Source: Dehalococcoidia bacterium (lineage in GTDB: Bacteria; Chloroflexota; Dehalococcoidia; Lucifugimonadales; CAUZJF01). Taken from it: a stretch of 64,000 nt of DNA. The notes beneath the pieces were generated by a model. That model was not told where the DNA came from, did no database searches, and saw only the letters and a list, made by a program, of their open reading frames with translations. This document shows positions 1 to 64,000 of this stretch, one piece after another (within the stretch, counting starts at the first letter, position 1; every line of letters starts with the position of its first letter). The DNA is taken from the NCBI GenBank assembly GCA_965197985.1, contig CBDAOG010000005.1:531404-595403 (forward strand), in the 5' to 3' direction. The position numbers and the translations under genes were made by a program.

Positions 1-2383
1 GGTAGACGACCTCGACACCGTTCGGCGCGTCTGTGCCCGCGTCGATGAGAGTTCGCACAGCGTGGCCGTTCACGTCTTTCGTCTCGCGATACGTGGCCGG
101 TTCGCCGAGAGTAAGCATGTACGAGGTGCCGCCGACTATCGTGCGAGACCTCCACGACCCGGCTACTCGGTAGGCCGCGGCCGGCGTGAACAGCCGGACC
201 GGCGCTTCGGCCGAGTCCTCGGCAAGCTGTCGAAGAGCCGTAAGGTCTCCGAGGACCCAGAACGACCGTCCATTGGTCGACGCGACAAGCTCTCTTCCCT
301 CCACCTTCAGGTCGGTAACAGGGACCACCGGCAGATTGCCACGTATCGACTGCCAGGTCTCGCCGTCGTCGAACGAGACGTAGATCCCGAGCTCCGTGCC
401 GCAGTAGAGCAAGCCGGGGCGTTCCGGGTCGGCCCTGATGACCCTGGTGAAGTCAGTCTCGGGGAGGCCGTTCGTGATCTTGACCCAACTTCTACCGTAA
501 TCGCTGGTCTTGTAGAGGAACGGACGCGTATCGTCGAGTTTGTAGCGAGTGGCCGCCAGATACGCAGTCGCCGGATCGTGAGGGGAGACCTCGATTACGT
601 CGATGCGAGTCCATTCGGGGAGGTCCCTTGGAGTAATGTCGTCCCAGGTCTCGCCGCCGTCGAGAGAGAGATGGACGAGCCCGTCGTCGGAGCCGGCCCA
701 GAACACACCGGCCTCATGGGGCGATTCGATGAACGCAAATATCGTCCCGTAATGCTCGACGAATGTGGTGTCCAGTGTAATGGGCCCGCCTGACGGCTCC
801 ATCTTCGTGACGTCGTTGCGGGTCAAGTCAGGGCTGATCGCTTCCCAACTTGTCCCCTCGTCCGTTGAGCGGAACAAGACGTTGCCCGCGACGTATAGCA
901 CATTGACGTCGTGAGGTGAAAACAGGATCGGGTAGGTCCACTGGAATCGGTACTTGTGGTCTTTAGGACCGAAGCCCCAAGCGAACTCGGGCCAAACGGA
1001 CACGACCCGAGCCTGTCTGGTGGCCAGGTCGTACCTGAGCAGCGAGTCGCCGCCGCCATCCGAGCTACCGATGGCCCCTGAGTAGACCACGTTGGGGTTC
1101 TCGGGATGCACGGCTATGTGGCCACTCTCGGAGGTGCCAACTGTGTAGCACTCGCCGTAAGGTATCGCGCCCTTGAACGTCCGGCTCGGCACGCTGATCG
1201 CGCTGTTGTCCTGCTGGGTCCCGTAGACCCTGTACGGAAACTGGTTGTCGGTGGCAACGTGGTAGAACTGGGACGTCGGTTGGTTGTATATAGTGGACCA
1301 CGTCTCGCCGCCATTGAAGCTGACGCACGCGCCGCCGTCGTTGCCCTCGACCATCCGGCGAGGATCGCGCGGGTCGATCCAGAGGTCGTGGTTGTCTCCG
1401 TGGGGTGTCCCAACCTGGGTGAAAGAGCTGCCTCCGTCCGTGGACTTCCACGCCTTCGTGTTCAGTACCCAGACGGTGTTAGCGTCTTGCGGGTCGGCGA
1501 AAACGTGGCTGTAGTACCAGGGCCGCTGCTGTAGACTCCGGTCTTCGCTCACACGCTCCCACTTTTCCCCGCCGTTCTCGGAGCGGAAGAGACCGCCTTT
1601 TTCCGCCTCGACCAACGCCCAGACTCGTTCGGGCTTTGCCGGCGAGATCGCCACTCCGATGCGTCCCTTCAATCCCTCGGGCAGACCGGCGTTCTCGGTA
1701 ATCTCAGTCCAGCTGTCGCCCCCGTCGTTAGACTTGAAAATCCCGCTTTCCGGGCCGCCGCTCGTGAGTTTCCATGGTTCCCTACGCGCCTGCCAGATCG
1801 AGGCGTAGAGAATGCGTGGGTTGTTCGGGTCCATCGACAGGTCGATCGCGCCTGCGTTCTCGCTGCGGTACAAGACCTTCTCCCAGGTCTTGCCGCCGTC
1901 TGTCGTTCGGAAGACGCCGCGCTGCTCGTTGGGTCCAAAGGCGTGACCCAGAGCAGCCACATACGCCGTATCGGCGTCTTTGGGGTGAATGCGTACCCGC
2001 GCGATGTGCCGGGTGTCCTCGAGACCCAAATGGGACCAGGTCTTGCCTCCGTCCGTCGATCGGTAGACGCCGTCCCCGTGGCTGACGTTGCCGCGGATGC
2101 ACGATTCGCCCGTGCCGGCGTAGACGACGTTCGGGTCCGACTCCGAGACGGCGATGGCTCCGACTGCCGCAGTGTTGAAGAAGCCGTCGGAGACGTTCTC
2201 CCAGTAGGTCCCGCCGTCAACGGTCTTCCAGACACCTCCCGCGCAGGCGCCGAAGTAGAAAACCATTGCCTCAGTCGGGTGGCCCGCGACGGCGACGCTA
2301 CGGCCTCCTCGATGAGGACCGATGCATCGCCAGTTAACCCAGCTCAGGTCTGGCGTGTCGGCAGTTTGGGTGTCGGTGGACAT
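1..2383 (-). CDS. BNR/Asp-box tandem beta-propeller protein (VPS10/sortilin- or GH74-like), N-terminal ~794 codons; continues beyond window start
   Basis: Absent from the ORF track because it has no stop inside the window. My translation of the minus strand from ATG 2383-2381 is open to position 1. It reads MSTDTQTADTPDLSWVNWRCIGPHRGGRS...YRSTDGGKTWSHLG...FRTTDGGKTWEKV...FKSNDGGDSWTEI...FRSENGGEKWERV...KSTDGGSSFTQV...FRSTDEGTSWEAI...SLDGGETWDDI...SFDDGETWQSI. It carries repeated S/T-x-D-G-G-x-T/S-W Asp boxes. Confidence 0.8.
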   Translation of the reverse strand, partial: MSTDTQTADTPDLSWVNWRCIGPHRGGRSVAVAGHPTEAMVFYFGACAGGVWKTVDGGTYWENVSDGFFNTAAVGAIAVSESDPNVVYAGTGESCIRGNVSHGDGVYRSTDGGKTWSHLGLEDTRHIARVRIHPKDADTAYVAALGHAFGPNEQRGVFRTTDGGKTWEKVLYRSENAGAIDLSMDPNNPRILYASIWQARREPWKLTSGGPESGIFKSNDGGDSWTEITENAGLPEGLKGRIGVAISPAKPERVWALVEAEKGGLFRSENGGEKWERVSEDRSLQQRPWYYSHVFADPQDANTVWVLNTKAWKSTDGGSSFTQVGTPHGDNHDLWIDPRDPRRMVEGNDGGACVSFNGGETWSTIYNQPTSQFYHVATDNQFPYRVYGTQQDNSAISVPSRTFKGAIPYGECYTVGTSESGHIAVHPENPNVVYSGAIGSSDGGGDSLLRYDLATRQARVVSVWPEFAWGFGPKDHKYRFQWTYPILFSPHDVNVLYVAGNVLFRSTDEGTSWEAISPDLTRNDVTKMEPSGGPITLDTTFVEHYGTIFAFIESPHEAGVFWAGSDDGLVHLSLDGGETWDDITPRDLPEWTRIDVIEVSPHDPATAYLAATRYKLDDTRPFLYKTSDYGRSWVKITNGLPETDFTRVIRADPERPGLLYCGTELGIYVSFDDGETWQSIRGNLPVVPVTDLKVEGRELVASTNGRSFWVLGDLTALRQLAEDSAEAPVRLFTPAAAYRVAGSWRSRTIVGGTSYMLTLGEPATYRETKDVNGHAVRTLIDAGTDAPNGVEVVY

Positions 2384-2788
2384 TCGGATAGCCTCTCTGG
2401 CGTAAGAATAGGGACGGGCGAAGCGGCGGCTATTCTCTCACGACGACAGAGGCCGTTCAACTGGGACTACGCTTGGCGGGAGCCGAAAGAGGTTAAGAAG
2501 GAGCGCCGGCGATCGGACGATTCAGCGGAGTTGGTGGGCGAAAGTTCGGTGCGCGTTAAAGGAACGGCTATTCTACAGGCTGGTTCTGCTCTTCGGGTGC
2601 GGGCCCCAGCTCCATTTCGTAACGGCGTTCATTCGTTATCGATTCGTCTTGGTACCACCAGTCGTCGAAAAGCGCGATACTCTGTAGATAGTGAATGATG
2701 ACGCCGATACCCCAGAATATCAGCGGAGACCAGAACCAGAGTACTTCGTCGCCCCGGTTCTGGTAGGTGAATATATTCCAGGCCCCTA

Positions 2789-3949
2789 GTGTCCTGAGTT
2801 ATGAACTCATTGCAAAAGTACTTGCTGGGGTGTACCCTCCACGAAACGCTCATGGAGGTCACCATGGCCATCGGACGCCCCATTCCTCCCTTGCACCTTT
2901 CCTCCGACGAACGCGAGAGCCTCGAGCGCTGGAAGCGGCGTCCAACCACTGCCCAGGCGCTGGCTCTGCGATCCCGGATCATTCTCCGTTGCTCCGAGGG
3001 CAAGACCAATACCGTCGTGGCCGGGGAGATCGGTCTGGCCAAGCAAACGGTGGGGAAGTGGCGGGCCCGGTTCATCGAACGCCGCCTCGACGGCCTGCTT
3101 GACGAGCCGCGGCCCGGCGGCCCACGCTCCATCACGGACACCGATGTGGAGCGGGTCGTGACCCTCACCCTGGAGACGACGCCGGCGGATGCAACCCACT
3201 GGAGCACGCGCTCCATGGCTGCGCGTACCGGCCTGAGTCAGAGCGCCATCAGCCGTATCTGGCGGGCCTTTGCCTTGCAGCCGCATCGGACCGAGACGTT
3301 CAAACTTTCGTCTGACCCTCTGTTCATCGAGAAGGTCCGTGACATCGTGGGGCTCTACCTCAACCCACCCCAGCGGGCTCTGGTCCTGTGTGTCGACGAG
3401 AAGTCCCAGATCCAGGCCCTCGACCGGACGGCCCCGCTGTTGCCCATGCGCCCGGGGCAGATCGAGCGCCGGACCCATGACTACCGTCGTCATGGTACGA
3501 CCTCTCTCTTCGCCGCCCTCGACGTGAAGACGGGAGAGGTCATCGGCGCCTGCCACCGTCGGCACCGGTCCACGGAGTTCCGGCGCTTCCTCGACCGGGT
3601 CGATGCGACCGTACCCCCGGACCTCGACGTGCACCTTATCCTGGACAACTACGCCACCCACAAGACCCCCGCCATCCAGCGCTGGCTGGCCCGGCGGCCG
3701 CGCTATCACCTGCACTTCACCCCCACCAGCAGCTCTTGGCTGAACCAGGTGGAGCGCTGGTTCGCGGTGCTGACAGAGAAGCAACTGCGCCGCGGGGTGT
3801 TCCGCAGCACTCGGGAACTGGAGCAAGCCATCGAACAGTACATTGACCAGCACAACGCTGCCTCAAAGCCCTTCATCTGGACCAAAACCGCAGACCAGCT
3901 ACTAGCTACCATCGCCCGATTTTGTCATCGGATTCATAACTCAGGACAC
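2789..3949 (+). mobile_element. IS630-family insertion sequence (IS630-A), 1161 bp
   Basis: The terminal inverted repeats are GTGTCCTGAGTTATGAA at 2789 and its complement ending at 3949. Both ends are flanked by TA (2787-2788 and 3950-3951), the classic IS630/Tc1 target duplication. Confidence 0.85.
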
Positions 3950-3952
3950 TAG
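2864..3952 (+). CDS. IS630-family DDE transposase
   Basis: ORF 2801..3952. The likely start is ATG 2864, preceded by GGAGG. An N-terminal HTH region ([36 protein letters not shown]) is followed by DDE-region motifs: [22 protein letters not shown] and [15 protein letters not shown]. Confidence 0.9.
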
Positions 3953-4368
3953 GAAGATGTTCCCCAGGGCGTAAGCAATCAAATGGTAGACGAAGATGCG
4001 GATAGCCCTTGCCCTCGCAACTACCTTCCGTATCTCTTCGTACTGCCTGATCTCGTCTTCACACATAGTTTGGCTCCTGCCCCGTCCACGCCCTATTCGG
4101 TGGTGGCTCACAGGGGCTCGATGGCATTTGTAGCTTCCGGCAGTCGCGCACCATCGAGGCGATTGTAGGATGACCGCCCAATCTGTGGCAAGGCGTTTTG
4201 ACCCCGCAATGTGCTCTGTCTGACGATTTTCGGCGGTCGATATGCCGCCTCTGCGCTCATTCCTACTCTGCGAGGCCGCGCCCTCAAGTGCTCGAACAAC
4301 GGCCCTTCGGCAGCTACGAGATGGACGAGGGCGTGTGCTAGAATATGACGAGTATCTAAGGCCGGAGA

Positions 4369-5265
4369 ATGGTCGAAGACGTCGAACGGTTCCTCAACTA
4401 TATGGCGGTCGAGCGTGGTGTTTCCGGTAATACGCTGGCGGCGTACAGGAACGACCTCGGCCAGCTCGTCGAGTTCTTCGACAGTCGCGACGGAGACGGC
4501 GCTCAGTGGGCTCTCGTCGACCCCGACGCTATCGCGGCTTACGCCCTCGCGCTACACGAGAGGGGATACTCGGATAGGACCCGGGCTCGCAAGCTGGCCT
4601 CCGCCAGGTCGCTGTTCGGTTTCCTGGTCGAGGAGGGGGTCTTAGACCAAGACCCCACCGAGAACCTGAGTTCACCGCGTCTCGGGCGGTCACTACCCAA
4701 GGCGCTGTCCATAGAAGAGGTAGACAGGCTCTTGGAGGTCGCGATAGGTGATTCACCCGAGGCCATGAGGGACCGGGCCATGCTCGAGCTTTTGTATGCA
4801 AGCGGAATGAGGGTAAGCGAGCTGATCGCCATCGACCGCGACGATCTGGACCTCGAGCAGGGCTTCGTCAGGTGTTTCGGTAAAGGGTCCAAGGAACGGA
4901 TCGTGCCGGTCCATCCGGAGGCCGCCGAAGCGGTCAGGGACTACCTACGAGAAGGTCTGCCCATGCTGGCCGGGAAGCGGTCGGGCAAGGCCGTATTCGT
5001 GAGCCGCAAGGGCACACGACTTACCCGCCAGGGCTTCTGGCTGATACTGAAAGGGCTCGCGGCACGGGCGGGGATCCGAGGGAATGTCACGCCTCACACA
5101 CTTCGACATAGTTTCGCCACCCACCTACTGCGAGGCGGCGCCCCTCTCCGGCACGTCCAGGAGCTGTTGGGACACGCGAGTATAACGACAACCCAGGTGT
5201 ATACCCACCTGACAAGCGACCATGTCAGGGCGGAATACGAAAAGGCCCATCCGCGCGCCGGGTAA
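4369..5265 (+). CDS. xerD: tyrosine recombinase XerD
   Basis: 298 aa. Motifs are RDRAMLELLYASGMRVSEL, GKGSKERIVP, LTRQGFW, HTLRHSFATHLL and LLGHASITTTQVYTH, with a C-terminal HPRA. Together these give the R-H-R-Y catalytic pattern and a XerD-type layout. Confidence 0.8.
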   Translation: MVEDVERFLNYMAVERGVSGNTLAAYRNDLGQLVEFFDSRDGDGAQWALVDPDAIAAYALALHERGYSDRTRARKLASARSLFGFLVEEGVLDQDPTENLSSPRLGRSLPKALSIEEVDRLLEVAIGDSPEAMRDRAMLELLYASGMRVSELIAIDRDDLDLEQGFVRCFGKGSKERIVPVHPEAAEAVRDYLREGLPMLAGKRSGKAVFVSRKGTRLTRQGFWLILKGLAARAGIRGNVTPHTLRHSFATHLLRGGAPLRHVQELLGHASITTTQVYTHLTSDHVRAEYEKAHPRAG

Positions 5266-5295
5266 AGGGCGCGTCGTAACGCGGAGGAAAACCAG

Positions 5296-5622
5296 ATGCC
5301 GAGCAAAGGTTCCAAGAGGGCCGCGAGCCAGGCCAAGTTAAGACAACAAAAACGCCGCGGTCGCGGTACTGCCCAGACGTTCGATGCAGGCCCAAGCGAG
5401 TCGTCGAGACCGGCGACCGCTGTAGCCGAGACCGAAGAAGCGAAGGCGCCGGCACGGGCAGCGACGACCTCGACCGCTCCGGCACGGCGGCAAAGGCGGA
5501 GGCCCGGGGACGCGGCGGCTCTCGCTTACTCTTACCTGGGCCGCGAGATCAAGCGAATCGGCGCCACGACCGTCGTTATTTTTGCGCTGCTGGCTGTCGC
5601 GTCGTTTTTTATGGGGAGCTGA
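5296..5622 (+). CDS. hypothetical basic protein with a C-terminal transmembrane anchor
   Basis: 108-aa ORF. The N-terminal half is K/R-rich and the C-terminus is one hydrophobic segment (IGATTVVIFALLAVASFFMG). A hairpin plus T-run follows it. Confidence 0.45.
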   Translation: MPSKGSKRAASQAKLRQQKRRGRGTAQTFDAGPSESSRPATAVAETEEAKAPARAATTSTAPARRQRRRPGDAAALAYSYLGREIKRIGATTVVIFALLAVASFFMGS

Positions 5623-5649
5623 CGGCGACTCGATTGCGGCGTCAGTTTT
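5619..5649 (+). terminator. putative intrinsic terminator
   Basis: CTGACG (5619-5624) pairs with CGTCAG (5640-5645) and is followed by TTTT (5646-5649). The structure overlaps the stop codon of the 5296..5622 ORF. Confidence 0.45.
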
Positions 5650-5708
5650 CTAAGCCTCCTATCACATCAAGCGAGCTTCCCAAAACGACCACCGTCCTCC
5701 GGTAAGAT

Positions 5709-5853
5709 GTCGTTCTGAGGAGTGAAGCATCGAAGGACCTGGGTGGTTAAGTGGTTCGGGTCGAAGCCCATTTCCAATGTCTCAAGATCCTTCACTTCGT
5801 TCAGGATGACAGTGCGTTCGTCAGGACGACAGTCCGTAGGTTCAGGATGACAC
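5709..5853. repeat. cluster of short dispersed intergenic repeat units (TCAGGATGAC / GAGGAGTGAAGCATCGAAGGA type)
   Basis: Units are gtcgttctgaggagtgaagcatcgaaggacc (5709-), aagatccttcacttcgttcaggatgac (5784-), tcgtcaggacgac (5818-) and ttcaggatgacac (5841-). A related unit lies at 23951-24041. Confidence 0.6.
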
Positions 5854-5878
5854 TGCGCGGGATGGGCCGCGTTTTCCG

Positions 5879-7756
5879 ATGACCACAGCCACTACAGCCA
5901 AACGAGACTTCTCCGAGCGCCTGAAGGCGACCCCGACGGAGCCGGGCGTCTACCTCATGAAGAGCGCGGACGGCGGAGTACTTTACGTCGGCAAGGCGGC
6001 GAGCCTGCGGAACCGGCTCCGGTCGTACTTCGCCAGCGGATCTGGCCTCGAACCCAAGATCCGAACGATGGTCGGGCATGTCGTCGACTTCGATTTCATC
6101 GTCACCGAGTCCGACTCCGAGGCCCTGATTCTCGAGAACACCCTGATCAAGCGCCATAAGCCGCCCTACAACGCGCGACTCAAGGACGACAAGAGCTACC
6201 CTTTCATCAAGATCGACCTCTCGGAGGACTTCCCGCTGGTCTATATCACCAGGCATGTCGCGAAGGACGGTGGGCGGTACTTCGGCCCGTACGCCAGCGC
6301 CAAGAGCGTCAGGAAGACACTGGCCCTGCTGAAGAAGCTGTTCCCTTACCGGTCGTGTACCAAGGAGATCACCGGCACCGACCCGAGGCCGTGCCTCGAC
6401 TTCCACATCAACCGGTGCGTCGGTCCGTGCATCGGCGCCGCAAGCAAGGAGCAGTACGCCGAGATCATCGACCAGGTCATTCTCTTTCTCGAAGGCAAGT
6501 CCGAGAAGGTGACCCGGGCCCTGTCCAGGCGGATGCGTGACGCCGCAGAGGCCCTGGAGTTCGAACGGGCGGCCGCGCTCCGGGACCAGGTGCGTGCCAT
6601 CGACCGCGTAAACGAGGGGCAGAAGGTCGCCAGGCTATCGTCGGAGAACCTGGACGTCATCGCGGCGGCGCCGGGAGATGACGATGCGTGGGTCGAGGTC
6701 TTCTTCGTTCGCCAGGGCAAGCTGATCGGCCGCGACAACTTCACCATGGCCGGCACGGCGCAAGAGGCCCCAGAGCAGATCCTCGGGGCCTTCGTGAAGC
6801 AGTTCTACAACACGAACCCCTATATCCCTTCGCGCATTCTTGTCGAGCACGAGCTGGAGGACATCGAGGCAATCCAGCCGTGGATCGAGGCCAAGCGAGA
6901 CGGGCCGGTGAAGATCCTGGTACCGCAGCGAGGAGAGAAGCGCAAGCTGGTCCGAATGGTGGCCGCCAACGCGGAACAGGGCCTGGCGCAACGGCGCGTC
7001 AAGCGGACCGCCGACGCCGACCTGGACGCCGCCATGGCTGAGCTGCAGGAGGCGCTAAGCCTGCCCGACCTGCCGAAGCGCATCGAGTGCTACGACATCT
7101 CGAATATCCAGGGCACTAACCCAGTTGGGAGCATGATTGTATTCGAAGACGGCAAGTCGCGGAACCAGCACTACCGCCGGTTCAAGATCAACGCCGTGGA
7201 GGGCATCGACGACTACGCGATGATGCGCGAGGTCCTGACGCGTCGGTTCAAGCGGATGGCCAAGGACGTCCAGGAGGCGTCGGCCAACGGCGGAGCTCCG
7301 AACGAGAAGACGTCGGACGGCGCGTGGGCAACGGTGCCGAATCTGGTGCTGATCGACGGCGGCAAGGGCCACCTCGGCGCGGCGCTGCAGGTCTTCCTCG
7401 ACCTAGGCATCGACTTCATTCCCCTAGCCAGCCTCGCGAAAGAGAACGAGGAGCTGTTCGTACCGCAGTCGCCGGAGCCGATCATCTTACCGCGCGACTC
7501 CAAGGCGCTGTACCTGGTCCAGCGGGCGCGAGACGAAGCCCACAGGTTCGCGATCACGTTCCACCGGCAGCGGCGGTCGAAGGGGTCGGTGCGCTCGGCA
7601 ATGGACTCGGTGCCTGGCATCGGCCCGAAGCGCAGGCGGACACTCCTACGGCGATTTGGCTCGGTCAAGGGTATCCAGGAGGCGCCGCTCGACGAGGTCG
7701 CGTCCGTTCCGGGCATGACGCTGAAGCTGGCGCGGGCGCTCAAGGAACATTTGTAG
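5879..7756 (+). CDS. uvrC: excinuclease ABC subunit C
   Basis: 625 aa. It has an N-terminal GIY-YIG motif (PGVYLMKSADGGVLYVGKAASLRNRLRSYF), a UVR domain (LEFERAAALRDQV), and a C-terminal endonuclease plus HhH region (VPGIGPKRRRTLLRRFGSVKGI). Confidence 0.95.
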   Translation: MTTATTAKRDFSERLKATPTEPGVYLMKSADGGVLYVGKAASLRNRLRSYFASGSGLEPKIRTMVGHVVDFDFIVTESDSEALILENTLIKRHKPPYNARLKDDKSYPFIKIDLSEDFPLVYITRHVAKDGGRYFGPYASAKSVRKTLALLKKLFPYRSCTKEITGTDPRPCLDFHINRCVGPCIGAASKEQYAEIIDQVILFLEGKSEKVTRALSRRMRDAAEALEFERAAALRDQVRAIDRVNEGQKVARLSSENLDVIAAAPGDDDAWVEVFFVRQGKLIGRDNFTMAGTAQEAPEQILGAFVKQFYNTNPYIPSRILVEHELEDIEAIQPWIEAKRDGPVKILVPQRGEKRKLVRMVAANAEQGLAQRRVKRTADADLDAAMAELQEALSLPDLPKRIECYDISNIQGTNPVGSMIVFEDGKSRNQHYRRFKINAVEGIDDYAMMREVLTRRFKRMAKDVQEASANGGAPNEKTSDGAWATVPNLVLIDGGKGHLGAALQVFLDLGIDFIPLASLAKENEELFVPQSPEPIILPRDSKALYLVQRARDEAHRFAITFHRQRRSKGSVRSAMDSVPGIGPKRRRTLLRRFGSVKGIQEAPLDEVASVPGMTLKLARALKEHL

Positions 7757-7807
7757 GTCGGCGTTGCGGTTCAAGGTCGTAGGCTCAGAGAAGGCGTGGT
7801 GCCGGCG

Positions 7808-9921
7808 CTATTTGTCGATACGGAATGTGCCCAAGGAATAGTCGATTAGCAGTTCCAGCTCCTCAAATCGCTCTTTGAGTGCCACGTAGGCCACGCTAAA
7901 TCCGACGCTATCCTCGTTGACGTGGATAAGGCGTTTACTCAACACCGAGCCGCCCAGGCCGCTGATCTCAAGAAGCACCGCGGGAAACCCTTGTGACGTG
8001 GTGGTCTGCATCTCCGATATCAGCTCGAAACCAGGAAGCAACGAGGACACGACATCCATCGTGATGCCCTGATACTCCTCAAGCGTTGTTTCCCCGAATC
8101 CAAGTGCAATGAGGTCTTCTTCAACGATCGCCACATAGGCGCCCTGAGGTCCGACGTAGTACCCAGCGATTCCCAAAGCGGGGTCCAGAGCCTCGGCTTG
8201 CCAATTCACAGGATACTGGATCGAGAACCCGTAGTGATCGTTCTTGTGCAATGTCATCGGGCCGTGGGGACTATCGACGATTTCCACGGTCTCGGGAGTA
8301 ACGAATTGCGCCTCGGGAGATGCGCTTTCGACGGTCAATATATAGCCACCGACAGCAGGTACGTCCCCCTGGTCCGACACGATAATATAGTAGTCGCTGC
8401 CAGTGGGAGCTCGGTGCACGAGTTTCGAGCTTAGCCCGAAGAGTCCGCCACCACTGTCGTCGTCGAAGAGTACCTGGGACGAAACGGAGCCGGGGAAATC
8501 GACCTGCACGAACGGGTCGAAGTTGGGCGAGTCGACGGCTATTTCGACCGTTTCCCCTTCAGCAAGGGCGAGCACAAAGAAGTCCAGGTCGTAGGGGTAG
8601 TCGACGTTTCCGAGAAGGCGCTGGCCGACGGCGATTTCCGTGCCATCGTCAGGATCCGTGAATGGGATGAGGGGCTGGTTGCTTTCGACGTGAAACGACC
8701 CCAAGGGGTCCCACAAGTCTGTGCCCGGTGCAACGAAAACGAAGTGGGGGCCATCTATCGAGAACGCAGCTGAGCCTGACTCCCGTCCGGAACGCGCGTC
8801 ATCAGCGTACACGGGAATGTCCCCCGGCGGACCGATGACGAAGATTCCGACATTGCTCTCCCCTTCGAGCGAAACTTCGATCTCCTTGCCAACCTGACCG
8901 TCGACAACGTAGACACGGCTATCCCAGGGATTGGCCAGCTCTATCGTGTATTCCAGGTCCGCAGTGGCGAGAGCCGAATCCAGGCGCTGACCGCTTGCGG
9001 GAACCAGACGGTCCCGAAGACCGGAGGTATCCCCCGCAATGAGCTCGGATACGATCGGCGCAACGTCGGCGCTCGAAGCCACGAGGGCGAAATCCCCCTC
9101 TGTGAACACGAACCCCGAAACGCCGACGACTTCGCCGTCGCTGGAAACCAGGACTCCGCCACTCTGACCGCCTGCGATGGTCGCGTCGGTCTGGATATAG
9201 GTGATCCCTGCTCCTTCCCAGCTCCTCAGTCGGGAGACCAGGCCTCGGGACAGGCTCGGCTGGGGGAAACTCTCTGCTTCTCCTGGGTACCCATCAGGTA
9301 GACGTCGCTCCCTACCGGGATGCTCGCACTCTTCGATAGCTCGACGGGGCTTATGTCGGTCTCGATCGGACCGAGAACGGCAATGTCGATTAACGGGTCC
9401 CATGCCACCAGCGGCACATCTATAAACTCGGTGCCGTCCGGGAAGACGACACGCGCGAGGTCGTACGGCCAGAGCACGTGGTAGTTCGTTACCAGATAGC
9501 CGCCCGCGACGAGGCTTGCGCTTCCGGTTCCAATCGCCGTTTCGACGAAAGCCACAGACGGAGAGACTCGCGAGAACACCTCTGCTGGGGTGAGCGGCCC
9601 GGGCGTCGGCGTCACGCTAGGGGAAGGCGTGGGAGTCGGTGTCGGCTCCGTGGTGGGTGTCGGCCGTTCAGTAGGGGTCGAAATTGGCGCCGTGGTCGGC
9701 GTGGGCGTGGGAGTCGCTGTTAGAGTCGGGGTCGGCTGTGGACTAGGCGTTGCCGCCGGGCTGGGTAACGAGATCGCTGCCGGTGTAGGCGTTTCAGGTG
9801 GAGGGCTCGTCGGCTCGGCTGTGGGCTCCGCCGAAGCGTCCGGCGCGACAAACGCAGCTTCCGCGTCGGCAGGCGGGGTAGGTGTTGGCTTGGGCGAGTC
9901 CTCGCCGCAGGCCCACGACAA
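7808..9921 (-). pseudogene. secreted trypsin-like (S1C-type) serine protease with a Pro/Thr linker and PPC-like C-terminal domains; frameshifted
   Basis: ORFs 9226..9921 and 7808..9403 form one protein broken at a GGG run (coding strand, ~9290-9292): ...SDVYLMG / YPGEAESFPQPSLSRG.... The catalytic triad context is TNYHVL, DIAVL and IAGGQSGGVLV. A ~100-aa PT-rich linker is present. The lipoprotein-like leader (GLLVCLVTTLSWAC) has no in-frame ATG; the nearest ATG (9953-9951) is offset by 1 nt. Confidence 0.7.
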
Positions 9922-10176
9922 CGTGGTGACGAGGCAGACTAGTAGACCGACATCCTAGCAATGAAGGGTAACGAGAATACTGCGCGACGCTCCCATCCTA
10001 ACCTTCCCCCTGACGGGAAGGGACTCACTGTTGCCGTGAGGTCTCGCCAATCCAGGCTAACCCTCATTTCAAAAATTTCGTGCCACTAGCACGACGGCTC
10101 TACGCACCAAAGCCCTCCCGAGTGTGCCCCCAGTTGGTCGACCAGCCGTTACGGCCGCAATGGTCGTATATATCTA

Positions 10177-11411
10177 GTGGTCCAACATCATTGAAATGAA
10201 TACCATGATAGTCATTGTTCCTCTTGGGGGTTCAATCGTAACGTTGAACCGAGGAGGAACCATGATGTCTACCAAGAGGTACCGTATCAGACTGACTACC
10301 GACGAACAACAGGAACTCAACGCCTTGGTCTCACGCGGTCGGGCTGCGGCGTACAAACAGACCCATGCGCGCATTCTGCTGATGAGCGATGAGTCACGCT
10401 CGGACGGGGGAATGAAGGACGCGGACATCACCAGCGCGCTCGGTGTGGGACAGTCAACGGTCGAGCGAATACGCAAGCGCTGTGTAGAGGAGGGGGTCGA
10501 GTCTGCGCTGAATCGCAAAAAGCAACTGCGTCGGCGTCAAAAGAGACTGGACGGCGAAGGTGAAGCACGGTTGATAGCGATGGCCTGCGGGGAACCGCCG
10601 GAGGGGCGTGCCAGTTGGACCCTGAAGCTGTTGGCTGACCAGTTGGTCGAGTGTGAGATAGTCGAGACCATCAGCACCGAGACGGTTCGCCAGGCGCTTA
10701 AAAAAACGAACTGAAGCCGTGGCTGAAGCAGAGTTGGTGCATCCCGCCCGGTCAGAGCGCGGAGTTTGTGTGCGCGATGGAAGACGTACTGGAGGTCTAC
10801 CAACGGCCGTACGATGGGAATGAGGTTCTGGTGTGCATGGATGAGACGAGCAAACAGCAAGTCAAGGAGACGCGAGTGCCGCGTCCCGCAGCGCCCGGCT
10901 TATCGGCGGCATACGACTACGAATACGAGCGCAATGGAGTGAGCAGCCTGTTCATGCTGTTTGCACCGTTGGACGGATGGCGCCGAGTCGAGGTCAGAGA
11001 GCGTCGCACGAAGGTGGACTGGGCGCATGTGATAAAGAAACTGGTCGACGAGGACTACCCCGACAGAGACCGGATCGTGCTGGTAATGGACAATCTCAAC
11101 ACTCACAAGCTGTCCTCGCTATACGAGGCATTCGAGCCTGCTGAGGCGAGGCGTATAGCTGAGCGACTGGAGATACACTACACTCCCAAACACGGGAGTT
11201 GGCTGAATATGGCGGAGATAGAGATCGGTGTGCTGGCTCGACAGTGCCTGGACCGACGGATTGCCAATCAAGACATCCTGCGCGGCGAGGTCAATGCTTG
11301 GCAGAATCAACGCAACCGGGATGTGATACGAGTGGATTGGCGCTTCACTACCGAGGATGCGCGCATCAAACTAAAGTCACTCTACCCATCAATACAAAAA
11401 AGTTGAACCAC
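10177..11411 (+). mobile_element. IS630-family insertion sequence (IS630-B), 1235 bp, unrelated in sequence to IS630-A
   Basis: The ends are GTGGTCCAAC... at 10177 and ...GTTGAACCAC ending at 11411. Both are flanked by TA (10175-10176 and 11412-11413). Confidence 0.8.
10262..11406 (+). CDS. IS630-family transposase in two overlapping frames, joined by a -1 shift at an A7 run
   Basis: orfA (ATG 10262 after GAGGAGG) ends ...RQALKKTN*. The -1 frame continues KNELKPWLKQSWCIPP... through the DDE region (VCMDETSKQQ, VMDNLNTHK, TPKHGSWLNMAEIE). The slippery CTT AAA AAA A lies at 10697-10706. Confidence 0.8.
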
Positions 11412-11686
11412 TAGCTATGAAGTCAAATCGGGCCCATCTGTACTCGAGATCGGAAGCGTCCGCGCTGGCGTCCATTGAGGGACAACAGGCGCCTGCTGCG
11501 GCCTCGCATTTCCTTGTCACCAGAATAGCTGTCCACCGGACCGCCATCTTGTCTCCTTCGATCTGAACCGGCTCAGCTGAAGAGCCTGATTGAACGACGT
11601 TCGTTCAGACTGTTTTCAGACGCGGTTCAGGCTGCGTTCAAGTGTCAGCTCTGCAAGCTCACCTAGCCTCAGGTAAGGAGGGTGAA

Positions 11687-12243
11687 ATGCGTTATCGATT
11701 TCTCAATCGGAATCCTGACAGCATTCGTGCGATAGCCGCCGTGATAGTGATTCTCGCGGCGATGGGTGTGGGCTTCGTGTCGATTCGCGTCTGCGACACC
11801 GTGGAAGCTGCCACGCAAAGGCAAGGCCTCGTAGTCCCCACTGAGGCGGCTGGGCCATTGGGACTTCAGGGCGACCCGCTGGTCCGGTCGAGGTTCGTCA
11901 CGATCAACCGTGCAGTCTTTGGCAGGCTCGATGAGTCCGACGAGAGCGCGGCAGCCGGTAGCTCACCTATACCGCTCAATCTGTTTGGCGGCACCTACTT
12001 CAGTGCCGTAGTGAATAGATCCAAGCCGGGCTCATTCGGCGGACTGGTGCTCTCGGGACACGTCGCCGGAGTCCCGGTAGCCTTGTAACTCTGGTAGTGA
12101 AGGACGACGTTCTTACTGCACGCATCAGGGCCAGAGGAGAGTCGTATCAGGTCCGCTACGCGGGCAAAGGCGTTCACGCCATCTATCAGATCGACGAACA
12201 CAAGGTCAGCCATGTCCACGCAGACGTCGACGTCGAGCCCTAG
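11687..12243 (+). pseudogene. N-terminal fragment of a membrane-anchored or secreted protein (resembles metalloprotease-type pro-regions); frameshifted and truncated
   Basis: ATG 11687 follows AAGGAGG. A TM segment (AIAAVIVILAAMGVGFV) is present. The frame breaks at ~12085 and continues in another frame as VTLVVKDDVLTARIRARGESYQVRYAGKGVHAIYQIDEHK... to TAG 12241-12243. No catalytic domain follows. Confidence 0.3.
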
Positions 12244-12831
12244 GCAGTCGACTCAGACCCGGCGATAAAAAAGCGGCCTCTTCGGATTGAATCGTCTTAG
12301 ATACGGTCTGCTATCTGACGGTCGACAGTACCCAACTTCCGCCGCTACCTACCAGAACTTCCACCACGGCTTCGCGTCTTTTACTTCTTGAGCCATCCCC
12401 AATATCTCGTCGGGGCCCATCTCCGTTTCATGTGTTTCCTTCATATGGCCCTGGACCGACTCGACCATCATCCGAATCTGCCCTTGTCTCCATCCCTCCA
12501 GATTTGTGGCATACGAACACTTTGGCCATATCGACACCCTCGGTGATGTCGTAGTCTGCTGTGGCCAGCTATTCAGACCCGCGCGATGCCATCGTATAGC
12601 GTAGGTAAGCCTGGGGGGCAACACACACCCTTGCCTGGTACCAAATGCCCAGTGTCTTCAGGCGCTGGAGTCTCCGAATCGTTCAGGCCGCTACACAGGC
12701 AGGTTCCTGTGGGCGCACTCGTCAAGGATATGTGCTGGCGCACTGGAGAGCCCGGCAGGGGAAACGTAAAGTTGAGGCAAGCCGAACTGACGTGGTCCGT
12801 TCATTTCCGAACGAGGAGCAAGAAGCCACAG

Positions 12832-13070
12832 TGATCGATGAGTTCAGTATCTCACGTCCCTCCGAAACAGAGCTTCAAGCGATAACGCGAGAGGTCCAAT
12901 ACCTCGACGAGCTCACCTCGGAACAGTCGCTCCGTCTGACTGCTCAAGGAACGTTGAAGTACTTTCCGGGCCAAAGCATCGTCGTAAGTGAAGGATCGCT
13001 GATGGTCGAAGTCCTTCTTACGGTGCGCGGCACCATTGCAGTCGGGGTCACGTCCCGTCAAGTGGTGTAA
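12832..13070 (+). pseudogene. fragment resembling the N-terminal part of a cyclic-nucleotide-binding domain, cut off next to IS256-A
   Basis: Tail of ORF 12645..13070: ELQAITREVQYLDELTSEQSLRLTAQGTLKYFPGQSIVVSEGSLMVEVLLTVRGTIAV. This fits the cNMP-binding beta-roll pattern and then stops abruptly beside the IS256 end. Confidence 0.3.
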
Positions 13071-14350
13071 GAGTGCGTCATCCTGTTGATGTTGTTTAGG
13101 CGGCTGTCGCCTCCGCGAGATCGGCCTCTGGAAGAGCTTCGTTGAAGGTCAGCACGACAGGTGTGATGTATCGACGGCCAACGGCCCATTCGTCGTGCTG
13201 CTCAGCCAGGACGGCGCCAACGAGGCGGCGCACGGCCGGCCGGTTAGGGAAGATGCCCACCACATCGGTGCGTCGCCGGATCTCCTTGTTGAGACGCTCC
13301 TGTGGGTTGTTGGACCAGATCTTCTTCCAGTGGGCGAGTGGGAAGTTGGAGAAGGCCAGGACGTCGGGTCCGGCCTCGTCCAGTAGAGAGGCGACCTGAG
13401 GGAACCGGTTCTGGAGTTGATCGGTCACCCTGTCGAGCTGGGCGTGTACCTCATCGGGGGAGGGTTGTTGGTAGATGGTGCGCACCATGGTGGCTACCCA
13501 TGGCTGGGCGCGCCTAGGGACCCGAGTGAGCAGGTTGGTCATGAAGTGGGTGCGGCACCGTTGCCAGCTGGCTCCGCCGAAGACTGCGGCGATGGCGCCT
13601 CGGAGTCCCTGATGAGCGTCCGATACCACCAGTTCCACCCCGCCGAGGCCCCTGGCGGACAGCGAGCGTAGGAAGGCCAGCCAGAAGGCGCCGTCTTCAC
13701 TCGTACCCACGTCCATCCCGATGATCTCCCGCTTGCCCTCGCCATTGACCGCCGTCGCCACCACCACGCTGACGTTGACGATCCTGCCGGCCTCCCTGAC
13801 CTTCTGGGTCAGTGCGTCCAGCCACAGGTAGGGGTAGGGTCCACCGTCCAGCGGACGGCCCATGAAACCATCCACCACCACGTCCAGTTCCTGACAGATG
13901 CGCGACACCTGGCTCTTGGAGATACCCTCACACCCCAGGGCCTTGACCAGATCGTCCACCCGCCTTGTGGATACACCTTCCACGTAGGCCTGCTGGATCA
14001 CAGCCAGCAGAGCTCGCTCGCTGCGACGCCGTGGCTCCAGCAGGCTCGGGAAGTAGCTCCCTTCTCTGAGCTTTGGGATGTGCAGATCCATAGTCCCCAC
14101 CCGGGTATCCCACGCCCGGGACCGATACCCGTTGCGCTGGGTCACCCGCTCAGCGCTGCGTTCTCCATACTCAGCACCGATCCTCGATGACACCTCCGCA
14201 TCCATGATCCCCTCTACCAGCACTCTCAGTGCCTCCCGTAGGAAGTCCACGTCACCGTCCATTCCCCCCTTGCGCAATAGCTCCAGCAGGTCCATCCTTT
14301 CCTTGACCACTGTTCTCCTCCTTTCTCGAGCTTTCTTCTTTGCCCGCTAA
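13071..14350 (-). mobile_element. IS256-family element (IS256-A); its transposase-proximal end appears truncated by IS1380-A copy 1
   Basis: It contains the 404-aa IS256 transposase. Only 40 bp separate the start codon (14310) from the IS1380-A end (14351). I could not find matching terminal repeats, so the low-coordinate boundary is approximate. Confidence 0.6.
13096..14310 (-). CDS. IS256-family transposase
   Basis: 404 aa. Motifs are RNGYRSRAWDTRVGTMDLHIPKLREGSYFPSLLEPRRRSERAL, WLDALTQKVRE, VVSDAHQGL and RCRTHFMTNLL (MULE/IS256 DDE pattern). Confidence 0.9.
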   Translation of the reverse strand: MVKERMDLLELLRKGGMDGDVDFLREALRVLVEGIMDAEVSSRIGAEYGERSAERVTQRNGYRSRAWDTRVGTMDLHIPKLREGSYFPSLLEPRRRSERALLAVIQQAYVEGVSTRRVDDLVKALGCEGISKSQVSRICQELDVVVDGFMGRPLDGGPYPYLWLDALTQKVREAGRIVNVSVVVATAVNGEGKREIIGMDVGTSEDGAFWLAFLRSLSARGLGGVELVVSDAHQGLRGAIAAVFGGASWQRCRTHFMTNLLTRVPRRAQPWVATMVRTIYQQPSPDEVHAQLDRVTDQLQNRFPQVASLLDEAGPDVLAFSNFPLAHWKKIWSNNPQERLNKEIRRRTDVVGIFPNRPAVRRLVGAVLAEQHDEWAVGRRYITPVVLTFNEALPEADLAEATAA

Positions 14351-16062
14351 GCCCGAATCCACCGAGGGAGGGCGTCGGGTTAGCATCCTGAAGAGGCCAG
14401 AGGGTGCTCTTCTGAATCTGGGATAATGGTTTTGTAACAGCAAAACAGTCCCAGAGAAGGAGCACCCAATAGATGCTACCACGCAACCAGCCCGACCGTA
14501 TCCGTATCGTCTTTGACGATCACCGCCTGGTGGCCAATGCCGGTCTGCTCCTGCCGGCCACCCTCGCCCGGCATCTGGGCCTGCGGGAACTCGTTGACCA
14601 TCACCTTGACCTGGGCGGCGCGCCGGGGCGGGCCAACACCGGAGACAAGCTGATGACCCTGGTGGCCTCAGCCATGGCCGGCGGCGACTGCATCGACGAC
14701 GCTGATGTGTTGCGCACCGGGGGGACGGCCTGCACCCTGGGCGGCACGGTCAAGGCGCCATCCACCCTGGGCACCTTCCTGCGCAGCTTCCGGTGGGGCC
14801 ACGTCCGCCAGCTGGACCGGGTGAGCCGGGAGCTGCTGGCCCGGGCCTGGGCCGCTGGGGCCGGACCCGGCGACGCGCCGTTCACCATCGACCTCGATTC
14901 CACCATCTGCGAGACCTACGGACTGGCCAAGGAGGGCGCCCGCCACCACGGCTATACCGGCAAGCGGGGCTACCACCCACTGCTGGCCATCGCCGCCGGC
15001 ACCGGAGACGTGCTGATGTCCCGGCTGCGCGAGGGCCGGGCCAACACCGCCCGCGGCGCCGCCCACTTCCTGCGGGAGACGGTGGGACGGGTGCGCTACG
15101 CCGGGGCCAACGGACGACTCACGCTACGGGCCGACAGCGGGTTCTACACTCATGGCGTGGTATCCGTCTGCCGCAAGATGGATGTCCGCTTCTCCATCAC
15201 CATCCGCCAGCATAAAAGCCTGCACAATCTCATCGAGGCGATACCCGAAGATGCCTGGACGCCGATTCCTTACTGGATGGACGGCGCCGCCGATGTGGCC
15301 GAGACCACCTGCACTCCCTTCCAGAGTGAACCTGACGCCGCGCCGGTGCGGCTCATCGTCCGGCGTGTGAAGCCCACGCCCGGTTCCCAGCTGGCCCTCT
15401 TCGCCACCTACAGCTATCACGGCTTCATCACCGACCGGGACGGGGAGATGCTCGAACTGGAGGCCGACCATCGCCGCCACGCCGAGATCGAGAATGCCAT
15501 CCGAGACCTCAAGCACGGTGTGGGGTTGAACCATCTCCCCTCGGGCCGCTTCGCCGCCAACGCCGCCTGGCTGGCGGTACAGGTGATGGCCTACAACATC
15601 GCCCGCTGGACAGCGCGCATCGGTCTGGGCGAGCAGGTGGTGACCACCAAGACCCTCCGGCGGCGGTTCTTCTCCCTGGCCGGACGGATCACCCGCTCGG
15701 CGCGCCGCCTCACACTGCATCTGCCACAGCGCTGGCCTTGGGAAGCCCAGTTCGATCGTGCCCTGGCCCGATTGCGCGCCCTGCCACTCCCTGCCTGACG
15801 GCGGCGGCGGCAACCGGCCGCCATCCGGCCAACCGAACGTCCCCGCGAACTCGCGCCAGTCCGGTCTGCGAGTGCCTCTTGCTGTGTCCTCTCCCCGCTA
15901 TCTCGCCCTGACCAACATTCGCAGACGGTCACAAAGTCTCCCCGCGGCAACTGAAGACAAACACCGGCCCCCCTCTACCCCAAATCGTGCCCGGACCATC
16001 GCCCTCCCTTGCCCCTATCGCCCGTTCCGCTGCTGCATAGTCATCCCTTCGGTGGACTTGGG
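14351..16062 (+). mobile_element. IS1380-family element IS1380-A, copy 1 (1712 bp)
   Basis: The ends are GCCCGAATCCACCGAGGGA... and ...TCCCTTCGGTGGACTTGGG. The layout is a 122-bp leader, the transposase, then a 264-bp non-coding tail. The flanking tetranucleotides differ: CTAA (14347-14350) versus CTTA (16063-16066). Confidence 0.9.
14473..15798 (+). CDS. IS1380-family DDE transposase
   Basis: 441 aa with motifs IDLDSTICETYG, HGYTGKRGYHPLL, LRADSGFY and HAEIENAIRDLKHGVGLNHLPSGRFAANAAWL. It differs from copies 3 and 4 by one residue (MAYNIARW versus MAHNIARW). Confidence 0.9.
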   Translation: MLPRNQPDRIRIVFDDHRLVANAGLLLPATLARHLGLRELVDHHLDLGGAPGRANTGDKLMTLVASAMAGGDCIDDADVLRTGGTACTLGGTVKAPSTLGTFLRSFRWGHVRQLDRVSRELLARAWAAGAGPGDAPFTIDLDSTICETYGLAKEGARHHGYTGKRGYHPLLAIAAGTGDVLMSRLREGRANTARGAAHFLRETVGRVRYAGANGRLTLRADSGFYTHGVVSVCRKMDVRFSITIRQHKSLHNLIEAIPEDAWTPIPYWMDGAADVAETTCTPFQSEPDAAPVRLIVRRVKPTPGSQLALFATYSYHGFITDRDGEMLELEADHRRHAEIENAIRDLKHGVGLNHLPSGRFAANAAWLAVQVMAYNIARWTARIGLGEQVVTTKTLRRRFFSLAGRITRSARRLTLHLPQRWPWEAQFDRALARLRALPLPA

Positions 16063-16974
16063 CTTAGAATGCCAAGAGTAGGTATCGTTCGTTAGGCTCC
16101 GTTGACTCTATCCAACCCCCACCTTCTTTTGGAGGTCGAAATGAAGAAAACGCGAAGGTCAATCTTCTTTCTCGTCGCGGCCCTTCTCCTAGCCGCCGTT
16201 GGGCTCTCCGCGGGTCCGCCGGCCGGAGCTGGTCCCCCACCTGGGACGCCAGGCCTGGAAAAGGCGAAAGAGGTTGCTAACGAACATGCTACTGAGCTCC
16301 TGGACCACCTGGGCATCGCCGGAGTCGGCGCGGGCTTGACCGAGAGCGGAGACCCAGCGGTTGTCGTCTTGACAGAGTCCGAAGGCGTGGACGTCCCTGC
16401 CACACTGGGCGGCCTCCCGGTCGTCGTGGTCGTGACAGGCAAGATCCGTGCCCTCGCACCGCCCTCGGCGCAGGCGTCATTTACCTATGTCTGCTCCGGG
16501 CTGATTTGCGATTTCGACGGATCGAGCTCGAGGGGCAGGAGGCTCAGCTACGGTTGGGACTTTGGAGATGGCAACAACGGCACGGGCCAGACTGTCAGTC
16601 ACACATTCGCGGAGGCTAACAGCTACCCGGTCTCGCTAACCGTAACCGACAAGGACGGCGTGACAGACTCCACCAATCAGGATGTCACTGTCACTGAAGG
16701 CGGCGACCCGCCACCGCCACCACCGCCACCATCCGGTGACCCTGATTGCGCCGTCACAGGCCAGACGACTGTTAAATGCCAATGGCCGGTCCCCCTCGCC
16801 GTTTCGATTGGTCAGGAGGACATCACCGCTGGCACCCTGGGATTGCGGGTTACCAACGGGACTGACGTGCTGATTCTGAGTAACAACCACGTCCTGGCGA
16901 ATGAAAACAACGCGACGATCGGTGATCCAATCCTTCAGCCAGGGCCTTTTGACGGTGGCGACGTGAACAACCCT

Positions 16975-17135
16975 GATTCCCTCGTAAAAACCCGTTTTGA
17001 GGAAGTTCCAGCGCTTTAGCACATGTGAGCGCTACCGTATGTTGGGGTAGGACACGGAACAGAGACTGTATATTGTACCCAGGCAAGGGTACGGTTGTTC
17101 TAATTCGACCTGCACAGACTTTTTACGAGAGAATC
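16975..17135 (-). mobile_element. 161-bp MITE, copy A (IS1182-type ends)
   Basis: The TIRs are GATTCCCTCGTAAAAA and TTTTTACGAGAGAATC. A 6-bp TSD AACCCT lies at 16969-16974 and 17136-17141. The copy is the exact reverse complement of copies B and C as far as I can read. Confidence 0.85.
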
Positions 17136-17296
17136 AACCCTGACCATATCGTGGGCACCCTGGACGACTTCGAGCCCATAGTCTTCTCCACCGCCGCCAG
17201 CAACATCATGGACGCCGCGGTCGCTGTCACTTCGGTAGCCAAGGTAGGCAACGCAACGCCCAACGATGGCTACGGTACACCGGCTACGATGACTAA

Positions 17297-18225
17297 GAAA
17301 CTATCTCAAAATCTGAACCACAAATGCATTGATCGGTTTCTAGGACGATTCGTATGGTTTCTCCAAAAGCATCGGGAGGGACCGCATGGGGAAACAAGAG
17401 ACGCTAGAGACCATCTGGGAAGTACCGGACGAGCTTTGGGAACGGATCGAACCTATCATCCTGGAGGAAGACCCGCCCAAAGCCCGGGGCCGCAAGCGCT
17501 CTGACCCACGACAGATGCTCAACGGCATCATCTTCCGGCTGCGCAGCGGGTGCCAATGGAACCGATTGCCGAAAGAGCTTGGGGACGACAGCACCATTCA
17601 TCGCACCTTTCAACGGTGGGTGGGGACGGGCGTCTTGCACCGAATGTGGGGAGCCCTGGTGGAGGGGTGCGAAGAGTTGGATGGCGTGGACTGGGAATGG
17701 CAGGCGGCAGACGGAGCCATGGGCAAGGCACGTTTTGGGGGGACCTGATTGGGCCCAACCCTACGGACCGTGGCAAGGCTGGTACCAAGCGCAGTCTCCT
17801 TGTGGATGGAGAGGGCGGCCCCTTGAGCATTGTGGTTGCGGGAGCAAACGTGCACGATGCCAAGCTGTTGGAGGCGACCCTGGACGCCATTGTGGTCGAA
17901 CGACCACAGCCCACCGAGGAGGAACCCCAACACCTGTGTCTGGACAAAGGGTATGACAATCCTTCAGGCCGTGGGGCTGCCGCCGGACACGGCTATAGGG
18001 AGCACATCCGACGCATCGGCGAGGAGAAGCTGGACGCCTCTGGCGACAAGCGGTATCCGGCGCGCCGGTGGGTTGTGGAACGGACGCTGGCATGGCTCTC
18101 CAAGTGCCGTGCGGTCCTGGTCCGGTACGACAAGAAGGCAGCGAACTACCTCGGTGTGTTACAGCTCGCATGTGCGCTCCTGTGGTTCCGGCGACAGTGG
18201 CGTCTGGCCATTTTGAGATAGTTAC
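17297..18225 (+). mobile_element. IS5-family element (IS427/IS1031-like), 929 bp (IS5-A)
   Basis: The TIRs are GAAACTATCTCAAAAT and ATTTTGAGATAGTTAC. A direct repeat TAA lies at 17294-17296 and 18226-18228; identity extends to CTAAG on both sides. Confidence 0.85.
17386..18221 (+). CDS. IS5-family transposase in two frames (orfA 17386..17748, orfB to 18221), joined by a -1 shift at TTTTGGGGGG
   Basis: orfA ends ...AMGKARFGGT*. The -1 frame reads (G)DLIGPNPTDRGKAGTKRSLLVDGEGGPL...LCLDKGYD...ARRWVVERTLAWLSKCRAVLVRYDKK, a DDE_Tnp_1-type sequence. The shift site is at 17733-17742. Confidence 0.8.
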
Positions 18226-18512
18226 TAAGGAGGCTTCGGTCGGTCTGAAGGTGACGAAGTACGGCCGTACCACCGGTCAGACCGATGGCAGGATTTACGC
18301 CATCGGTGCCACCCTTAACGTAGGCTACGACGGCGGAGTTGCGCGGTTCGTGGACCAGATCGTTGTCATTGGTGGAGGGTTCAGCCGACCAGGAGACTCT
18401 GGGTCTCTAGTCGTGGAGCGGAAGACCAACAAGCCAGTGGCGTTGTTGTTCGCCGGAAGCAATAACTCCACAATCCTGAGCCCCATCGACCCGATCCTAG
18501 CCCGGTTTGGGT

Positions 18513-19595
18513 CGAAACGCACGGTGTTGTCAGCCGCCACAGTCCGCTGGTACTTGAAGCAGAGGATGCCAGCGAGGTCCGTTCCCGCAGGGACGCACTG
18601 GTAGGCGGCACCCGGCTGGGCGGCGGGAACGCCGAACCGGGAGTTGAACCGTGGCAGGAAGTCCGCCAGTACAGCATTGGCCTCCTCTAGCGTGCTGGCT
18701 CCGGCCAGGCGCAGCTCCATCAGCAGCCGGTCCTGGAAGGTCCCCCAGAGTCGTTCGATGCGGCCCTTGGCTTGGGGCGAATGGGCGAGTACCAACCGGA
18801 CGCCCAGCTCATTGAGCGCACGGCCCACTTGCGTCTGGGGAGTCTGGCCCGTCAGCTGCTCCTCCAAGGTCTCATTCTGAGCACGGCTCACCGTGAAGGT
18901 GCTGTGGCGATCGCTGTAGAGGGTAAGGGGGATGCCCTTGCGTTGGATGACCCCTTGCAACAACTGCATGTAGCCGTATGAGTCTTCTTGTTCACGAAAG
19001 CATCCGTAGGGAACGGTGCCGGTGGCGTCGTCTATCCCGCCGATGAGCGTGAGCCAGGGACCGCGTCCTTGGAGCCAGTCGTGGCGGCTGCCGTCCACCT
19101 GGAGCATCATCCCCTCCTGAGGATAGCGTTCGCGCCGGCGACGGTGCTTGGGTGCTCGTCGGCGGCGCGGCGTCTTGATGCCCGCCTGTAGTAGCACCCG
19201 CCGCACGGTGGACCGGGACAGGAACAGGCCCTCGCGCTCGGCCATTAACTCACTCAGGTGCGTGTGGTTCGCACCATCGTACGGGCCGGCGGCAAGGGCA
19301 ACTACCCGCTCACGAACAGCCTCACTGACCGTATGCGGGGGCCGGCGGCCACGATTGCCGTGGGCGATGGCGACCACTCCCTCCCGCCGGTACGCCGCCA
19401 ACAACCGACGGACCTGGCGCACTGACAAACCCATCAGCTCACCCGCCTGGGCGGCCGTCAGTTCTCTACTCTCCACCCGATTCAAGACTATGATCCGCTG
19501 CTGCTCTTTCCTGTTCAATGTGATTGTCTCCATGGTGACATTTTCACTGAACAGTTAAGGGGTGTCACAATCACTGACCTATCACACCAACTGAA
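18513..19595 (-). mobile_element. ISNCY-like (HTH plus rve integrase-core) element with its 3' end missing
   Basis: Transposase similarity ends at ...KYQRTVAADNTVRF (~18514). That point abuts the protease coding sequence directly. The upstream boundary (~19595) is approximate. Confidence 0.55.
18514..19533 (-). pseudogene. ISNCY-like transposase, C-terminally truncated (~341 aa retained)
   Basis: The sequence reads METITLNRKEQQRIIVLNRVESRELTAAQAGELMGLSVRQVRRLLAAYRREGVVAIAHGNRGRRP...LQVDGSRHDWL...LYSDRHSTF...QAKGRIERLWGTFQDRL. The last 61 aa of ORF 18325..19533 are antisense read-through of the protease gene. Confidence 0.65.
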
Positions 19596-19603
19596 CTCGT
19601 ACC

Positions 19604-20674
19604 TTGCGTCGCCGGCGAGACCGGCATTACCATGTCTGGCAACACCTCGCGGAGACCGCCCAAGTGACGACGTCTAGCCTGGTAGAACCCAGGACCGTCC
19701 CAGCGACTATCAAGCCCATGCTCGCGCACCTGACGCGTGACCCCTTCGACTCGCCGAACCACATCTTCGAGCTCAAGTGGGACGGCATCCGGACGCTGGT
19801 GTTCATCGAAGACGGGAAAGTCCGCCTGCAAACCCGCACCCTCCGCGACGTGACGTCCCAGTTCCCCGAGCTGCACGAGCTGCCGAGGTCCGTCAAGGCC
19901 GACCAGGCCGTGCTCGACGGCGAGCTCGTCTGTTTCGACAAGGACGGGCAACCGAGCTTCCAGTTGATGTCCCGCCGCCTCCATCGTCAGGAGGCCGGAC
20001 AGACCGTCCGCCGCCCTCGCGCCCATTACGTCGCCTTCGACATCCTCTACGCCGACGGGCGGTCGGTGATGGACGAGCCGCTGATGTTCAGGAAGCAGCT
20101 CTTGCAGTACGTGCTCGACTCGTCCGACGTGGCGCAGCCGGGTGAGTACATCGAGAACGACGGCAAGGCATTCTACAAAGCGACGTGCGACCACTTCCTC
20201 GAAGGGATTATGGCCAAGGAGAAGTCGAGCGCCTACTACCCAGGCAAACGCAGCCCGAGCTGGCACAAAGTCAAACGGGTGAGGGAGTGCGAGTTCGTCG
20301 TCGGCGGCTACGCCTTCGGCGGTCAGCGCAAGGAGCTGTTCGGCTCGCTGCTGCTCGGCCTTTACGACAGGAACCAGCGACTGGTGTACGTGGGCCAAGC
20401 CGGCAATGGCTTCACCGCCGCCGAGGCCAAGCGTCTACATTCAGTGCTGCAGCCCCTCCATACGGACTTCAGCCCATTCGACAGCGAACCCCAGCTACAG
20501 AAGTTCGTCTTCTGGTGCCGGCCCGAGATCGTCTGCCGAGTCGAGTACGGGGAGTTCACGATGGACGGCAAGCTGCGCTACCCGGTGTACGTGACCCAAC
20601 GCGAGGACAAATCGCCATCCGAATGCAAGATCGACCACGCGCCCGGCTGGCCTAGTGCGCTGCCGGTCGGATAG
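19604..20674 (+). CDS. ligD: ATP-dependent DNA ligase (NHEJ LigD-type ligase domain only)
   Basis: Contains the adenylation motif ELKWDGIR, plus DGELV, GIMAKE, WHKVK and an OB-fold region. It lies next to ku. The start codon is uncertain because the ORF N-terminus may overlap the IS end. Confidence 0.8.
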   Translation: MRRRRDRHYHVWQHLAETAQVTTSSLVEPRTVPATIKPMLAHLTRDPFDSPNHIFELKWDGIRTLVFIEDGKVRLQTRTLRDVTSQFPELHELPRSVKADQAVLDGELVCFDKDGQPSFQLMSRRLHRQEAGQTVRRPRAHYVAFDILYADGRSVMDEPLMFRKQLLQYVLDSSDVAQPGEYIENDGKAFYKATCDHFLEGIMAKEKSSAYYPGKRSPSWHKVKRVRECEFVVGGYAFGGQRKELFGSLLLGLYDRNQRLVYVGQAGNGFTAAEAKRLHSVLQPLHTDFSPFDSEPQLQKFVFWCRPEIVCRVEYGEFTMDGKLRYPVYVTQREDKSPSECKIDHAPGWPSALPVG

Positions 20675-20813
20675 CAGTCAGTGAGCGGTCCGCGGTATGG
20701 CCGAACACAGTCGGGACAACCCCGAAACAGGTCCCGCGATCTCCTAGCGACATATATATCTCAGCGCCTAGAGTGTAATGACTTTCGCGTGATCAGTTCG
20801 AGGAGGCGAAGGC

Positions 20814-21665
20814 ATGCCCAGGACAATCTGGAAGGGCGCGGTCAGCTTCGGCATGGTCGCGATACCGATCAAGCTATATCCCGCAACGCAGAGCAAGGAC
20901 ATCGCGTTCGTAACGCTTCACAAGACCTGCAACACCCGTCTCAGACAGCGGCGCTACTGCGAGACCGACGAGGAGTACGTCGACTACGCTGAGGTCGTGC
21001 GGGGCTACGAGTACACGAAGGACCAGTACGTCCGCATGGAGCCGAACGACTTCGAGAGCCTGCCCTTACCATCCACTCGAAACATAGAGATCACCCGCTT
21101 CGTCAACCTGACCGACATCGACCCGGTCTTCTTCGACAAGAGCTACGTCCTGGAGCCGGAGATGGTCGGGCAGAAGCCCTTCGCTCTCCTGAAAGAGGCG
21201 CTCGAGAAGACGAACCGAATCGCGATCGCAAAGGTCTCTCTCCGCCAGAAGGAGCACCTGTGCAGCCTCCGGCCCTTCGACGGCGGGATCATCATGGCGA
21301 CGATGTACTACCCGGACGAGATACGTGGCTACCAAGAGCTTGACATGGCCGAAGAGAAGGATGCCGTCAGCGAGCAAGAGCTCACGATGGCGACCATGCT
21401 GATCGACCAGTTGACCGGAGATTTCGAGCCGGAGCTTTACCAGGACGAGTACCGCGGCGCCCTGGAGAAGGTGATCGAAGCGAAGCTCGGCGCACCGGAC
21501 GCCGTCGTCGCGGCGCCAGCGCCGATGCAACAGAAGGTCGGCGACCTGATGGAGGCGCTCCGCGCGAGCATCGAGTCGGCCAAATCAGCCACCAACGGCG
21601 ACACATCGGTGACTCAGGACGCCGCAGAAGCCGAGAAAGAGACGACGGCAACCACGCCCGGGTAG
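20814..21665 (+). CDS. ku: Ku DNA end-binding protein
   Basis: 283 aa starting MPRTIWKGAVSFGMVAIPIKLYPAT, followed by ...RGYEYTKDQYV...FFDKSYVLEPE, and ending in an acidic or basic C-terminal tail. Confidence 0.9.
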   Translation: MPRTIWKGAVSFGMVAIPIKLYPATQSKDIAFVTLHKTCNTRLRQRRYCETDEEYVDYAEVVRGYEYTKDQYVRMEPNDFESLPLPSTRNIEITRFVNLTDIDPVFFDKSYVLEPEMVGQKPFALLKEALEKTNRIAIAKVSLRQKEHLCSLRPFDGGIIMATMYYPDEIRGYQELDMAEEKDAVSEQELTMATMLIDQLTGDFEPELYQDEYRGALEKVIEAKLGAPDAVVAAPAPMQQKVGDLMEALRASIESAKSATNGDTSVTQDAAEAEKETTATTPG

Positions 21666-21707
21666 CGATCTGAGCGCGGCCTAGAAAGGCCGGCGGCGCA
21701 ACGGCAG

Positions 21708-23117
21708 CTACGCCGCCGTATTGGCCTCTTCGACTTCCATCTCGTCGGTCAGCTCCGGTAGGCGCCGGGAGGCACGCAGCTTGTCGAGCGCCTGGCGCTC
21801 CAACTGCCGAGTCCTCTCCCTCGTGACGCCCAGCTCGCGTCCAACCTCTTCGAGTGTCCTGGCCCGCTGATCGTGGAGCCCGAACCTCAGCTCGAGCAAG
21901 AGCGCCAACCTGGGCGGCAGCTCGCGTACGGCCTTCAGCACTCCCTCGCGGGTAAGCTGCCGTATCGCGACTTCCTCAGGGCCCCAGCCGGTTTTGTCCT
22001 CGATGAAGTCCTCAAGGGACGACTCCCCTTCTTTGCCGACCGGCAGGTCGAGGGAGATCGTGTGCTGTCTGCGCCGCTTCAGGTCCTCGATGTTTTCGAC
22101 AGTTATTTCTAGCTCGGTGCCCAGCTCCATCAAGGTCGGCTCTCTACCGAACCGCTTCACGAGGTCGCGTTCGGCGCTGTTGAGGCGCTGTACCCGCTCT
22201 ACGACGTGCACAGGGAGCCGAATGGCGCGGCTCTGGTCGGCCAGCGCTCTTGTCACCCCCTGGCGAATCCACCAGGTGGCGTAGGTGCTGAACTTGTAGC
22301 CCTTGTGGATGTCGAACTTCTCCGTGGCCCGCATCAGGCCCAGGTTGCCTTCCTGGATAAGGTCCAGCAGCGGAAGTCCCCTACCCGTGTACTTCTTGGC
22401 CACGCTCACAACGAGCCTCAGGTTTGCCTTGGTGAACTCGTCCGCCGCGTGCTGTCCTGCCCGTTCGACGTCGCGCCACCAGGCGTTGAGCGCGGGCTCG
22501 CGGTCGCGTAGCATTTCGATCTCAGTGTGCTGAGCCCTCGGCTCGCCGGTCCTGTCGAACTCACCCTCCAGCACGTCTAGCACGAGGGGAGGCAGCGCTC
22601 GGGACAGCCGCGAAAGCTCGGCCACGGCGGCAAGAGATTCTTCGGGCGTCTCTCTCAGTTTTTCCGCAACGCGGTCCTTGACCTCGACCGGCAGCGGCCC
22701 GTCGAGAACCTCGCGTATCTCAGTGGCGGAAAGCAGCTTTTCGAGCGTGTTTCCATCGGCGGACATACCGACGACGTCCGCGATGGCATCCAGGTACGGC
22801 CGATACTCCCGCAGCTTCCGCGTGAGCTCCACGCCCACCTCCGCGGCGCTCGGCCACCGACCCATGGACTCCTGCAGCTCCCCACGTACCGCCTTGACCT
22901 TCACCCACCCCTCTACGGCCAGGGCGAGCTGAATTTCCTCCGCGCGCGTCAGGAGCTGATGCTTGGCTGCGCCGCGCAGGTAGTCCTTGACCGCATCGGA
23001 GCCGTCGTCGGTCACCTCACGCTCCGCGCTTTCCACGGCCTCCCAGGCATCGCCAGCTCGGGTCATCGTGTTGGCCGGGTCCTGAGTCTGCTCTAGTACG
23101 TCTCGTTGTATGTTCAT
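21708..23117 (-). CDS. rpoD: RNA polymerase principal-type sigma-70 factor
   Basis: 469 aa. Regions 2-4 are recognisable: [56 protein letters not shown], ...IRLPVH... and [23 protein letters not shown]. Confidence 0.9.
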
Positions 23118-23583
23118 TTCCTCGATTCCAACCAGTCCAATATTGGGGGCCCAAGGGCGTGACTCATGCGGACTCCCATCCGGTCGTATCAGAAAGCCGA
23201 CGCTTTGCCCCTTACCACTTACAACGTTACCAACCCGGAAAAGGATAGGCCTTCATGTGCAATGGCGGCGGAGTCTGTGTGTAACGACTTCCGTTTCCGG
23301 TTTCCATCACCCTCACAGTTGATTGCACTGCACCAAAGTCGGTTCCGCGTCAACGAACAAAAGACCGGCATGGAGAAAACGTGAAAACGCCGGTACACGC
23401 GTCGACGGTCAGCCTTTGTGTCCCTACTACGTGCTAGCTCACCAGTTAGATGCATCTAGGGACCAAATGGTTTTCGATTCGGGTTTCTACAGTCCGTTCG
23501 CCCCGTCCACAGGGTTCCACCTGTATTCTACGTAAATACCCTTGACCGCCCAGGTACGAACAGACCAATCTAGCGTGGTGCAT

Positions 23584-23755
23584 GGTTCGACAGGCTCACA
23601 AGTAACTGCTCGTTTTGAGGGCCTTGCGGGAGCGCCAGGGCAGGCACGGGGGCACTGCCCCTACGTATGCAGCAAAGCGAGTTGCTTTCATACGTTTCGT
23701 CCGCCTTCCGGATGTATGGTTGCTCACCATGAACGGGTTCGACAAAGCTCACCAC
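23584..23755. repeat. dispersed repeat units with core TTCGACARGCTCA
   Basis: Units are ggttcgacaggctcac (23584-23599) and gggttcgacaaagctcaccac (23735-23755). The same core recurs at 24612 and 26613-26786. Confidence 0.6.
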
Positions 23756-23950
23756 CGGGTTCGATAACCACTATGTGTGAAATTTGTGGAATTCTGTTGA
23801 TTCGCACCTAGCGAGCAGGCCAACGCCTACTTGAAGTCAATGGGGAAACCCGAATCAGTCCCCAGAAAGATATAATAGCACAACAGTTCGGCAGATTCCA
23901 CACTTTAAGGAGGCCAAGATAGGGTCTTTTCAAAGTCCCGGAATTCACGC

Positions 23951-24041
23951 GCTTCGTCATGCTGAGGCCTCGCGAAGCATCTGGCGTGGGAGAGAGACCC
24001 TGCCCCAGACCCTTCGGCCCAAGAGGCCTCAGGGTGACAAT
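23951..24041. repeat. dispersed repeat units (GCTGAGGCCTCGCGAAGCATC / CCTCAGGGTGAC type)
   Basis: Units are cttcgtcatgctgaggcctcgcgaagcatctgg and ggcctcagggtgacaatg. They are related in style to the 5709-5853 cluster. Confidence 0.45.
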
Positions 24042-24096
24042 GAAAAGAACCTAGGAGCCAAGGCCCTCCGGTTCGGTCGTGGTAGCTACCGCCGGG

Positions 24097-24545
24097 CTAC
24101 GGCCTCGGGTGGGGCCAGCCGTCGACCGCCGGGTCGTCGCTGAGACGCATCACGCCTCCGCTGTCCGGATTGACGTCCCAGATCTCGAAGTTGCGGCCTA
24201 TCCGGGCACCGATCACTATCCGGTCGCCTCTCGGGTCCCATTCGAAGGTGTGGCCGAAGGCGTGGCGGACGGTGGCACCGGCGACACCGTCGGCGTAGCC
24301 GTCACGCTGGCGACCACCGATGTGGCCGCTGGGGCGGGTCGCGTCACCGTCGGGACCGGCGTACGGGTTAGCTCGGGCGCCGGGGACTCGGCGGACGGCA
24401 AAGGTGAGACGGTCGCGGCGACACGAGTGCTGACCGGCTCCGCTTCCTCGCTTCCGCAGGCGGCCGCGGTCGCAACGACAAGCGCTGCCGAAACGAGCGT
24501 CGTCCGGAGGGCGGGGGTGAATGCATTGGGCACCTCGGTGCGCAT
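24097..24545 (-). pseudogene. possible lipoprotein with a single PD40/TolB-like propeller repeat; frames do not join
   Basis: ATG 24545 opens MRTEVPNAFTPALRTTLVSAALVVATAAACGSEE (lipobox AAAC), followed by a P/T/A linker ending at 24216. A second frame reads ...FEWDPRGDRIVIGARIGRNFEIWDVNPDSGGVMRLSDDPAVDGWPHPRP* to TAG 24099-24097. Confidence 0.3.
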
Positions 24546-24611
24546 CCTAGCACGCCTACCTCGTGGCCAGTTCGGGGCCTTGCACAAAAGTGTGTTGTTG
24601 GCTGCATTTGT

Positions 24612-24636
24612 CCTTCGACAGGCTCAGGACGAACGG
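24612..24636 (+). repeat. single TTCGACARGCTCA-type repeat unit
   Basis: Sequence is ccttcgacaggctcaggacgaacgg. Confidence 0.55.
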
Positions 24637-24802
24637 AGTGATGTGCGTGGGTCCTCGCGTTCCCGTCAAGTCGCAGGGCTCGCATCGCGAATTCTGGTGT
24701 AAGCCCGGTTCGGGAAAAAGACGCGGTGCGCCGCCGTCTGGTCTGTGGCACAATACCGCTCGTCTCAAACGACATCCCCACCATTCAAACGAGAGTATCA
24801 AC

Positions 24803-26599
24803 ATGAACCAGCAATACCCCACCTACACGGTCGGCCGCGAGCTCCCGGCATGGGTGCGGAAGGGCCATACGCAGTACCAGAACTACCACGCCGGCCCGTC
24901 GGAGGTGGCCAAGCTCGTCCTGACCCAGTTCTCGCTGGTCGGCCACACCGTAGAGGACCTCCTCTCCGCGGGCGGCGCTTTCGCCGGCGACGTCACACCG
25001 AGCACCATCTGGGACCGGACGAACAAGTACTCCGACGAGTTCCTAGACGAGATGCAGGCCCACGGCAAGACGCTGATCCAGGTGAATTGGAGCTGTGGTT
25101 TCTCCGTCGAAGGCGAGGCGGTCCAGAGGCGAATCTTGACCGACTTCGCGCGCAAGGCCCACGAGCGCGACATGCGTATCTGCGCCTACCTGTCGATCAC
25201 CAACATCTTCTGGAAAGAAGCCTTCGAAAAGGAGCCGTTCCTCAAGGAGTGGCTGGCGGTCTACAGCGACGGGAGTCCCCACCTGTACGGCAACAGCAAA
25301 GGCCGCTACCTCGCGTGCGTGAACCGCCAGGAGTGGATCGACTACATCAAGGCCAAGGTCAAGATGGTCATTGACGCCGGGCTCGACCACATCTATTTCG
25401 ACAACGTTTTTGCCGACTGCGCCTGCTCTCTATGCCACGCGGGGTTCGGTGACTTCACGGAGGGACTGGTCGGGCAACGTCACGAGCTTCCGGTGATCGC
25501 TCCCAGGGAAACCCGGGGCATCTACAGCGAACCCGACGACGAAGCCAAGCGCGCGATCAGTGAAGCGGAAGCGTACAGCCGGGAATACCTGCACAAGCAG
25601 TACATGGCCTACAGGCTCACCGAGGCGTTGAAGGATATCCGCGACTACGCCTTCACCCTCAAATCGCCGCTGCCGTTCTCGGCCAACAACCACCTCTACC
25701 CCTTCATCAACGACATCTGCAACGTGCTCTATTCCCAGGACACGAGGCTGCCCGGACCCGATTGGAACAACGTCGACCTTTTGCGGTATCTGGCCGCCGA
25801 CTCGGACGGTTGGAAGACAGTGGTGACGAACCACCCGGTCGAGGATGCCGACCCGCGGTTCTCGATGGCGGAAGCCATGGCGTTCCAAAGCTACCCGTAC
25901 GGGATCACGCACATGCCGTACAACCTCTTCTATCGCGACCATCCGGAACTGTTTACGGACGTCGAGCCGATGGCCAAAATCGGTGTCGTCATGGAGTGGC
26001 CGCGTCGCCGTCCGAACTATCTCGATCCGCTGGCTTACGGCAGCTTGATGTACGAGGCGATCGTGTTGCAGAAGTGGACGAAGGATCAGCTATCGAAGTA
26101 CGACGCGATTCTCCTGCCCGACCTGGAAGCGGTGAGCGACGAGCTGGTCGCCGCCCTGGAGGAGTACTCAGCCAACGGAGGGACGGTGATCGCGACCGGG
26201 ACCAGCACGCTATACGACGGCCTCGCCCGACCGCGTGAGCGGCCGCTCGAACGCGCCGAGGCGGAGGTGACACCAGACTCCCGCCTCGCCGACGACACCG
26301 TACGGAGCATACGCGAGGCCAGCGACCCCCAGCCAATCGAGGTCGAAGGACCATCCCGCGTGATCGCGAACCTCGTCCGGAAGAGCGACGAGTCGGCCCA
26401 CCTGGTACACGTCGTCAACTATGCCAACGCGCCGGCCGGTCCCGTCCGGGTGCGGGTCAACGTCCCCGGCGAGACGTTCACGCGGGCGACGCTGTTCTCG
26501 CCGGACCCCGACGCGGAGCAGCGGGACATCGAGCTGATGGACGGCGGGTCCTTCTCCCTCGACAATGTGGACGTCTATTCGATCGTCCGCCTAACGTGA
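24803..26599 (+). CDS. putative glycoside-hydrolase-like TIM-barrel protein with a C-terminal GATase1-like (GH42 trimerisation-type) domain
   Basis: ATG 24803 lies inside ORF 24563..26599; the upstream part of that ORF overlaps repeat units. Features are MNQQYPTYTV..., ...RICAYLSITNIFW..., ...GLDHIYFDNVF... and ...KYDAILLPDLEAVSDELVAALEEYSANGGTVIATG. No signal peptide. The family call is tentative. Confidence 0.45.
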   Translation: MNQQYPTYTVGRELPAWVRKGHTQYQNYHAGPSEVAKLVLTQFSLVGHTVEDLLSAGGAFAGDVTPSTIWDRTNKYSDEFLDEMQAHGKTLIQVNWSCGFSVEGEAVQRRILTDFARKAHERDMRICAYLSITNIFWKEAFEKEPFLKEWLAVYSDGSPHLYGNSKGRYLACVNRQEWIDYIKAKVKMVIDAGLDHIYFDNVFADCACSLCHAGFGDFTEGLVGQRHELPVIAPRETRGIYSEPDDEAKRAISEAEAYSREYLHKQYMAYRLTEALKDIRDYAFTLKSPLPFSANNHLYPFINDICNVLYSQDTRLPGPDWNNVDLLRYLAADSDGWKTVVTNHPVEDADPRFSMAEAMAFQSYPYGITHMPYNLFYRDHPELFTDVEPMAKIGVVMEWPRRRPNYLDPLAYGSLMYEAIVLQKWTKDQLSKYDAILLPDLEAVSDELVAALEEYSANGGTVIATGTSTLYDGLARPRERPLERAEAEVTPDSRLADDTVRSIREASDPQPIEVEGPSRVIANLVRKSDESAHLVHVVNYANAPAGPVRVRVNVPGETFTRATLFSPDPDAEQRDIELMDGGSFSLDNVDVYSIVRLT

Positions 26600-26612
26600 C
26601 GTGAACCCGGCG

Positions 26613-26786
26613 CCCTTCGACAAGCTCAGGGTGAGCGGAGTGAAGCGCGATCAGCGTGATCCTTCGACAGGTCCAAGGCGATCCTTCGACGGCGCTCAGG
26701 ATGAGCGGGAGCAAGGAGCCTGGGGTGTGCGGAATGCCGCTTGGGATAGGCCGAGGTTTTTCCGCTCGTGGTGAGCTTGTCGAACC
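26613..26786. repeat. cluster of at least 4 TTCGACARGCTCA-type repeat units in both orientations
   Basis: Units are cccttcgacaagctcagggtgagcgg (26613-), ccttcgacaggtccaaggcg, atccttcgacggcgctcaggatgagcggg (to 26710) and inverted gtgagcttgtcgaacc (26771-26786). Confidence 0.65.
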
Positions 26787-26834
26787 ATCAATTACCAAAC
26801 ACCTATACGGGGCCCCAGCGAAGTCGTACAGGAG

Positions 26835-28541
26835 ATGTCGTTGGCAATGACGCAGAATAAGGTAGCAACCTCAGACCTCGCGCCTAGCGACACCCGCCTG
26901 GCGAAGGACCCGCCGCCAGGACAAGACCTGAGGCTCTCGTACACGTCAAAGGTCGACGGCACCAAGCAACCCTACGCCGTCTACGTCCCAAGCGGTTACG
27001 ACGGAAGCACCGAGTGGCCGCTGATCGTCAACCTTCACGGTACATCGTCAGGCTTCGGTGAGGAGCATGTCGGCGAGACCTCGGTGGGCTATGGCCCCGA
27101 CCGCAACGCCCTGTACCTCTGGGCCGCTGAGAACCACGGCGCCATCCTCGCGACACCCTACGGCCGTGGCATCACCGAGTTCCGCGGCACAGGCGAGCAC
27201 GACGTGCTCAGTGTCCTCGAAGAGGTCAAGGAGCGCTACAACGTCGAAGAAGACCGCATCACACTGACCGGCTTGTCTATGGGAGGGACGGCCTCGTTCG
27301 AGATTGGCCTTCACCATCCGGGCCTCTTCTCGGCGGTCGCGCCGATGGCGCCGGCCAATAGCTTCCCATGGCTAGCGGCCAACGGACAGCACGTCCCGTT
27401 CTGGTGTATAGGCGGCGAGTTCGACAGGGACTTCGTCCACAACGGCGGCCTCGTCTGCGCCGAGAAAATGATCGAGTTGGGCCACCCCACCCGTCTTTCG
27501 GTGATGAAGACCCGCGAGCACTCGGACTTCGAGCCCGAAATGTTCGACGAAGTCGTCGAGTGGCTGTTGCAGCACAAGGTGGTGCGCCACCCGAAGGAGT
27601 ACTCGTTCACCGCTGACCTGCCGATGTACGGCCGGGCTTACTCGACGGCCATCGACGGCATTGCAAATCCGGGCATGGTCGCGACGATACACGCCCGATT
27701 GCTGAGCCCGTCGCGGGTCAGCCTCACGACCGAGAACGCCTCTGCAATAGCGGTCCTGCCGGCCCTTGAGTTGTTTGACCTCGAAGGCCCGATCGAGGTC
27801 GAGGTCGACGGCGTCTCCGCCTTCAGCGGGCTCGTGGCGCCCGACCAGGAGCTAAAGCTCGCCCTGGAGGAGGGCTCGTGGAAAGCGTCAGTCGCCCCCC
27901 GACGGCAGGAGTCGCTGACGGACTGGCGCGTCAACCCTGTGGCCGAGGCGCCAGAGGAGCTAACGATGGACGGCCTCGAATCGCCGCTGGCGAACTGGGT
28001 CACCGACGCGATGCGTGCGGCCACCGGCGCAGACCTAGCGATATACAACCGCCGGTACCACCGGGGCCGGCCCATTCACAAGAGCACGGTACACGAGGTT
28101 GAACTGCTGCAGTGCTTCAGCCCCGCGGCGCACTACTTGGTCGTCGCCGAGCTGACGGGCCGAGACGTCCTCGACATCGTGGAAGACAACATCGAGGTGC
28201 CGTACCACGTCGGACACTCCTACCCGATGACGGTCGAGCTGGGCGAGAACGAGTTCATGGTGCAGCCGTCGGGGTTCAGCTACGCCTTCGACCGGAGCCG
28301 CCCCGAGGGCCAACGCGTCGTTGAGCACGACCTCGACGAGGGACGCACCTACAAGGTCGTCATGGAGGGCCAGGTCCCCAGGCTGGCCCAGGTGTGGCGC
28401 CGCGCCACCCTCCGCATCGCCGGTAAGTACCCCATGGAGCACGAGCTCACCGACATCCCAAACCGCTGCGCCCTCTACGCCCACGCCGTCCGCACGGGAC
28501 GGATCGAGGCGGCGGTGGAAGGGCGGGTCCGGGAGCTATGA
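26835..28541 (+). CDS. alpha/beta-hydrolase (esterase/peptidase-type) fused to a 5'-nucleotidase-C-terminal-like domain
   Basis: ATG 26835 follows AGGAG. The N-terminal half has QPYAVYVPSGYDGSTEWPLIVNLHG and the nucleophile elbow GLSMGG. The C-terminal half has LANWVTDAMRAATGADLAIYNRRY..., ...LTGRDVLDIVE... and ...GFSYAFDRSRPEGQRV, a 5'-nucleotidase C-domain pattern. Confidence 0.6.
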   Translation: MSLAMTQNKVATSDLAPSDTRLAKDPPPGQDLRLSYTSKVDGTKQPYAVYVPSGYDGSTEWPLIVNLHGTSSGFGEEHVGETSVGYGPDRNALYLWAAENHGAILATPYGRGITEFRGTGEHDVLSVLEEVKERYNVEEDRITLTGLSMGGTASFEIGLHHPGLFSAVAPMAPANSFPWLAANGQHVPFWCIGGEFDRDFVHNGGLVCAEKMIELGHPTRLSVMKTREHSDFEPEMFDEVVEWLLQHKVVRHPKEYSFTADLPMYGRAYSTAIDGIANPGMVATIHARLLSPSRVSLTTENASAIAVLPALELFDLEGPIEVEVDGVSAFSGLVAPDQELKLALEEGSWKASVAPRRQESLTDWRVNPVAEAPEELTMDGLESPLANWVTDAMRAATGADLAIYNRRYHRGRPIHKSTVHEVELLQCFSPAAHYLVVAELTGRDVLDIVEDNIEVPYHVGHSYPMTVELGENEFMVQPSGFSYAFDRSRPEGQRVVEHDLDEGRTYKVVMEGQVPRLAQVWRRATLRIAGKYPMEHELTDIPNRCALYAHAVRTGRIEAAVEGRVREL

Positions 28542-28825
28542 ACCGGTCCCAAAAACATGGGACACGGTCCGTCTGCGTGCCAAGCAGGAGCACGGGCGGC
28601 CTTGGGCAGGGCTCGGGAACGGTACTGGAGTGTCCCTCTCGACGGGTGCAGACGGCTGGGCGCATCGGCGACGAAGAACGCCCCGGCCGTGCGGCCGGTC
28701 CGGAGCACGGATGTGTGAGTAATATCGACGAATCAGAGTCAGCACCGCCTTGTGACACCGTTCGCGCGCCAGGTGGACCCGGCCCTGTGCCTCTCCTCCG
28801 GGGATGACCAGAGACGGAAGGGACG

Positions 28826-29713
28826 ATGGAACATAACGTGCCGCCAGCATTGGTATCTAATCCCGGAACTGCTGTTGGTAGCAGGTCGTCGAAGAAACCG
28901 CTGCGACATGATAGACACCGGATATGGTGCGGGGTATGGTGGTTTGAACAGACCCGCCATATTGTGCCAAATCAGGTTCTATCCATCCCCGATCCAAACG
29001 TCACAATTGCCAAAAAATGTACCGTCTTCCCGATTGAGTTCGTGGTGCGTGGATACATCACCGGAAGCACGAACACCTCCCTCTGGACGGTCTACCACAG
29101 TGGTCGGCGTCACTACTGTGGCATCGATTTGCCCGACGGCCTAATGAAAAACCAGAAGCTCCCGACGAATTACCTCACACCGACCACCAAGGAGGATGAT
29201 CACGACCGTCCGATCAGCCCTGACGAGATCGTGTCCGAGAACTGGATGACGGCCGATGATTGGGAACAATGTAGCCGCATCGCCCAGGAACTTTTCGCTT
29301 TCGGTCAAGCCAAGGCAGCGGAGCGTGGCCTAATTCTCGTCGATACCAAATATGAGATGGGCCGTGACGAGAACGGTGAGATCCTTCTGATCGACGAGAT
29401 CCACACCTCTGACTCTAGTCGCTACTGGATCGCCGACTCTTATCAACAGCGCATGCGGGAGGGACAGGAACCCGACAACGTCGACAGAGAATTCCTCCGG
29501 CTCTGGTTCAGGGAGAACTGCAACCCCTACGAGGATGAGGTCCTACCACCAGCACCGGATGACCTTGTAATCGAGCTCTCAAGACGCTACATCTACCTTT
29601 ACGAGAAGATCACCGGTCGCTCTTTCGAGTTTCCAGAGGCGGACCAACCGATCGAGACACGTTTGGAAAGCAACCTTGATTCTCTCGTAAAAAGTCTGTG
29701 CAGGTCGAATTAG
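28826..29713 (+). CDS. purC: SAICAR synthetase (long PurC type); 5' end unresolved and last 11 codons supplied by MITE-B
   Basis: Motifs are HIVPNQVLSIPDPNVTIAKKCTVFPIEFVVRGYITGS, LTPTTKEDDHDRPIS, GLILVDTKYEMGRDENGEILLIDEIHTSDSSRYW and RRYIYLYEKITG. The first ~40 codons show none of the expected ATP-binding N-terminus. From 29678 the ORF reads into the MITE (...ESNL/DSLVKSLCRSN*). Confidence 0.7.
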   Translation: MEHNVPPALVSNPGTAVGSRSSKKPLRHDRHRIWCGVWWFEQTRHIVPNQVLSIPDPNVTIAKKCTVFPIEFVVRGYITGSTNTSLWTVYHSGRRHYCGIDLPDGLMKNQKLPTNYLTPTTKEDDHDRPISPDEIVSENWMTADDWEQCSRIAQELFAFGQAKAAERGLILVDTKYEMGRDENGEILLIDEIHTSDSSRYWIADSYQQRMREGQEPDNVDREFLRLWFRENCNPYEDEVLPPAPDDLVIELSRRYIYLYEKITGRSFEFPEADQPIETRLESNLDSLVKSLCRSN

Positions 29714-29838
29714 AACAACCGTACCCTTGCCTGGGTACAATATACAGTCTCTGTTCCGTGTCCTACCCCAACATACGGTAGCGCTCACATGTGCTAAAGC
29801 GCTGGAACTTCCTCAAAACGGGTTTTTACGAGGGAATC
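29678..29838 (+). mobile_element. 161-bp MITE, copy B
   Basis: Sequence is identical to copy C. A 6-bp TSD AACCTT lies at 29672-29677 and 29839-29844. Confidence 0.85.
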
Positions 29839-29844
29839 AACCTT

Positions 29845-31825
29845 GATTCCCTCGCAAAAAGGCCTGTTTGAGATGAACCCTGGCGTGCGAAGGGGCCTGG
29901 AAGGGAGGAGGCCACGGGATGCCGGCTGCTGGCCTCACCGCACCATCTGCCGCGCTCAGGACAAGCGTGATCCCGTTGCGGTACCCCTTCCGTGGCTCAG
30001 GGCACCCGGTGGAAGCTGTGGAGCGGCGCCCTCATGCGGCCGCGACCGCAGGTACCGTCCCGACCGCCCGCTGAGCCGTGTTCTCCATCTCCACCAGGCG
30101 TGCATGGACCATCCGCTTGAAGTTGCACGCCAACGCCTTCAGGTAGACGGCAAGCCGCACCCGACGGCCCCCTCGCACCCGCAAGCGCCCAAGCCCGTGG
30201 GCGCGCTTCAGCTCGGAGTTCGTTCCCTCGATCCCGGCCCTTATGGCATACCGCTTGCGCCACTCCTCGGTGGCCTCGGCCCTCCGGCGCCGCTCGATGT
30301 TTACCTTCACCAGGTCCGCCTTGAGGACGTAGTCCCCCGCACGCCGGTCCAGCTTCACTGGGCAACGGGACCGCAAGGGGCAGGGCTCGCATGTTGTCCT
30401 GGCAAAGTGGACCTCTACCCGCTCCGGCGCATCCTCCAACTCGTACTCCTCGATGGACGGGTGGCCGGCGGGGCACACCGTGGCCTGCTCCCCTGTGACG
30501 TCGATCTGGAAGTCCGCGGCGGTGAGCGGCGGTGGTCCGTCACGCTCTCCTTCGTGCGAGTTCCCCGGCGCCGACCCCGGCCACCGGGCTCACCAGTTCC
30601 GTTCCCCGGCGCGAGGCTTCGAAGGCATTGCGGCCCGACCCATACGCCGTGTCGGCGAAGAGCTCGTCCGGTCGGACCTTCCGCTCCGCGAGCCCGTCAA
30701 CGACCGGCACGCTCACGTCGGTGTCGCTCCCACTCGAGGGGGTCACCTCCACGTGGGTGATGAGCTGGGTGGCGTTCTCCTCGTGGCAGGTCTCCGCCAC
30801 CTGCACCTCGTACCCCTTCCCCTTGTGGCCGCTGTAGGTCACATCCGGGTCGTGGGGCGATTGCAGCGAGTCGGCGGACACCTGCTTCGGGTCCTTCAAG
30901 GCCACGGGCACCTTGCATTCCCCAGCATCGTCGTCATCGTCCCTGGGGCGCCCGTCCCGGTGTTTGCCCACATGGCACTGCTCCCGCAGCAGCCGCTCCA
31001 GCAGCCGGTACTCCTCCAGCTGGGCAGCAGTCGTGCCATGGAACCGGTCCACCAGCCGGTAGAGGTCCCGGGCACAGACCGAAAGGCGTCGCCGACCCTC
31101 CCCCGTGCGGGCGTCCTCGTAGTGGGTCGCCTCGTCTTCTTCCTTCAAATAGCGCCCCAGGAGGCCCTCCGGAACCACAGGGCGAAGCTCTGGGTGCTCC
31201 CAGCGCAAGGCCCGCAGGAACAACCGCATCGTCTCACAGAACAGGCCCAGCCGGGTGAGTGTAGCGATGTTGCTCATGATGTGGGTGGAGTTCAGCCGTT
31301 GCTTTCCGGTGCGTATGCCCAGCGCCTGGATGATCCGGTCCGTGGTCTCCTGGAAAGCCAGCCGGCCACCATCGTGCTGCATCAGGCGAACTCGGAAGTT
31401 GTGGAGGGTCTTCTGGGGCAGGTGGGTCTCCTCGATGTCCAGCCGCAGGGCGTGGTGCCAGAGCAGGTTGAACTCTAGCTGCTCCAGGGCTTCACCGTCG
31501 GTGAGGTTGAACATCTCTTTGAGAAGGTGGACCCCGAGGACGGTCTGCACCGCTCGGTTGGGACGACCGTTGTCCGCGCAGTACATCGGAGCAAAGAGCT
31601 CCTCGTCAATCAGGGGGAGCGCCTCGTTTCGGAAAACCTCGGCCCAACTCCCCTCCAGGCGCTTAGCCTTCTTCGGCGTCACCAGGAACTGGGACTGCCA
31701 GAGGCTCTCTTGCGGGTCTCGCGCTCGGAACATGCTCCCCTCCCTCGCCCGGGCGCTGCCCCAACGCCCTTTCCCCACATTATCCTCCCATTGCCCCCGG
31801 AGGACGAGGGGTTTTTACGAGGGAT
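29845..31825 (-). mobile_element. IS1182-family element, likely autonomous relative of the MITE (~1.98 kb)
   Basis: The left end, GATTCCCTCGCAAAAAGGCCTGTTTGAG, matches the MITE end GATTCCCTCGTAAAAACCCGTTTTGAG at 15 of the first 16 positions. The right end is ...GGGGTTTTTACGAGGGAT (to ~31825) and directly abuts the IS21 end; its last ~3 bp are unclear. Confidence 0.7.
30032..31733 (-). pseudogene. IS1182-family transposase split into two frames near 30480-30540
   Basis: The N-terminal ORF starts at ATG 31733: MFRARDPQESLWQSQFLV..., ...NGRPNRAVQTVLGVHLLKEMFNLTDGEALEQLEFNLLWHHAL.... The C-terminal ORF reads ...DFQIDVTGEQATVCPAGHPS... and ...YAIRAGIEGTNSELKRAHGLGRLRVRG...ALACNFKRM. Confidence 0.75.
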
Positions 31826-31937
31826 GTGAATGGCGGAGAGATAATGTACCGGCAGGGCGGCTCAAGAGCTGAGATGTGGCGCTTGAAAAGCGTACCGCCT
31901 GTCGCCTTCAATCAGGAACGACCGAACCTGACTGAAG

Positions 31938-33446
31938 GTGGATTGGATGTACAAGGTGGGTATTTACCTCCGTGTTCGCAAGGCTTGTTTCGTCGAAGGG
32001 ATGAGCGTCCGAGAGGCGGCCCGAGTGTTCGGGCTACACCGGGACACGGTGCGCAAGATGCTCGAGTACTCCGTGCCCCCAGGGTATCGACGGCAACGAC
32101 CGGCTCGCAGACCGAAGCTCGATCCATATAAGGGTGTGATGGACCAGATCCTGGAGCAGGATCTGAGCTCACCGAAGAAGCAGCGTCACACCGCCAAGCG
32201 TATCTACGAACGGCTCAGAGACGAACACGGCTTCCCCGGCAAGTACACGATAGTCAAAGACTACGTTCGAGAACGCCGTCGTCATACCCGCGAGATGTTC
32301 TTACCTCTGTCCCTCCCTCCGGGACATGCCCAGTGCGACTACGGCGAAGCTCGAGTGATCATCGGCGGAGTGGAACGCAAAGCCCACTACTTCGCCCTGG
32401 ACCTCCCTCACAGCGACGGGTGCTATGTGAAGGCGTATCCCGCCGAGACGACGGAGTCATTCTGCGACGGACACGTCTCCGCCTTCGCGTTCCTGGGCGG
32501 AGTGCCTCAGAGCATCCTCTACGACAACACCACGCTCGCGGTAGCCAGAATCCTGGGAGATGGTCGCCAGCAGCGGACCAGGGTGTTCTCCGAGCTTCAG
32601 TCCCACTACCTGTTCGAGGACCGGTTCGGCCGTCCAGGCAAAGGGAACGATAAGGGCAAAGTAGAAGGTCTGGTCGGCTATGTCCGCCGGAACTTCCTGG
32701 TGCCCATTCCATCGTTCGAGAGCTTCGATGCCCTCAATGCTCATCTGGAGCAACACTGCCTCAGACGGTTCGAAGATCGACTCCGCGGCCACAACGAGAC
32801 GATAGGAGAACGGCTGGAGCGGGACCTGGAGAAGCTGCTGCCTCTGCCGGCCGTACCGTACGACGCCAGCGACAAGCACGCGACGAGGGTCAGTTCTCTG
32901 TCCCTGGTCAGATACCGGACCAATGACTATTCGGTCCCGGTGGCCTACGGTCATCGGGACGTTCTGGTCCGTGGATATGTACACGAGGTTGTGATCAGCT
33001 GTGGCGCTGAAGTCATCGCCCGCCATCGGCGGTCCTACGATCGAGACGACTTCGTCTTCGACCCTTTCCATTACCTGCCGCTCCTTGAGAAGAAGACGAG
33101 GGCATTGGATCAGGCGGCGCCGCTGGTTGGATGGGAGTTGCCCGAGGAGTTCGGAGTGTTGCGGCGGTTGCTGGAGTCTCGGATGGGCAAGCGAGGAAAG
33201 AGGGAGTTCGTGCAGGTGCTCAGACTGATGGAGAACTTCCAGCCGGAAGAAGTCCACGACGCCGTACGAGACGCCATTCGACTCGGGGCTGTGAGCTTCG
33301 ATGCTGTCAAGCACCTGGTGCTGTGCAGGATCGAGGGTCGACCGCCTAGACTCGACATGGAGTTGTACCCGTATCTGCCCAGGACCAACGTTGCAACAAC
33401 CTCGACCAGGGACTACATGGCTCTCCTGGCGGGGAGCCGGTCATGA
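31938..33446 (+). CDS. istA: IS21-family transposase IstA
   Basis: 502 aa. An HTH (GMSVREAARVFGLHRDTVRKML) is followed by a DDE region: HAQCDYGEA, ...YVKAYPAETTESF... and ...ILYDNTTLAV. Confidence 0.9.
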   Translation: MDWMYKVGIYLRVRKACFVEGMSVREAARVFGLHRDTVRKMLEYSVPPGYRRQRPARRPKLDPYKGVMDQILEQDLSSPKKQRHTAKRIYERLRDEHGFPGKYTIVKDYVRERRRHTREMFLPLSLPPGHAQCDYGEARVIIGGVERKAHYFALDLPHSDGCYVKAYPAETTESFCDGHVSAFAFLGGVPQSILYDNTTLAVARILGDGRQQRTRVFSELQSHYLFEDRFGRPGKGNDKGKVEGLVGYVRRNFLVPIPSFESFDALNAHLEQHCLRRFEDRLRGHNETIGERLERDLEKLLPLPAVPYDASDKHATRVSSLSLVRYRTNDYSVPVAYGHRDVLVRGYVHEVVISCGAEVIARHRRSYDRDDFVFDPFHYLPLLEKKTRALDQAAPLVGWELPEEFGVLRRLLESRMGKRGKREFVQVLRLMENFQPEEVHDAVRDAIRLGAVSFDAVKHLVLCRIEGRPPRLDMELYPYLPRTNVATTSTRDYMALLAGSRS

Positions 33447-34211
33447 CCAACAAGTCCACGATGTTGCTCGAACACAACCTCAAGCAACTCAAGCTCCCCA
33501 CGTTCCTGAGGGAGTACGACAAGCTGGCATCCCAGTGTGCCAGTGAGGGAGCCGACCATCCGGACTACCTGCTGCGACTATCGGAGTTGGAGCTGATCGA
33601 CCGTCACCATCGCATGGTGGAACGTCGGATCAAAGCAGCCCGCTTCCCGACGACCAAGAGTCTCGACACCTTCGACTTCCTGTCTATGCCGTCCCTGAAC
33701 AAGGCTCTGGTTCTGGAGCTGGCACGATGCGAGTACATTGAGCGCCCCCACAACGTCATCGCTCTCGGCAACAGTGGCACCGGCAAGACCCATATCGCCC
33801 TCGGTCTCGGTCTGGCTGCGTGTCAGAAGGGACTGTCCGTGGGCTTCACCACCGCCGCTGCTCTGGTTCACGAGCTGATCGAGGCCAGGGACGAACGGCG
33901 TCTGCTCAACCTGCAGAGAAGGCTCGCACGACTCAAGCTTCTGATCATCGACGAACTGGGCTTCGTGCCCTTGTCCAAGACTGGCGCCGAGCTGCTCTTC
34001 GAGGTGTTCAGCCAGCGTTACGAGCGTGGATCGGTCCTGGTGACCTCCAAGTGAGCCCTTCGTCGAGTGGACCGAGGTGTTCGGCTCTGAACGGCTGACC
34101 GGAGCTCTCCCCGACCGCCTCACCCACCATGTCGACATCCTGGAGATGAACGGGGACAGCTACCGACTCAAGCACAGCAAGAAGACTTCTGGCCGCCAGC
34201 TATCTGACTGA
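33443..34211 (+). pseudogene. istB: IS21 helper ATPase IstB, frameshifted near 34050
   Basis: Walker A is GNSGTGKTH and Walker B is LLIIDELG. The ORF stops at ...GSVLVTSK*. The next frame continues PFVEWTEVFGSERLTGALPDRLTHHVDILEMNGDSYRLKHSKK... to TGA 34209-34211. This indicates one extra nucleotide between TCC and CCC. Confidence 0.8.
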
Positions 34212-34258
34212 CCCTGATCTCCAACGCCCCACGAACCTTGATGCCCATTCTACGGCGT

Positions 34259-35248
34259 TCAGTGGTACAGTTTTGCTCCGCCCCGCTGGTACGTTTTCAC
34301 ACCGCCCTTGACAAACACGCGCTCGACACCGGGCAGCGGTCTCGCCGAGGTCACCCACTCGACGTAGCCTTCCACCTGGTCCTTGTAGGCGTCCAGGTCC
34401 GTGAAGGCCTCGACATCGATTGCCATTACGAAAAAGCCACCGCCGTTCTTACCGGCGCCGAGGCCCTGCCCGGCCCCCTGCCCTATCGTGGTCCCGGCGT
34501 GGGACAGAGGCCCAGCGATCATCTCGACCATCATCGACAGGCCGTGTCCCTTGTGGCCGAAATCGAGGCCGCCCAGCGGCAGCAGTGCCACGTCGGGATC
34601 ATCATACCGCTGGCTGTCGGTGACGTAGTTCCCCTGCTGGTCGACGACCCACCCGTCGGGCAGCGGTTCCTTCCGCTCCATCTTCTGGCGGATCTTCGTG
34701 CCAGCCACGGCGCTCAGACTGATGTCGAGCACGAAGGGCGGACCTTTCCGGCGCGGCACCGCGAAGGCGATAGGATTCGGCCCGACCCGACGGTCGGCGC
34801 TGCCGAAAGGCGCCACGAAAATCCCCGCCGCGTTGGACCAGACAATCCCCATCATGTCGCGCTCAGCAATGTACCTGACGGGGTCGCCGAGGGAGCCGAC
34901 GTGCGTAATGTGGTGTAGCCCCACTGCACCGAAAGTCGACTCGCTAGCCTTCCCGACGGCCATCTCCGCTGCGTGAGTGAGCGCAACAACGCCGTTGCAA
35001 CCACGCCCATCGATCACTGCCAGACAACGCGTCTCGCGCAGAACCTCGTGCCCTTCCCATCCCACGTAACGGCCCTGTATGTCGCCGACGTACCGGCGTA
35101 TCCGCCAGACGCCATGAGACCCACGGCCGCGCAGGTCGCTCTCGACCAAGTGGTCGCCGATGGTGCGGGCGTCTTCCTTAGGGACGCCAGCCGCCACGAA
35201 GATGTCGGCGCTCAGCCGCCTCAGGACCTCATGCCGCACTACAGGCAT
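34259..35248 (-). CDS. Ldh_2-family (malate/L-lactate/sulfolactate dehydrogenase type 2) oxidoreductase
   Basis: These are the last 329 codons of the 639-aa ORF 34259..36178, starting at ATG 35248: MPVVRHEVLRRLSADIFVAAGVPKEDARTIGDHLVESDLRGRGSHGVWRIRRY..., ...GPNPIAFAVP... and ...GGLDFGHKGHGLSMMVE. The upstream part of the ORF is antisense to the IS481 element. Confidence 0.8.
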   Translation of the reverse strand: MPVVRHEVLRRLSADIFVAAGVPKEDARTIGDHLVESDLRGRGSHGVWRIRRYVGDIQGRYVGWEGHEVLRETRCLAVIDGRGCNGVVALTHAAEMAVGKASESTFGAVGLHHITHVGSLGDPVRYIAERDMMGIVWSNAAGIFVAPFGSADRRVGPNPIAFAVPRRKGPPFVLDISLSAVAGTKIRQKMERKEPLPDGWVVDQQGNYVTDSQRYDDPDVALLPLGGLDFGHKGHGLSMMVEMIAGPLSHAGTTIGQGAGQGLGAGKNGGGFFVMAIDVEAFTDLDAYKDQVEGYVEWVTSARPLPGVERVFVKGGVKTYQRGGAKLYH

Positions 35249-35332
35249 CGATGCGGTCTCTACTGAGCCACGAGCCAAGCATCGGACGAAATCATGCAAG
35301 CGTGCCGACTCCGGCACCCTGAAGTGAGGAAG

Positions 35333-35372
35333 CCAGGGAGGGGTCTTACCTCTTCTCCCGCCTCCGGGAGAA
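35333..35372 (-). repeat. hairpin plus GAGGTAAGAC repeat ('GEG-type') unit
   Basis: The minus strand reads ttctcccggaggcgggagaagaggtaagacccctccc. It lies ~95 nt upstream of the Ldh_2 start in the same orientation. Confidence 0.5.
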
Positions 35373-36602
35373 GATAGAGATGGGTACAAACCGGATACAT
35401 TGGTAACAGATAGACCGGAGACATGGGTAACACATTGGGCGAAGATGGGGCCGATCCCATCAGGAGGAGTGTGTTGCCCTGGAAACAGACGAGTCCGGAG
35501 GAAGAGCGAAAAGAGTTCCTGGAATGGTGGAAGAGGGGGGAAGTGAGCTTCGTGTCGCTGTGCCGACGGTTCGGTATAAGCCGTAAGACGGGATACAAGC
35601 GGGTGAATCGGTACCGGGCGTATGGTTTTGAGGGAGTGGGAGACCGTAGCCGAGCTCCGATTCGTCGGCCGAACAAGACGCCTTTGGCAGTAGCCGAGCG
35701 TGTGATCGGTGTAAGACGGGCCCATCCGAACTGGGGACCTAAGAAAGTGGTGGCGTCGCTTCGGAATGCCGAGCCCAACGCGTCGTGGCCTGCGTCGAGC
35801 ACGGCGGGAGAGATCCTTGACCGAGCAGGGCTGGTGAAGCGTCGAAAACGTCGACGGCATGCAGCGCCTTGGAGCGAGCCGTTTGCGGCGGCAGAAAGGC
35901 CCAATGACGTGTGGTCTATCGACTTCAAGGGGTGGTTCCGAACGGGAGATAGGACCCGGATCGACCCTTTGACGGTGCAGAACGCCGCCTCGCGATACCT
36001 GTTGGTCTGCGAATGGGCTGCGGCAACCTAACCACCACGAAGCGCGAAGGGTGCTTGAGCAGGCCTTTCGGGAGTATGGACTTCCATCGACCATTCGGAC
36101 CGACAACGGACCACCCTTTGCCAGTGTGGGCTTGGGTAGCTTGTCGCAGCTGGCGGTATGGTGGGTCAAGCTGGGCATCGTGCCTGAGCGGATCGAACCA
36201 GGTCACCCGGAGCAAAACGGACGACTGGAGCGACTGCACCGTACTCTGAAGGCAGAAACGGCAAGTCCGCCAAGGGCAACCAGGCGGAGGCAGCAGAGAG
36301 CCTTCGACACCTTTCGCCTGGACTACAACACCGAACGGCCACATGAGGCACTGGCACAGCAGCCTCCCGCCAGCCAGTACCATCCGTCGGCTCGGTCCTA
36401 CCCGCGTCGGATAACCGCCCCAGAGTACGGAGTCGGGGCGACTGTGCGGCAGGTGCGTACCAACGGTCAGATCAAGTGGAAGGGCGACATGATCTACCTC
36501 AGCTGGGCACTCAAAGGCGAGCCCGTTGGCCTGGTGCCACAGGATGATCGCTACTGGACCATCTGGTTTGGTCCCCTGTCTATCGGGCTGTTGGATGACC
36601 AC

Positions 36603-37970
36603 GAGGTACCCTCAAAAAGTGTGTAAACGGTCAGGCGGTGTACCCTCTCTCTGAACAAGACGGGCTCAAGGCCCAAGAGAGGAGATACACCGCCCATGAG
36701 GAAGGAAAGCACTGAGAGTAGGTCGGAGTCAAGGCCGGAGTGGGAGCAGTTGGAGGATTGGGTGCGAAGCCAGGTCCAGAGGCTGGTCCAAGAGTTGCTG
36801 GAGGAGGAGGTGACGGCGTTTCTGGGAAGGGCGAAGTCGGCGCTCAGGTCCGACTCGGACTCAGATACCGGCTATCGGAACGGATACGGCAGAGCCCGGA
36901 GGCTTACGCTGAGTTCGGGCACGATACAGCTTAGGCGGCCACGAGTCCGCGATACCGAGGAGCAGTTCGAGAGCCGGCTGCTGCCGCTGTTCGTCAACAG
37001 GACCAGGAAGGTTGCTGAGTTGATCCCCGAGCTGTACCTACACGGTCTATCCGAAGGCGACTTCGATCTGGCTTTGCGGGGGCTGCTGGGAGAGGACGCA
37101 CCGGTATCGGCGAGCACGGTGGCCCGGTTGAAGTCCAAGTGGAACGATGAGCTTGCCCAATGGCGCAGCCGGCCCCTCGATGACCTGGAAGTGGTCTACA
37201 TGTGGGTGGATGGAGTCTACGTCAAGGCTGGTCTTGAGAAGGAGAAGGCGGCGGTACTGGTGGTGATGGCGGCCCTGAGCGACGGGAGAAAGGTGGTGGT
37301 GAGCGCTGTTCCCGGATACAGGGAGTCCACAGAGAACTGGTCCGAGGTGCTCAGGGACATCAAGCGCCGGGGCTTGAGCTGCCCGAGGCTGGTGGTTGGA
37401 GACGGACACCTGGGCATCTGGGGAGCTCTGCGCAACGTCTATCCGCAGGCGGCAGAGCAACGCTGCTGGAACCACAAGATCGTAAACGTGCTCGCCAAGC
37501 TTCCAAAGCGACAACAGGACCAGGCCAAGCTCATGCTGCGTACTATCCCCTACGCCCAGACTCGGACAGAGGCTGAGCGGCTCAGGACGGTGTTCACCAG
37601 GTGGTGCGGCGACCATTCCTACGAGGCGGCCTCAGAGGCCTTGGAGCGGGACTGGGACCGCATGATCACCTTCTATGACTTCCCAAAGGAGCACTGGGGG
37701 CACCTTCGCACGACGAACCCGGTAGAATCACCCTTCGCGGCCCTCAGGCTTCGGACCGATGCCGCCAAGCGCTACAAGAGGGTCGATCGGGCGATAGCGG
37801 TGATCTGGAAAATGTTGATGGTCGCCGAACAGCGCTTCAGGCGTCTGAAGGCCCCTGAGTTGATCGAAGACGTCTATCTCGGTGCACAGTATGCGGATGG
37901 AATCGCCATTGAATCAACGGCTGAGAAGGTCGCCGCCTGATGTCGTTTACACACCTATTGACGTAACCTC
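36603..37970 (+). mobile_element. IS256-family element (IS256-B), 1368 bp, nested in the IS481 element
   Basis: The TIRs are GAGGTACCCTCAAAAAGTGTGTAAACGG and the reverse complement GAGGTTACGTCAATAGGTGTGTAAACGA. A perfect 8-bp TSD ATGACCAC lies at 36595-36602 and 37971-37978. Confidence 0.9.
36696..37940 (+). CDS. IS256-family transposase
   Basis: 414 aa with motifs YRNGYGRARRLTLSSGTIQLRRPRVRD, YMWVDGVYVKAG, VVGDGHLGIW and QRCWNHKIVNVL. Confidence 0.9.
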   Translation: MRKESTESRSESRPEWEQLEDWVRSQVQRLVQELLEEEVTAFLGRAKSALRSDSDSDTGYRNGYGRARRLTLSSGTIQLRRPRVRDTEEQFESRLLPLFVNRTRKVAELIPELYLHGLSEGDFDLALRGLLGEDAPVSASTVARLKSKWNDELAQWRSRPLDDLEVVYMWVDGVYVKAGLEKEKAAVLVVMAALSDGRKVVVSAVPGYRESTENWSEVLRDIKRRGLSCPRLVVGDGHLGIWGALRNVYPQAAEQRCWNHKIVNVLAKLPKRQQDQAKLMLRTIPYAQTRTEAERLRTVFTRWCGDHSYEAASEALERDWDRMITFYDFPKEHWGHLRTTNPVESPFAALRLRTDAAKRYKRVDRAIAVIWKMLMVAEQRFRRLKAPELIEDVYLGAQYADGIAIESTAEKVAA

Positions 37971-38115
37971 ATGACCACGATCGAACTGTCTTGCATACGC
38001 CTACAAAAGTGTCACCTATGTCCCCGGTTTAAGTGTTACCTATGTCCCCGGTTGCACAATGAGGGCTCCTTTCCCGAGCATGTAGATACGTCTTCATACC
38101 ACAAGGACCATCGCG

Positions 38116-39030
38116 CTAGTAGTAGTCGCCCGTCTGCACCAGCTCGATGAGCTGCGTCCGATAGGGCTCGATCATCGGCTGGAGCGGCATGCTCAGGTGC
38201 TCCTCGCACAGTCCAAGCGCGGCGAAAGCGACCTTGGTGGACGGCGCATCGAACCCCCTCATCGCGTTGCAGAGGGGTATCACCTGACGCTGAAGCTCCA
38301 TCCCCTTTTCGAGGTCGCCTTCTTTGATGGCGATGTACATGTCGACGAACATCTTTGGGGCGATGGCCGCGGCGGGCGCTGTGGTCCCGTGGCAGCCCGT
38401 CGCCAGGCCCGCGTAGGTCATGTGGCCGAACGTGATCATGACACCGAAATCGTCACTCACGTCCTCCGTCTCCCAGACCAGCGACTGCAGTATGCGCTGG
38501 TCCCCTACGGAAGCCTTGAGCCCCGCGACGTTGGGGTGTGCCGCCAGCTTCTTGATCGGCTCGGGGCACCTGCCAGGGGTGACGTTGGGCCACTTGTTGT
38601 CGTGGAAGTAGATGACCACCGGCACGTTGGCCGCGTCGGCCACGGCTTCGTAATGCGCCAGCAGCTCGCGCTCGCCGTAGGGCTTGCCGTCGAATTTGTA
38701 GTAGTAGGGCTCGGTGATGTGCACCATGTCGACCCCGCAGTCCTCGGCGACCCGGACGTTCTCGATGGTCTGGTGGGTGCCCGGCGCGCCGCAGCCCGTC
38801 ACCACGCCGATTCCACGCTCCTTCGCCTGGTCCACCGCGACCTCGAGGGCGCGCCTGATGATACGCTCGCGTAGGTTGGGGCCCTCTCCGCGGGTACCCA
38901 TCATCCACAGCCCTTCGACGCCCGCGTCCGCCTCGAAGTCGACGACCCGTCGCATGCCCTCTTCGTCGATCTCCTCGTCGGCCGTCATCGGCGTCGCGAT
39001 AATCGGCCACGTCCCTTCTATCCTGGTCAT
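38116..39030 (-). CDS. DHDPS/N-acetylneuraminate-lyase-family class I aldolase (paralog 1)
   Basis: ATG 39030 follows AGGAGG, inside ORF 38116..39168. Features are MTRIEGTWPIIATPMTADEEIDEEGM..., ...MGTRGEG..., ...HITEPYYY... and ...NVAGLKASVGD (candidate Schiff-base Lys). Confidence 0.75.
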   Translation of the reverse strand: MTRIEGTWPIIATPMTADEEIDEEGMRRVVDFEADAGVEGLWMMGTRGEGPNLRERIIRRALEVAVDQAKERGIGVVTGCGAPGTHQTIENVRVAEDCGVDMVHITEPYYYKFDGKPYGERELLAHYEAVADAANVPVVIYFHDNKWPNVTPGRCPEPIKKLAAHPNVAGLKASVGDQRILQSLVWETEDVSDDFGVMITFGHMTYAGLATGCHGTTAPAAAIAPKMFVDMYIAIKEGDLEKGMELQRQVIPLCNAMRGFDAPSTKVAFAALGLCEEHLSMPLQPMIEPYRTQLIELVQTGDYY

Positions 39031-39054
39031 CAATCGTCCTCCTGTTCGCCCTTT

Positions 39055-39092
39055 CCTCCTCTCCCTGTGGGAGAGGACTGAGGTGAGGGTCT
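39055..39092 (+). repeat. GEG-type hairpin repeat unit
   Basis: Sequence is cctcctctccctgtgggagaggactgaggtgagggtc. It sits in the 88-bp spacer between the enolase-superfamily gene and the aldolase gene, antisense to them. Confidence 0.55.
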
Positions 39093-39118
39093 TCTCACCT
39101 GTGATGTTCCAACCAATC

Positions 39119-40285
39119 TCAAAAAACGTACTCCGGCCCGTCGACGTACTCGAATCGCTCGAACCCATCCTCGCGGATAGTAAACCCCAGACCCAGCTTC
39201 TCTGGTGCGTAAACCCGGCCGTCGCGGACGTCGAAAGACTCCTCGAATAGCTCGTTCATCATCGGCATATAGCCCTGGCTCACCTCCAGGATGCGGCAGC
39301 TCGGCGCCGCCATTGCCACGTGCATGGCCGCCGCGAAGAGCACCCCGGAGCCCCATGCGTGAGGAGCCAGCCGCACACCCCTGGCCGAGGCCATCGTGGC
39401 GATCCGCCGGGTCTCGGTGATGCCGCCCGACCGCGCCACCTCGGGCTGAGCGATGTCGATGGCCCGATGCTCGAAAAGGTCGAGGAAATCGAAGCGGGTG
39501 AACTCGCTCTCGCCGGCCGCGATCGGTATGGAGGTCGAGCTCCGCACCTCCGCCATGCCTGCGTGGTCATCCGGGGACACCGGCTCCTCGAACCACGAGA
39601 TGTCGTACTCCTCGAGGCGCGCCGCCAGCCGTATGGCAGTCGAGACGTCGAGGGCTCCGTGAGCGTCCACCATGAGCTCGACGTCAGGGCCGATTCCTCG
39701 ACGCGCGGCCTCGACCCGGCGAACGGTGCTCTCTGTAGAGAAGTCGTCGTGGCCTACGACGCGCATTTTCACTGCACTGAACCCCTTGGCGGCGTACCCC
39801 GCCATCTCGGCCTCCGCGTCGTCGCCGGGAGCCCATCCGCCTGAGCCGTAGGCGCGGACAGAGTCGCGGGCGGCGCCCATCGCCTGGTAGATCGGCACGC
39901 CCAGCGCCTGCGCTTTAACGTCCCAGACGGCGATATCCACGCCGGAAATGGCCTCCATCGTCACACCGCGCCGGCCGCGGCCCGGCTGCGAGTGGCCTCG
40001 CTCCAAGGCCGGCTTCCAGCGCGAGCCGTTGTACATCTTCTCGTAGATACGCTCGGAGAACAGCGGGTCCTCCCCGATCAACATCGGGGCCAGGTCGTGC
40101 TCCACGATCGCCCGCACAACCGGCGGGCTACCCGTCGAGGCGCCGACGCCGGTCAGGCCTTCGTCGGTGTCGACGAACACCAGGACGGAGTCGCTCTTGA
40201 CCTTGGTGCCGTAGTCCGTCCGGTGCCGTCGCTCTTCGGGCACAGCACTGGACATAGGGGTGGCACGGACTTGGGTGATCTTCAC
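39119..40285 (-). CDS. enolase-superfamily enzyme (mandelate racemase/muconate lactonizing family; likely acid-sugar dehydratase)
   Basis: 388 aa. The metal-ligand contexts are MVDAHGAL, WFEEPV and IAAGESE. The general-base His context is LAPHAWG. The N-terminal capping domain has the pattern VFVDTDEGLTGVG. Confidence 0.85.
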   Translation of the reverse strand: MKITQVRATPMSSAVPEERRHRTDYGTKVKSDSVLVFVDTDEGLTGVGASTGSPPVVRAIVEHDLAPMLIGEDPLFSERIYEKMYNGSRWKPALERGHSQPGRGRRGVTMEAISGVDIAVWDVKAQALGVPIYQAMGAARDSVRAYGSGGWAPGDDAEAEMAGYAAKGFSAVKMRVVGHDDFSTESTVRRVEAARRGIGPDVELMVDAHGALDVSTAIRLAARLEEYDISWFEEPVSPDDHAGMAEVRSSTSIPIAAGESEFTRFDFLDLFEHRAIDIAQPEVARSGGITETRRIATMASARGVRLAPHAWGSGVLFAAAMHVAMAAPSCRILEVSQGYMPMMNELFEESFDVRDGRVYAPEKLGLGFTIREDGFERFEYVDGPEYVF

Positions 40286-40534
40286 GTCGAGCTAAAAACT
40301 AGCTGAGATAGGGGTGCGCATTCGGGCAGATAGTCTATCAGATTACGTTTCACGCATTACGTTTGAGGGACCGGCGTCGTCTGTATGCCTACGCGATAGC
40401 GTCCCTTTGGATGCGCTCGCGAACCCCTTCCGACAGGAGGGAGGGGCTACGGGAAAGCAGGTCTCGAGCAAGGCCATTCGGAGGCGTAGGCGCTTCGGAT
40501 ACTTACCGACCAGGGCGTTCCGTCCGGTTCTAAG

Positions 40535-42246
40535 CCCAAATCCACCGAAGGGATGACTATGCAGCAGCGGAACGGGCGATAGGGGCAAGGGAGGGCGATG
40601 GTCCGGGCACGATTTGGGGTAGAGGGGGGCCGGTGTTTGTCTTCAGTTGCCGCGGGGAGACTTTGTGACCGTCTGCGAATGTTGGTCAGGGCGAGATAGC
40701 GGGGAGAGGACGCAGCAAGAGGCACTCGCAGACCGGACTGGCGCGAGTTCGCGGGGACGTTCGGTTGGCCGGATGGCGGCCGGTTGCCGCCGCCGCCGTC
40801 AGGCAGGGAGTGGCAGGGCGCGCAATCGGGCCAGGGCACGATCGAACTGGGCTTCCCAAGGCCAGCGCTGTGGCAGATGCAGTGTGAGGCGGCGCGCCGA
40901 GCGGGTGATCCGTCCGGCCAGGGAGAAGAACCGCCGCCGGAGGGTCTTGGTGGTCACCACCTGCTCGCCCAGACCGATGCGCGCTGTCCAGCGGGCGATG
41001 TTGTGGGCCATCACCTGTACCGCCAGCCAGGCGGCGTTGGCGGCGAAGCGGCCCGAGGGGAGATGGTTCAACCCCACACCGTGCTTGAGGTCTCGGATGG
41101 CATTCTCGATCTCGGCGTGGCGGCGATGGTCGGCCTCCAGTTCGAGCATCTCCCCGTCCCGGTCGGTGATGAAGCCGTGATAGCTGTAGGTGGCGAAGAG
41201 GGCCAGCTGGGAACCGGGCGTGGGCTTCACACGCCGGACGATGAGCCGCACCGGCGCGGCGTCAGGTTCACTCTGGAAGGGAGTGCAGGTGGTCTCGGCC
41301 ACATCGGCGGTGCCGTCCATCCAGTAAGGAATCGGCGTCCAGGCATCTTCGGGTATCGCCTCGATGAGATTGTGCAGGCTTTTATGCTGGCGGATGGTGA
41401 TGGAGAAGCGGACATCCATCTTGCGGCAGACGGATACCACGCCATGAGTGTAGAACCCGCTGTCGGCCCGTAGCGTGAGTCGTCTGTTGGCCCCGGCGTA
41501 GCGCACCCGTCCCACCGTCTCCCGCAGGAAGTGGGCGGCGCCGCGGGCGGTGTTGGCCCGGCCCTCGCGCAGCCGGGACATCAGCACGTCTCCGGTGCCG
41601 GCGGCGATGGCCAGCAGTGGGTGGTAGCCCCGCTTGCCGGTATAGCCGTGGTGGCGGGCGCCCTCCTTGGCCAGTCCGTAGGTCTCGCAGATGGTGGAAT
41701 CGAGGTCGATGGTGAACGGCGCGTCGCCGGGTCCGGCCCCAGCGGCCCAGGCCCGGGCCAGCAGCTCCCGGCTCACCCGGTCCAGCTGGCGGACGTGGCC
41801 CCACCGGAAGCTGCGCAGGAAGGTGCCCAGGGTGGATGGCGCCTTGACCGTGCCGCCCAGGGTGCAGGCCGTCCCCCCGGTGCGCAACACATCAGCGTCG
41901 TCGATGCAGTCGCCGCCAGCCATGGCTGAGGCCACCAGGGTCATCAGCTTGTCTCCGGTGTTGGCCCGCCCCGGCGCGCCGCCCAGGTCAAGGTGATGGT
42001 CAACGAGTTCCCGCAGGCCCAGATGCCGGGCGAGGGTGGCCGGCAGGAGCAGACCGGCATTGGCCACCAGGCGGTGATCGTCAAAGACGATACGGATACG
42101 GTCGGGCTGGTTGCGTGGTAGCATCTATTGGGTGCTCCTTCTCTGGGACTGTTTTGCTGTTACAAAACCATTATCCCAGATTCAGAAGAGCACCCTCTGG
42201 CCTCTTCAGGATGCTAACCCGACGCCCTCCCTCGGTGGATTCGGGC
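40535..42246 (-). mobile_element. IS1380-A copy 2 (1712 bp)
   Basis: Same ends as copy 1. A perfect 4-bp duplication TAAG lies at 40531-40534 and 42247-42250. It is inserted exactly at the stop codon of the GH-like gene 42246..43610. Confidence 0.9.
40799..42124 (-). CDS. IS1380-family transposase
   Basis: 441 aa. It has two substitutions relative to copies 3 and 4: ANRRLTL and DGTADVAE. Confidence 0.9.
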   Translation of the reverse strand: MLPRNQPDRIRIVFDDHRLVANAGLLLPATLARHLGLRELVDHHLDLGGAPGRANTGDKLMTLVASAMAGGDCIDDADVLRTGGTACTLGGTVKAPSTLGTFLRSFRWGHVRQLDRVSRELLARAWAAGAGPGDAPFTIDLDSTICETYGLAKEGARHHGYTGKRGYHPLLAIAAGTGDVLMSRLREGRANTARGAAHFLRETVGRVRYAGANRRLTLRADSGFYTHGVVSVCRKMDVRFSITIRQHKSLHNLIEAIPEDAWTPIPYWMDGTADVAETTCTPFQSEPDAAPVRLIVRRVKPTPGSQLALFATYSYHGFITDRDGEMLELEADHRRHAEIENAIRDLKHGVGLNHLPSGRFAANAAWLAVQVMAHNIARWTARIGLGEQVVTTKTLRRRFFSLAGRITRSARRLTLHLPQRWPWEAQFDRALARLRALPLPA

Positions 42247-43610
42247 TAAGACGAAAACCAGACCGAAAAAACCTCCGCGTTACGGAGCCTAAGTCGAACG
42301 CTGCGCTCGGCCGGGGCGTTATCGGGCGACGGGGCGTCGGCCCAGCGGAAGACGTGGTCGAGCGAGTCGGCGCTCAATGGAACGCAACTGGCGCCGTCCA
42401 AACCCGACACGACGGCCCCGCTCTCGTCGAGGACCTCGGCCGTGATCTGGCCCTTCGACGCGTCCGCGTTCACGTGAAGCTCGCGGCCGGCTGGCATCGA
42501 TGTCGTCGCGACCTCGCCGTTGTTGCCGGAGTGAAGCCCGACTAGCCTGTCCTTCGGCCAGCTAGCCATGCCAATCGCGCGTTGCCAGCGGCCCTTCTTC
42601 TGCCCGCCGTGGGGATGGTCCATGCCGGTGTAGTAGAGGCGAAGCTCGTCCCCATCCTCAACGAACGACTCTGCGGCGCGGATGAAGCCGCCATCGAACT
42701 CACCGCGCTGCCCCATCTCCACGATCGGTCTGCGGTCGCCGACGCGCTCCCACGTCCGGCCGTCCCTGCTGCTGACTAGCTGGATGTCGATGATCCCCTG
42801 GGTGTTCACACCCGGCGTGCCCATCGCGTCGGTGGCGCGCAGGACGTCCATGAAGCCGAGGAGCACCGGCCCGTACCTGGCTATCGGGATGGCATAGATC
42901 TCAGTGGCGCTGTGGATGTCGCCACCGGTCCACTCGTCGTCCTGCTCGTCGGGGACGACCGCGGGCTGAGGCAGCGTCCACTCGAAGCCGTCTTCGCTGG
43001 TCGTCCAGTTCTGGATGCGGCGACGCCTGCCTCGGACCTCCAGAAAGCGCTTGACCATGCCGCGGAACAGTTCGTCTCTGTGATCGTACGCGGCCCAGCT
43101 GACGTCGCCGTATCGGTAGATGACCGGCTCCTCCGACCAGTCGGTCCAGCCGAAGCCGTCCTTGGAGAAACAGATATGATGACTGCCGCCGAGGTAGGCC
43201 GTTATTGAGTATTCTCGCCCTGCTCCCATCGTGGGCGTACGCATGACGCTCGCGGTCGCGCTGTGCCGGGTCTCCGGGTCCAGGAAGACGTTGTTGTCCT
43301 TGGAACCGGCTGGGTCGTCGTAGAGCCCGAGGGACGGCAGCGTCCAGTCCCTGCCGTTCTCGCTCTCGGCATGCATGTGGGAGTTCTGTCCCTTGGTCGA
43401 CGATGTGTACCACATCCGGTCGACGCCGTTCTCTCGGAGCACGGTCCCAACAATGAGCTGGCCTGTCTCCCACTCTCGGTCGGCGGCCAGCACGGGGTTG
43501 CCCTCGAACTTCCGGCCAGGATGGATGCGCCGCTCCACGCCCCGCATCGACTGTACCTGGGCGTCGTCGATGAACAGCACCCTGTCTAAGCTGATGTCGT
43601 TAGAACTCAC
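42246..43610 (-). CDS. unassigned beta-propeller glycoside-hydrolase-like protein (paralog GH-like-1)
   Basis: The N-terminus of ORF 42246..43799 runs into IS1380-A copy 3. The best internal start is GTG 43610 (VSSNDISLDRVLFIDDAQV...). It shares with 48611..49999 and 61336..62892 the motifs LF(I/V)DD, GNPV and MWY. It also shares repeated S-x-(D/N)-G-x-x-W blade motifs and the C-terminal LRNAEVFSVW. Confidence 0.6.
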   Translation of the reverse strand: MSSNDISLDRVLFIDDAQVQSMRGVERRIHPGRKFEGNPVLAADREWETGQLIVGTVLRENGVDRMWYTSSTKGQNSHMHAESENGRDWTLPSLGLYDDPAGSKDNNVFLDPETRHSATASVMRTPTMGAGREYSITAYLGGSHHICFSKDGFGWTDWSEEPVIYRYGDVSWAAYDHRDELFRGMVKRFLEVRGRRRRIQNWTTSEDGFEWTLPQPAVVPDEQDDEWTGGDIHSATEIYAIPIARYGPVLLGFMDVLRATDAMGTPGVNTQGIIDIQLVSSRDGRTWERVGDRRPIVEMGQRGEFDGGFIRAAESFVEDGDELRLYYTGMDHPHGGQKKGRWQRAIGMASWPKDRLVGLHSGNNGEVATTSMPAGRELHVNADASKGQITAEVLDESGAVVSGLDGASCVPLSADSLDHVFRWADAPSPDNAPAERSVRLRLRNAEVFSVWFSS

Positions 43611-43620
43611 GGTTTCTGAT

Positions 43621-43650
43621 GTCTTACCTCCTCTCCCGCCGCTGGAGACC
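43621..43650 (-). repeat. GEG-type hairpin repeat unit
   Basis: The minus strand reads ggtctccagcggcgggagaggaggtaagac. It lies immediately upstream of GTG 43610 in the same orientation. Confidence 0.5.
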
Positions 43651-43663
43651 TTTGAGTAACTAA

Positions 43664-45375
43664 TCCCGAATCCACCGAGGGAGGGCGTCGGGTTAGCATC
43701 CTGAAGTGGCCAGAGGGTGCTCTTCTGAATCTGGGATAATGGTTTTGTGACAGCAAAACAGTCCCAGAGAAGGAGCACCCAATAGATGCTACCACGCAAC
43801 CAGCCCGACCGTATCCGTATCGTCTTTGACGATCACCGCCTGGTGGCCAATGCCGGTCTGCTCCTGCCGGCCACCCTCGCCCGGCATCTGGGCCTGCGGG
43901 AACTCGTTGACCATCACCTTGACCTGGGCGGCGCGCCGGGGCGGGCCAACACCGGAGACAAGCTGATGACCCTGGTGGCCTCAGCCATGGCTGGCGGCGA
44001 CTGCATCGACGACGCTGATGTGTTGCGCACCGGGGGGACGGCCTGCACCCTGGGCGGCACGGTCAAGGCGCCATCCACCCTGGGCACCTTCCTGCGCAGC
44101 TTCCGGTGGGGCCACGTCCGCCAGCTGGACCGGGTGAGCCGGGAGCTGCTGGCCCGGGCCTGGGCCGCTGGGGCCGGACCCGGCGACGCGCCGTTCACCA
44201 TCGACCTCGATTCCACCATCTGCGAGACCTACGGACTGGCCAAGGAGGGCGCCCGCCACCACGGCTATACCGGCAAGCGGGGCTACCACCCACTGCTGGC
44301 CATCGCCGCCGGCACCGGAGACGTGCTGATGTCCCGGCTGCGCGAGGGCCGGGCCAACACCGCCCGCGGCGCCGCCCACTTCCTGCGGGAGACGGTGGGA
44401 CGGGTGCGCTACGCCGGGGCCAACGGACGACTCACGCTACGGGCCGACAGCGGGTTCTACACTCATGGCGTGGTATCCGTCTGCCGCAAGATGGATGTCC
44501 GCTTCTCCATCACCATCCGCCAGCATAAAAGCCTGCACAATCTCATCGAGGCGATACCCGAAGATGCCTGGACGCCGATTCCTTACTGGATGGACGGCGC
44601 CGCCGATGTGGCCGAGACCACCTGCACTCCCTTCCAGAGTGAACCTGACGCCGCGCCGGTGCGGCTCATCGTCCGGCGTGTGAAGCCCACGCCCGGTTCC
44701 CAGCTGGCCCTCTTCGCCACCTACAGCTATCACGGCTTCATCACCGACCGGGACGGGGAGATGCTCGAACTGGAGGCCGACCATCGCCGCCACGCCGAGA
44801 TCGAGAATGCCATCCGAGACCTCAAGCACGGTGTGGGGTTGAACCATCTCCCCTCGGGCCGCTTCGCCGCCAACGCCGCCTGGCTGGCGGTACAGGTGAT
44901 GGCCCACAACATCGCCCGCTGGACAGCGCGCATCGGTCTGGGCGAGCAGGTGGTGACCACCAAGACCCTCCGGCGGCGGTTCTTCTCCCTGGCCGGACGG
45001 ATCACCCGCTCGGCGCGCCGCCTCACACTGCATCTGCCACAGCGCTGGCCTTGGGAAGCCCAGTTCGATCGTGCCCTGGCCCGATTGCGCGCCCTGCCAC
45101 TCCCTGCCTGACGGCGGCGGCGGCAACCGGCCGCCATCCGGCCAACCGAACGTCCCCGCGAACTCGCGCCAGTCCGGTCTGCGAGTGCCTCTTGCTGTGT
45201 CCTCTCCCCGCTATCTCGCCCTGACCAACATTCGCAGACGGTCACAAAGTCTCCCCGCGGCAACTGAAGACAAACACCGGCCCCCCTCTACCCCAAATCG
45301 TGCCCGGACCATCGCCCTCCCTTGCCCCTATCGCCCGTTCCGCTGCTGCATAGTCATCCCTTCGGTGGATTTGGG
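43664..45375 (+). mobile_element. IS1380-A copy 3 (1712 bp)
   Basis: Same ends; the first base is T instead of G. A perfect duplication CTAA lies at 43660-43663 and 45376-45379. Confidence 0.9.
43786..45111 (+). CDS. IS1380-family transposase
   Basis: 441 aa, identical in the supplied translation to the copy-4 protein. Confidence 0.9.
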   Translation: MLPRNQPDRIRIVFDDHRLVANAGLLLPATLARHLGLRELVDHHLDLGGAPGRANTGDKLMTLVASAMAGGDCIDDADVLRTGGTACTLGGTVKAPSTLGTFLRSFRWGHVRQLDRVSRELLARAWAAGAGPGDAPFTIDLDSTICETYGLAKEGARHHGYTGKRGYHPLLAIAAGTGDVLMSRLREGRANTARGAAHFLRETVGRVRYAGANGRLTLRADSGFYTHGVVSVCRKMDVRFSITIRQHKSLHNLIEAIPEDAWTPIPYWMDGAADVAETTCTPFQSEPDAAPVRLIVRRVKPTPGSQLALFATYSYHGFITDRDGEMLELEADHRRHAEIENAIRDLKHGVGLNHLPSGRFAANAAWLAVQVMAHNIARWTARIGLGEQVVTTKTLRRRFFSLAGRITRSARRLTLHLPQRWPWEAQFDRALARLRALPLPA

Positions 45376-45518
45376 CTAAGGTGGTTTTCGATACTCATGG
45401 TTGTATGGTTCAGATTGATAGGTTCGTGGCTTTGAGCAGAACCTGTGATAGTCAGGCCCGGCCTACTAATGCTGTTAAAGAGCCGCTTGGACCTCGATTT
45501 CGAGGTTCGTTCGACCCT

Positions 45519-45638
45519 TCAGGGCGCACTCCTCCTAGGAACTCGCGCTTCATGAATAGGCATCAGTCTGTCCGCTCGCCGCAAGTTGTATGCCATGCAC
45601 TTGACCGATATTTCCCAGATGGAATCCAGTGCTTTCAT
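45519..45638 (-). other. probable remnant of a transposase C-terminus (IS5/IS1182-like ...MAYNLRR motif)
   Basis: The minus-strand reading is (GLSQDGVF)MKALDSIWEISVKCMAYNLRRADRLMPIHEARVPRRSAP*. No upstream catalytic region is present. Confidence 0.3.
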
Positions 45639-45857
45639 AAACACACCATCCTGAGACAGTCCAGACTATAAGATCGCCTGCTGAAGTTGTCAACTGCCAC
45701 CAACCGCGCTAATATCACTTCATCTAGAGAAACAGGGTCTCCAAACCACTTGGAAAGGCTCTAAACGGATTGTTCAGACCGAACCTCACGCTGCAAGTCG
45801 CGCACCTTGCTCAGGGCAGCCTCGATATGATCACGATTCCCTAACAGACACATGCTC

Positions 45858-47356
45858 CTATCCAGGATTGAAACGAAGTCTCCCTATCCGCTCCAGCATT
45901 TCATCGAACATCTCCCTGGTCACCATCACCTCGGCAAGCTGGAACACAAGCCTCCTCGCATGACGCACCAGTCGCCCGCCTATCTTGATGAGTCTCGTCT
46001 GAATACTTGTCAGGGACCAGCTCTTTATCGCTTCTGGCAGAGCCAGCCTTCTGAAGAAGTTGCCCAGATTGTATGCCAGGATGAATAGCCACAGCCTCAC
46101 CTGATTAGCCACGAACTTATGGCACGAGAGCCGAGTCCAATTGAGGGCGTATTTCCCCTCTTTAATCCACTGCTCTGCTGTGCCTCTGCCATTGTAGAAG
46201 CTGACTATTCCCTTCGTTGGATAGCTCAGGTTGGTTACGATGAAGCCTACTCTTGGGAACAGTTCTCCCTGATGCCACTCCACCTTGGCCACTACTCTTC
46301 GAGGAACATTCCAACTCTGGGCCTGATAAACGAAGTCGTGATACGAGACGATGGGCTTTTGAGAGGGCCACTCGGTAGGCCGTACCAACAGGTGAGATAT
46401 TTCCTTCTGAAGCACTTCGTTCGCCGGAAGCCTTATGGCGTAGCCGATATGCCTTGTCTCCAGGTACTCGTAAATCTCAGGCTTGGCAGAAGCAGCGTCT
46501 GCTCGAAACAGCAGCCTCACCGCCAGCTTCAGGTAGCGCTCGACGATGGGATTGATGAACTCCTTCCAGCCATCGGCGCTGTGGACGTTGCCTGGTCTGA
46601 GAACCGCCCCTTCGCAATCTCCAAACTGGTTGAAGCAGAACAAGGGGTGATAGCACATGCATCCAAAGTGGCCGTTGTAGGCTGCTTCCTCCTGCTCGCC
46701 ATGCACCGGACTCTCCGAACTGTCGATGTCCAGGATGATACGCCTGTGTACGGTCTTGGCTAATGCACGTTTTATCCATTCGACATTCAGCCGCTCAATG
46801 CCCTTGAGGTTTTCCTTTTGTGTCAGCAACTCCGTCTCGAACCTACCCATCTCGCTGGTGCTGGCCGCGTTCCTGTCAGGGCCTTTCCAGCCTACCACTA
46901 CTCTCAGGGCTGGGTCTTGGGAAAGGCGGTCGGCATCATTGGTGTCGTCGTATCCAGCGAGGCGGCTGTAGACTGACTGTCTCAGCAGTGGGATTAGCTG
47001 ATGCAGGATGTTTTTGCCCGTTCGACTCTCTTTGAGGAATTCGTCGGCAGAGTCGGTCAGGCTTGATTCTCTCGTAAAAAGTCTGTGCAGGTCGAATTAG
47101 AACAACCGTACCCTTGCCTGGGTACAATATACAGTCTCTGTTCCGTGTCCTACCCCAACATACGGTAGCGCTCACATGTGCTAAAGCGCTGGAACTTCCT
47201 CAAAACGGGTTTTTACGAGGGAATCAGGCTTAGGGCGTCATCAAGCTCTCTGCACGCCAGCAGTCCTGCGTCTGAGGTGATGGTAGCACCGCGAAACTCC
47301 ACGCGAACTTTGGAGTCAAAGTCGAGCTTGAGAGGGGTCTTTTCGTCGTCACCCAT
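45858..47356 (-). pseudogene. IS1380-family transposase interrupted by MITE-C
   Basis: ATG 47356 follows GGAGG: MGDDEKTPLKLDFDSKVRVEFRGATITSDAGLLACRELDDALSL, then the MITE, then TDSADEFLKESRTGKNILHQLIPLLRQSVYSRLAGYDDTNDADRLSQDPALRVVVGWKG.... The rest is ORF 45858..46898 (ILDIDSSESPVHG, LFRADAASA, GTAEQWIKEGK). Removing 167 bp restores 1332 nt. Confidence 0.8.
47065..47225 (+). mobile_element. 161-bp MITE, copy C
   Basis: Identical to copy B. A 6-bp TSD AGGCTT lies at 47059-47064 and 47226-47231. Confidence 0.85.
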
Positions 47357-47496
47357 AAGGTGCCTCCAACACGATTACGTAATCAGAAGCCAGAACCTAT
47401 ATTCATGGGTGTATTATAATGTATAGACTCCCATTATATCCGTTTAGTAATCAGAATATTCATAGTAATCACAGGAACGCCAATCACCACTTGGGT

Positions 47497-48459
47497 CTAT
47501 CTGGGAAATCCAGGCTTGAACCACATCTCCGTTGCATTCCGATCAAGACCCATGTATCGCACTCGGCTGTAGCAGTATGTCCGCTTCAACGTACCGAAGA
47601 CCTTCTCCACAGGTGCTCGCACTCGCGATATCAGTTCGTTGCGCCGCTTCTGCCAGTGAGGGAGTCTAGCCTGGTGCTTGTGAGACCTATGCATCGTCCG
47701 GTCCTTGATACCCAGAGACTTGAGCCATTTGCGTCTCTTTTTGGACTCATAGGCCCGGTCACCGTACACCGCCGCCTCGTCCCTCGTCACCAGGTTATCT
47801 GCCACCTCGCCGTCGTTGACCTTGGCCGATGTCAGCATCGCCGTCCGTATGAGCCCGGAGCCAGCATCGACTCCAACATGGACCTTATAGCCAAAGTAAG
47901 ACCGAGAGCCCCTGCGGGTCCAGTCCGCATCCGGATCCGTCGCGCTCCTGGCTCCAGGACCCGCCGAGGCCGATGGCCGGCGGGCCTGGGCCTCCACCAG
48001 CGTCGCGTCCATCAGTGTGCCCTTCTTCACTACCAGACCACGCTCTTCCAACTGACGCCCCAGTTCCTCGAACAACCGGTCTCCGAGGCTTCGTTCCGTC
48101 AGCTCCTTGCGGAAGCGGCTAATGGTCGAATAGTCCGGAGAGTCGTCCTGCAGCCCAAGTCCCACGAACCGTCGGAACGAAAGCCTGTCCCACAACGCCG
48201 CCTCCATCTCCGGGTCCGATGCGTTGTACCACTGTTGGAGCAGCATCACTTTGACCATCATCAGCGGCGGATAGCTCGGCCTGCCTTCTGGAGCCGAGTA
48301 GACCTCGTCAACAATCTTCCCAATCCTGTCCCAGTCGACCGCCTCACCTATGCGCTCCAATCTCTCGTTTCGGCCGACCTGCTCCGGCAGAAAGGCCTCC
48401 GCCATCGACTGCTGACCTACCTTGCGGTGCATGAACTCTACTCCTACCTTCTCCCACAT
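47497..48459 (-). pseudogene. IS5-family transposase lacking its last ~15-20 residues
   Basis: Motifs are ...RPSYPPLMMVKVMLLQQWYNASDPEMEAALWDRLSFRRFVGL..., ...GTLMDATLVEA..., ...YGDRAYES... and ...VEKVFGTLKRTYCYSRVRYMGLDRNATEMWFK. The sequence then turns into the unrelated PGFPR*. Confidence 0.65.
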
Positions 48460-48515
48460 TCTTACCGACGATTATCAACTTCGTCGCAAGGTTATGCAAA
48501 GGTCTCCGCTGGGAG
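47497..48515 (-). mobile_element. IS5-family element (IS5-B), 3' end cut off at the IS1380-B junction; upstream end approximate
   Basis: The transposase is followed directly by IS1380-B sequence. The upstream candidate end lies near ...GAGACCTTTGCATAACC (minus strand, ~48515). Confidence 0.55.
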
Positions 48516-48560
48516 AGGATTGTCGAAGATCCCGAGGCTCTCGGGGAGGTGAGGGTCTTG
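48501..48560 (+). repeat. GEG-type hairpin repeat (double unit)
   Basis: Sequence is ggtctccgctgggagaggattgtcgaagatcccgaggctctcggggaggtgagggtcttg. Confidence 0.5.
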
Positions 48561-48610
48561 AACTCGCTGATCTCAGCGTCATTTATCAGCAACAAAGCTC
48601 TCCTGCTCGC

Positions 48611-49999
48611 TCATTCCCACCACACGGAAAATACCTCAGCGTCCTTCAGCCTGAGCCGGACGCTCACCGTCCGCCCATCGACCGATCCACCGGCCCCATC
48701 CTGCCACCGCACTATATGATCCAGGGAATCAGCGCCGGCCATCGCGACGCAATCGCCGGCCCCGAACCCCTCGACAACCGCGCCATCTTCACCCACCAGC
48801 TCTGCGACGACGCTCCCACTCGACGCGTCGGCGTTGACATGAAGCTCGCCGCTAGCAGGAGCAAGGCTCGTCTCAACAGCCCCGTCTCCGTTGGCGAAGA
48901 GGCCGGCGAACCTGTCCCGCGGCCACCATGCCATCCCGATGCTCTTGGCGCGGGAGTTCTTTTCGAGGGTGCCGGGCGACCTTTCACAACCGGTGTAGTA
49001 CGCGACCACTCTGTCGTCGTCGAGAGCCAACGAATTTCCAGTCCACACCAATCCGCTGTCCCACGACTCCTCCTCGCCTCGCTCCAGTATCGGGCTCCGC
49101 GCCTCGACACGTTGCCAGCTCTTGCCGTCCCGGCTGGAGACCAGCTCGACGTCCATTTCGCCGTCCAGGCCCTGACCGACGATCTCGCGACCTCGTAGCA
49201 CCTGCAGAAAGCCTAGAAGCACCGGGCCGTACCGGAAGATGGGCATCGCTCGGAAGATGGTCTTATTATTCAGGTCGTCTCCCGCCCATTCACGGTCCTT
49301 ATCGTCGGGCAATACGGCGGGACGTGGAAGCGTCCACTCGATCCCGTCCGCACTCTCGGTGTAGAGTGGCGCCCCAACGTTGTCCCAGACCACGGTCCCC
49401 CGGAAGGCCTCATCCTGTTCGTCGTAGGTAAACCAGCCATTCTCCGGGTACCCAGGGATGAGCGGAGTCTCCGACGCGTCGGTCCACCTGATGCCGTCTT
49501 CGGAAAAGGCGAGGTAGTGGCCGTTGTAGGGCAACTCGTGGCCCGACCCGTAGGCGAGCATTGCATAGGCATGCCCGTCCCAACCGCTGGGAGGGCGGAG
49601 CACGCTCGGGTTCATGTCGTTCATCAACGCCGGTCTGAGCAAAGTGATGTTGTTCTCGCGAGAGCCCGTGGAGCTCTCGTAGAGGCCGAGGGACGGCTTG
49701 GTCCAAGTGAGCCCGTCCTGACTCTCAGCGTAGAGGTGCAGGAACCGCAGGTAGGAGTCGAACTCGTTGGCCCCCGGAGCGGTCCCTCGCGACTGGTACC
49801 ACATCCGGTACGTGTCGCCATCTTTTAGGACTGTCCCGAGGGCTATGGCAGGCGCTTCCCAGTCCTCGTCAGACGTGACGACGGGGTTTCCCTCGTGTTT
49901 ACGGGCGACGTGGACACGGCGCTCGACGCCGTGCGACGTCGCGATCTGAGCGTCGTCGACGAAAAGGACCCTGCTGCCAGCAGTTGCAGGTCGGTTCAT
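48611..49999 (-). CDS. unassigned beta-propeller glycoside-hydrolase-like protein (paralog GH-like-2)
   Basis: ATG 49999 lies inside ORF 48611..50059. The sequence runs MNRPATAGSRVLFVDDAQIATSHGVERRVHVARKHEGNPVV..., ...YRMWYQS..., ESQDGLTWTKP, FSEDGIRWTD, ESADGIEWTLP, SSRDGKSWQRV and ...LKDAEVFSVWWE*. No signal peptide. Confidence 0.65.
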   Translation of the reverse strand: MNRPATAGSRVLFVDDAQIATSHGVERRVHVARKHEGNPVVTSDEDWEAPAIALGTVLKDGDTYRMWYQSRGTAPGANEFDSYLRFLHLYAESQDGLTWTKPSLGLYESSTGSRENNITLLRPALMNDMNPSVLRPPSGWDGHAYAMLAYGSGHELPYNGHYLAFSEDGIRWTDASETPLIPGYPENGWFTYDEQDEAFRGTVVWDNVGAPLYTESADGIEWTLPRPAVLPDDKDREWAGDDLNNKTIFRAMPIFRYGPVLLGFLQVLRGREIVGQGLDGEMDVELVSSRDGKSWQRVEARSPILERGEEESWDSGLVWTGNSLALDDDRVVAYYTGCERSPGTLEKNSRAKSIGMAWWPRDRFAGLFANGDGAVETSLAPASGELHVNADASSGSVVAELVGEDGAVVEGFGAGDCVAMAGADSLDHIVRWQDGAGGSVDGRTVSVRLRLKDAEVFSVWWE

Positions 50000-50128
50000 G
50001 GGCAGGGCCGAGTATATTCCCCGTGGCGTCTCGTGGCGACGACCCGGGTTGGGCCGCAAATACGGTGGTAAACTAATTAACTCGCGGCTGCCTCACCCCA
50101 GATGATTTAGTCCAAAGACCGCGCGCTT

Positions 50129-50173
50129 TCCCCCTCTCCGAACGTCGGAGAGGGGGCCAGGGGGTGAGGTTCC
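50129..50173 (+). repeat. GEG-type hairpin repeat unit
   Basis: Sequence is tccccctctccgaacgtcggagagggggccagggggtgaggttcc. It ends 9 nt before ATG 50182. Confidence 0.6.
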
Positions 50174-50548
50174 GTTCAACCATGCCAGCTAAGCAAACCG
50201 TAAACGACCTCATTGCGAACACCGACACACCCCGCACAAGGGAGAGCCTTGCCGCGGACCTGCGTGCCCTCGGCCTCCACCCCGGCGCGTGCGTGATCGT
50301 CCACTCGTCGCTGAGCTCGCTGGGCTGGATCAGCGGAGGCGCCGTCGCCGTCGTTCAGGCATTGATCGACGTCGTCACCGAGTCCGGCACCGTCGTGATG
50401 CCAACACACTCGTACACGTACTCCGATCCAGCGCCGCGAGATAACTCCTTAAGCGATGCCTGGGTCCAGGCAGTCCGGGAGTCCCTGCCCGCCTTCGATC
50501 CTCGTGTCGTGCCGACGACTCGAATGGGGCAGATCGTCGAAGTGTTTA

Positions 50549-52260
50549 GCCCGAATCCACCGAGGGAGGGCGTCGGGTTAGCATCCTGAAGAGGCCAGAG
50601 GGTGCTCTTCTGAATCTGGGATAATGGTTTTGTAACAGCAAAACAGTCCCAGAGAAGGAGCACCCAATAGATGCTACCACGCAACCAGCCCGACCGTATC
50701 CGTATCGTCTTTGACGATCACCGCCTGGTGGCCAATGCCGGTCTGCTCCTGCCGGCCACCCTCGCCCGGCATCTGGGCCTGCGGGAACTCGTTGACCATC
50801 ACCTTGACCTGGGCGGCGCGCCGGGGCGGGCCAACACCGGAGACAAGCTGATGACCCTGGTGGCCTCAGCCATGGCCGGCGGCGACTGCATCGACGACGC
50901 TGATGTGTTGCGCACCGGGGGGACGGCCTGCACCCTGGGCGGCACGGTCAAGGCGCCATCCACCCTGGGCACCTTCCTGCGCAGCTTCCGGTGGGGCCAC
51001 GTCCGCCAGCTGGACCGGGTGAGCCGGGAGCTGCTGGCCCGGGCCTGGGCCGCTGGGGCCGGACCCGGCGACGCGCCGTTCACCATCGACCTCGATTCCA
51101 CCATCTGCGAGACCTACGGACTGGCCAAGGAGGGCGCCCGCCACCACGGCTATACCGGCAAGCGGGGCTACCACCCACTGCTGGCCATCGCCGCCGGCAC
51201 CGGAGACGTGCTGATGTCCCGGCTGCGCGAGGGCCGGGCCAACACCGCCCGCGGCGCCGCCCACTTCCTGCGGGAGACGGTGGGACGGGTGCGCTACGCC
51301 GGGGCCAACGGACGACTCACGCTACGGGCCGACAGCGGGTTCTACACTCATGGCGTGGTATCCGTCTGCCGCAAGATGGATGTCCGCTTCTCCATCACCA
51401 TCCGCCAGCATAAAAGCCTGCACAATCTCATCGAGGCGATACCCGAAGATGCCTGGACGCCGATTCCTTACTGGATGGACGGCGCCGCCGATGTGGCCGA
51501 GACCACCTGCACTCCCTTCCAGAGTGAACCTGACGCCGCGCCGGTGCGGCTCATCGTCCGGCGTGTGAAGCCCACGCCCGGTTCCCAGCTGGCCCTCTTC
51601 GCCACCTACAGCTATCACGGCTTCATCACCGACCGGGACGGGGAGATGCTCGAACTGGAGGCCGACCATCGCCGCCACGCCGAGATCGAGAATGCCATCC
51701 GAGACCTCAAGCACGGTGTGGGGTTGAACCATCTCCCCTCGGGCCGCTTCGCCGCCAACGCCGCCTGGCTGGCGGTACAGGTGATGGCCCACAACATCGC
51801 CCGCTGGACAGCGCGCATCGGTCTGGGCGAGCAGGTGGTGACCACCAAGACCCTCCGGCGGCGGTTCTTCTCCCTGGCCGGACGGATCACCCGCTCGGCG
51901 CGCCGCCTCACACTGCATCTGCCACAGCGCTGGCCTTGGGAAGCCCAGTTCGATCGTGCCCTGGCCCGATTGCGCGCCCTGCCACTCCCTGCCTGACGGC
52001 GGCGGCGGCAACCGGCCGACATCCGGCCAACCGAACGTCCCCGCGAACTCGCGCCAGTCCGGTCTGCGAGCGCCTCTTGCTGTGTCCTCTCCCCGCTATC
52101 TCGCCCTGACCAACATTCGCAGACGGTCACAAAGTCTCCCCGCGGCAACTGAAGACAAACACCGGCCCCCCTCTACCCCAAATCGTGCCCGGACCATCGC
52201 CCTCCCTTGCCCCTATCGCCCGTTCCGCTGCTGCATAGTCATCCCTTCGGTGGATTTGGG
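50549..52260 (+). mobile_element. IS1380-A copy 4 (1712 bp)
   Basis: Same ends. The flanks are TTTA (50545-50548) and GTTA (52261-52264), sharing TTA. Confidence 0.9.
50671..51996 (+). CDS. IS1380-family transposase
   Basis: 441 aa, identical in translation to copy 3. Confidence 0.9.
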   Translation: MLPRNQPDRIRIVFDDHRLVANAGLLLPATLARHLGLRELVDHHLDLGGAPGRANTGDKLMTLVASAMAGGDCIDDADVLRTGGTACTLGGTVKAPSTLGTFLRSFRWGHVRQLDRVSRELLARAWAAGAGPGDAPFTIDLDSTICETYGLAKEGARHHGYTGKRGYHPLLAIAAGTGDVLMSRLREGRANTARGAAHFLRETVGRVRYAGANGRLTLRADSGFYTHGVVSVCRKMDVRFSITIRQHKSLHNLIEAIPEDAWTPIPYWMDGAADVAETTCTPFQSEPDAAPVRLIVRRVKPTPGSQLALFATYSYHGFITDRDGEMLELEADHRRHAEIENAIRDLKHGVGLNHLPSGRFAANAAWLAVQVMAHNIARWTARIGLGEQVVTTKTLRRRFFSLAGRITRSARRLTLHLPQRWPWEAQFDRALARLRALPLPA

Positions 52261-52883
52261 GTTAGGAGGTGGCCCGGCACGCTCAGGAGCAGCCACCCGG
52301 TGACCTCCTTCGCGGCCTGGGGAGCGGAGGCCGAGTTCGTCACCGAGGGCCAGACCTACGAGTGGGGACAGGGTGAGAGCTCGCCGATCGCCCGTGTGTA
52401 TGACCTGGCCGGCAGCGTGCTACTGCTTGGCGTGGGACACGACCGGGACACCTCGCTGCACCTGGCTGAATATCGAGTCCCGGAGACGCCGCTGCGCACG
52501 CGACTGTATCCGGTACCGGAACACGGCCGCTCGGTGTGGCGCGAGTTCGACACAATCGACCACATGAGCGACGAGTGGCTGCTAGAGCTCGGCGAGGCCT
52601 TCGAAGCCGTGAGTCCCGTCACCGTGGGGCAAGTCGGCTCGGCGGAGGCGCGGCTCTTCCCTCAGCGCGAGGCCGTGGACTTCGCTATGGGGTGGCTGAA
52701 GCAGAAGCACACCATGGCGAGTTCCTGACTGATATGTGAGATGGCACAAGAACCCCCAACACTAGCGAATAGAACTGTGGTCGGTGGAGTGTCCAGGCTC
52801 ACGGTCAAGACGGGCGATAGACTCATCTCTACTGAAGAAAACGCGGTCGCCCGTATGCCGTGATAAGGTGCGACCCACGACGT

Positions 52884-53708
52884 ATGGACCAACTGAACCA
52901 GAAAGATCACAGCAGGACCAACAAGGAGGCCTGGTCTCACAGAGCCTACGAAGCGGCATATCGAGGCTACGGGTCCCCTGACGAGGCAGCTGCGAAGATT
53001 CGACAGGACCCCGCTTATGTCATGCGGGCAGCTTCGAAGTACTTCGGCGACGTGCGGGGCAAGGTGGTCGCGAATCTCCTCGGATCGCACGGCCGTCGAG
53101 CGGTCGCTCTATCCCTCCTTGGCGCTCAGGTAACTATCGTTGACATTGCCGAAGGTAACCAGCGATATGCGCTGGAATTGGCCAAGGCCGCGGGAATCGG
53201 CCTGGACTACATCGTCTCGGATGTACTTGATTGGCATACTGACCCGTTCCTAGACCACTTCGATTTCGTTTTCATGGAGTATGGCATCCTCCACTACTTT
53301 GTGGACTTGGGCCCCCTGGCCGCACTGGTCCATGCGATCCTCAAAGGGGGTGGCAAACTGATCCTGCACGAGTTCCATCCAATCAATATGAAGTGCGGTC
53401 CAGAACCCAACGCCGACCGGTTGGTTCTCACGGGGAGCTATTTTTCTGACGCGATCGTGGAAGGGCGAGTCCCATACTCGGTCAACTTCTCGCAAGAAGA
53501 GAGCGAATCCTTCCCCCTTTGTCGCTACAGATTTTGGCAGCTCGGTGAAATTGTCACAGCGATTGCGGAAGGCGGTCTGATCGTAGAAAAGCTGGTCGAG
53601 AATCCCCACCGCGATCTCTCCAGGCTGTCTGACGAGATGCAGCAACCCGCGACAATGCACTTGCCCGCGTCGTTTACTCTTGTCGCCAGAAACGGGACTC
53701 TTCGATGA
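52884..53708 (+). CDS. class I SAM-dependent methyltransferase-fold protein
   Basis: ORF 52860..53708; ATG 52884 or GTG 52860 could be the start. Motifs are VVANLLGSHGRRAVALSLLGAQVTIVDIAEGN, YIVSDVLDW, FDFVFMEYGILHYF and GGKLILHEFHP. Confidence 0.6.
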   Translation: MDQLNQKDHSRTNKEAWSHRAYEAAYRGYGSPDEAAAKIRQDPAYVMRAASKYFGDVRGKVVANLLGSHGRRAVALSLLGAQVTIVDIAEGNQRYALELAKAAGIGLDYIVSDVLDWHTDPFLDHFDFVFMEYGILHYFVDLGPLAALVHAILKGGGKLILHEFHPINMKCGPEPNADRLVLTGSYFSDAIVEGRVPYSVNFSQEESESFPLCRYRFWQLGEIVTAIAEGGLIVEKLVENPHRDLSRLSDEMQQPATMHLPASFTLVARNGTLR

Positions 53709-53828
53709 ACTGGCATCAAGGTGATGTGCTGGATGAGTAGTCGTCCGGTTCACAACCGTGTCTTCGGAATGATTGTGTATTGCGACCGCACGGTTGTGCG
53801 AGGTCGACTGACGGGAGCCGTGCTTTCT

Positions 53829-53868
53829 TCCCTCTCCGTGCCACGGAGAGGGGCCGGGGTGAGGTTCC
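53829..53868 (+). repeat. GEG-type hairpin repeat unit
   Basis: Sequence is tccctctccgtgccacggagaggggccggggtgaggttcc. It ends 24 nt upstream of ATG 53893. Confidence 0.6.
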
Positions 53869-53892
53869 AAGACCTGCAAGGAGAACATCTCC

Positions 53893-54816
53893 ATGGAATT
53901 GGTTGAGCTCGGCAACACTGGGATGAAGGTCAGCCGCATCGCTCTTGGGCTGGCCGAGATATCGCGCCAACAGAAGCAGGGGCGGGTCGACAAACCGGAC
54001 GAGGTCATCAACACCGCCCTCGATAGCGGCATCAACCTCCTGGACACCGCGGCTTGCTACGGCACCACTGAAGAGATGATCGGAGCCGCTGTGTCCCACA
54101 GGCGCGACGAGTACTACCTTGCTACAAAGTGCGGACACGACGTCGACGAGAACAGCAGGCCTAAGGACGGATCATCTCACTCGTGGACCGCCGAGGTGGT
54201 CGAGGAGAGCATCGACCGGAGCTTACGTCGGCTGCGTACCGACCACCTCGATCTGGTACAGCTCCACTCTCCTGACCTCGATGTCCTCAAGCGAGGCGAG
54301 GTTACCGAAGCCCTGGTGAAAGCCAGGGACGCCGGGAAAACCAGGTTCATCGGCCTGAGCGCGGACAATGAGGCGGCTCGTTGGGGCGTCAAGAGCGGCG
54401 TGTTCGCGACGCTTCAGACGAGCTTCAACCTCCTGGAACAGCGAGCTCGAACCACGGGGCTCTTCGAGCTCGCCGAGTCAAAGGGTGTAGGTATCCTGAT
54501 CAAGCGGCCCTTCGCGAACGGCGTCTGGGACAAGGACGAGAGCCCGTACTCCTACGGCAACGAGTATTTCGAGCGTGCCAAAGAGATGAAGAAGCTCGGG
54601 CCCATCGACGGCGCGCCTGGCGATCCGGTGCTGCTTGCGCTGGGTTTCACGCTGTCCCAACCCGAGATCGACACCATCATCGTCGGCACCCACAACCCGG
54701 CCCACGTCCGCTCGAACATCGCCATGCTCGATAAACTGCCCATCGCCCAGAAGGCGACAGAGGCTCTACGACACCGCTTCGACCAGTTGGGGAACGACTG
54801 GCTCCAGCTGACTTGA
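53893..54816 (+). CDS. aldo/keto reductase
   Basis: 307 aa. Features are GINLLDTAACYG (catalytic Tyr context), YYLATKCG (Lys), DLVQLHSPD and FIGLSADN. Confidence 0.85.
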   Translation: MELVELGNTGMKVSRIALGLAEISRQQKQGRVDKPDEVINTALDSGINLLDTAACYGTTEEMIGAAVSHRRDEYYLATKCGHDVDENSRPKDGSSHSWTAEVVEESIDRSLRRLRTDHLDLVQLHSPDLDVLKRGEVTEALVKARDAGKTRFIGLSADNEAARWGVKSGVFATLQTSFNLLEQRARTTGLFELAESKGVGILIKRPFANGVWDKDESPYSYGNEYFERAKEMKKLGPIDGAPGDPVLLALGFTLSQPEIDTIIVGTHNPAHVRSNIAMLDKLPIAQKATEALRHRFDQLGNDWLQLT

Positions 54817-54923
54817 GTCCTTTGCGTCTTGGCGACTTTGCGTTGGGTTTCCTTGACACCCGTGCCATCAAAAGCCGAGAATACCCGAAGCATTCAAACC
54901 TATCGTAAGGAGTCATCGAGTAC

Positions 54924-55871
54924 ATGAACCGAGCAGAGTTGCGCAACCTGATCAAAGGCATATCCGTCGCGATACCGACGGCCTTCGACGATGATATGCG
55001 ACTAGACCTGCCGACGATGGCCGACCTGACCCAATGGTGGGTCGAGAGCGGCCTCGGGACCGACACCGCGCCCCTCAAGGTGGCAGCTGCTTGGGGCGAG
55101 GGTCCCGATCTTAGCGACGACGAATGGCCGCAACTTCTCCGAACGGTCGTGGACGCCGCCGGACCCAAAGCCGTGGTGATGTGCGCGCTGAAAGAGAAGA
55201 GCACGATGCACACCATCGAGGACGCTAAGAGGGCCCAGGACCTCGGCGCCATCGGCCTCCAGATAGAGCTGCCCTACAACCACCACCCCAACCAGGACGA
55301 CTACGTCAGGCACTTCACCACGATATCGGACAACATCGACATCGGGATCATGATCTATAACACCTTCTGGTTCGGCGCGCCGCCCATCGAGCCGGAGACG
55401 ATACTGCGGATGAAGGACACCGAGCACGTGGTCGCGGTGAAGTGGAACGCGAACCGGGAGGGCTTGGACTACGACGACATGCGCAAGTTCTCCGCCGACT
55501 TCAACGTCATAGGTAACGGCAACGGTGTTCGCTGTATCCGGAACGGCGGCGCGGGATTTGTTAGCGCGTCGGCCCCGGCTTATCCTGCATACGACCTTAA
55601 GGTCTGGAGCCTTATCGAAGAGCAACGCTACGACGAAGCCAGCGAGATGGAGACGAAGTTCCGCGATGCGATAGGAGACTGGCGCAAAAGGACAACCGAG
55701 AGGTCCGGCGGCTACCGCCAGGCCAAGGGCTTGATGGCCGTCATGGGCCACCCCGTAGGCCCGCCACGGCTCCCCACCCTGCCCATGGACGACGCCGAAT
55801 TGGCCGAGCTGGCCGAGATTCTCAAGAGCATAGGCTGGCCCGTCCCCGAGAAGACAGCCGTCGCCGCCTAA
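54924..55871 (+). CDS. DHDPS/N-acetylneuraminate-lyase-family class I aldolase (paralog 2)
   Basis: 315 aa; ATG 54924 follows AAGGAG. Features are GISVAIPTAFDDDMRLDLPTMADL, ...GLQIELPYNHHP..., ...HVVAVKWNAN (candidate Lys) and a C-terminal helical region. Confidence 0.65.
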   Translation: MNRAELRNLIKGISVAIPTAFDDDMRLDLPTMADLTQWWVESGLGTDTAPLKVAAAWGEGPDLSDDEWPQLLRTVVDAAGPKAVVMCALKEKSTMHTIEDAKRAQDLGAIGLQIELPYNHHPNQDDYVRHFTTISDNIDIGIMIYNTFWFGAPPIEPETILRMKDTEHVVAVKWNANREGLDYDDMRKFSADFNVIGNGNGVRCIRNGGAGFVSASAPAYPAYDLKVWSLIEEQRYDEASEMETKFRDAIGDWRKRTTERSGGYRQAKGLMAVMGHPVGPPRLPTLPMDDAELAELAEILKSIGWPVPEKTAVAA

Positions 55872-55882
55872 GAGATTCACCA

Positions 55883-55937
55883 CAGAGCGCACAGAGATTT
55901 CTTATTACTAATACCTCTGTGCTCTCTGGTTGTTTTT
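55883..55937. terminator. bidirectional hairpin terminator between convergent genes
   Basis: CAGAGCGCACAGAG (55883-55896) pairs with CTCTGTGCTCTCTG (55915-55928), giving 13 of 14 base pairs. TTGTTTTT follows. Confidence 0.55.
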
Positions 55938-57075
55938 ATGCCCGGGCAACTATGAACGACTCGTCTGTGAACCACAGGCCAGAGTACTTGTGTAGGATCT
56001 CTCGAGTCGACTCAAGATAGTCCGCCTGCCCCATTGCCTCTTCGAGACGCTCATCCTTGATCTGCGCCACGTAGGTCGCGGCGTTCCAAGCCGCCAGTAG
56101 GGTCGACGTTCCGATCGTGTCCGCGACCTCGTCGGGGCCCGCGCGCATCCGGAATCTGAACTCGGCCTGTGAGTCCGTATAGCTCAGATAGCGGAGCGTT
56201 GGGTTGCTCTCGCCCAGCTGGGCCTGGAGCTCCCTTAACAGCTCCTGACGAGGCGTCCGGAAGGGGTGCTCGTCGGGCCAGATGCTCCTGACGATCTCCA
56301 TCCCTGGGTCCTTGCCGGTGGACTGGATCACGACCATGCATCCTCCCGCGGCCAGGGAGCGAGCAAGTGGGCTGAGCACGTTCTTCACCTTCGTCTCGGC
56401 GGGCGACCTCGCCCGGTACGGCTGGGCAGCGATGACGATGTCGTACTCGTGCCCCTGTTGTCCCTCTCGCGGGACCAGCAGTTTCAAAGAGTCGATCTGG
56501 TCTTCTCTGTAGATGACCATGACAGAAGGCGTCACGTATACCGGGTTACCGGTCTTCTCGCTAGCTCTCGTCTGCCACCAGTTTTGAAGGGAAGGCTCCA
56601 GGCCAGCGATCTGCTCGTCGAACTCGAAGGCGGTGGTTCCAATCAAGGGCACCTCGACCCAGTTGAGCTTCTCTCGCATGGACGCGGACCGAGGGCGTAA
56701 CGACGGCGCCTCCGAATAAAGCATGTTCGTGACGACGAGCACCGTCTTCGGATGTTCCAGGAACCTGTCGGCCATCTTCTCCAGGCTGATTCGGACATCC
56801 TCCTGGCTTGTCTCTTTGGCGACGACCAGGAAAGGACGGTCCGGATAGCCGTGGTGTAAATGCCGCATGACACGGCTGAGGACGGTCGCGTCACCCATCC
56901 CGGCGTCGAAAATGCGGAGTCCTCGCGTCCCGGGCTGCACGAACTGCGCGTCGGTAGCCACACGGTTCGCGATCACCTGCTTTTCGTTGCAAGTGTTCAC
57001 GAACTGGAGGTACTTCTCTCGGTTGTCGAAGAATCGGAACGGCGCCAGCCGCCGATGGATCGGTTTCAAGTTCAT
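55936..57075 (-). CDS. uncharacterised protein with a possible class I methyltransferase-like Gly motif
   Basis: 379-aa ORF with coherent composition. It has RIFDAGMGDATVLSRV (motif-I-like) and ...GGCMVVIQSTG.... I do not recognise the family. Confidence 0.4.
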   Translation of the reverse strand: MNLKPIHRRLAPFRFFDNREKYLQFVNTCNEKQVIANRVATDAQFVQPGTRGLRIFDAGMGDATVLSRVMRHLHHGYPDRPFLVVAKETSQEDVRISLEKMADRFLEHPKTVLVVTNMLYSEAPSLRPRSASMREKLNWVEVPLIGTTAFEFDEQIAGLEPSLQNWWQTRASEKTGNPVYVTPSVMVIYREDQIDSLKLLVPREGQQGHEYDIVIAAQPYRARSPAETKVKNVLSPLARSLAAGGCMVVIQSTGKDPGMEIVRSIWPDEHPFRTPRQELLRELQAQLGESNPTLRYLSYTDSQAEFRFRMRAGPDEVADTIGTSTLLAAWNAATYVAQIKDERLEEAMGQADYLESTREILHKYSGLWFTDESFIVARA

Positions 57076-57272
57076 GTGTCGAATGCGGCCATCATTGACG
57101 ATAAGAGCGCTCAGTCTAGCGGCTTTGCTGACGCGATGTACAGGCTGACAGCAGGCGTTTCGACCGACCCAGCACTGACCTGTAGGTGATATTGCCTCCT
57201 GCTATAATCGCACCGCTTGGAGACGGAATCCCGCCGGAAAGCCGACGCCACTTCGCCGTTGAAGGAGCCACG

Positions 57273-58562
57273 ATGAGCAACGTTCCAATGACCCGCCCTG
57301 AAGAAGCCCTCGCTTTACACGACCAGAGCTACGGCCACTCTCTCACGTTCGTCGGCCTCGACGACGGCCGGATCCTGCTGTCGAACGGCAGAATATTCAG
57401 GTCGAGCGACGACGGCGGCATTTCCTGGAGCGACGAGTTCAGCGGTACAACGGCGGACGGCAATCCGCTGGAGGGCAACGCCAGTCTGGTGAGCCTCTCT
57501 GGCGGGGGGATCGGCATTGCCACGATGCGGAAGAGACCGCCCAATACATACGACACCGAGATGGTCTTCCGACGCTCGGACGATGGAGGCAAGACCTGGT
57601 CCGAAGCCAAACCCATGAACACGGGCTTGATGCGGTCTCATGCGTATCAAGACACGTTCCTTAGAACGTCCTCAGGCCGAATCGTTCTTCCGGTGTACTT
57701 CGCGATCGGTCAGGGAAGCTGGCACCACGAGGAGGCGCCGTTCGTCGGCGGGTACCTGAACGGCAAGTTCATTTCGAGCGACGCCCACTTCTATGACCCA
57801 CACTTCTGCGCCAGTTACGTGCTCTACAGCGATGACGACGGCGAGACGTGGACCGCGAACCGCGACGGAGAACTTTTCATCAATCTCTGGCCCGGCGGCC
57901 CTCAGGAGTGGACGGCCGAGCCGTCCGTGGCAGAGGTCTCGCCTGGGAAGCTGCTGATGATGATGCGGACCCGGCTGGGCAGGCTCTACCAGTCGTGGTC
58001 CGAAGACAACGGCGAGAGTTGGTCTCGACCGGAGCCGAGTCAGCTGGCGGGTACTCAGGCGCCCGCCCAGGTACGATCGCTCCCCAACGGCAACCTCCTG
58101 GTCGTCTGGACCCAGCAGAGCGAAGAGGAGGTCAGACAGGGGTTCATCCGCACCCGGCTGTCGTCTGCGATCAGTAGGAACGACGGTGGCATCTGGGAGT
58201 TCTTCCAGAACGTCGAGTCCATCCACGAAGAGACTCATGTCCCGCCCCCACCCATCCAGATAGTGAAACCTGAGGGCGACTACTCGGTGCATCAAGGCCC
58301 GGCCTACGACACGGACCCGCATTACCAGGTACCGCTGCCCGACAGCTACGGTCGGTGGTCGTACCCTTCTGTGTACGTCGGCGAAGACCGTGTGCTCGTC
58401 TCTCACACGTACTCGGTCCACGAAAGCGACACGGGTGAAGTGACCGACATGGGTGGGTCGAAGTTGAAGGTGCTGCCCATCTCCTGGTTCTACGGCGGCG
58501 AGGAGCAGGCTGCCAAGAGCTTCCTCCTCGAGAAGATTGAGGCCCTTCCCCCTCGACCGTAG
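57273..58562 (+). CDS. BNR/Asp-box sialidase-fold beta-propeller protein (paralog BNR-1), no signal peptide
   Basis: ATG 57273 follows GAAGGAG. The Asp boxes are SSDDGGISWS, RSDDGGKTWS, YSDDDGETWT and WSEDNGESWS, plus a degenerate SRNDGGIWEF. Confidence 0.75.
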   Translation: MSNVPMTRPEEALALHDQSYGHSLTFVGLDDGRILLSNGRIFRSSDDGGISWSDEFSGTTADGNPLEGNASLVSLSGGGIGIATMRKRPPNTYDTEMVFRRSDDGGKTWSEAKPMNTGLMRSHAYQDTFLRTSSGRIVLPVYFAIGQGSWHHEEAPFVGGYLNGKFISSDAHFYDPHFCASYVLYSDDDGETWTANRDGELFINLWPGGPQEWTAEPSVAEVSPGKLLMMMRTRLGRLYQSWSEDNGESWSRPEPSQLAGTQAPAQVRSLPNGNLLVVWTQQSEEEVRQGFIRTRLSSAISRNDGGIWEFFQNVESIHEETHVPPPPIQIVKPEGDYSVHQGPAYDTDPHYQVPLPDSYGRWSYPSVYVGEDRVLVSHTYSVHESDTGEVTDMGGSKLKVLPISWFYGGEEQAAKSFLLEKIEALPPRP

Positions 58563-58622
58563 CCCAATCGGCTAGCGAGCCGACGATAGAAACTTAGCTC
58601 TGAAGCGCCCAGGAGGTATCAG

Positions 58623-59963
58623 ATGAACAACGTCCCGATGACCCGGCCCGAGGAAATGCTAGCCGAGCACGAGACTTTCTTCACCGCATCGATGACCTTC
58701 GTCGAGCTTCAGGACGGTCGTATCCTCCAGGCTGGCGGTCCGAAGTTCACATTGTCCGATGACGGCGGCCTGACCTGGTCGGAGCCCTTTGAGCGGCGCG
58801 ACTCGGAGGGCAACCTCGTCGGTTTGAAGGGCAAGGCGCTGGTCAACTTGTCGGGCAACGGAATCGGTATCGCGGCGGACATCAGGGCCGACGCGCCCAA
58901 GGGCCAGGGCCGCAGGATTTCGATCCGCAACCAGGCCCACGCCGTCTTTTGGCGTTCCGAGGACGGCGGCGAGACGTGGGAGGCGCCGGTGCCGATCACG
59001 CCTCGCGGATACGGGTCCTTCTTCTTTCGAGACACCCTCGCTCGGACCTCGTCGGGCCGGATCCTGCTCCCGGTCTATGTAACGTTTGGCCAGGGAGCGA
59101 AGGACCATGCAACCCTGCCCTTTTCGGGCAAGCTCTTCAAGAACCAATGGGTCTCGACTGCGGGTCACTTCTTCGACCCGGTCTTCACCGCGGTCTACGT
59201 ATGCTTCTCCGACGACGACGGCCGCACCTGGCAACACAATGATGACGGAGAGCTGATGGTCCTCCACGACTGGAGCACGATGTTTAGCTACTGCAACGAG
59301 CCTACCATCGCCGAGGTCTCGCCTGGCCGACTCCTTCTCATGATGCGCACAGGGCTCGGTCGCCTCTTCCAGTCCTGGTCCGACGACAACGGGGAGTCAT
59401 GGACTCGGCCGCAGCCGTCGGCTCTGGCGGCCAGCACGGCGCCCGCGAAGCTGCGCTTGATCCCTTCAACCGGCCACCTGCTCGTAGTTTGGAGCCAGGA
59501 GAACGAGGATGAGATCAAGCGCGGCTTCAACCGGACGCGGATATCTTCGGCCATCAGCCGCAATGGCGGCAGCGTCTGGGAGTTCTTCCAGAACGTCGAG
59601 TCGATCCACGAGACGACGAGGGTCGAGCCGGGCCCGATCCGCCCAGTCTTCCCCGCCGAATACTCCTTTGCACCAGGCCAACCAGCCGCCGAGCGCGAAG
59701 TCGAGTACGTCGAAGGCGCAGACGTGCACGCCCGCTACTCGTACCCCTCGGTGCTGGTAACTCGTAGCGACCGGGTGCTGATCTCCTACCCGTACTCGTA
59801 CTACGAAGAGCATCCGGACCGGGCGGAGCCGGTGCGGGCGGGCCACGACGACTCGGGGCGAATGGAGAAGCTCAAGGTGCTCCCGCTTAGCTGGTTCTAC
59901 GGCGGCAAGGAGCCGGCCGACAACCCGTTCTTGCCACGAGCCCATGAGCCCGCGAGTCCATAA
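58623..59963 (+). CDS. BNR/Asp-box sialidase-fold beta-propeller protein (paralog BNR-2)
   Basis: 446 aa and collinear with BNR-1 (MNNVPMTRPEE...). The Asp boxes are LSDDGGLTWS, RSEDGGETWE, FSDDDGRTWQ and WSDDNGESWT. Confidence 0.75.
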   Translation: MNNVPMTRPEEMLAEHETFFTASMTFVELQDGRILQAGGPKFTLSDDGGLTWSEPFERRDSEGNLVGLKGKALVNLSGNGIGIAADIRADAPKGQGRRISIRNQAHAVFWRSEDGGETWEAPVPITPRGYGSFFFRDTLARTSSGRILLPVYVTFGQGAKDHATLPFSGKLFKNQWVSTAGHFFDPVFTAVYVCFSDDDGRTWQHNDDGELMVLHDWSTMFSYCNEPTIAEVSPGRLLLMMRTGLGRLFQSWSDDNGESWTRPQPSALAASTAPAKLRLIPSTGHLLVVWSQENEDEIKRGFNRTRISSAISRNGGSVWEFFQNVESIHETTRVEPGPIRPVFPAEYSFAPGQPAAEREVEYVEGADVHARYSYPSVLVTRSDRVLISYPYSYYEEHPDRAEPVRAGHDDSGRMEKLKVLPLSWFYGGKEPADNPFLPRAHEPASP

Positions 59964-60014
59964 GCGTCGTGACGATCAGACCCGCGAAGTCGCGGTCTCG
60001 AGGGAGGTCTCCGA

Positions 60015-61336
60015 ATGAGTGATGTTCCGATGACACGGCCAGAGGAGGCGCTGGCCATACACCACACGCCTTACTTCAGCAGCTCGACGTTCGTGGAGCT
60101 GGAGGACGGCCGCGTCTTACACTCAGCCGGCGAGCCCTTCACCACCTCAGACGACGGCGGCCTCACCTGGTCCGACGAGTTCCGGCGCGTCGACACGAAC
60201 GGCGACCCTGTCGCCACGGGCGGCGCGTCGCTGGCGCGGCTATCTGGCAAGGGCATCGGGCTGGCCGAACGGAAGGTCGACAAAGACGCCACGCTCGGCA
60301 ACCGTCATCGCGTACTTTTCTGGCGCTCCGAGGACGGCGGCGAGACTTGGGAGCCCCCGGTACAGGTCAGTATCCCAAGACTCGACACTCACGTGTACCA
60401 GGACGTGCTGCTGAGGACGTCTTCTGGGCGGTTAATCCTGCCCGTCTACACCCACGAGGGGCAGAGCAAGCTCACCGGCCCTAATGACGTCACGCAGCCC
60501 GCCTCGGGAAGGCTCGTGCGCGGCCAGTGGGTCTCGACGAGCGCCCATTTCTTCGATCCAGGGTTCTCGTCCGTACACGTCTGGTACTCGGACGACGAAG
60601 GACGCACTGGGAGCGGAACGAGGACGGCGACCTCTTCATCCTGATGGACTGGAACGCCATGTACAGCTACGTGAATGAGCCGTCGGTAACCGAGGTCTCG
60701 CCCGGAAAGCTATTAATGTTCATGCGCACGGGCCTGGGTCGACACTATCAGGCCTGGTCCGACAACAACGGCGTCACCTGGACGCGCCCCCAGCCGACCG
60801 CGCTAGCCGCCAGCACGACGCCGTGCCAGATAAGGACGTTGTCGAACGGCCACCTGCTGCTGGTCTGGAACCAGGAGAACGAGGAAGAGGTCAAGCGCGG
60901 CTACAATCGGCAACGGATCTCGTCGGCCATCAGCCGGAACGGCGGTAGCGTCTGGGAGTTCTTCCAGAACGTCGAGTCGCTGCACGAGGGCACTCGGGTC
61001 GAGCCTGGACCCATCCGGCCGGTCCGGCCCGTCGAAAAGCACTTCGAGCCCGGCGTACCGGCCGCCGAGCGAGAGCCCGAACACATCGTCGCCGAGCCCT
61101 ACTACTCCCGGTTCTCCTACCCGTCGGTCCTAGTAATGAAAGACCGGGTGCTAATCACCCACAGTTTCTCCGACTACGAGGAGCACCCGACGAAGGGCCA
61201 GCTTGTGTTCAGAGGCCATTCGCCGGGAAAGTGGAATCAGAAGCTGAAGGTGCTACCTCTGACCTGGTTCTACGGCGGTAAGGAGCCGGCCGACAACCCG
61301 TTCTTGCCGAGAGCCCACGAGCCGGCATCGCCGTAA
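60015..61336 (+). pseudogene. BNR/Asp-box sialidase-fold protein (paralog BNR-3) with a single-nucleotide frameshift
   Basis: ORFs 60015..60644 and 60527..61336 are one gene. ...HVWYSDDEGRT is followed in the next frame by WERNEDGDLFILMDWNAMYSYVNEP.... One base is missing at CGC AC_ TGG (60603-60610). Confidence 0.7.
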
Positions 61337-62892
61337 TGCATATCGCATATTCAAGGGACAAGCTCTTCAAAGACATCGGTTCCCGCCGGCAGCTCTTCAT
61401 CGACGACGACGTCATCGCTTTCGTGCGGAACCTCACCCGACGCCAGCACTGGCCCGAGAAACACCCGGCGAACCCTCTGGTCAGCAGGAGCGAACCGTGG
61501 GAGGTGGCTCCCCAGTTCCGCACCAGCAACTTCAACGTGGCCAAAGACGACCTCTTTAAGGCGTGGTGCACCGACTTCTACGGCTATTTCGGCAGCGACA
61601 AAATGACCTACGGGCTCAACAGCCTCAACAGCCGTCACTACTACATGCAGTCGGAAGATGGGCTCAACTGGGAAAAGCCGCTGCTGGGCAAGCACGAGGT
61701 CGACGGCCACGACACCAACACTGTTTTCGCCCACCCGCCTTACGAGCTGGTCATCTGTCCTTCGATCATGCTCGACCCTGACGAAAACGACGAGTCGAGG
61801 CGCTACAAAATGGCGTACCTTTTCAAGCCAAAGGACGCGCCGTTTCCGAAGCGCGGAGGCAGCCGCTTCCACGGCGCTGGACTCAGCCTGGCCTTCTCGC
61901 CCGATGGCATCGACTGGACACCGTACGACGGCAACCCTGTGGTACCCGGCTGGGTCAGCGACGTCTGTATCCTAACCCACGACACCATCGACGGGAAGTA
62001 CATTCTCTTCGGCCGGGCAGGCGGCGTTGCCGGAAGCAGCTCCCACCCGGAGTTCAACCGCTGGTTCCCTCGCGTTTACCCAGGCGGTCCCGATGGAATC
62101 TGGGGCACCCGACGCCGCGTCTACAGGCTCGAAAGTGACGACGGCTTCAACTGGTCAGAGCCAGAGCTCATCTTCGACCCGGACGAGAACGACAACCTGG
62201 ACGACCATCACTACGGTTTCGTGAGCTGGCGTGCCGACGAGATGCACCTGGGCATCCTCAACGTCCTCCACTCCGTCGACAACACGATGGACATGTACAT
62301 GCTCTACAGCCGAGACGGGCTCCAGTGGCAGCGATTCCAGGAGCACCGCCCGCTGGTCCTTCGCGGAGGTGCGGGTAGCTTCGACGAGTTCGGAGTCGAA
62401 ACGCCGACACAGCCGATCGTCATCGGCGACGAAGTGTGGTTCTACTACGGCGGCATGAACGTCCACCACGACTGGTGGATCTTCGGCCGGCAGGAGGGGC
62501 TAGCCGTTCCCGAGGCCCTCGACCCTGCCCTCTCGGCGGACGGCCATCATCTGGGTCTCGCGACCCTCCGCTTCGACGGCTACGTCTCCCTCGACGCGAC
62601 CGTCCGGGAGGGTCACCTCGAGACGAAACCGGTCTATTCCAAGGCGCCCCAACTCTTCATCAACGGGCGCTGCGACCCCGGTGGTTACATCGAGGTGGAG
62701 GTGCGAGACAGGTGGGACAACGTATGGGACGGCTTCTCTAGAGAAGACTGTGACACCTTTACCGGCGACGACATCCACCACCGCGTGACGTGGCAGGGTC
62801 GCGACGCCGTCGACGAGGTCCCAGATTCGGTAAAGCTCCGGTTCTACCTCAAGAACGCAGAGCTATATAGCTTCCAATTCGCGAACAATTGA
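61336..62892 (+). CDS. unassigned beta-propeller glycoside-hydrolase-like protein (paralog GH-like-3)
   Basis: 518 aa. Its ATG overlaps the BNR-3 stop in TAATG (61334-61338). The sequence runs RRQLFIDDDVIAF..., ...HPANPLV..., QSEDGLNWEKP, FSPDGIDWTPY, ESDDGFNWSEP, YSRDGLQWQRF and ...LKNAELYSFQF. Confidence 0.65.
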   Translation: MHIAYSRDKLFKDIGSRRQLFIDDDVIAFVRNLTRRQHWPEKHPANPLVSRSEPWEVAPQFRTSNFNVAKDDLFKAWCTDFYGYFGSDKMTYGLNSLNSRHYYMQSEDGLNWEKPLLGKHEVDGHDTNTVFAHPPYELVICPSIMLDPDENDESRRYKMAYLFKPKDAPFPKRGGSRFHGAGLSLAFSPDGIDWTPYDGNPVVPGWVSDVCILTHDTIDGKYILFGRAGGVAGSSSHPEFNRWFPRVYPGGPDGIWGTRRRVYRLESDDGFNWSEPELIFDPDENDNLDDHHYGFVSWRADEMHLGILNVLHSVDNTMDMYMLYSRDGLQWQRFQEHRPLVLRGGAGSFDEFGVETPTQPIVIGDEVWFYYGGMNVHHDWWIFGRQEGLAVPEALDPALSADGHHLGLATLRFDGYVSLDATVREGHLETKPVYSKAPQLFINGRCDPGGYIEVEVRDRWDNVWDGFSREDCDTFTGDDIHHRVTWQGRDAVDEVPDSVKLRFYLKNAELYSFQFANN

Positions 62893-62939
62893 TCCGACCA
62901 CCCGCCCGAATGAGTCGGTCAGGCAGGCCGCCGTCTAAA

Positions 62940-64000
62940 CCCAAATCCACCGAAGGGATGACTATGCAGCAGCGGAACGGGCGATCGGGGCAAGGGAGGG
63001 CGATGGTCCGGGCACGATTTGGGGTAGAGGGGGGCCGGTGTTTGTCTTCAGTTGCCGCGGGGAGACTTTGTGACCGTCTGCGAATGTTGGTCAGGGCGAG
63101 ATAGCGGGGAGAGGACACAGCAAGAGGCACTCGCAGACCGGACTGGCGCGAGTTCGCGGGGACGTTCGGTTGGCCGGATGTCGGCCGGTTGCCGCCGCCG
63201 CCGTCAGGCGGGGAGTGGCAGGGCGCGCAATCGGGCCAGGGCACGATCGAACTGGGCTTCCCAAGGCCAGCGCTGTGGCAGATGCAGTGTGAGGCGGCGC
63301 GCCGAGCGGGTGATCCGTCCGGCCAGGGAGAAGAACCGCCGCCGGAGGGTCTTGGTGGTCACCACCTGCTCGCCCAGACCGATGCGCGCTGTCCAGCGGG
63401 CGATGTTGTGGGCCATCACCTGTACCGCCAGCCAGGCGGCGTTGGCGGCGAAGCGGCCCGAGGGGAGATGGTTCAACCCCACACCGTGCTTGAGGTCTCG
63501 GATGGCATTCTCGATCTCGGCGTGGCGGCGATGGTCGGCCTCCAGTTCGAGCATCTCCCCGTCCCGGTCGGTGATGAAGCCGTGATAGCTGTAGGTGGCG
63601 AAGAGGGCCAGCTGGGAACCGGGCGTGGGCTTCACACGCCGGACGATGAGCCGCACCGGCGCGGCGTCAGGTTCACTCTGGAAGGGAGTGCAGGTGGTCT
63701 CGGCCACATCGGCGGCGCCGTCCATCCAGTAAGGAATCGGCGTCCAGGCATCTTCGGGTATCGCCTCGATGAGATTGTGCAGGCTTTTATGCTGGCGGAT
63801 GGTGATGGAGAAGCGGACATCCATCTTGCGGCAGACGGATACCACGCCATGAGTGTAGAACCCGCTGTCGGCCCGTAGCGTGAGTCGTCCGTTGGCCCCG
63901 GCGTAGCGCACCCGTCCCACCGTCTCCCGCAGGAAGTGGGCGGCGCCGCGGGCGGTGTTGGCCCGGCCCTCGCGCAGCCGGGACATCAGCACGTCTCCGG
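62940..64000 (-). mobile_element. IS1380-A copy 5 (partial; continues beyond window end)
   Basis: The tail end CCCAAATCCACCGAAGGGA begins at 62940, 264 bp from the transposase stop as in the other copies. It lies 47 bp downstream of the GH-like-3 stop. Confidence 0.85.
63204..64000 (-). CDS. IS1380-family transposase (C-terminal part; runs off window)
   Basis: The frame is open to the window end. The listed ORF 63204..63992 merely starts at an internal Met. The translation is identical to copies 3 and 4 over the visible part. Confidence 0.85.
   Translation of the reverse strand, partial: GDVLMSRLREGRANTARGAAHFLRETVGRVRYAGANGRLTLRADSGFYTHGVVSVCRKMDVRFSITIRQHKSLHNLIEAIPEDAWTPIPYWMDGAADVAETTCTPFQSEPDAAPVRLIVRRVKPTPGSQLALFATYSYHGFITDRDGEMLELEADHRRHAEIENAIRDLKHGVGLNHLPSGRFAANAAWLAVQVMAHNIARWTARIGLGEQVVTTKTLRRRFFSLAGRITRSARRLTLHLPQRWPWEAQFDRALARLRALPLPA

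Follow-up and report, generated by a model that had tools for sequence, protein, structure and literature searches.

Within the 64-kb stretch of Dehalococcoidia DNA analyzed here (the window), three 161-bp units share one and the same sequence, and their presence raises the question of what kind of element they represent and by what means such an element would move. A preliminary description had proposed a new family of MITEs, and we consider it very probable that the unit is a MITE, a non-autonomous derivative or hitch-hiker of an IS1182-like insertion sequence (IS) of about 1.98 kb in Dehalococcoidia. Every defining property that was tested was found, namely a small size, inverted repeats at the termini, target duplications, numerous dispersed copies, a lack of coding capacity and ends in common with a transposase-encoding IS. 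The positions of the features are collected in Table 1.

Table 1. MITE copies, interrupted genes and insertion sequences in the window, with full-length relatives of the partner element.
Feature	Position in window	Strand	Length	Details
MITE copy A	16975-17135	-	161 bp	duplication AACCCT (+ strand) at 16969-16974 and 17136-17141
MITE copy B	29678-29838	+	161 bp	duplication AACCTT at 29672-29677 and 29839-29844
MITE copy C	47065-47225	+	161 bp	duplication AGGCTT at 47059-47064 and 47226-47231
Host gene at site A	16102-17380	+		secreted PKD-domain and Nal1-like serine peptidase; interrupted by copy A
Host gene at site B	28934-29677	+		purC (SAICAR synthetase) fragment; residues 78-325 of a 329-aa protein
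Host gene at site C	45858-47353	-		transposase of a second IS1380-family element; upper coordinate approximate
IS1182-like IS	29845-31824	-		DUF772 and DDE_Tnp_1_6 (Pfam); best NCBIfam model IS1182; transposase in two parts, 30540-31778 and 30032-30478, owing to one frameshift (mapped by tblastn)
IS21-like element	31825-34054	+		istA 31938-33446; istB 33443-34054, truncated
Full-length partner L039			1998 bp	587-aa transposase; duplication CTGTTT; same ends as the MITE
Full-length partner L049			1989 bp	573-aa transposase; duplication AAGCTT; same ends as the MITE
Full-length partner L075				duplication AAGATT; same ends as the MITE

The three copies, of which copy A is inverted, are 100% identical over all 161 bases, and the perfect 6-bp duplications ascribed to them were recovered in each case. 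The ends of the unit, GATTCTCTCGTAAAAA and TTTTTACGAGGGAATC, form the 16-bp terminal inverted repeat described previously, which is perfect save for a mismatch at position 6, and this mismatch recurs unchanged throughout the 76 copies examined; note that all of these were retrieved by searching with the terminal repeats themselves. The terminal motif occurs eight times in the window against 0.74 occurrences expected by chance, and the G+C content of the unit is 48%, compared to 62% for the window. All six frames hold short ORFs only, among them the two that had been set aside as shadow ORFs, and there is no transposase gene, which leaves the unit without coding capacity. Both internal palindromes of the preliminary description are present. 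The stem of GTACCC-ttgcct-GGGTAC at unit position 44 is conserved in 63 of the 76 family members, with a variable loop, and CACATGTG at position 109 is a subfamily marker, since only 11 of the 76 copies have it.

In the window the MITE is a plain insertional mutagen that has truncated each of the three targets named before, now refined to the gene for a peptidase, a remnant of purC and the transposase gene of another IS; at two of these sites its removal gives back a reading frame. At site A, taking out copy A together with one copy of its duplication restores an ORF whose product aligns with the homologue P0122 straight across the junction; the homology of the peptidase gene is lost a second time near 17380. 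The public protein P0121 corresponds to this gene and terminates in a MITE-encoded tail, so that insertion A is also present in one public assembly, possibly the window's own source. An empty allele of site A was not found, the only near-identical public alleles being P0121, carrying this very insertion, and P0126, with a disruption at a different place. At site B, purC is a pseudogene that has lost its 5' part in a 431-bp deletion and carries copy B at its 3' end. Beyond copy B the gene lacks its four final codons (EGIT, then stop), and a search of the window did not find them. The metagenome contig L067, from a close relative, carries this site without the element, ...GGAAAGC-AACCTT-GAAGGAATCACATGA, and is 100% identical to the left flank of copy B through the end of the duplication. 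At site C, the MITE-free sequence regains a 443-aa DDE_Tnp_1_4 transposase (Pfam E = 4.9e-134). Because the three copies are identical, all of them interrupt genes and the purC site is empty in a close relative, a recent mobilization of the window copies is plausible, as had been concluded before from their identity in a stronger form, as very recent.

The unit is by no means confined to the window. A genome scan revealed at least 73 further copies, at at least 66 loci, in 19 Dehalococcoidia MAGs among the matches listed, and with the three of the window the family comprises at least 76 copies of 160-161 bp with 85-100% identity (median 94%), at least 17 of them in a single MAG (isolate bd3fcf20). 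The copies are found in both orientations and also within coding sequences. Target duplications are likewise not a peculiarity of the window: they are perfect in 70 of 76 copies (63 of 6 bp, six of 7 bp and one of 8 bp), and a matching duplication is absent in the other six. The flanks differ from copy to copy, and 61 of the 63 sites with a 6-bp duplication are unique, which argues that the unit is not part of a larger repeat. The logo derived from the target sites is a palindrome with the 8-bp consensus C|A(A/T)NN(T/A)T|G. When the gapped terminal-repeat pattern was compared to viral contigs and the 161-bp unit to plasmid and phage collections, no match was obtained, and these searches therefore identified no vector for a spread between species.

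A probable parent IS that was not picked up in the preliminary description starts 6 bp past copy B, the second copy of the AACCTT duplication forming the 6-bp spacer. The end of this IS downstream of its transposase gene, GATTCCCTCGCAAAAAGGCCTG, starts at 29845, and the end upstream of the gene, TTTTTACGAGGGA, is cut at 31824, where according to the junction sequence an IS21-like element removes the last 3 bp. The latter encodes one protein with rve and Mu-transpos_C_2 and a second one with IstB_IS21 (Pfam); its right end was searched for in the window, but no match was found. No functional transposase is visible in the window, and as the adjoining IS copy is defective, with a frameshift and a lost tip, the source of active transposase must be elsewhere in the genome. 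Copies in L044, L066, L036 and L069 share 97-99% identity with the one in the window. Intact elements of this type are 1970-2006 bp long, have inverted repeats and 6-bp duplications and encode a transposase of 562-591 aa. Pfam recognizes an N-terminal DUF772 and a C-terminal DDE_Tnp_1_6 domain in the window fragments as well as in the proteins of L039 and L049. Among the NCBIfam models, IS1182 (NF033551) scores best, aligned end to end with E values of 6e-48 to 3e-51. The IS1182 family is described in ISfinder as elements of about 1.3-2 kb with inverted repeats and a duplication that is variable or absent. As the NF033551 scores of 164-175 bits do not reach the curated cut-off of 270, we call the element IS1182-like; judged from its domains and model matches it is a distant member or a sister group of the family.

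The link between the two elements lies in their ends. The right end of the MITE is identical to the upstream end of the IS for 19 nt (GATTCCCTCGTAAAAACCC), and its left end resembles the end downstream of the transposase gene, with end matches of 15-19 nt overall. The middle of the MITE, about 125 bp, has no counterpart in the IS1182-like element, and for this reason the comparison does not show that the MITE arose by a simple internal deletion of the IS. We propose that the MITE retains only the terminal 17-20 bp or so that are presumably bound by the DDE transposase, and that transposase from a full-length IS copy elsewhere in the genome would bind both MITE ends and mobilize the element in trans. 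The MITE would then be inserted at the palindromic consensus via a 6-bp staggered cut, the repair of which would give rise to the 6-bp duplication.

A family of such uniformity might also be a functional repeat that the host has recruited, for instance a binding site for a protein, a terminator cassette or a structured small RNA, and its conservation across species would then reflect selection and not recent mobility. The constant length and the range of identity across 19 species-level MAGs are in line with this notion, as is the GTACCC/GGGTAC stem, kept in spite of its variable loop. The fold of the unit is indeed more stable than that of shuffled controls (z = -4.2 and -3.2 for the two strands), but most of this stability originates from the pairing between the two terminal repeats, and an Rfam scan of copy B with its flanks gave no match at E <= 1. 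Consensus folding of 47 distinct copy sequences yielded compensatory changes in none of 40 predicted pairs, and the structured-RNA reading was dropped for this lack of covariation. A scan around copy C returned one weak terminator-like hairpin on the reverse strand, which would fit such a role, and no promoter-like site. Insertion in either orientation, also inside coding sequences and in the window in every case, speaks against a recruited repeat, and so does the distribution of the sequence variation in discrete subfamily haplotypes, as expected under master-copy amplification. Recruitment by the host is thus very unlikely. That assembly or polishing made the three copies identical, by collapsing or homogenizing divergent repeats in a long-read MAG, is hardly conceivable: the window does have the appearance of an IS-rich MAG and the frameshift in the adjoining transposase could be an indel error, but each copy has unique flanks and a perfect duplication of its own, reads easily span repeats of 161 bp, and identical or near-identical units recur in the independent assemblies L062, L068, L035 and L060.

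The proximity of copy B to an IS end leads to a further alternative, according to which the unit is immobile by itself, being a part or a leftover of some larger element, and spreads only along with that element. Such a carrier could be an IS-plus-MITE composite, as on contig CBDEFX010000001, where a full IS has a MITE on each side, both 6 bp away, or a chimera as in L069, where an IS is fused to MITE nucleotides 12-161 and a perfect duplication, AAGTTT, borders the resulting chimera of 2107 bp. However, 77 of 80 full-length copies are solitary, with their own duplication and no adjoining IS, and the spacer between MITE and IS corresponds to the outer flank of the MITE, with an exact match in the window and in L066 and with 5 of 6 bases in L036. 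These matches indicate that the small element inserted next to the IS and that the two did not move jointly, and we regard it as most improbable that the unit depends on a larger carrier.

For a MITE presumably mobilized by the transposase of an IS1182-like partner, the junctions themselves deserve attention. Ends face each other across a spacer of the length of the duplication in three MITE-IS pairs and, in metagenomes, in two IS-IS pairs. The excess of abutting MITE-IS junctions is suggestive; note that when loci were picked by the IS instead of the MITE, a MITE was attached at only one of six IS copies. A regeneration of the target was rejected as the sole cause of the junctions, as by a rough calculation it should also have produced MITE-MITE junctions, and none was seen among 80 copies. 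The L069 chimera with its own duplication suggests that the IS1182-like transposase uses a MITE end. One rather speculative possibility, to which we give limited credence, is that this transposase preferentially places elements directly next to ends of its own kind that are already in place, and that the junctions can collapse and weld a MITE to an IS. Since the first base of the element is G and the last one C, each insertion would recreate the target C-AANNTT-G on both sides, and a palindromic junction of two ends at a distance of 6 bp could form. If this junction then collapsed, the MITE would be welded onto the IS, as may have happened in L069, to be transposed as one unit. If true, this would constitute a concrete route for insertion sequences to swap ends and to spawn new MITEs, and it would offer an initial hint at how elements of the IS1182 family transpose, by a pathway that to our knowledge is still uncharacterized.

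MITEs derived from IS1182-family elements have already been described, and the known picture of transposition is not altered by the one from Dehalococcoidia. The preliminary claim of a new family holds in that the MITE is new to searchable literature and libraries, with no description of a MITE-IS pair for Dehalococcoidia found in the former, but its derivation from an IS1182-type element places it among a kind already known. The only features that may lead to a new mechanism are the recurrent, exact 6-bp MITE-IS junctions and the fused chimera. In practical terms, the MITE and IS pair with its target logo is an aid to annotating the many IS-rich long-read Dehalococcoidia MAGs and helps to recognize pseudogenes, among them the truncated gene for the peptidase and what remains of purC in the window, and MITE-encoded protein tails such as that of P0121 should not be taken as real sequence.

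In IS30, IS21 and IS911, junctions of abutted ends (IR-spacer-IR) in dimers or circles are a reactive transposition intermediate formed from one element. The junctions reported here are alike in that related ends are set opposite one another with a spacer of the same length as the target duplication, but they join two different elements, their spacer matches the outer flank, as would be expected after ordinary insertion into a regenerated target, and no circular form was seen. IS1272 takes the place of its stem-loop targets without generating a duplication (PMC5678879). Its transposase is of the same family as that of the partner IS, with the reservation of 164-175 versus 270 bits, and a palindromic target is common to both, whereas the element studied here inserts into its 8-bp palindromic consensus with a clean 6-bp duplication. 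A preference of some IS1182 members for palindromic targets was noted in the review by Siguier et al., as referred to in PMC5678879.

MITEs with an IS1182-family partner are known from two other hosts, and both can be compared by description. MITEPye1 from Paracoccus yeei, a host from a different phylum, is related to the IS1182-family element ISPye18 and is also predicted to be mobilized in trans; it, too, folds into a long stem-loop (PMC11578231). As in Dehalococcoidia, the element is short, has no coding capacity and is flanked by short direct repeats, and its inverted repeats resemble those of an IS1182-family element. The direct repeats are 4 bp and the inverted repeats 18 bp long, in contrast to 6 and 16 bp here, and MITEPye1 is present in one to three copies per chromosome, mostly intergenic, whereas at least 17 copies reside in one MAG here and all window copies are intragenic. 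In Methanosarcina acetivorans, MITEs derive from the IS1182-family element ISMac2 (PMC3852290). These archaeal MITEs differ in their inverted repeats of 25-26 bp and direct repeats of 4 or 0 bp, compared to 16 and 6 bp here, but they are of nearly the same size (160 and 169 bp), are present in multiple copies (14 and 7) and have likewise been assigned a partner from the IS1182 family.

The 161-bp Dehalococcoidia repeat represents a true MITE family that was active recently, and the preliminary description of it as a MITE is supported by its repeats, its target-site duplications, restored reading frames, an empty site and the ends of a likely partner insertion sequence (IS). In the window the three copies, with copy A read on the reverse strand, agree at all 161 bases as originally claimed. 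They start with GATTCTCTCGTAAAAA and end with TTTTTACGAGGGAATC, and the 16-bp terminal inverted repeats noted earlier are present with one mismatch, each copy being enclosed by a perfect 6-bp direct repeat. The terminal motif was observed eight times in the window versus 0.74 times expected from shuffles, and the unit has a G+C content of 48% as compared with 62% for the window. All six frames contain short ORFs only, including the two shadow ORFs quoted before, in agreement with a lack of coding capacity beyond such ORFs.

Location of the MITE copies, the IS1182-like elements and neighbouring features (duplications on the plus strand for window copies A to C)
Feature	Sequence	Position	Orientation	Remarks
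MITE copy A	window	16975-17135	-	in PKD + Nal1-like peptidase gene; duplication AACCCT
MITE copy B	window	29678-29838	+	purC 3' end; duplication AACCTT
MITE copy C	window	47065-47225	+	in IS1380-family transposase gene; duplication AGGCTT
purC	window	28794-29677
IS1182-like IS	window	29845-31824	-
MITE-IS junction	window	29838/29845
MITE-IS junction	L036	7040/7047
MITE-IS junction	L066	1029/1036
IS-MITE fusion	L069	1407-3513		2107 bp
Partial MITE	L062			deletion within one terminal repeat
MITE variant, 212 bp	L044	3078-3289		51-bp internal tandem duplication; flanks mismatch each other
MITE remnant	L068			45 bp
Intact IS	L039			1998 bp; transposase 587 aa; duplication CTGTTT
Intact IS	L049			1989 bp; transposase 573 aa; duplication AAGCTT
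Intact IS	L036 + L066 (contiguous chunks, CBDEFX010000001)			1983 bp; transposase 566 aa; duplication AAGTTT
Intact IS	L072-L076			1970-2006 bp; transposase 562-591 aa; L075 perfect AAGATT, flanks of others mismatch
IS21-like element	window	after IS1182-like copy		istA + istB truncated at 203 aa
Ldh_2-family gene	window	after IS21-like element	reverse
IS256/Mutator-family transposase	window	36696-37940
Transposase-like gene	window	18325-19533	reverse	HTH domains + rve_3
IS1380-family IS, 1.72 kb	window	14347-16069
IS1380-family IS, 1.72 kb	window	40528-42250	inverted
IS1380-family IS, 1.72 kb	window	43660-45380
IS1380-family IS, 1.72 kb	window	50546-52265
IS1380-family IS, partial	window	62926-64000	inverted

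The three targets that had been named, a protease gene, the 3' end of purC and the transposase gene of another IS, were verified by restored reading frames for A and C and by comparison with relatives for B. Deletion in silico of the unit together with one copy of the duplication regained a long frame at sites A and C. The product at site A is secreted, with a PKD domain followed by a Nal1-like peptidase domain, and its alignment to a 438-residue homologue (P0122, 54% identity) is unbroken across the junction, while site C yields a 443-residue IS1380-family transposase (DDE_Tnp_1_4, E = 4.9e-134). Among public proteins, P0121 corresponds to the site A gene with a 14-residue C-terminal tail encoded by the MITE, so a deposited assembly, possibly the one from which the window itself derives, contains the same insertion. 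For site B, the intact purC orthologue has the C-terminus ...ESNLEGIT, and L067, a metagenome contig with 99.7% identity, holds the empty site ...GGAAAGC-AACCTT-GAAGG..., to which the left flank in the window matches perfectly through the last base of the duplication. The purC of the window lacks 431 bp present in L067, the start codon and first 77 codons included, and what follows the insertion site in L067 has no counterpart in the window. The locus is thus the remnant of a pseudogene; if the organism makes purines, it must have a working purC elsewhere.

Some of these genes are disturbed in other ways as well. In another assembly, P0012 is a gene caller's 458-residue fusion of an IS1380-type transposase N-terminus to purC, so that in a related genome this gene was independently struck by another insertion sequence. 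The peptidase gene of site A loses its homology to relatives again near 17380, and its counterpart in another genome (L068; protein P0126) is broken elsewhere, after residue 141. Note also that the 1.72-kb IS1380-family IS, with five copies of 99-100% mutual identity, a 441-residue transposase and relatives of 85-91% identity in many fetched loci, is probably the most active element of the window. Two ORFs of 517 and 482 residues, at 42246-43799 and 48611-50059 (reverse), are about 70% identical in DNA over some stretches; each adjoins a copy of this IS, and neither has a Pfam match. At 57917-61400, three units in tandem, each about 1.38 kb long, 62-79% identical in DNA and containing repeated ...SEDGGETW...-like motifs, look like consecutive paralogous genes.

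A scan for both terminal repeats, spaced 114-144 bases apart, in one genome of each species returned at least 66 loci in 19 different assemblies, and among the matches listed all loci are in MAGs labelled Dehalococcoidia. With the window included, the set comprises at least 76 copies, 73 of 161 bp and three of 160 bp; pairwise identities are 85-100% (median 94%), and the variation forms discrete haplotypes, that is, subfamilies. BLAST over all fetched sequence gave 80 full-length copies and a few partial matches, in L062, L044, L068 and L069; in viral contigs, plasmids and phages no MITE-like sequence was found.

The duplications are perfect over 6 bp in 63 of the 76 copies, over 7 bp in six and over 8 bp in one, the flanks being mismatched in the remaining six; against the refuting outcome named in the preliminary description (copies elsewhere lacking duplications), 70 of 76 are perfect. 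In the logo obtained from the unique six-bp sites (61 of 63), position 1 is always A and position 6 is T in 60, positions 2 and 5 are A or T, and the middle two are without preference. Just outside, a C is found on the left in 39 sites and a G on the right in 41, and the preferred target is therefore the palindrome C-AANNTT-G. The most frequent duplication is AACCTT, with 11 of 61 sites.

Six bases beyond copy B starts an IS with the sequence GATTCCCTCGCAAAAAGG..., whose other end, TTTTTACGAGGGA, lies about 1.98 kb further, its last three bases being removed by an IS21-like element. On the reverse strand it contains two ORFs with DUF772 and DDE_Tnp_1_6, for both of which IS1182 is the best NCBIfam model, and relative to intact relatives its transposase has one frameshift. 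As the transposase scores 164-175 bits on this model, below the curated cut-off of 270, we name the element IS1182-like rather than a certified family member. The intact IS in L036/L066 is 97% identical to the window copy, and in public data the transposase has 3057 member sequences in one 90%-identity cluster and 1866 homologues at E <= 1e-30. The end of the IS on the upstream side of its transposase gene, GATTCCCTCGTAAAAACCCC, is identical to the right end of the MITE over 19 bases, and its downstream end, GATTCCCTCGCAAAAAGGCCTGT, is similar to the left end, GATTCTCTCGTAAAAAGTCTGT; the middle of the MITE, about 125 bp, has no match in the IS. The IS1182-like element is likely the autonomous partner of the MITE. 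The region 29845-37940 is a pile of nested or abutting mobile elements; a search of the window for the right end of the IS21-like element found none.

At three places exactly 6 bp separate a MITE from an end of the IS. On contig CBDEFX010000001.1 (L036 6880-8000 and L066 1-1196) an intact 1983-bp IS even lies between two MITEs, with both spacers 6 bp (AAGTTT) and all three elements co-oriented. The spacer is identical to the outer flank of the MITE in the window and L066, and at five of six bases in L036, so that the junctions look, from their sequence, like insertions into the 6 bp flanking a resident element. As the MITE begins with G and ends with C, each insertion regenerates the full C-AANNTT-G target on either side. 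Two further junctions of this kind, both between two IS copies, came from a scan of metagenomes: related IS ends face each other across AACCTT in L070 (66-103) and AAGATT in L071 (3566-3603, marine sediment), which may represent tandem dimers or assembled circles. The pattern suggests targeting of IS ends by the MITE but does not establish it, since most IS copies were found through a nearby MITE, only L069 among six transposase-found IS copies involves one, and none of the 80 copies forms a junction with another MITE.

In L069 the IS stops 19 bp before its downstream tip and continues directly into MITE nucleotides 12-161. This chimera, bounded by GATTCCCTCGTAAAAA and the MITE right end, has a perfect AAGTTT duplication, and the two facing terminal repeats with their spacer are deleted. 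The simplest reading of this one locus is that a MITE came to lie end-to-end with an IS, that the palindromic junction between their ends was then lost, and that the fused element transposed as a single unit via the MITE end. The chimera suggests that the transposase uses a MITE end. These end-to-end junctions and the chimera are the sole features that merit a specialist's second look.

The fused copy, together with the three copies at 6 bp from an IS end, would also be expected if the MITE were part of a larger repeated element, which the preliminary description had named as a refuting outcome. Those three copies have their own matching flanks, however, and this reading is excluded for all but the fused copy. 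Nor is the identity of copies an assembly artefact, which is excluded by flanks unique to each copy and by the recurrence of identical copies across independent assemblies. A role as functional RNA or regulatory repeat could be read from the predicted secondary structure, whose fold is more stable than that of shuffled sequences, but this stability is mostly due to the terminal repeats pairing with each other. No Rfam family matches, compensatory changes affect none of 40 predicted pairs among 47 distinct sequences, and the CACATGTG palindrome is confined to a single subfamily (11 of 76 copies), so such a role is not supported.

A literature search found no paper on MITEs of Dehalococcoidia. 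MITEs assigned to an IS1182-family partner are known from other hosts. Those of Methanosarcina acetivorans measure 160 and 169 bp, in 14 and 7 copies, with inverted repeats of 25-26 bp and direct repeats of 4 or 0 bp (PMC3852290), and MITEPye1 of Paracoccus yeei has 18-bp inverted repeats, 4-bp direct repeats and 1-3 copies (PMC11578231). Palindrome targeting by some IS1182-family members is attributed to the review of Siguier et al., as cited in PMC5678879, and IS1272 replaces stem-loops and leaves no duplication (PMC5678879). The Dehalococcoidia MITE differs from these in the phylum of its host, its 6-bp duplication, its defined 8-bp palindromic target and its copy number, but it is the same kind of element as the IS1182-partnered MITEs already reported.

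Follow-up and report, generated by a model that had tools for sequence, protein, structure and literature searches.

Among carbohydrate-active enzymes with a five-bladed beta-propeller, family GH130 comprises cytoplasmic phosphorylases and secreted hydrolases, the latter having lost the phosphate-binding residues; the invariant candidate catalytic Asp of the family lies in its 'EDPR' motif (D142 in BT3780, D104 in UhgbMP), and N74 and R89 of BT3780 are conserved residues of the -1 subsite (PMC4599007). In clan GH-F the central funnel holds an acidic triad and a central metal bound by His (PMC9278983), and a repeated S-x-D-G-x-x-W, the short Asp-box, has been described for GH32 and GH43 propellers (PMC2716378). 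Cultured SAR202 bacteria are reported to carry few recognisable glycoside hydrolases and have been proposed to scavenge sugar monomers freed by other bacteria, and SAR202-type Dehalococcoidia hold dozens of MR_MLE, DHDPS, AKR and SDR paralogs per genome (PMC10444878).

We investigated a stretch of 64,000 nucleotides (the window) from a marine Chloroflexota (Dehalococcoidia), in which an earlier note had described three paralogs of an unassigned beta-propeller family, termed here A, B and C (Table 1). The three open reading frames were found at the coordinates it gave, and the starts it had chosen (43610, 49999 and 61336) agree with the N-termini of homologues. Its claim of paralogy was confirmed by BLASTP, with an E-value of 1e-32 or better for every pair: A and B are 45% identical over 461 aa (E 5e-131), B and C 27% over 515 aa (E 1e-32), and A and C 26% over 526 aa (E 2e-33). 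Judged by this similarity, which is far above chance, A, B and C are full-length paralogs, and an HMM built from the family detected exactly these three members in the window.

Table 1. Features of the window discussed in the text
Feature	Coordinates	Strand	Remarks
DHDPS/aldolase-family gene	38116..39168	-	follows the MR_MLE gene
MR_MLE (enolase-superfamily) dehydratase-like gene	39119..40285	-	downstream of A, same strand
Insertion sequence (IS) copy abutting A	40528..42249	-	terminal TTAG supplies or duplicates the stop codon of A
Paralog A	42246..43610	-	454 aa; A-type subfamily
IS copy between A and B	43660..45385	+	50 bp upstream of the start of A; in the opposite orientation to the copy at 40528
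Paralog B	48611..49999	-	462 aa; B-type subfamily; upstream partner in the conserved B-A pair
Aldo-keto reductase gene	53893..54816	+	between B and the BNR_2-C run
Second DHDPS-family gene	54924..55871	+	between B and the BNR_2-C run
BNR_2 (sialidase-fold) gene 1	57186..58562	+	product cytoplasmic; likely true start is an internal ATG near 57273
BNR_2 gene 2	58623..59963	+	product cytoplasmic; GH33 sialidases are remote relatives only
BNR_2 gene 3	60015..61336	+	split across two reading frames (frameshift or assembly error)
Paralog C	61336..62892	+	518 aa; C-type subfamily
Five-bladed beta-propeller domain of C	61468..62580	+	approximately residues 45-415; from DSSP of the predicted model and conservation tables
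C-terminal beta-sandwich domain of C	62581..62889	+	approximately residues 416-518; all-beta segment in the predicted model

The motifs reported to unite the three proteins were largely recovered. The N-terminal block R/QxLF(I/V)DD...NP(V/L)(V/L) is present in A, B and C, whereas its 'MWY' end, which had been ascribed to all three, occurs in A and B only, C reading 'AWC'. Each protein contains exactly four S-x-(D/N)-G-x-x-W motifs (four or more had been claimed), starting in C at S106, S188, S267 and S325 and following, in the predicted models, strand three in each of blades 1-4. As described, the translations and the family alignment A1 gave a mid-section motif reading 'YGPVLLGF' in A and B and 'MHLGIL' in C, as well as the shared C-terminal L(R/K)(N/D)AE(V/L)(F/Y)S(V/F). 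Both reported absences likewise held: none of the translations has a WMNDPNG-like motif, and none of the proteins begins with a hydrophobic signal sequence.

The suggested architecture, a propeller followed by a sandwich domain, agreed with AlphaFold2 models of B (pLDDT 93.4) and C (pLDDT 92.6, pTM 0.94), in which a five-bladed beta-propeller with a C-terminal beta-sandwich is predicted. When these models were compared with solved structures using Foldseek, the nearest belonged to GH130, GH32 and GH43, with no more than 17% identity, and the top matches of both models were all carbohydrate-active five-bladed propellers. B lay nearest to the GH130 structures 9fj8, 7fip and 4udg (TM 0.68-0.73 on target, and 0.69-0.73 for 9fj8 and 7fip). 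C matched GH32, GH43 and GH130, foremost the two-domain GH32 and GH43 enzymes, with alignments that ran the full length. For the GH32-type architecture, the models aligned over their whole length with 7bwb, 3sc7 and 1uyp. Searching the PDB with family profiles pointed the same way, the best E-values being 1.5e-13 for GH130, 2e-12 for the Flavonifractor plautii GalNAc deacetylase (6n1a) and 2e-8 for the GH32 invertase 1uyp. Among the top 50 Foldseek matches per model and the significant profile matches, all described activities are on glycans, and with the exception of a glycan deacetylase and one glycosidic lyase they make or break glycosidic bonds.

Pfam and NCBIfam searches with A, B and C returned nothing above cut-off; the GH130 model (Pfam Glyco_hydro_130/DUF377) gave no match even at E<=1, nor did NCBIfam, and Glyco_hydro_32N, Glyco_hydro_32C and the Pfam GH43 models did not match the three proteins either. 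Profile searches of the PDB (2026 copy) revealed no relative closer than GH130, the best relatives scoring E 1e-13 to 1e-8 at 11-17% identity, and literature searches found no paper describing the family. The 'unassigned' label of the earlier note therefore holds against Pfam, NCBIfam and the PDB, none of which placed the proteins in an existing characterised family. A, B and C represent a distinct, unnamed family inside a known fold superfamily, and a large one: it numbers ~17,000 clusters at 50% identity (E<=1e-10), with at least eight copies on one 3-Mb Chloroflexota contig. A genome scan with C alone as the query reaches C-type relatives only. About 15% of the members are secreted, and some are fused to Laminin_G_3, alginate lyase or GHL10 domains.

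The acidic and basic residues conserved in this family exceed 90% conservation across 126-344 sequences. Polar residues conserved family-wide (C numbering throughout) are E56, N128, D209, D216, R260, D286, Y293, D350 and H378; the conserved carboxylates lie near the starts of inner strands in the predicted models, and strand order combined with HMM alignments would place the conserved residues in the central funnel. The alignments partly disagree at one point, as D216 aligns to the Asp of the GH32 RDP motif, yet strand topology favours D209. The basic residues R156, R/K227 and R260 are kept as strictly in members with a signal peptide as in cytoplasmic ones. A keeps R260, Y293 and H378; however, in B-type sequences from four genomes R156, R/K227, R260, Y293 and H378 are all replaced, though conserved elsewhere in the family. 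What the B-type retains is E56, N128, D/E209, D216, D286 and D350, and its sequences are themselves well conserved, at 55-62% between phyla.

Of the known families, GH130 (enzymes acting on beta-mannosides, either as phosphorylases or as hydrolases, among them Teth514_1788/1789, UhgbMP and BT3780) is the best structural match of B and ranks first or close to first among the profile matches (E 1.5e-13 and 1.5e-10), and it shares with the new family the five-bladed propeller, the blade-1 motifs 'NP..WE' and 'YA.S.DG' and, in its phosphorylases, a cytoplasmic location. Unlike GH130, A, B and C carry an additional beta-sandwich at the C-terminus and, at the N-terminus, a conserved 'LFIDD...R..H' segment. 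In HMM alignments, the column of the GH130 catalytic Asp reads L-D147-P in C, R-T-P in A and R-P-P in B, so that this GH130 feature is found for C only; D147 is conserved in C-type members alone, and among 126 sequences of the family, 83 have D/E in this column and 25 have T. R/K227 aligned with the Arg of the GH130 'HR' motif and R260 fell near the adjacent Arg, positions that we take to bind phosphate in the phosphorylases. In GH130 phosphorylases three basic residues bind phosphate, and in the secreted hydrolases these give way to Glu; the basic residues of the present family do not track cellular location. As for the -1 (mannose) subsite, we assume from the motifs that the 'FN' Asn and 'FYR' Arg of 7fip are the equivalents of BT3780 N74 and R89; the family positions aligned to them are a non-conserved hydrophobic residue and Gln/Thr.

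GH32 (clan GH-J; invertases and fructanases such as Thermotoga maritima 1UYP) has the same two-domain architecture and gave the top Foldseek E-values of C. Its 'FYQ' and short Asp-box motifs align with those of the family ('YHMFYQ...WGHAVSDDLVHW' with 'yrmWYq...YAeSeDGieW'), but A, B and C have neither its WMNDPNG nucleophile motif nor its EC motif, the rmsd over both domains is high (~16 A), suggesting a differing domain arrangement, and the gene context is not fructan-related. Distant family members do show weak, partial Glyco_hydro_32N matches, and the partial sequence P0076 a stronger one confined to the first 64 profile positions. Clan GH-F (GH43, GH62, GH117, GH159) shares the propeller and the short Asp-boxes (PMC2716378), GH43 often has a C-terminal beta-sandwich too, and H378 could correspond to the metal-binding His. 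The acidic triad of the clan is Asp/Asp/Glu, placed on blades 1, 3 and 4; Glyco_hydro_43_rel appeared only as 'faint' precomputed matches on a few relatives, and GH117 reached only E ~0.02 with the family profile. The GH143 propeller of BT_1020 (Pfam PF24067), which acts on a 2-keto-3-deoxy sugar acid, is five-bladed and matched C in Foldseek (E 3e-7). PF24067 was the only Pfam model to touch C (E 0.03), but it did so over ~40 residues and at 14 bits against a Pfam cut-off of 27. Three candidates were rejected: GH159 (7ZEI), which is single-domain and has a PDB entry, yet is absent from the profile matches and the top 50 Foldseek matches; the GH33 sialidases, which are marked by an Arg triad and a RIP motif, whose propeller has six blades against five in our models and whose Asp-boxes take the canonical 8-residue form rather than the short 7-residue one (sialidase profile matches came only at E>=0.015); and GH181 (Amuc_1547), which is six-bladed (PMC12018670).

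Turning to gene order, A-type orthologues in other genomes sit directly downstream of B-type genes. This B-then-A tandem is conserved in L037-L043 and in the sister strain L047, where the order is B-A-MR_MLE-DHDPS and the MR_MLE gene adjoins A; in three unrelated contexts the two genes lie next to each other and their stop and start codons overlap or abut, and elsewhere the pair often lies beside BNR_2 genes. In the window, this conserved pair is split by insertion sequences. The BNR_2 gene before C ends in a stop codon that overlaps the ATG of C, and C is probably the last gene of an operon with the three BNR_2 genes. Across 35 loci, C-type genes had no fixed neighbour partner and the BNR_2 link was not found outside this lineage; ABC transporter, 2-hydroxyacid dehydrogenase, SDR and GFO_IDH genes recurred as loose themes related to carbohydrates. 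Beside homologues in general we observed CUT1-type (SBP_bac_1) and SBP_bac_5 ABC transporters, an MFS transporter, GFO_IDH_MocA, SDR, DHDPS, MR_MLE and BNR_2 genes, and in one case two genes for NanM-like mutarotases and one for an HpcH aldolase. Acetyltransferase-like genes also occur nearby. The earlier note had argued for a dedicated function from the neighbouring sugar-acid enzymes. These neighbours are indeed present, but the argument is weaker than it looks: with dozens of such paralogs per genome (PMC10444878), one or two are expected in any 20 kb. The B-A tandem and the BNR_2 neighbours are the more specific and reproducible links.

The reading we favour, and to which we give about an even chance, is that A, B and C are cytoplasmic exo-glycosidases, most likely hydrolases, acting on imported and probably anionic glycosides. 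Oligosaccharides or glycosides would be imported first and then trimmed by A, B and C, and the sugars or sugar acids released would pass to the dehydratase, aldolase and reductase enzymes encoded nearby. The putative active site would be the central funnel of the propeller, with E56, D209, D286, D350, N128, H378, R156, R/K227 and R260. The three basic residues probably anchor the substrate by an anionic group, a carboxylate or sulfate; their equal retention in signal-peptide members suggests an anionic substrate rather than phosphate. In its favour stand the fold, the glycan-active structural and profile matches, the conserved acidic and basic residues, and the carbohydrate-related neighbours and domain fusions of homologues. 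Counting against a glycosidase are the identity of at most 17% to any characterised enzyme, the missing GH130 catalytic Asp in A and B, the missing GH32 nucleophile motif in all three, the five conserved residues lost from the B-type, and a C-type neighbourhood that is not conserved in other Chloroflexota.

Were the three proteins instead GH130-like cytoplasmic glycoside phosphorylases, phosphate held by the basic residues would attack the anomeric carbon and free a sugar 1-phosphate. The structural closeness of GH130 phosphorylases to B, their place among the best profile matches, their cytoplasmic location (PMC4599007) and the alignment of R/K227, R260 and D147 of C with GH130 residues all fit this chemistry. 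We nevertheless consider it unlikely, as the Asp is missing in A and B, all three basic residues are missing in the B-type, and no sugar-phosphate mutase or kinase gene adjoins the genes in the window or the other-genome neighbourhoods examined; moreover, the signal-peptide members keep R156, R/K227 and R260, where secreted GH130 hydrolases lost the phosphate-binding residues (PMC4599007), a comparison that goes against phosphorolysis, if indirectly. It appears improbable that A, B and C form a further set of paralogs in the SAR202-type non-phosphorylative sugar-acid pathways, with free sugar acids or lactones as their substrates in place of glycosidic bonds; each might then be a lactonase, isomerase, cyclase or lyase. 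This would account for the MR_MLE, DHDPS, AKR, Ldh_2, PhyH, glyoxalase and GFO_IDH genes nearby, entire sets of enzymes for pathways of this kind are expanded in SAR202 genomes, which have few recognised glycosidases (PMC10444878), and the basic residues would suit a carboxylate, but the described activities of the structural and profile matches concern glycans, and the lectin-like and polysaccharide-lyase fusions and the secreted members fit polymer or oligomer substrates better.

The B-type raises a narrower question, since with five otherwise conserved residues lost it may not be catalytic. That at least the B-type is a pseudo-enzyme or binding subunit of the A-type, so that the trio is not three independent enzymes, would agree with these replacements and with the tight B-A gene coupling; the acidic residues and Asn that it retains and its conservation between phyla speak against this, and we regard it as improbable too. 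The slimmest chance falls to metal-dependent carbohydrate de-N-acetylases or esterases like 6n1a, which has the same five-bladed fold, the repeated S-x-DG-x-x-W and a 'GSWD' segment. This deacetylase, which is not a glycosidase, was the top profile match for an A/B-centred alignment (E 2.4e-12) and the second for A1, it appeared in the Foldseek lists of both B and C, the conserved H38, H378, D23 and D350 could bind a metal, and the neighbourhood includes acetyltransferase-like genes. Its alignment, however, derives mostly from the repeated Asp-box blades and 'GSWD', with one of two stretches out of register, and its structural similarity falls below that of GH130 (TM 0.51-0.53 vs 0.7).

Returning to the exo-glycosidase reading, a family sharing its fold with known sugar-cleaving enzymes may represent sugar-degrading capacity missed by standard annotation. 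If it does cleave glycosides, it would merit its own CAZy entry, and the picture of carbon use by SAR202 and sponge symbionts would need revision. In its most extended form, which we put forward as speculative and rather unlikely as a whole, this would be a large cryptic glycosidase family dedicated to anionic sugars, whether uronic, ulosonic or sulfated, missed by CAZyme annotation and multiplied in SAR202-type and sponge-associated Chloroflexota, with B-A working only as a heteromer whose A-type subunit is catalytic and whose B-type subunit is degenerate; these 'glycosidase-poor' bacteria would then have their own means of opening glycosides. For expression and mutagenesis, the residues conserved in the family and the pairing of B with A are concrete targets.

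Of note, the third BNR_2 gene, interrupted in the window, has an intact counterpart of 451 aa in a related genome (L003).

The three open reading frames named in the earlier note, A, B and C (454, 462 and 518 aa), were confirmed in the window sequence, and a search with an HMM built from the family found exactly these three members in its 64 kb. A and B are 45% identical over 461 aa (BLASTP, E 5e-131), and C shares 26-27% identity with A and B across full lengths (E 2e-33 and 1e-32). Alignment showed that the note's four motif groups are all real, with the amendment that "MWY" occurs in A and B only, C having "AWC". Each protein carries exactly four S-x-(D/N)-G-x-x-W motifs, which conform to the short Asp-box (S/t-x-D/n-x-x-x-W), a structural hairpin known from GH32 and GH43 five-bladed propellers, usually in 1-3 copies (PMC2716378).

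Neither A nor B matched a Pfam or NCBIfam family, and C drew only a sub-threshold hit there, to the BT_1020 (GH143) propeller model (E 0.03, 14 bits vs a cut-off of 27); a single-sequence search of the PDB gave no meaningful match. AlphaFold2 models of B (pLDDT 93.4, pTM 0.92) and C (pLDDT 92.6, pTM 0.94), computed from family alignments, had very high confidence and were all-beta: a short N-terminal hairpin leads into five four-stranded blades and a C-terminal beta-sandwich, with the short Asp-boxes behind the third strand of blades 1-4. When these models were compared with the PDB using Foldseek, solely five-bladed carbohydrate-active propellers were found among the matches listed. The best for C were GH32 (7bwb, E 6e-12), GH43, the FpGalNAc deacetylase 6n1a and GH130, followed lower down by GH137, GH62, GH143 and PL42, and the best 15 for B were all GH130 (9fj8, E 5e-13, TM 0.73 on the target, 16% identity). 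Family profiles searched against PDB sequences likewise retrieved GH130 (7fip, E 1.5e-13), 6n1a (E 2e-12 to 4e-12) and GH32 (1uyp, E 2e-8). Taken together, these searches and models establish A, B and C as a distinct family within the known GH130/GH-J/GH-F propeller superfamily. The earlier proposal of an unassigned propeller family therefore holds: the model is a propeller, and no characterised family in Pfam, NCBIfam or the PDB claims the three proteins.

The family shares its fold with GH130, yet the GH130 HMM does not match A, B or C. The invariant candidate catalytic Asp of GH130 lies in an "EDPR" motif (D142 in BT3780; PMC4599007). It aligns with D147 of C (residues follow C numbering), which is invariant in the alignment of C-type proteins, the subfamily around C, whereas A reads R-T-P and B R-P-P at this position, with no Asp. 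An Asn and an Arg that we take to be the equivalents of the GH130 -1 subsite residues N74 and R89 (BT3780) were not conserved in profile alignments of the family. With GH32 the family has in common the two-domain architecture, alignable blade-1 motifs and, by profile alignment, D216 at the position of the RDP Asp, but both the WMNDPNG and EC motifs are missing from A, B and C. GH43, GH159 and GH117 gave neither an HMM match nor a close PDB match, and membership of GH33 was ruled out by blade number.

Asp-box positions aside, the polar residues kept family-wide are D23, R35, H38, E56, N128, D/E209, D216, R260, D286, Y293, D350, D365 and H378; most members also keep R156 and R/K227. In the models, strand order puts E56, N128, D209, D286 and D350 just before the inner strands of blades 1-5, and R227, R260 and H378 in B-C loops. 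The loops bearing conserved residues would correspond to the active-site face of GH130-type propellers.

When 1.84 billion representatives were searched with a profile, 17,267 clusters matched at E<=1e-10 and 5,652 at E<=1e-30, counts that represent the family proper, since GH130 is estimated to score only ~1e-9 in such a search. Members are annotated almost without exception as "hypothetical protein". Dehalococcoidia/Chloroflexota MAGs encode close relatives of C, with 97% identity in CBDFJV010000002.1, which places the host of the window. Further relatives are found in MAGs of Spirochaetia and Latescibacterota, and more remote ones in Pirellulales; a single 3.0-Mb Chloroflexota contig holds eight C-type genes or more. 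Fusion partners of some members are Laminin_G_3 lectin-like domains, an alginate lyase, GHL10, an S9-type esterase, GDPD and a PMT_2 membrane domain.

In the window, the ATG of C overlaps the stop of the last of three tandem BNR_2 (sialidase-fold) genes, whose products all lack signal peptides and are only remotely related to GH33. The opposite strand reads B, insertions, A, an IS copy, MR_MLE and DHDPS, and a sister strain has B-[one IS]-A-MR_MLE-DHDPS. In three unrelated contexts, one a Tara Oceans MAG, a B orthologue (55-62% identical) is directly followed by an A orthologue (63%). In B-A pairs elsewhere the stop codon of one gene overlaps or directly adjoins the start codon of the next, and another, distant paralog is often close by; two genes beside such pairs that had been called as lacking a Pfam family, at 3630-5126 of locus L042 and 12575-14158 of locus L039, are distant family members (24-29% identical), so three-member clusters recur. 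Spirochaetia also carry tandem C-type pairs. Multi-paralog clusters are thus general in the family, the window trio being one case. BNR_2, a glyoxalase-family gene, PhyH, GFO_IDH_MocA, DHDPS and ABC or MFS transporters repeatedly lie beside B-A pairs elsewhere; fixed partners of C-type genes were sought in other genomes and none was found.

In cytoplasmic GH130 enzymes, which are phosphorylases, three basic residues bind phosphate; the secreted GH130 hydrolases have lost these residues (PMC4599007). A, B and C have no signal peptides, as the earlier note claimed, and signal-peptide-like N-termini occur in ~15-17% of members in a sample that over-represents close relatives. Signal-peptide members keep the family's basic residues at least as strictly as the others do, and we accordingly read these residues as probably binding an anionic substrate group, not a phosphate nucleophile. 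This comparison, an indirect one, would favour a hydrolase whose substrates are glycosides bearing carboxylate or sulfate groups. That the family comprises exo-glycosidases, with A, B and C predicted to act in the cytoplasm on imported, probably anionic, glycosides, seems to us an even bet. A GH130-like phosphorylase would fit the matches of B and the cytoplasmic location, and is unlikely in view of those signal-peptide members and of the Asp missing from A and B.

An enzyme of sugar acids or lactones, a less probable reading again, would draw on the neighbouring genes. The earlier note's argument from "sugar-acid enzymes" is weak where it appeals to proximity: SAR202 genomes carry ~80 MR_MLE genes, besides numerous paralogs of DHDPS, AKR and SDR (PMC10444878), so mere nearness has little weight. 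Stronger evidence from gene context is the B-A-MR_MLE-DHDPS order, which two strains share, together with the BNR_2 link. In B-type proteins (B and orthologues, four genomes) R156, R/K227, R260, Y293 and H378 are all replaced, and A-type proteins retain the last four; R156 is present in A orthologues, but A of the window has Glu there. B might accordingly be a partly non-catalytic subunit, which we consider improbable. A deacetylase resembling 6n1a, prompted by the profile matches, is the least likely. Exo-glycosidases remain our preferred reading; the fold superfamily is known and the mechanism unsurprising, and a large family that lacks annotation and has many copies in a reportedly glycosidase-poor lineage makes a reasonable biochemical target.

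Features of the window
Feature	Position	Strand	Family or remark
A	42246-43610	-	
B	48611-49999	-	
C	61336-62892	+	
BNR_2 genes 1-3	57186-58562, 58623-59963, 60015-61336	+	sialidase fold
MR_MLE	39119-40285	-	
DHDPS	38116-39168	-	
1.72-kb IS copy 1	14347-16069	+	DDE_Tnp_1_4
1.72-kb IS copy 2	40528-42249	-	DDE_Tnp_1_4
1.72-kb IS copy 3	43660-45385	+	DDE_Tnp_1_4
1.72-kb IS copy 4	50546-52270	+	DDE_Tnp_1_4
1.72-kb IS copy 5	62926-64000	-	cut by window end
Second transposase gene	45858-46898	-	DDE_Tnp_1_4
Further transposase genes	2801-3952, 10196-11406, 13096-14310, 17550-19533, 30540-34054, 36696-37940		
377-aa ORF	47419-48552	+	
165-174-bp repeat	16972-17145, 29675-29839, 47055-47228		
Split acetyltransferase gene	50164-50589, 52207-52728		aminoglycoside 3-N-acetyltransferase family
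379-aa protein gene	55936-57075	-	methyltransferase-like
282-aa protein gene	52860-53708	+	Methyltransf_11
DNA ligase and Ku genes	19604-21665		
Sortilin/Vps10-BNR gene	2-2383	-	runs past window start
678-aa protein gene	24563-26599	+	Glyco_hydro_42M

Insertion sequences are unusually abundant in the window. The five copies of the 1.72-kb IS (441-aa transposase, terminal inverted repeats of ~24 bp) are 99.3-99.7% identical, indicating very recent transposition, and appear to be flanked by TTAG/CTAA duplications. Two inverted copies bracket A (40528-45385) in a composite-transposon-like layout: the left one is inserted precisely at its TAG stop, and the right one lies 50 bp upstream of its start, cutting A off from B and any native promoter. 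Another copy splits the acetyltransferase-family gene, which is uninterrupted in a related genome (L003) and interrupted in the sister strain. Between A and B, the second DDE_Tnp_1_4 gene is 5'-truncated (profile positions 94-434 only), and the 377-aa ORF, with low GC3 (0.59), no Pfam match and no homologues among the loci compared, is probably no real gene. The three repeat copies are 99-100% identical, one of them in the opposite orientation to the others, and could represent a MITE or a fragment of an IS end. Six or more additional transposase genes belong to other families (DDE_3, Mutator, IS21 istA/istB, DUF772, rve).

The third BNR_2 gene is split over two reading frames, its orthologue in the related genome being a single 451-aa ORF; either the gene has recently become a pseudogene or the split is an error of long-read assembly. 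Two methyltransferase-like genes sit inside the sugar-gene cluster: the 379-aa product has no Pfam match and a weak one to the CurJ C-methyltransferase (E 2e-4), and the 282-aa gene is found in the sister strain, not in the related genome. Elsewhere, the large Sortilin/Vps10-BNR protein and the 678-aa protein, which matches only the Glyco_hydro_42M trimerisation domain, are possibly glycan-related, and an ATP-dependent DNA ligase gene adjoins a Ku gene, forming a bacterial non-homologous end-joining pair.
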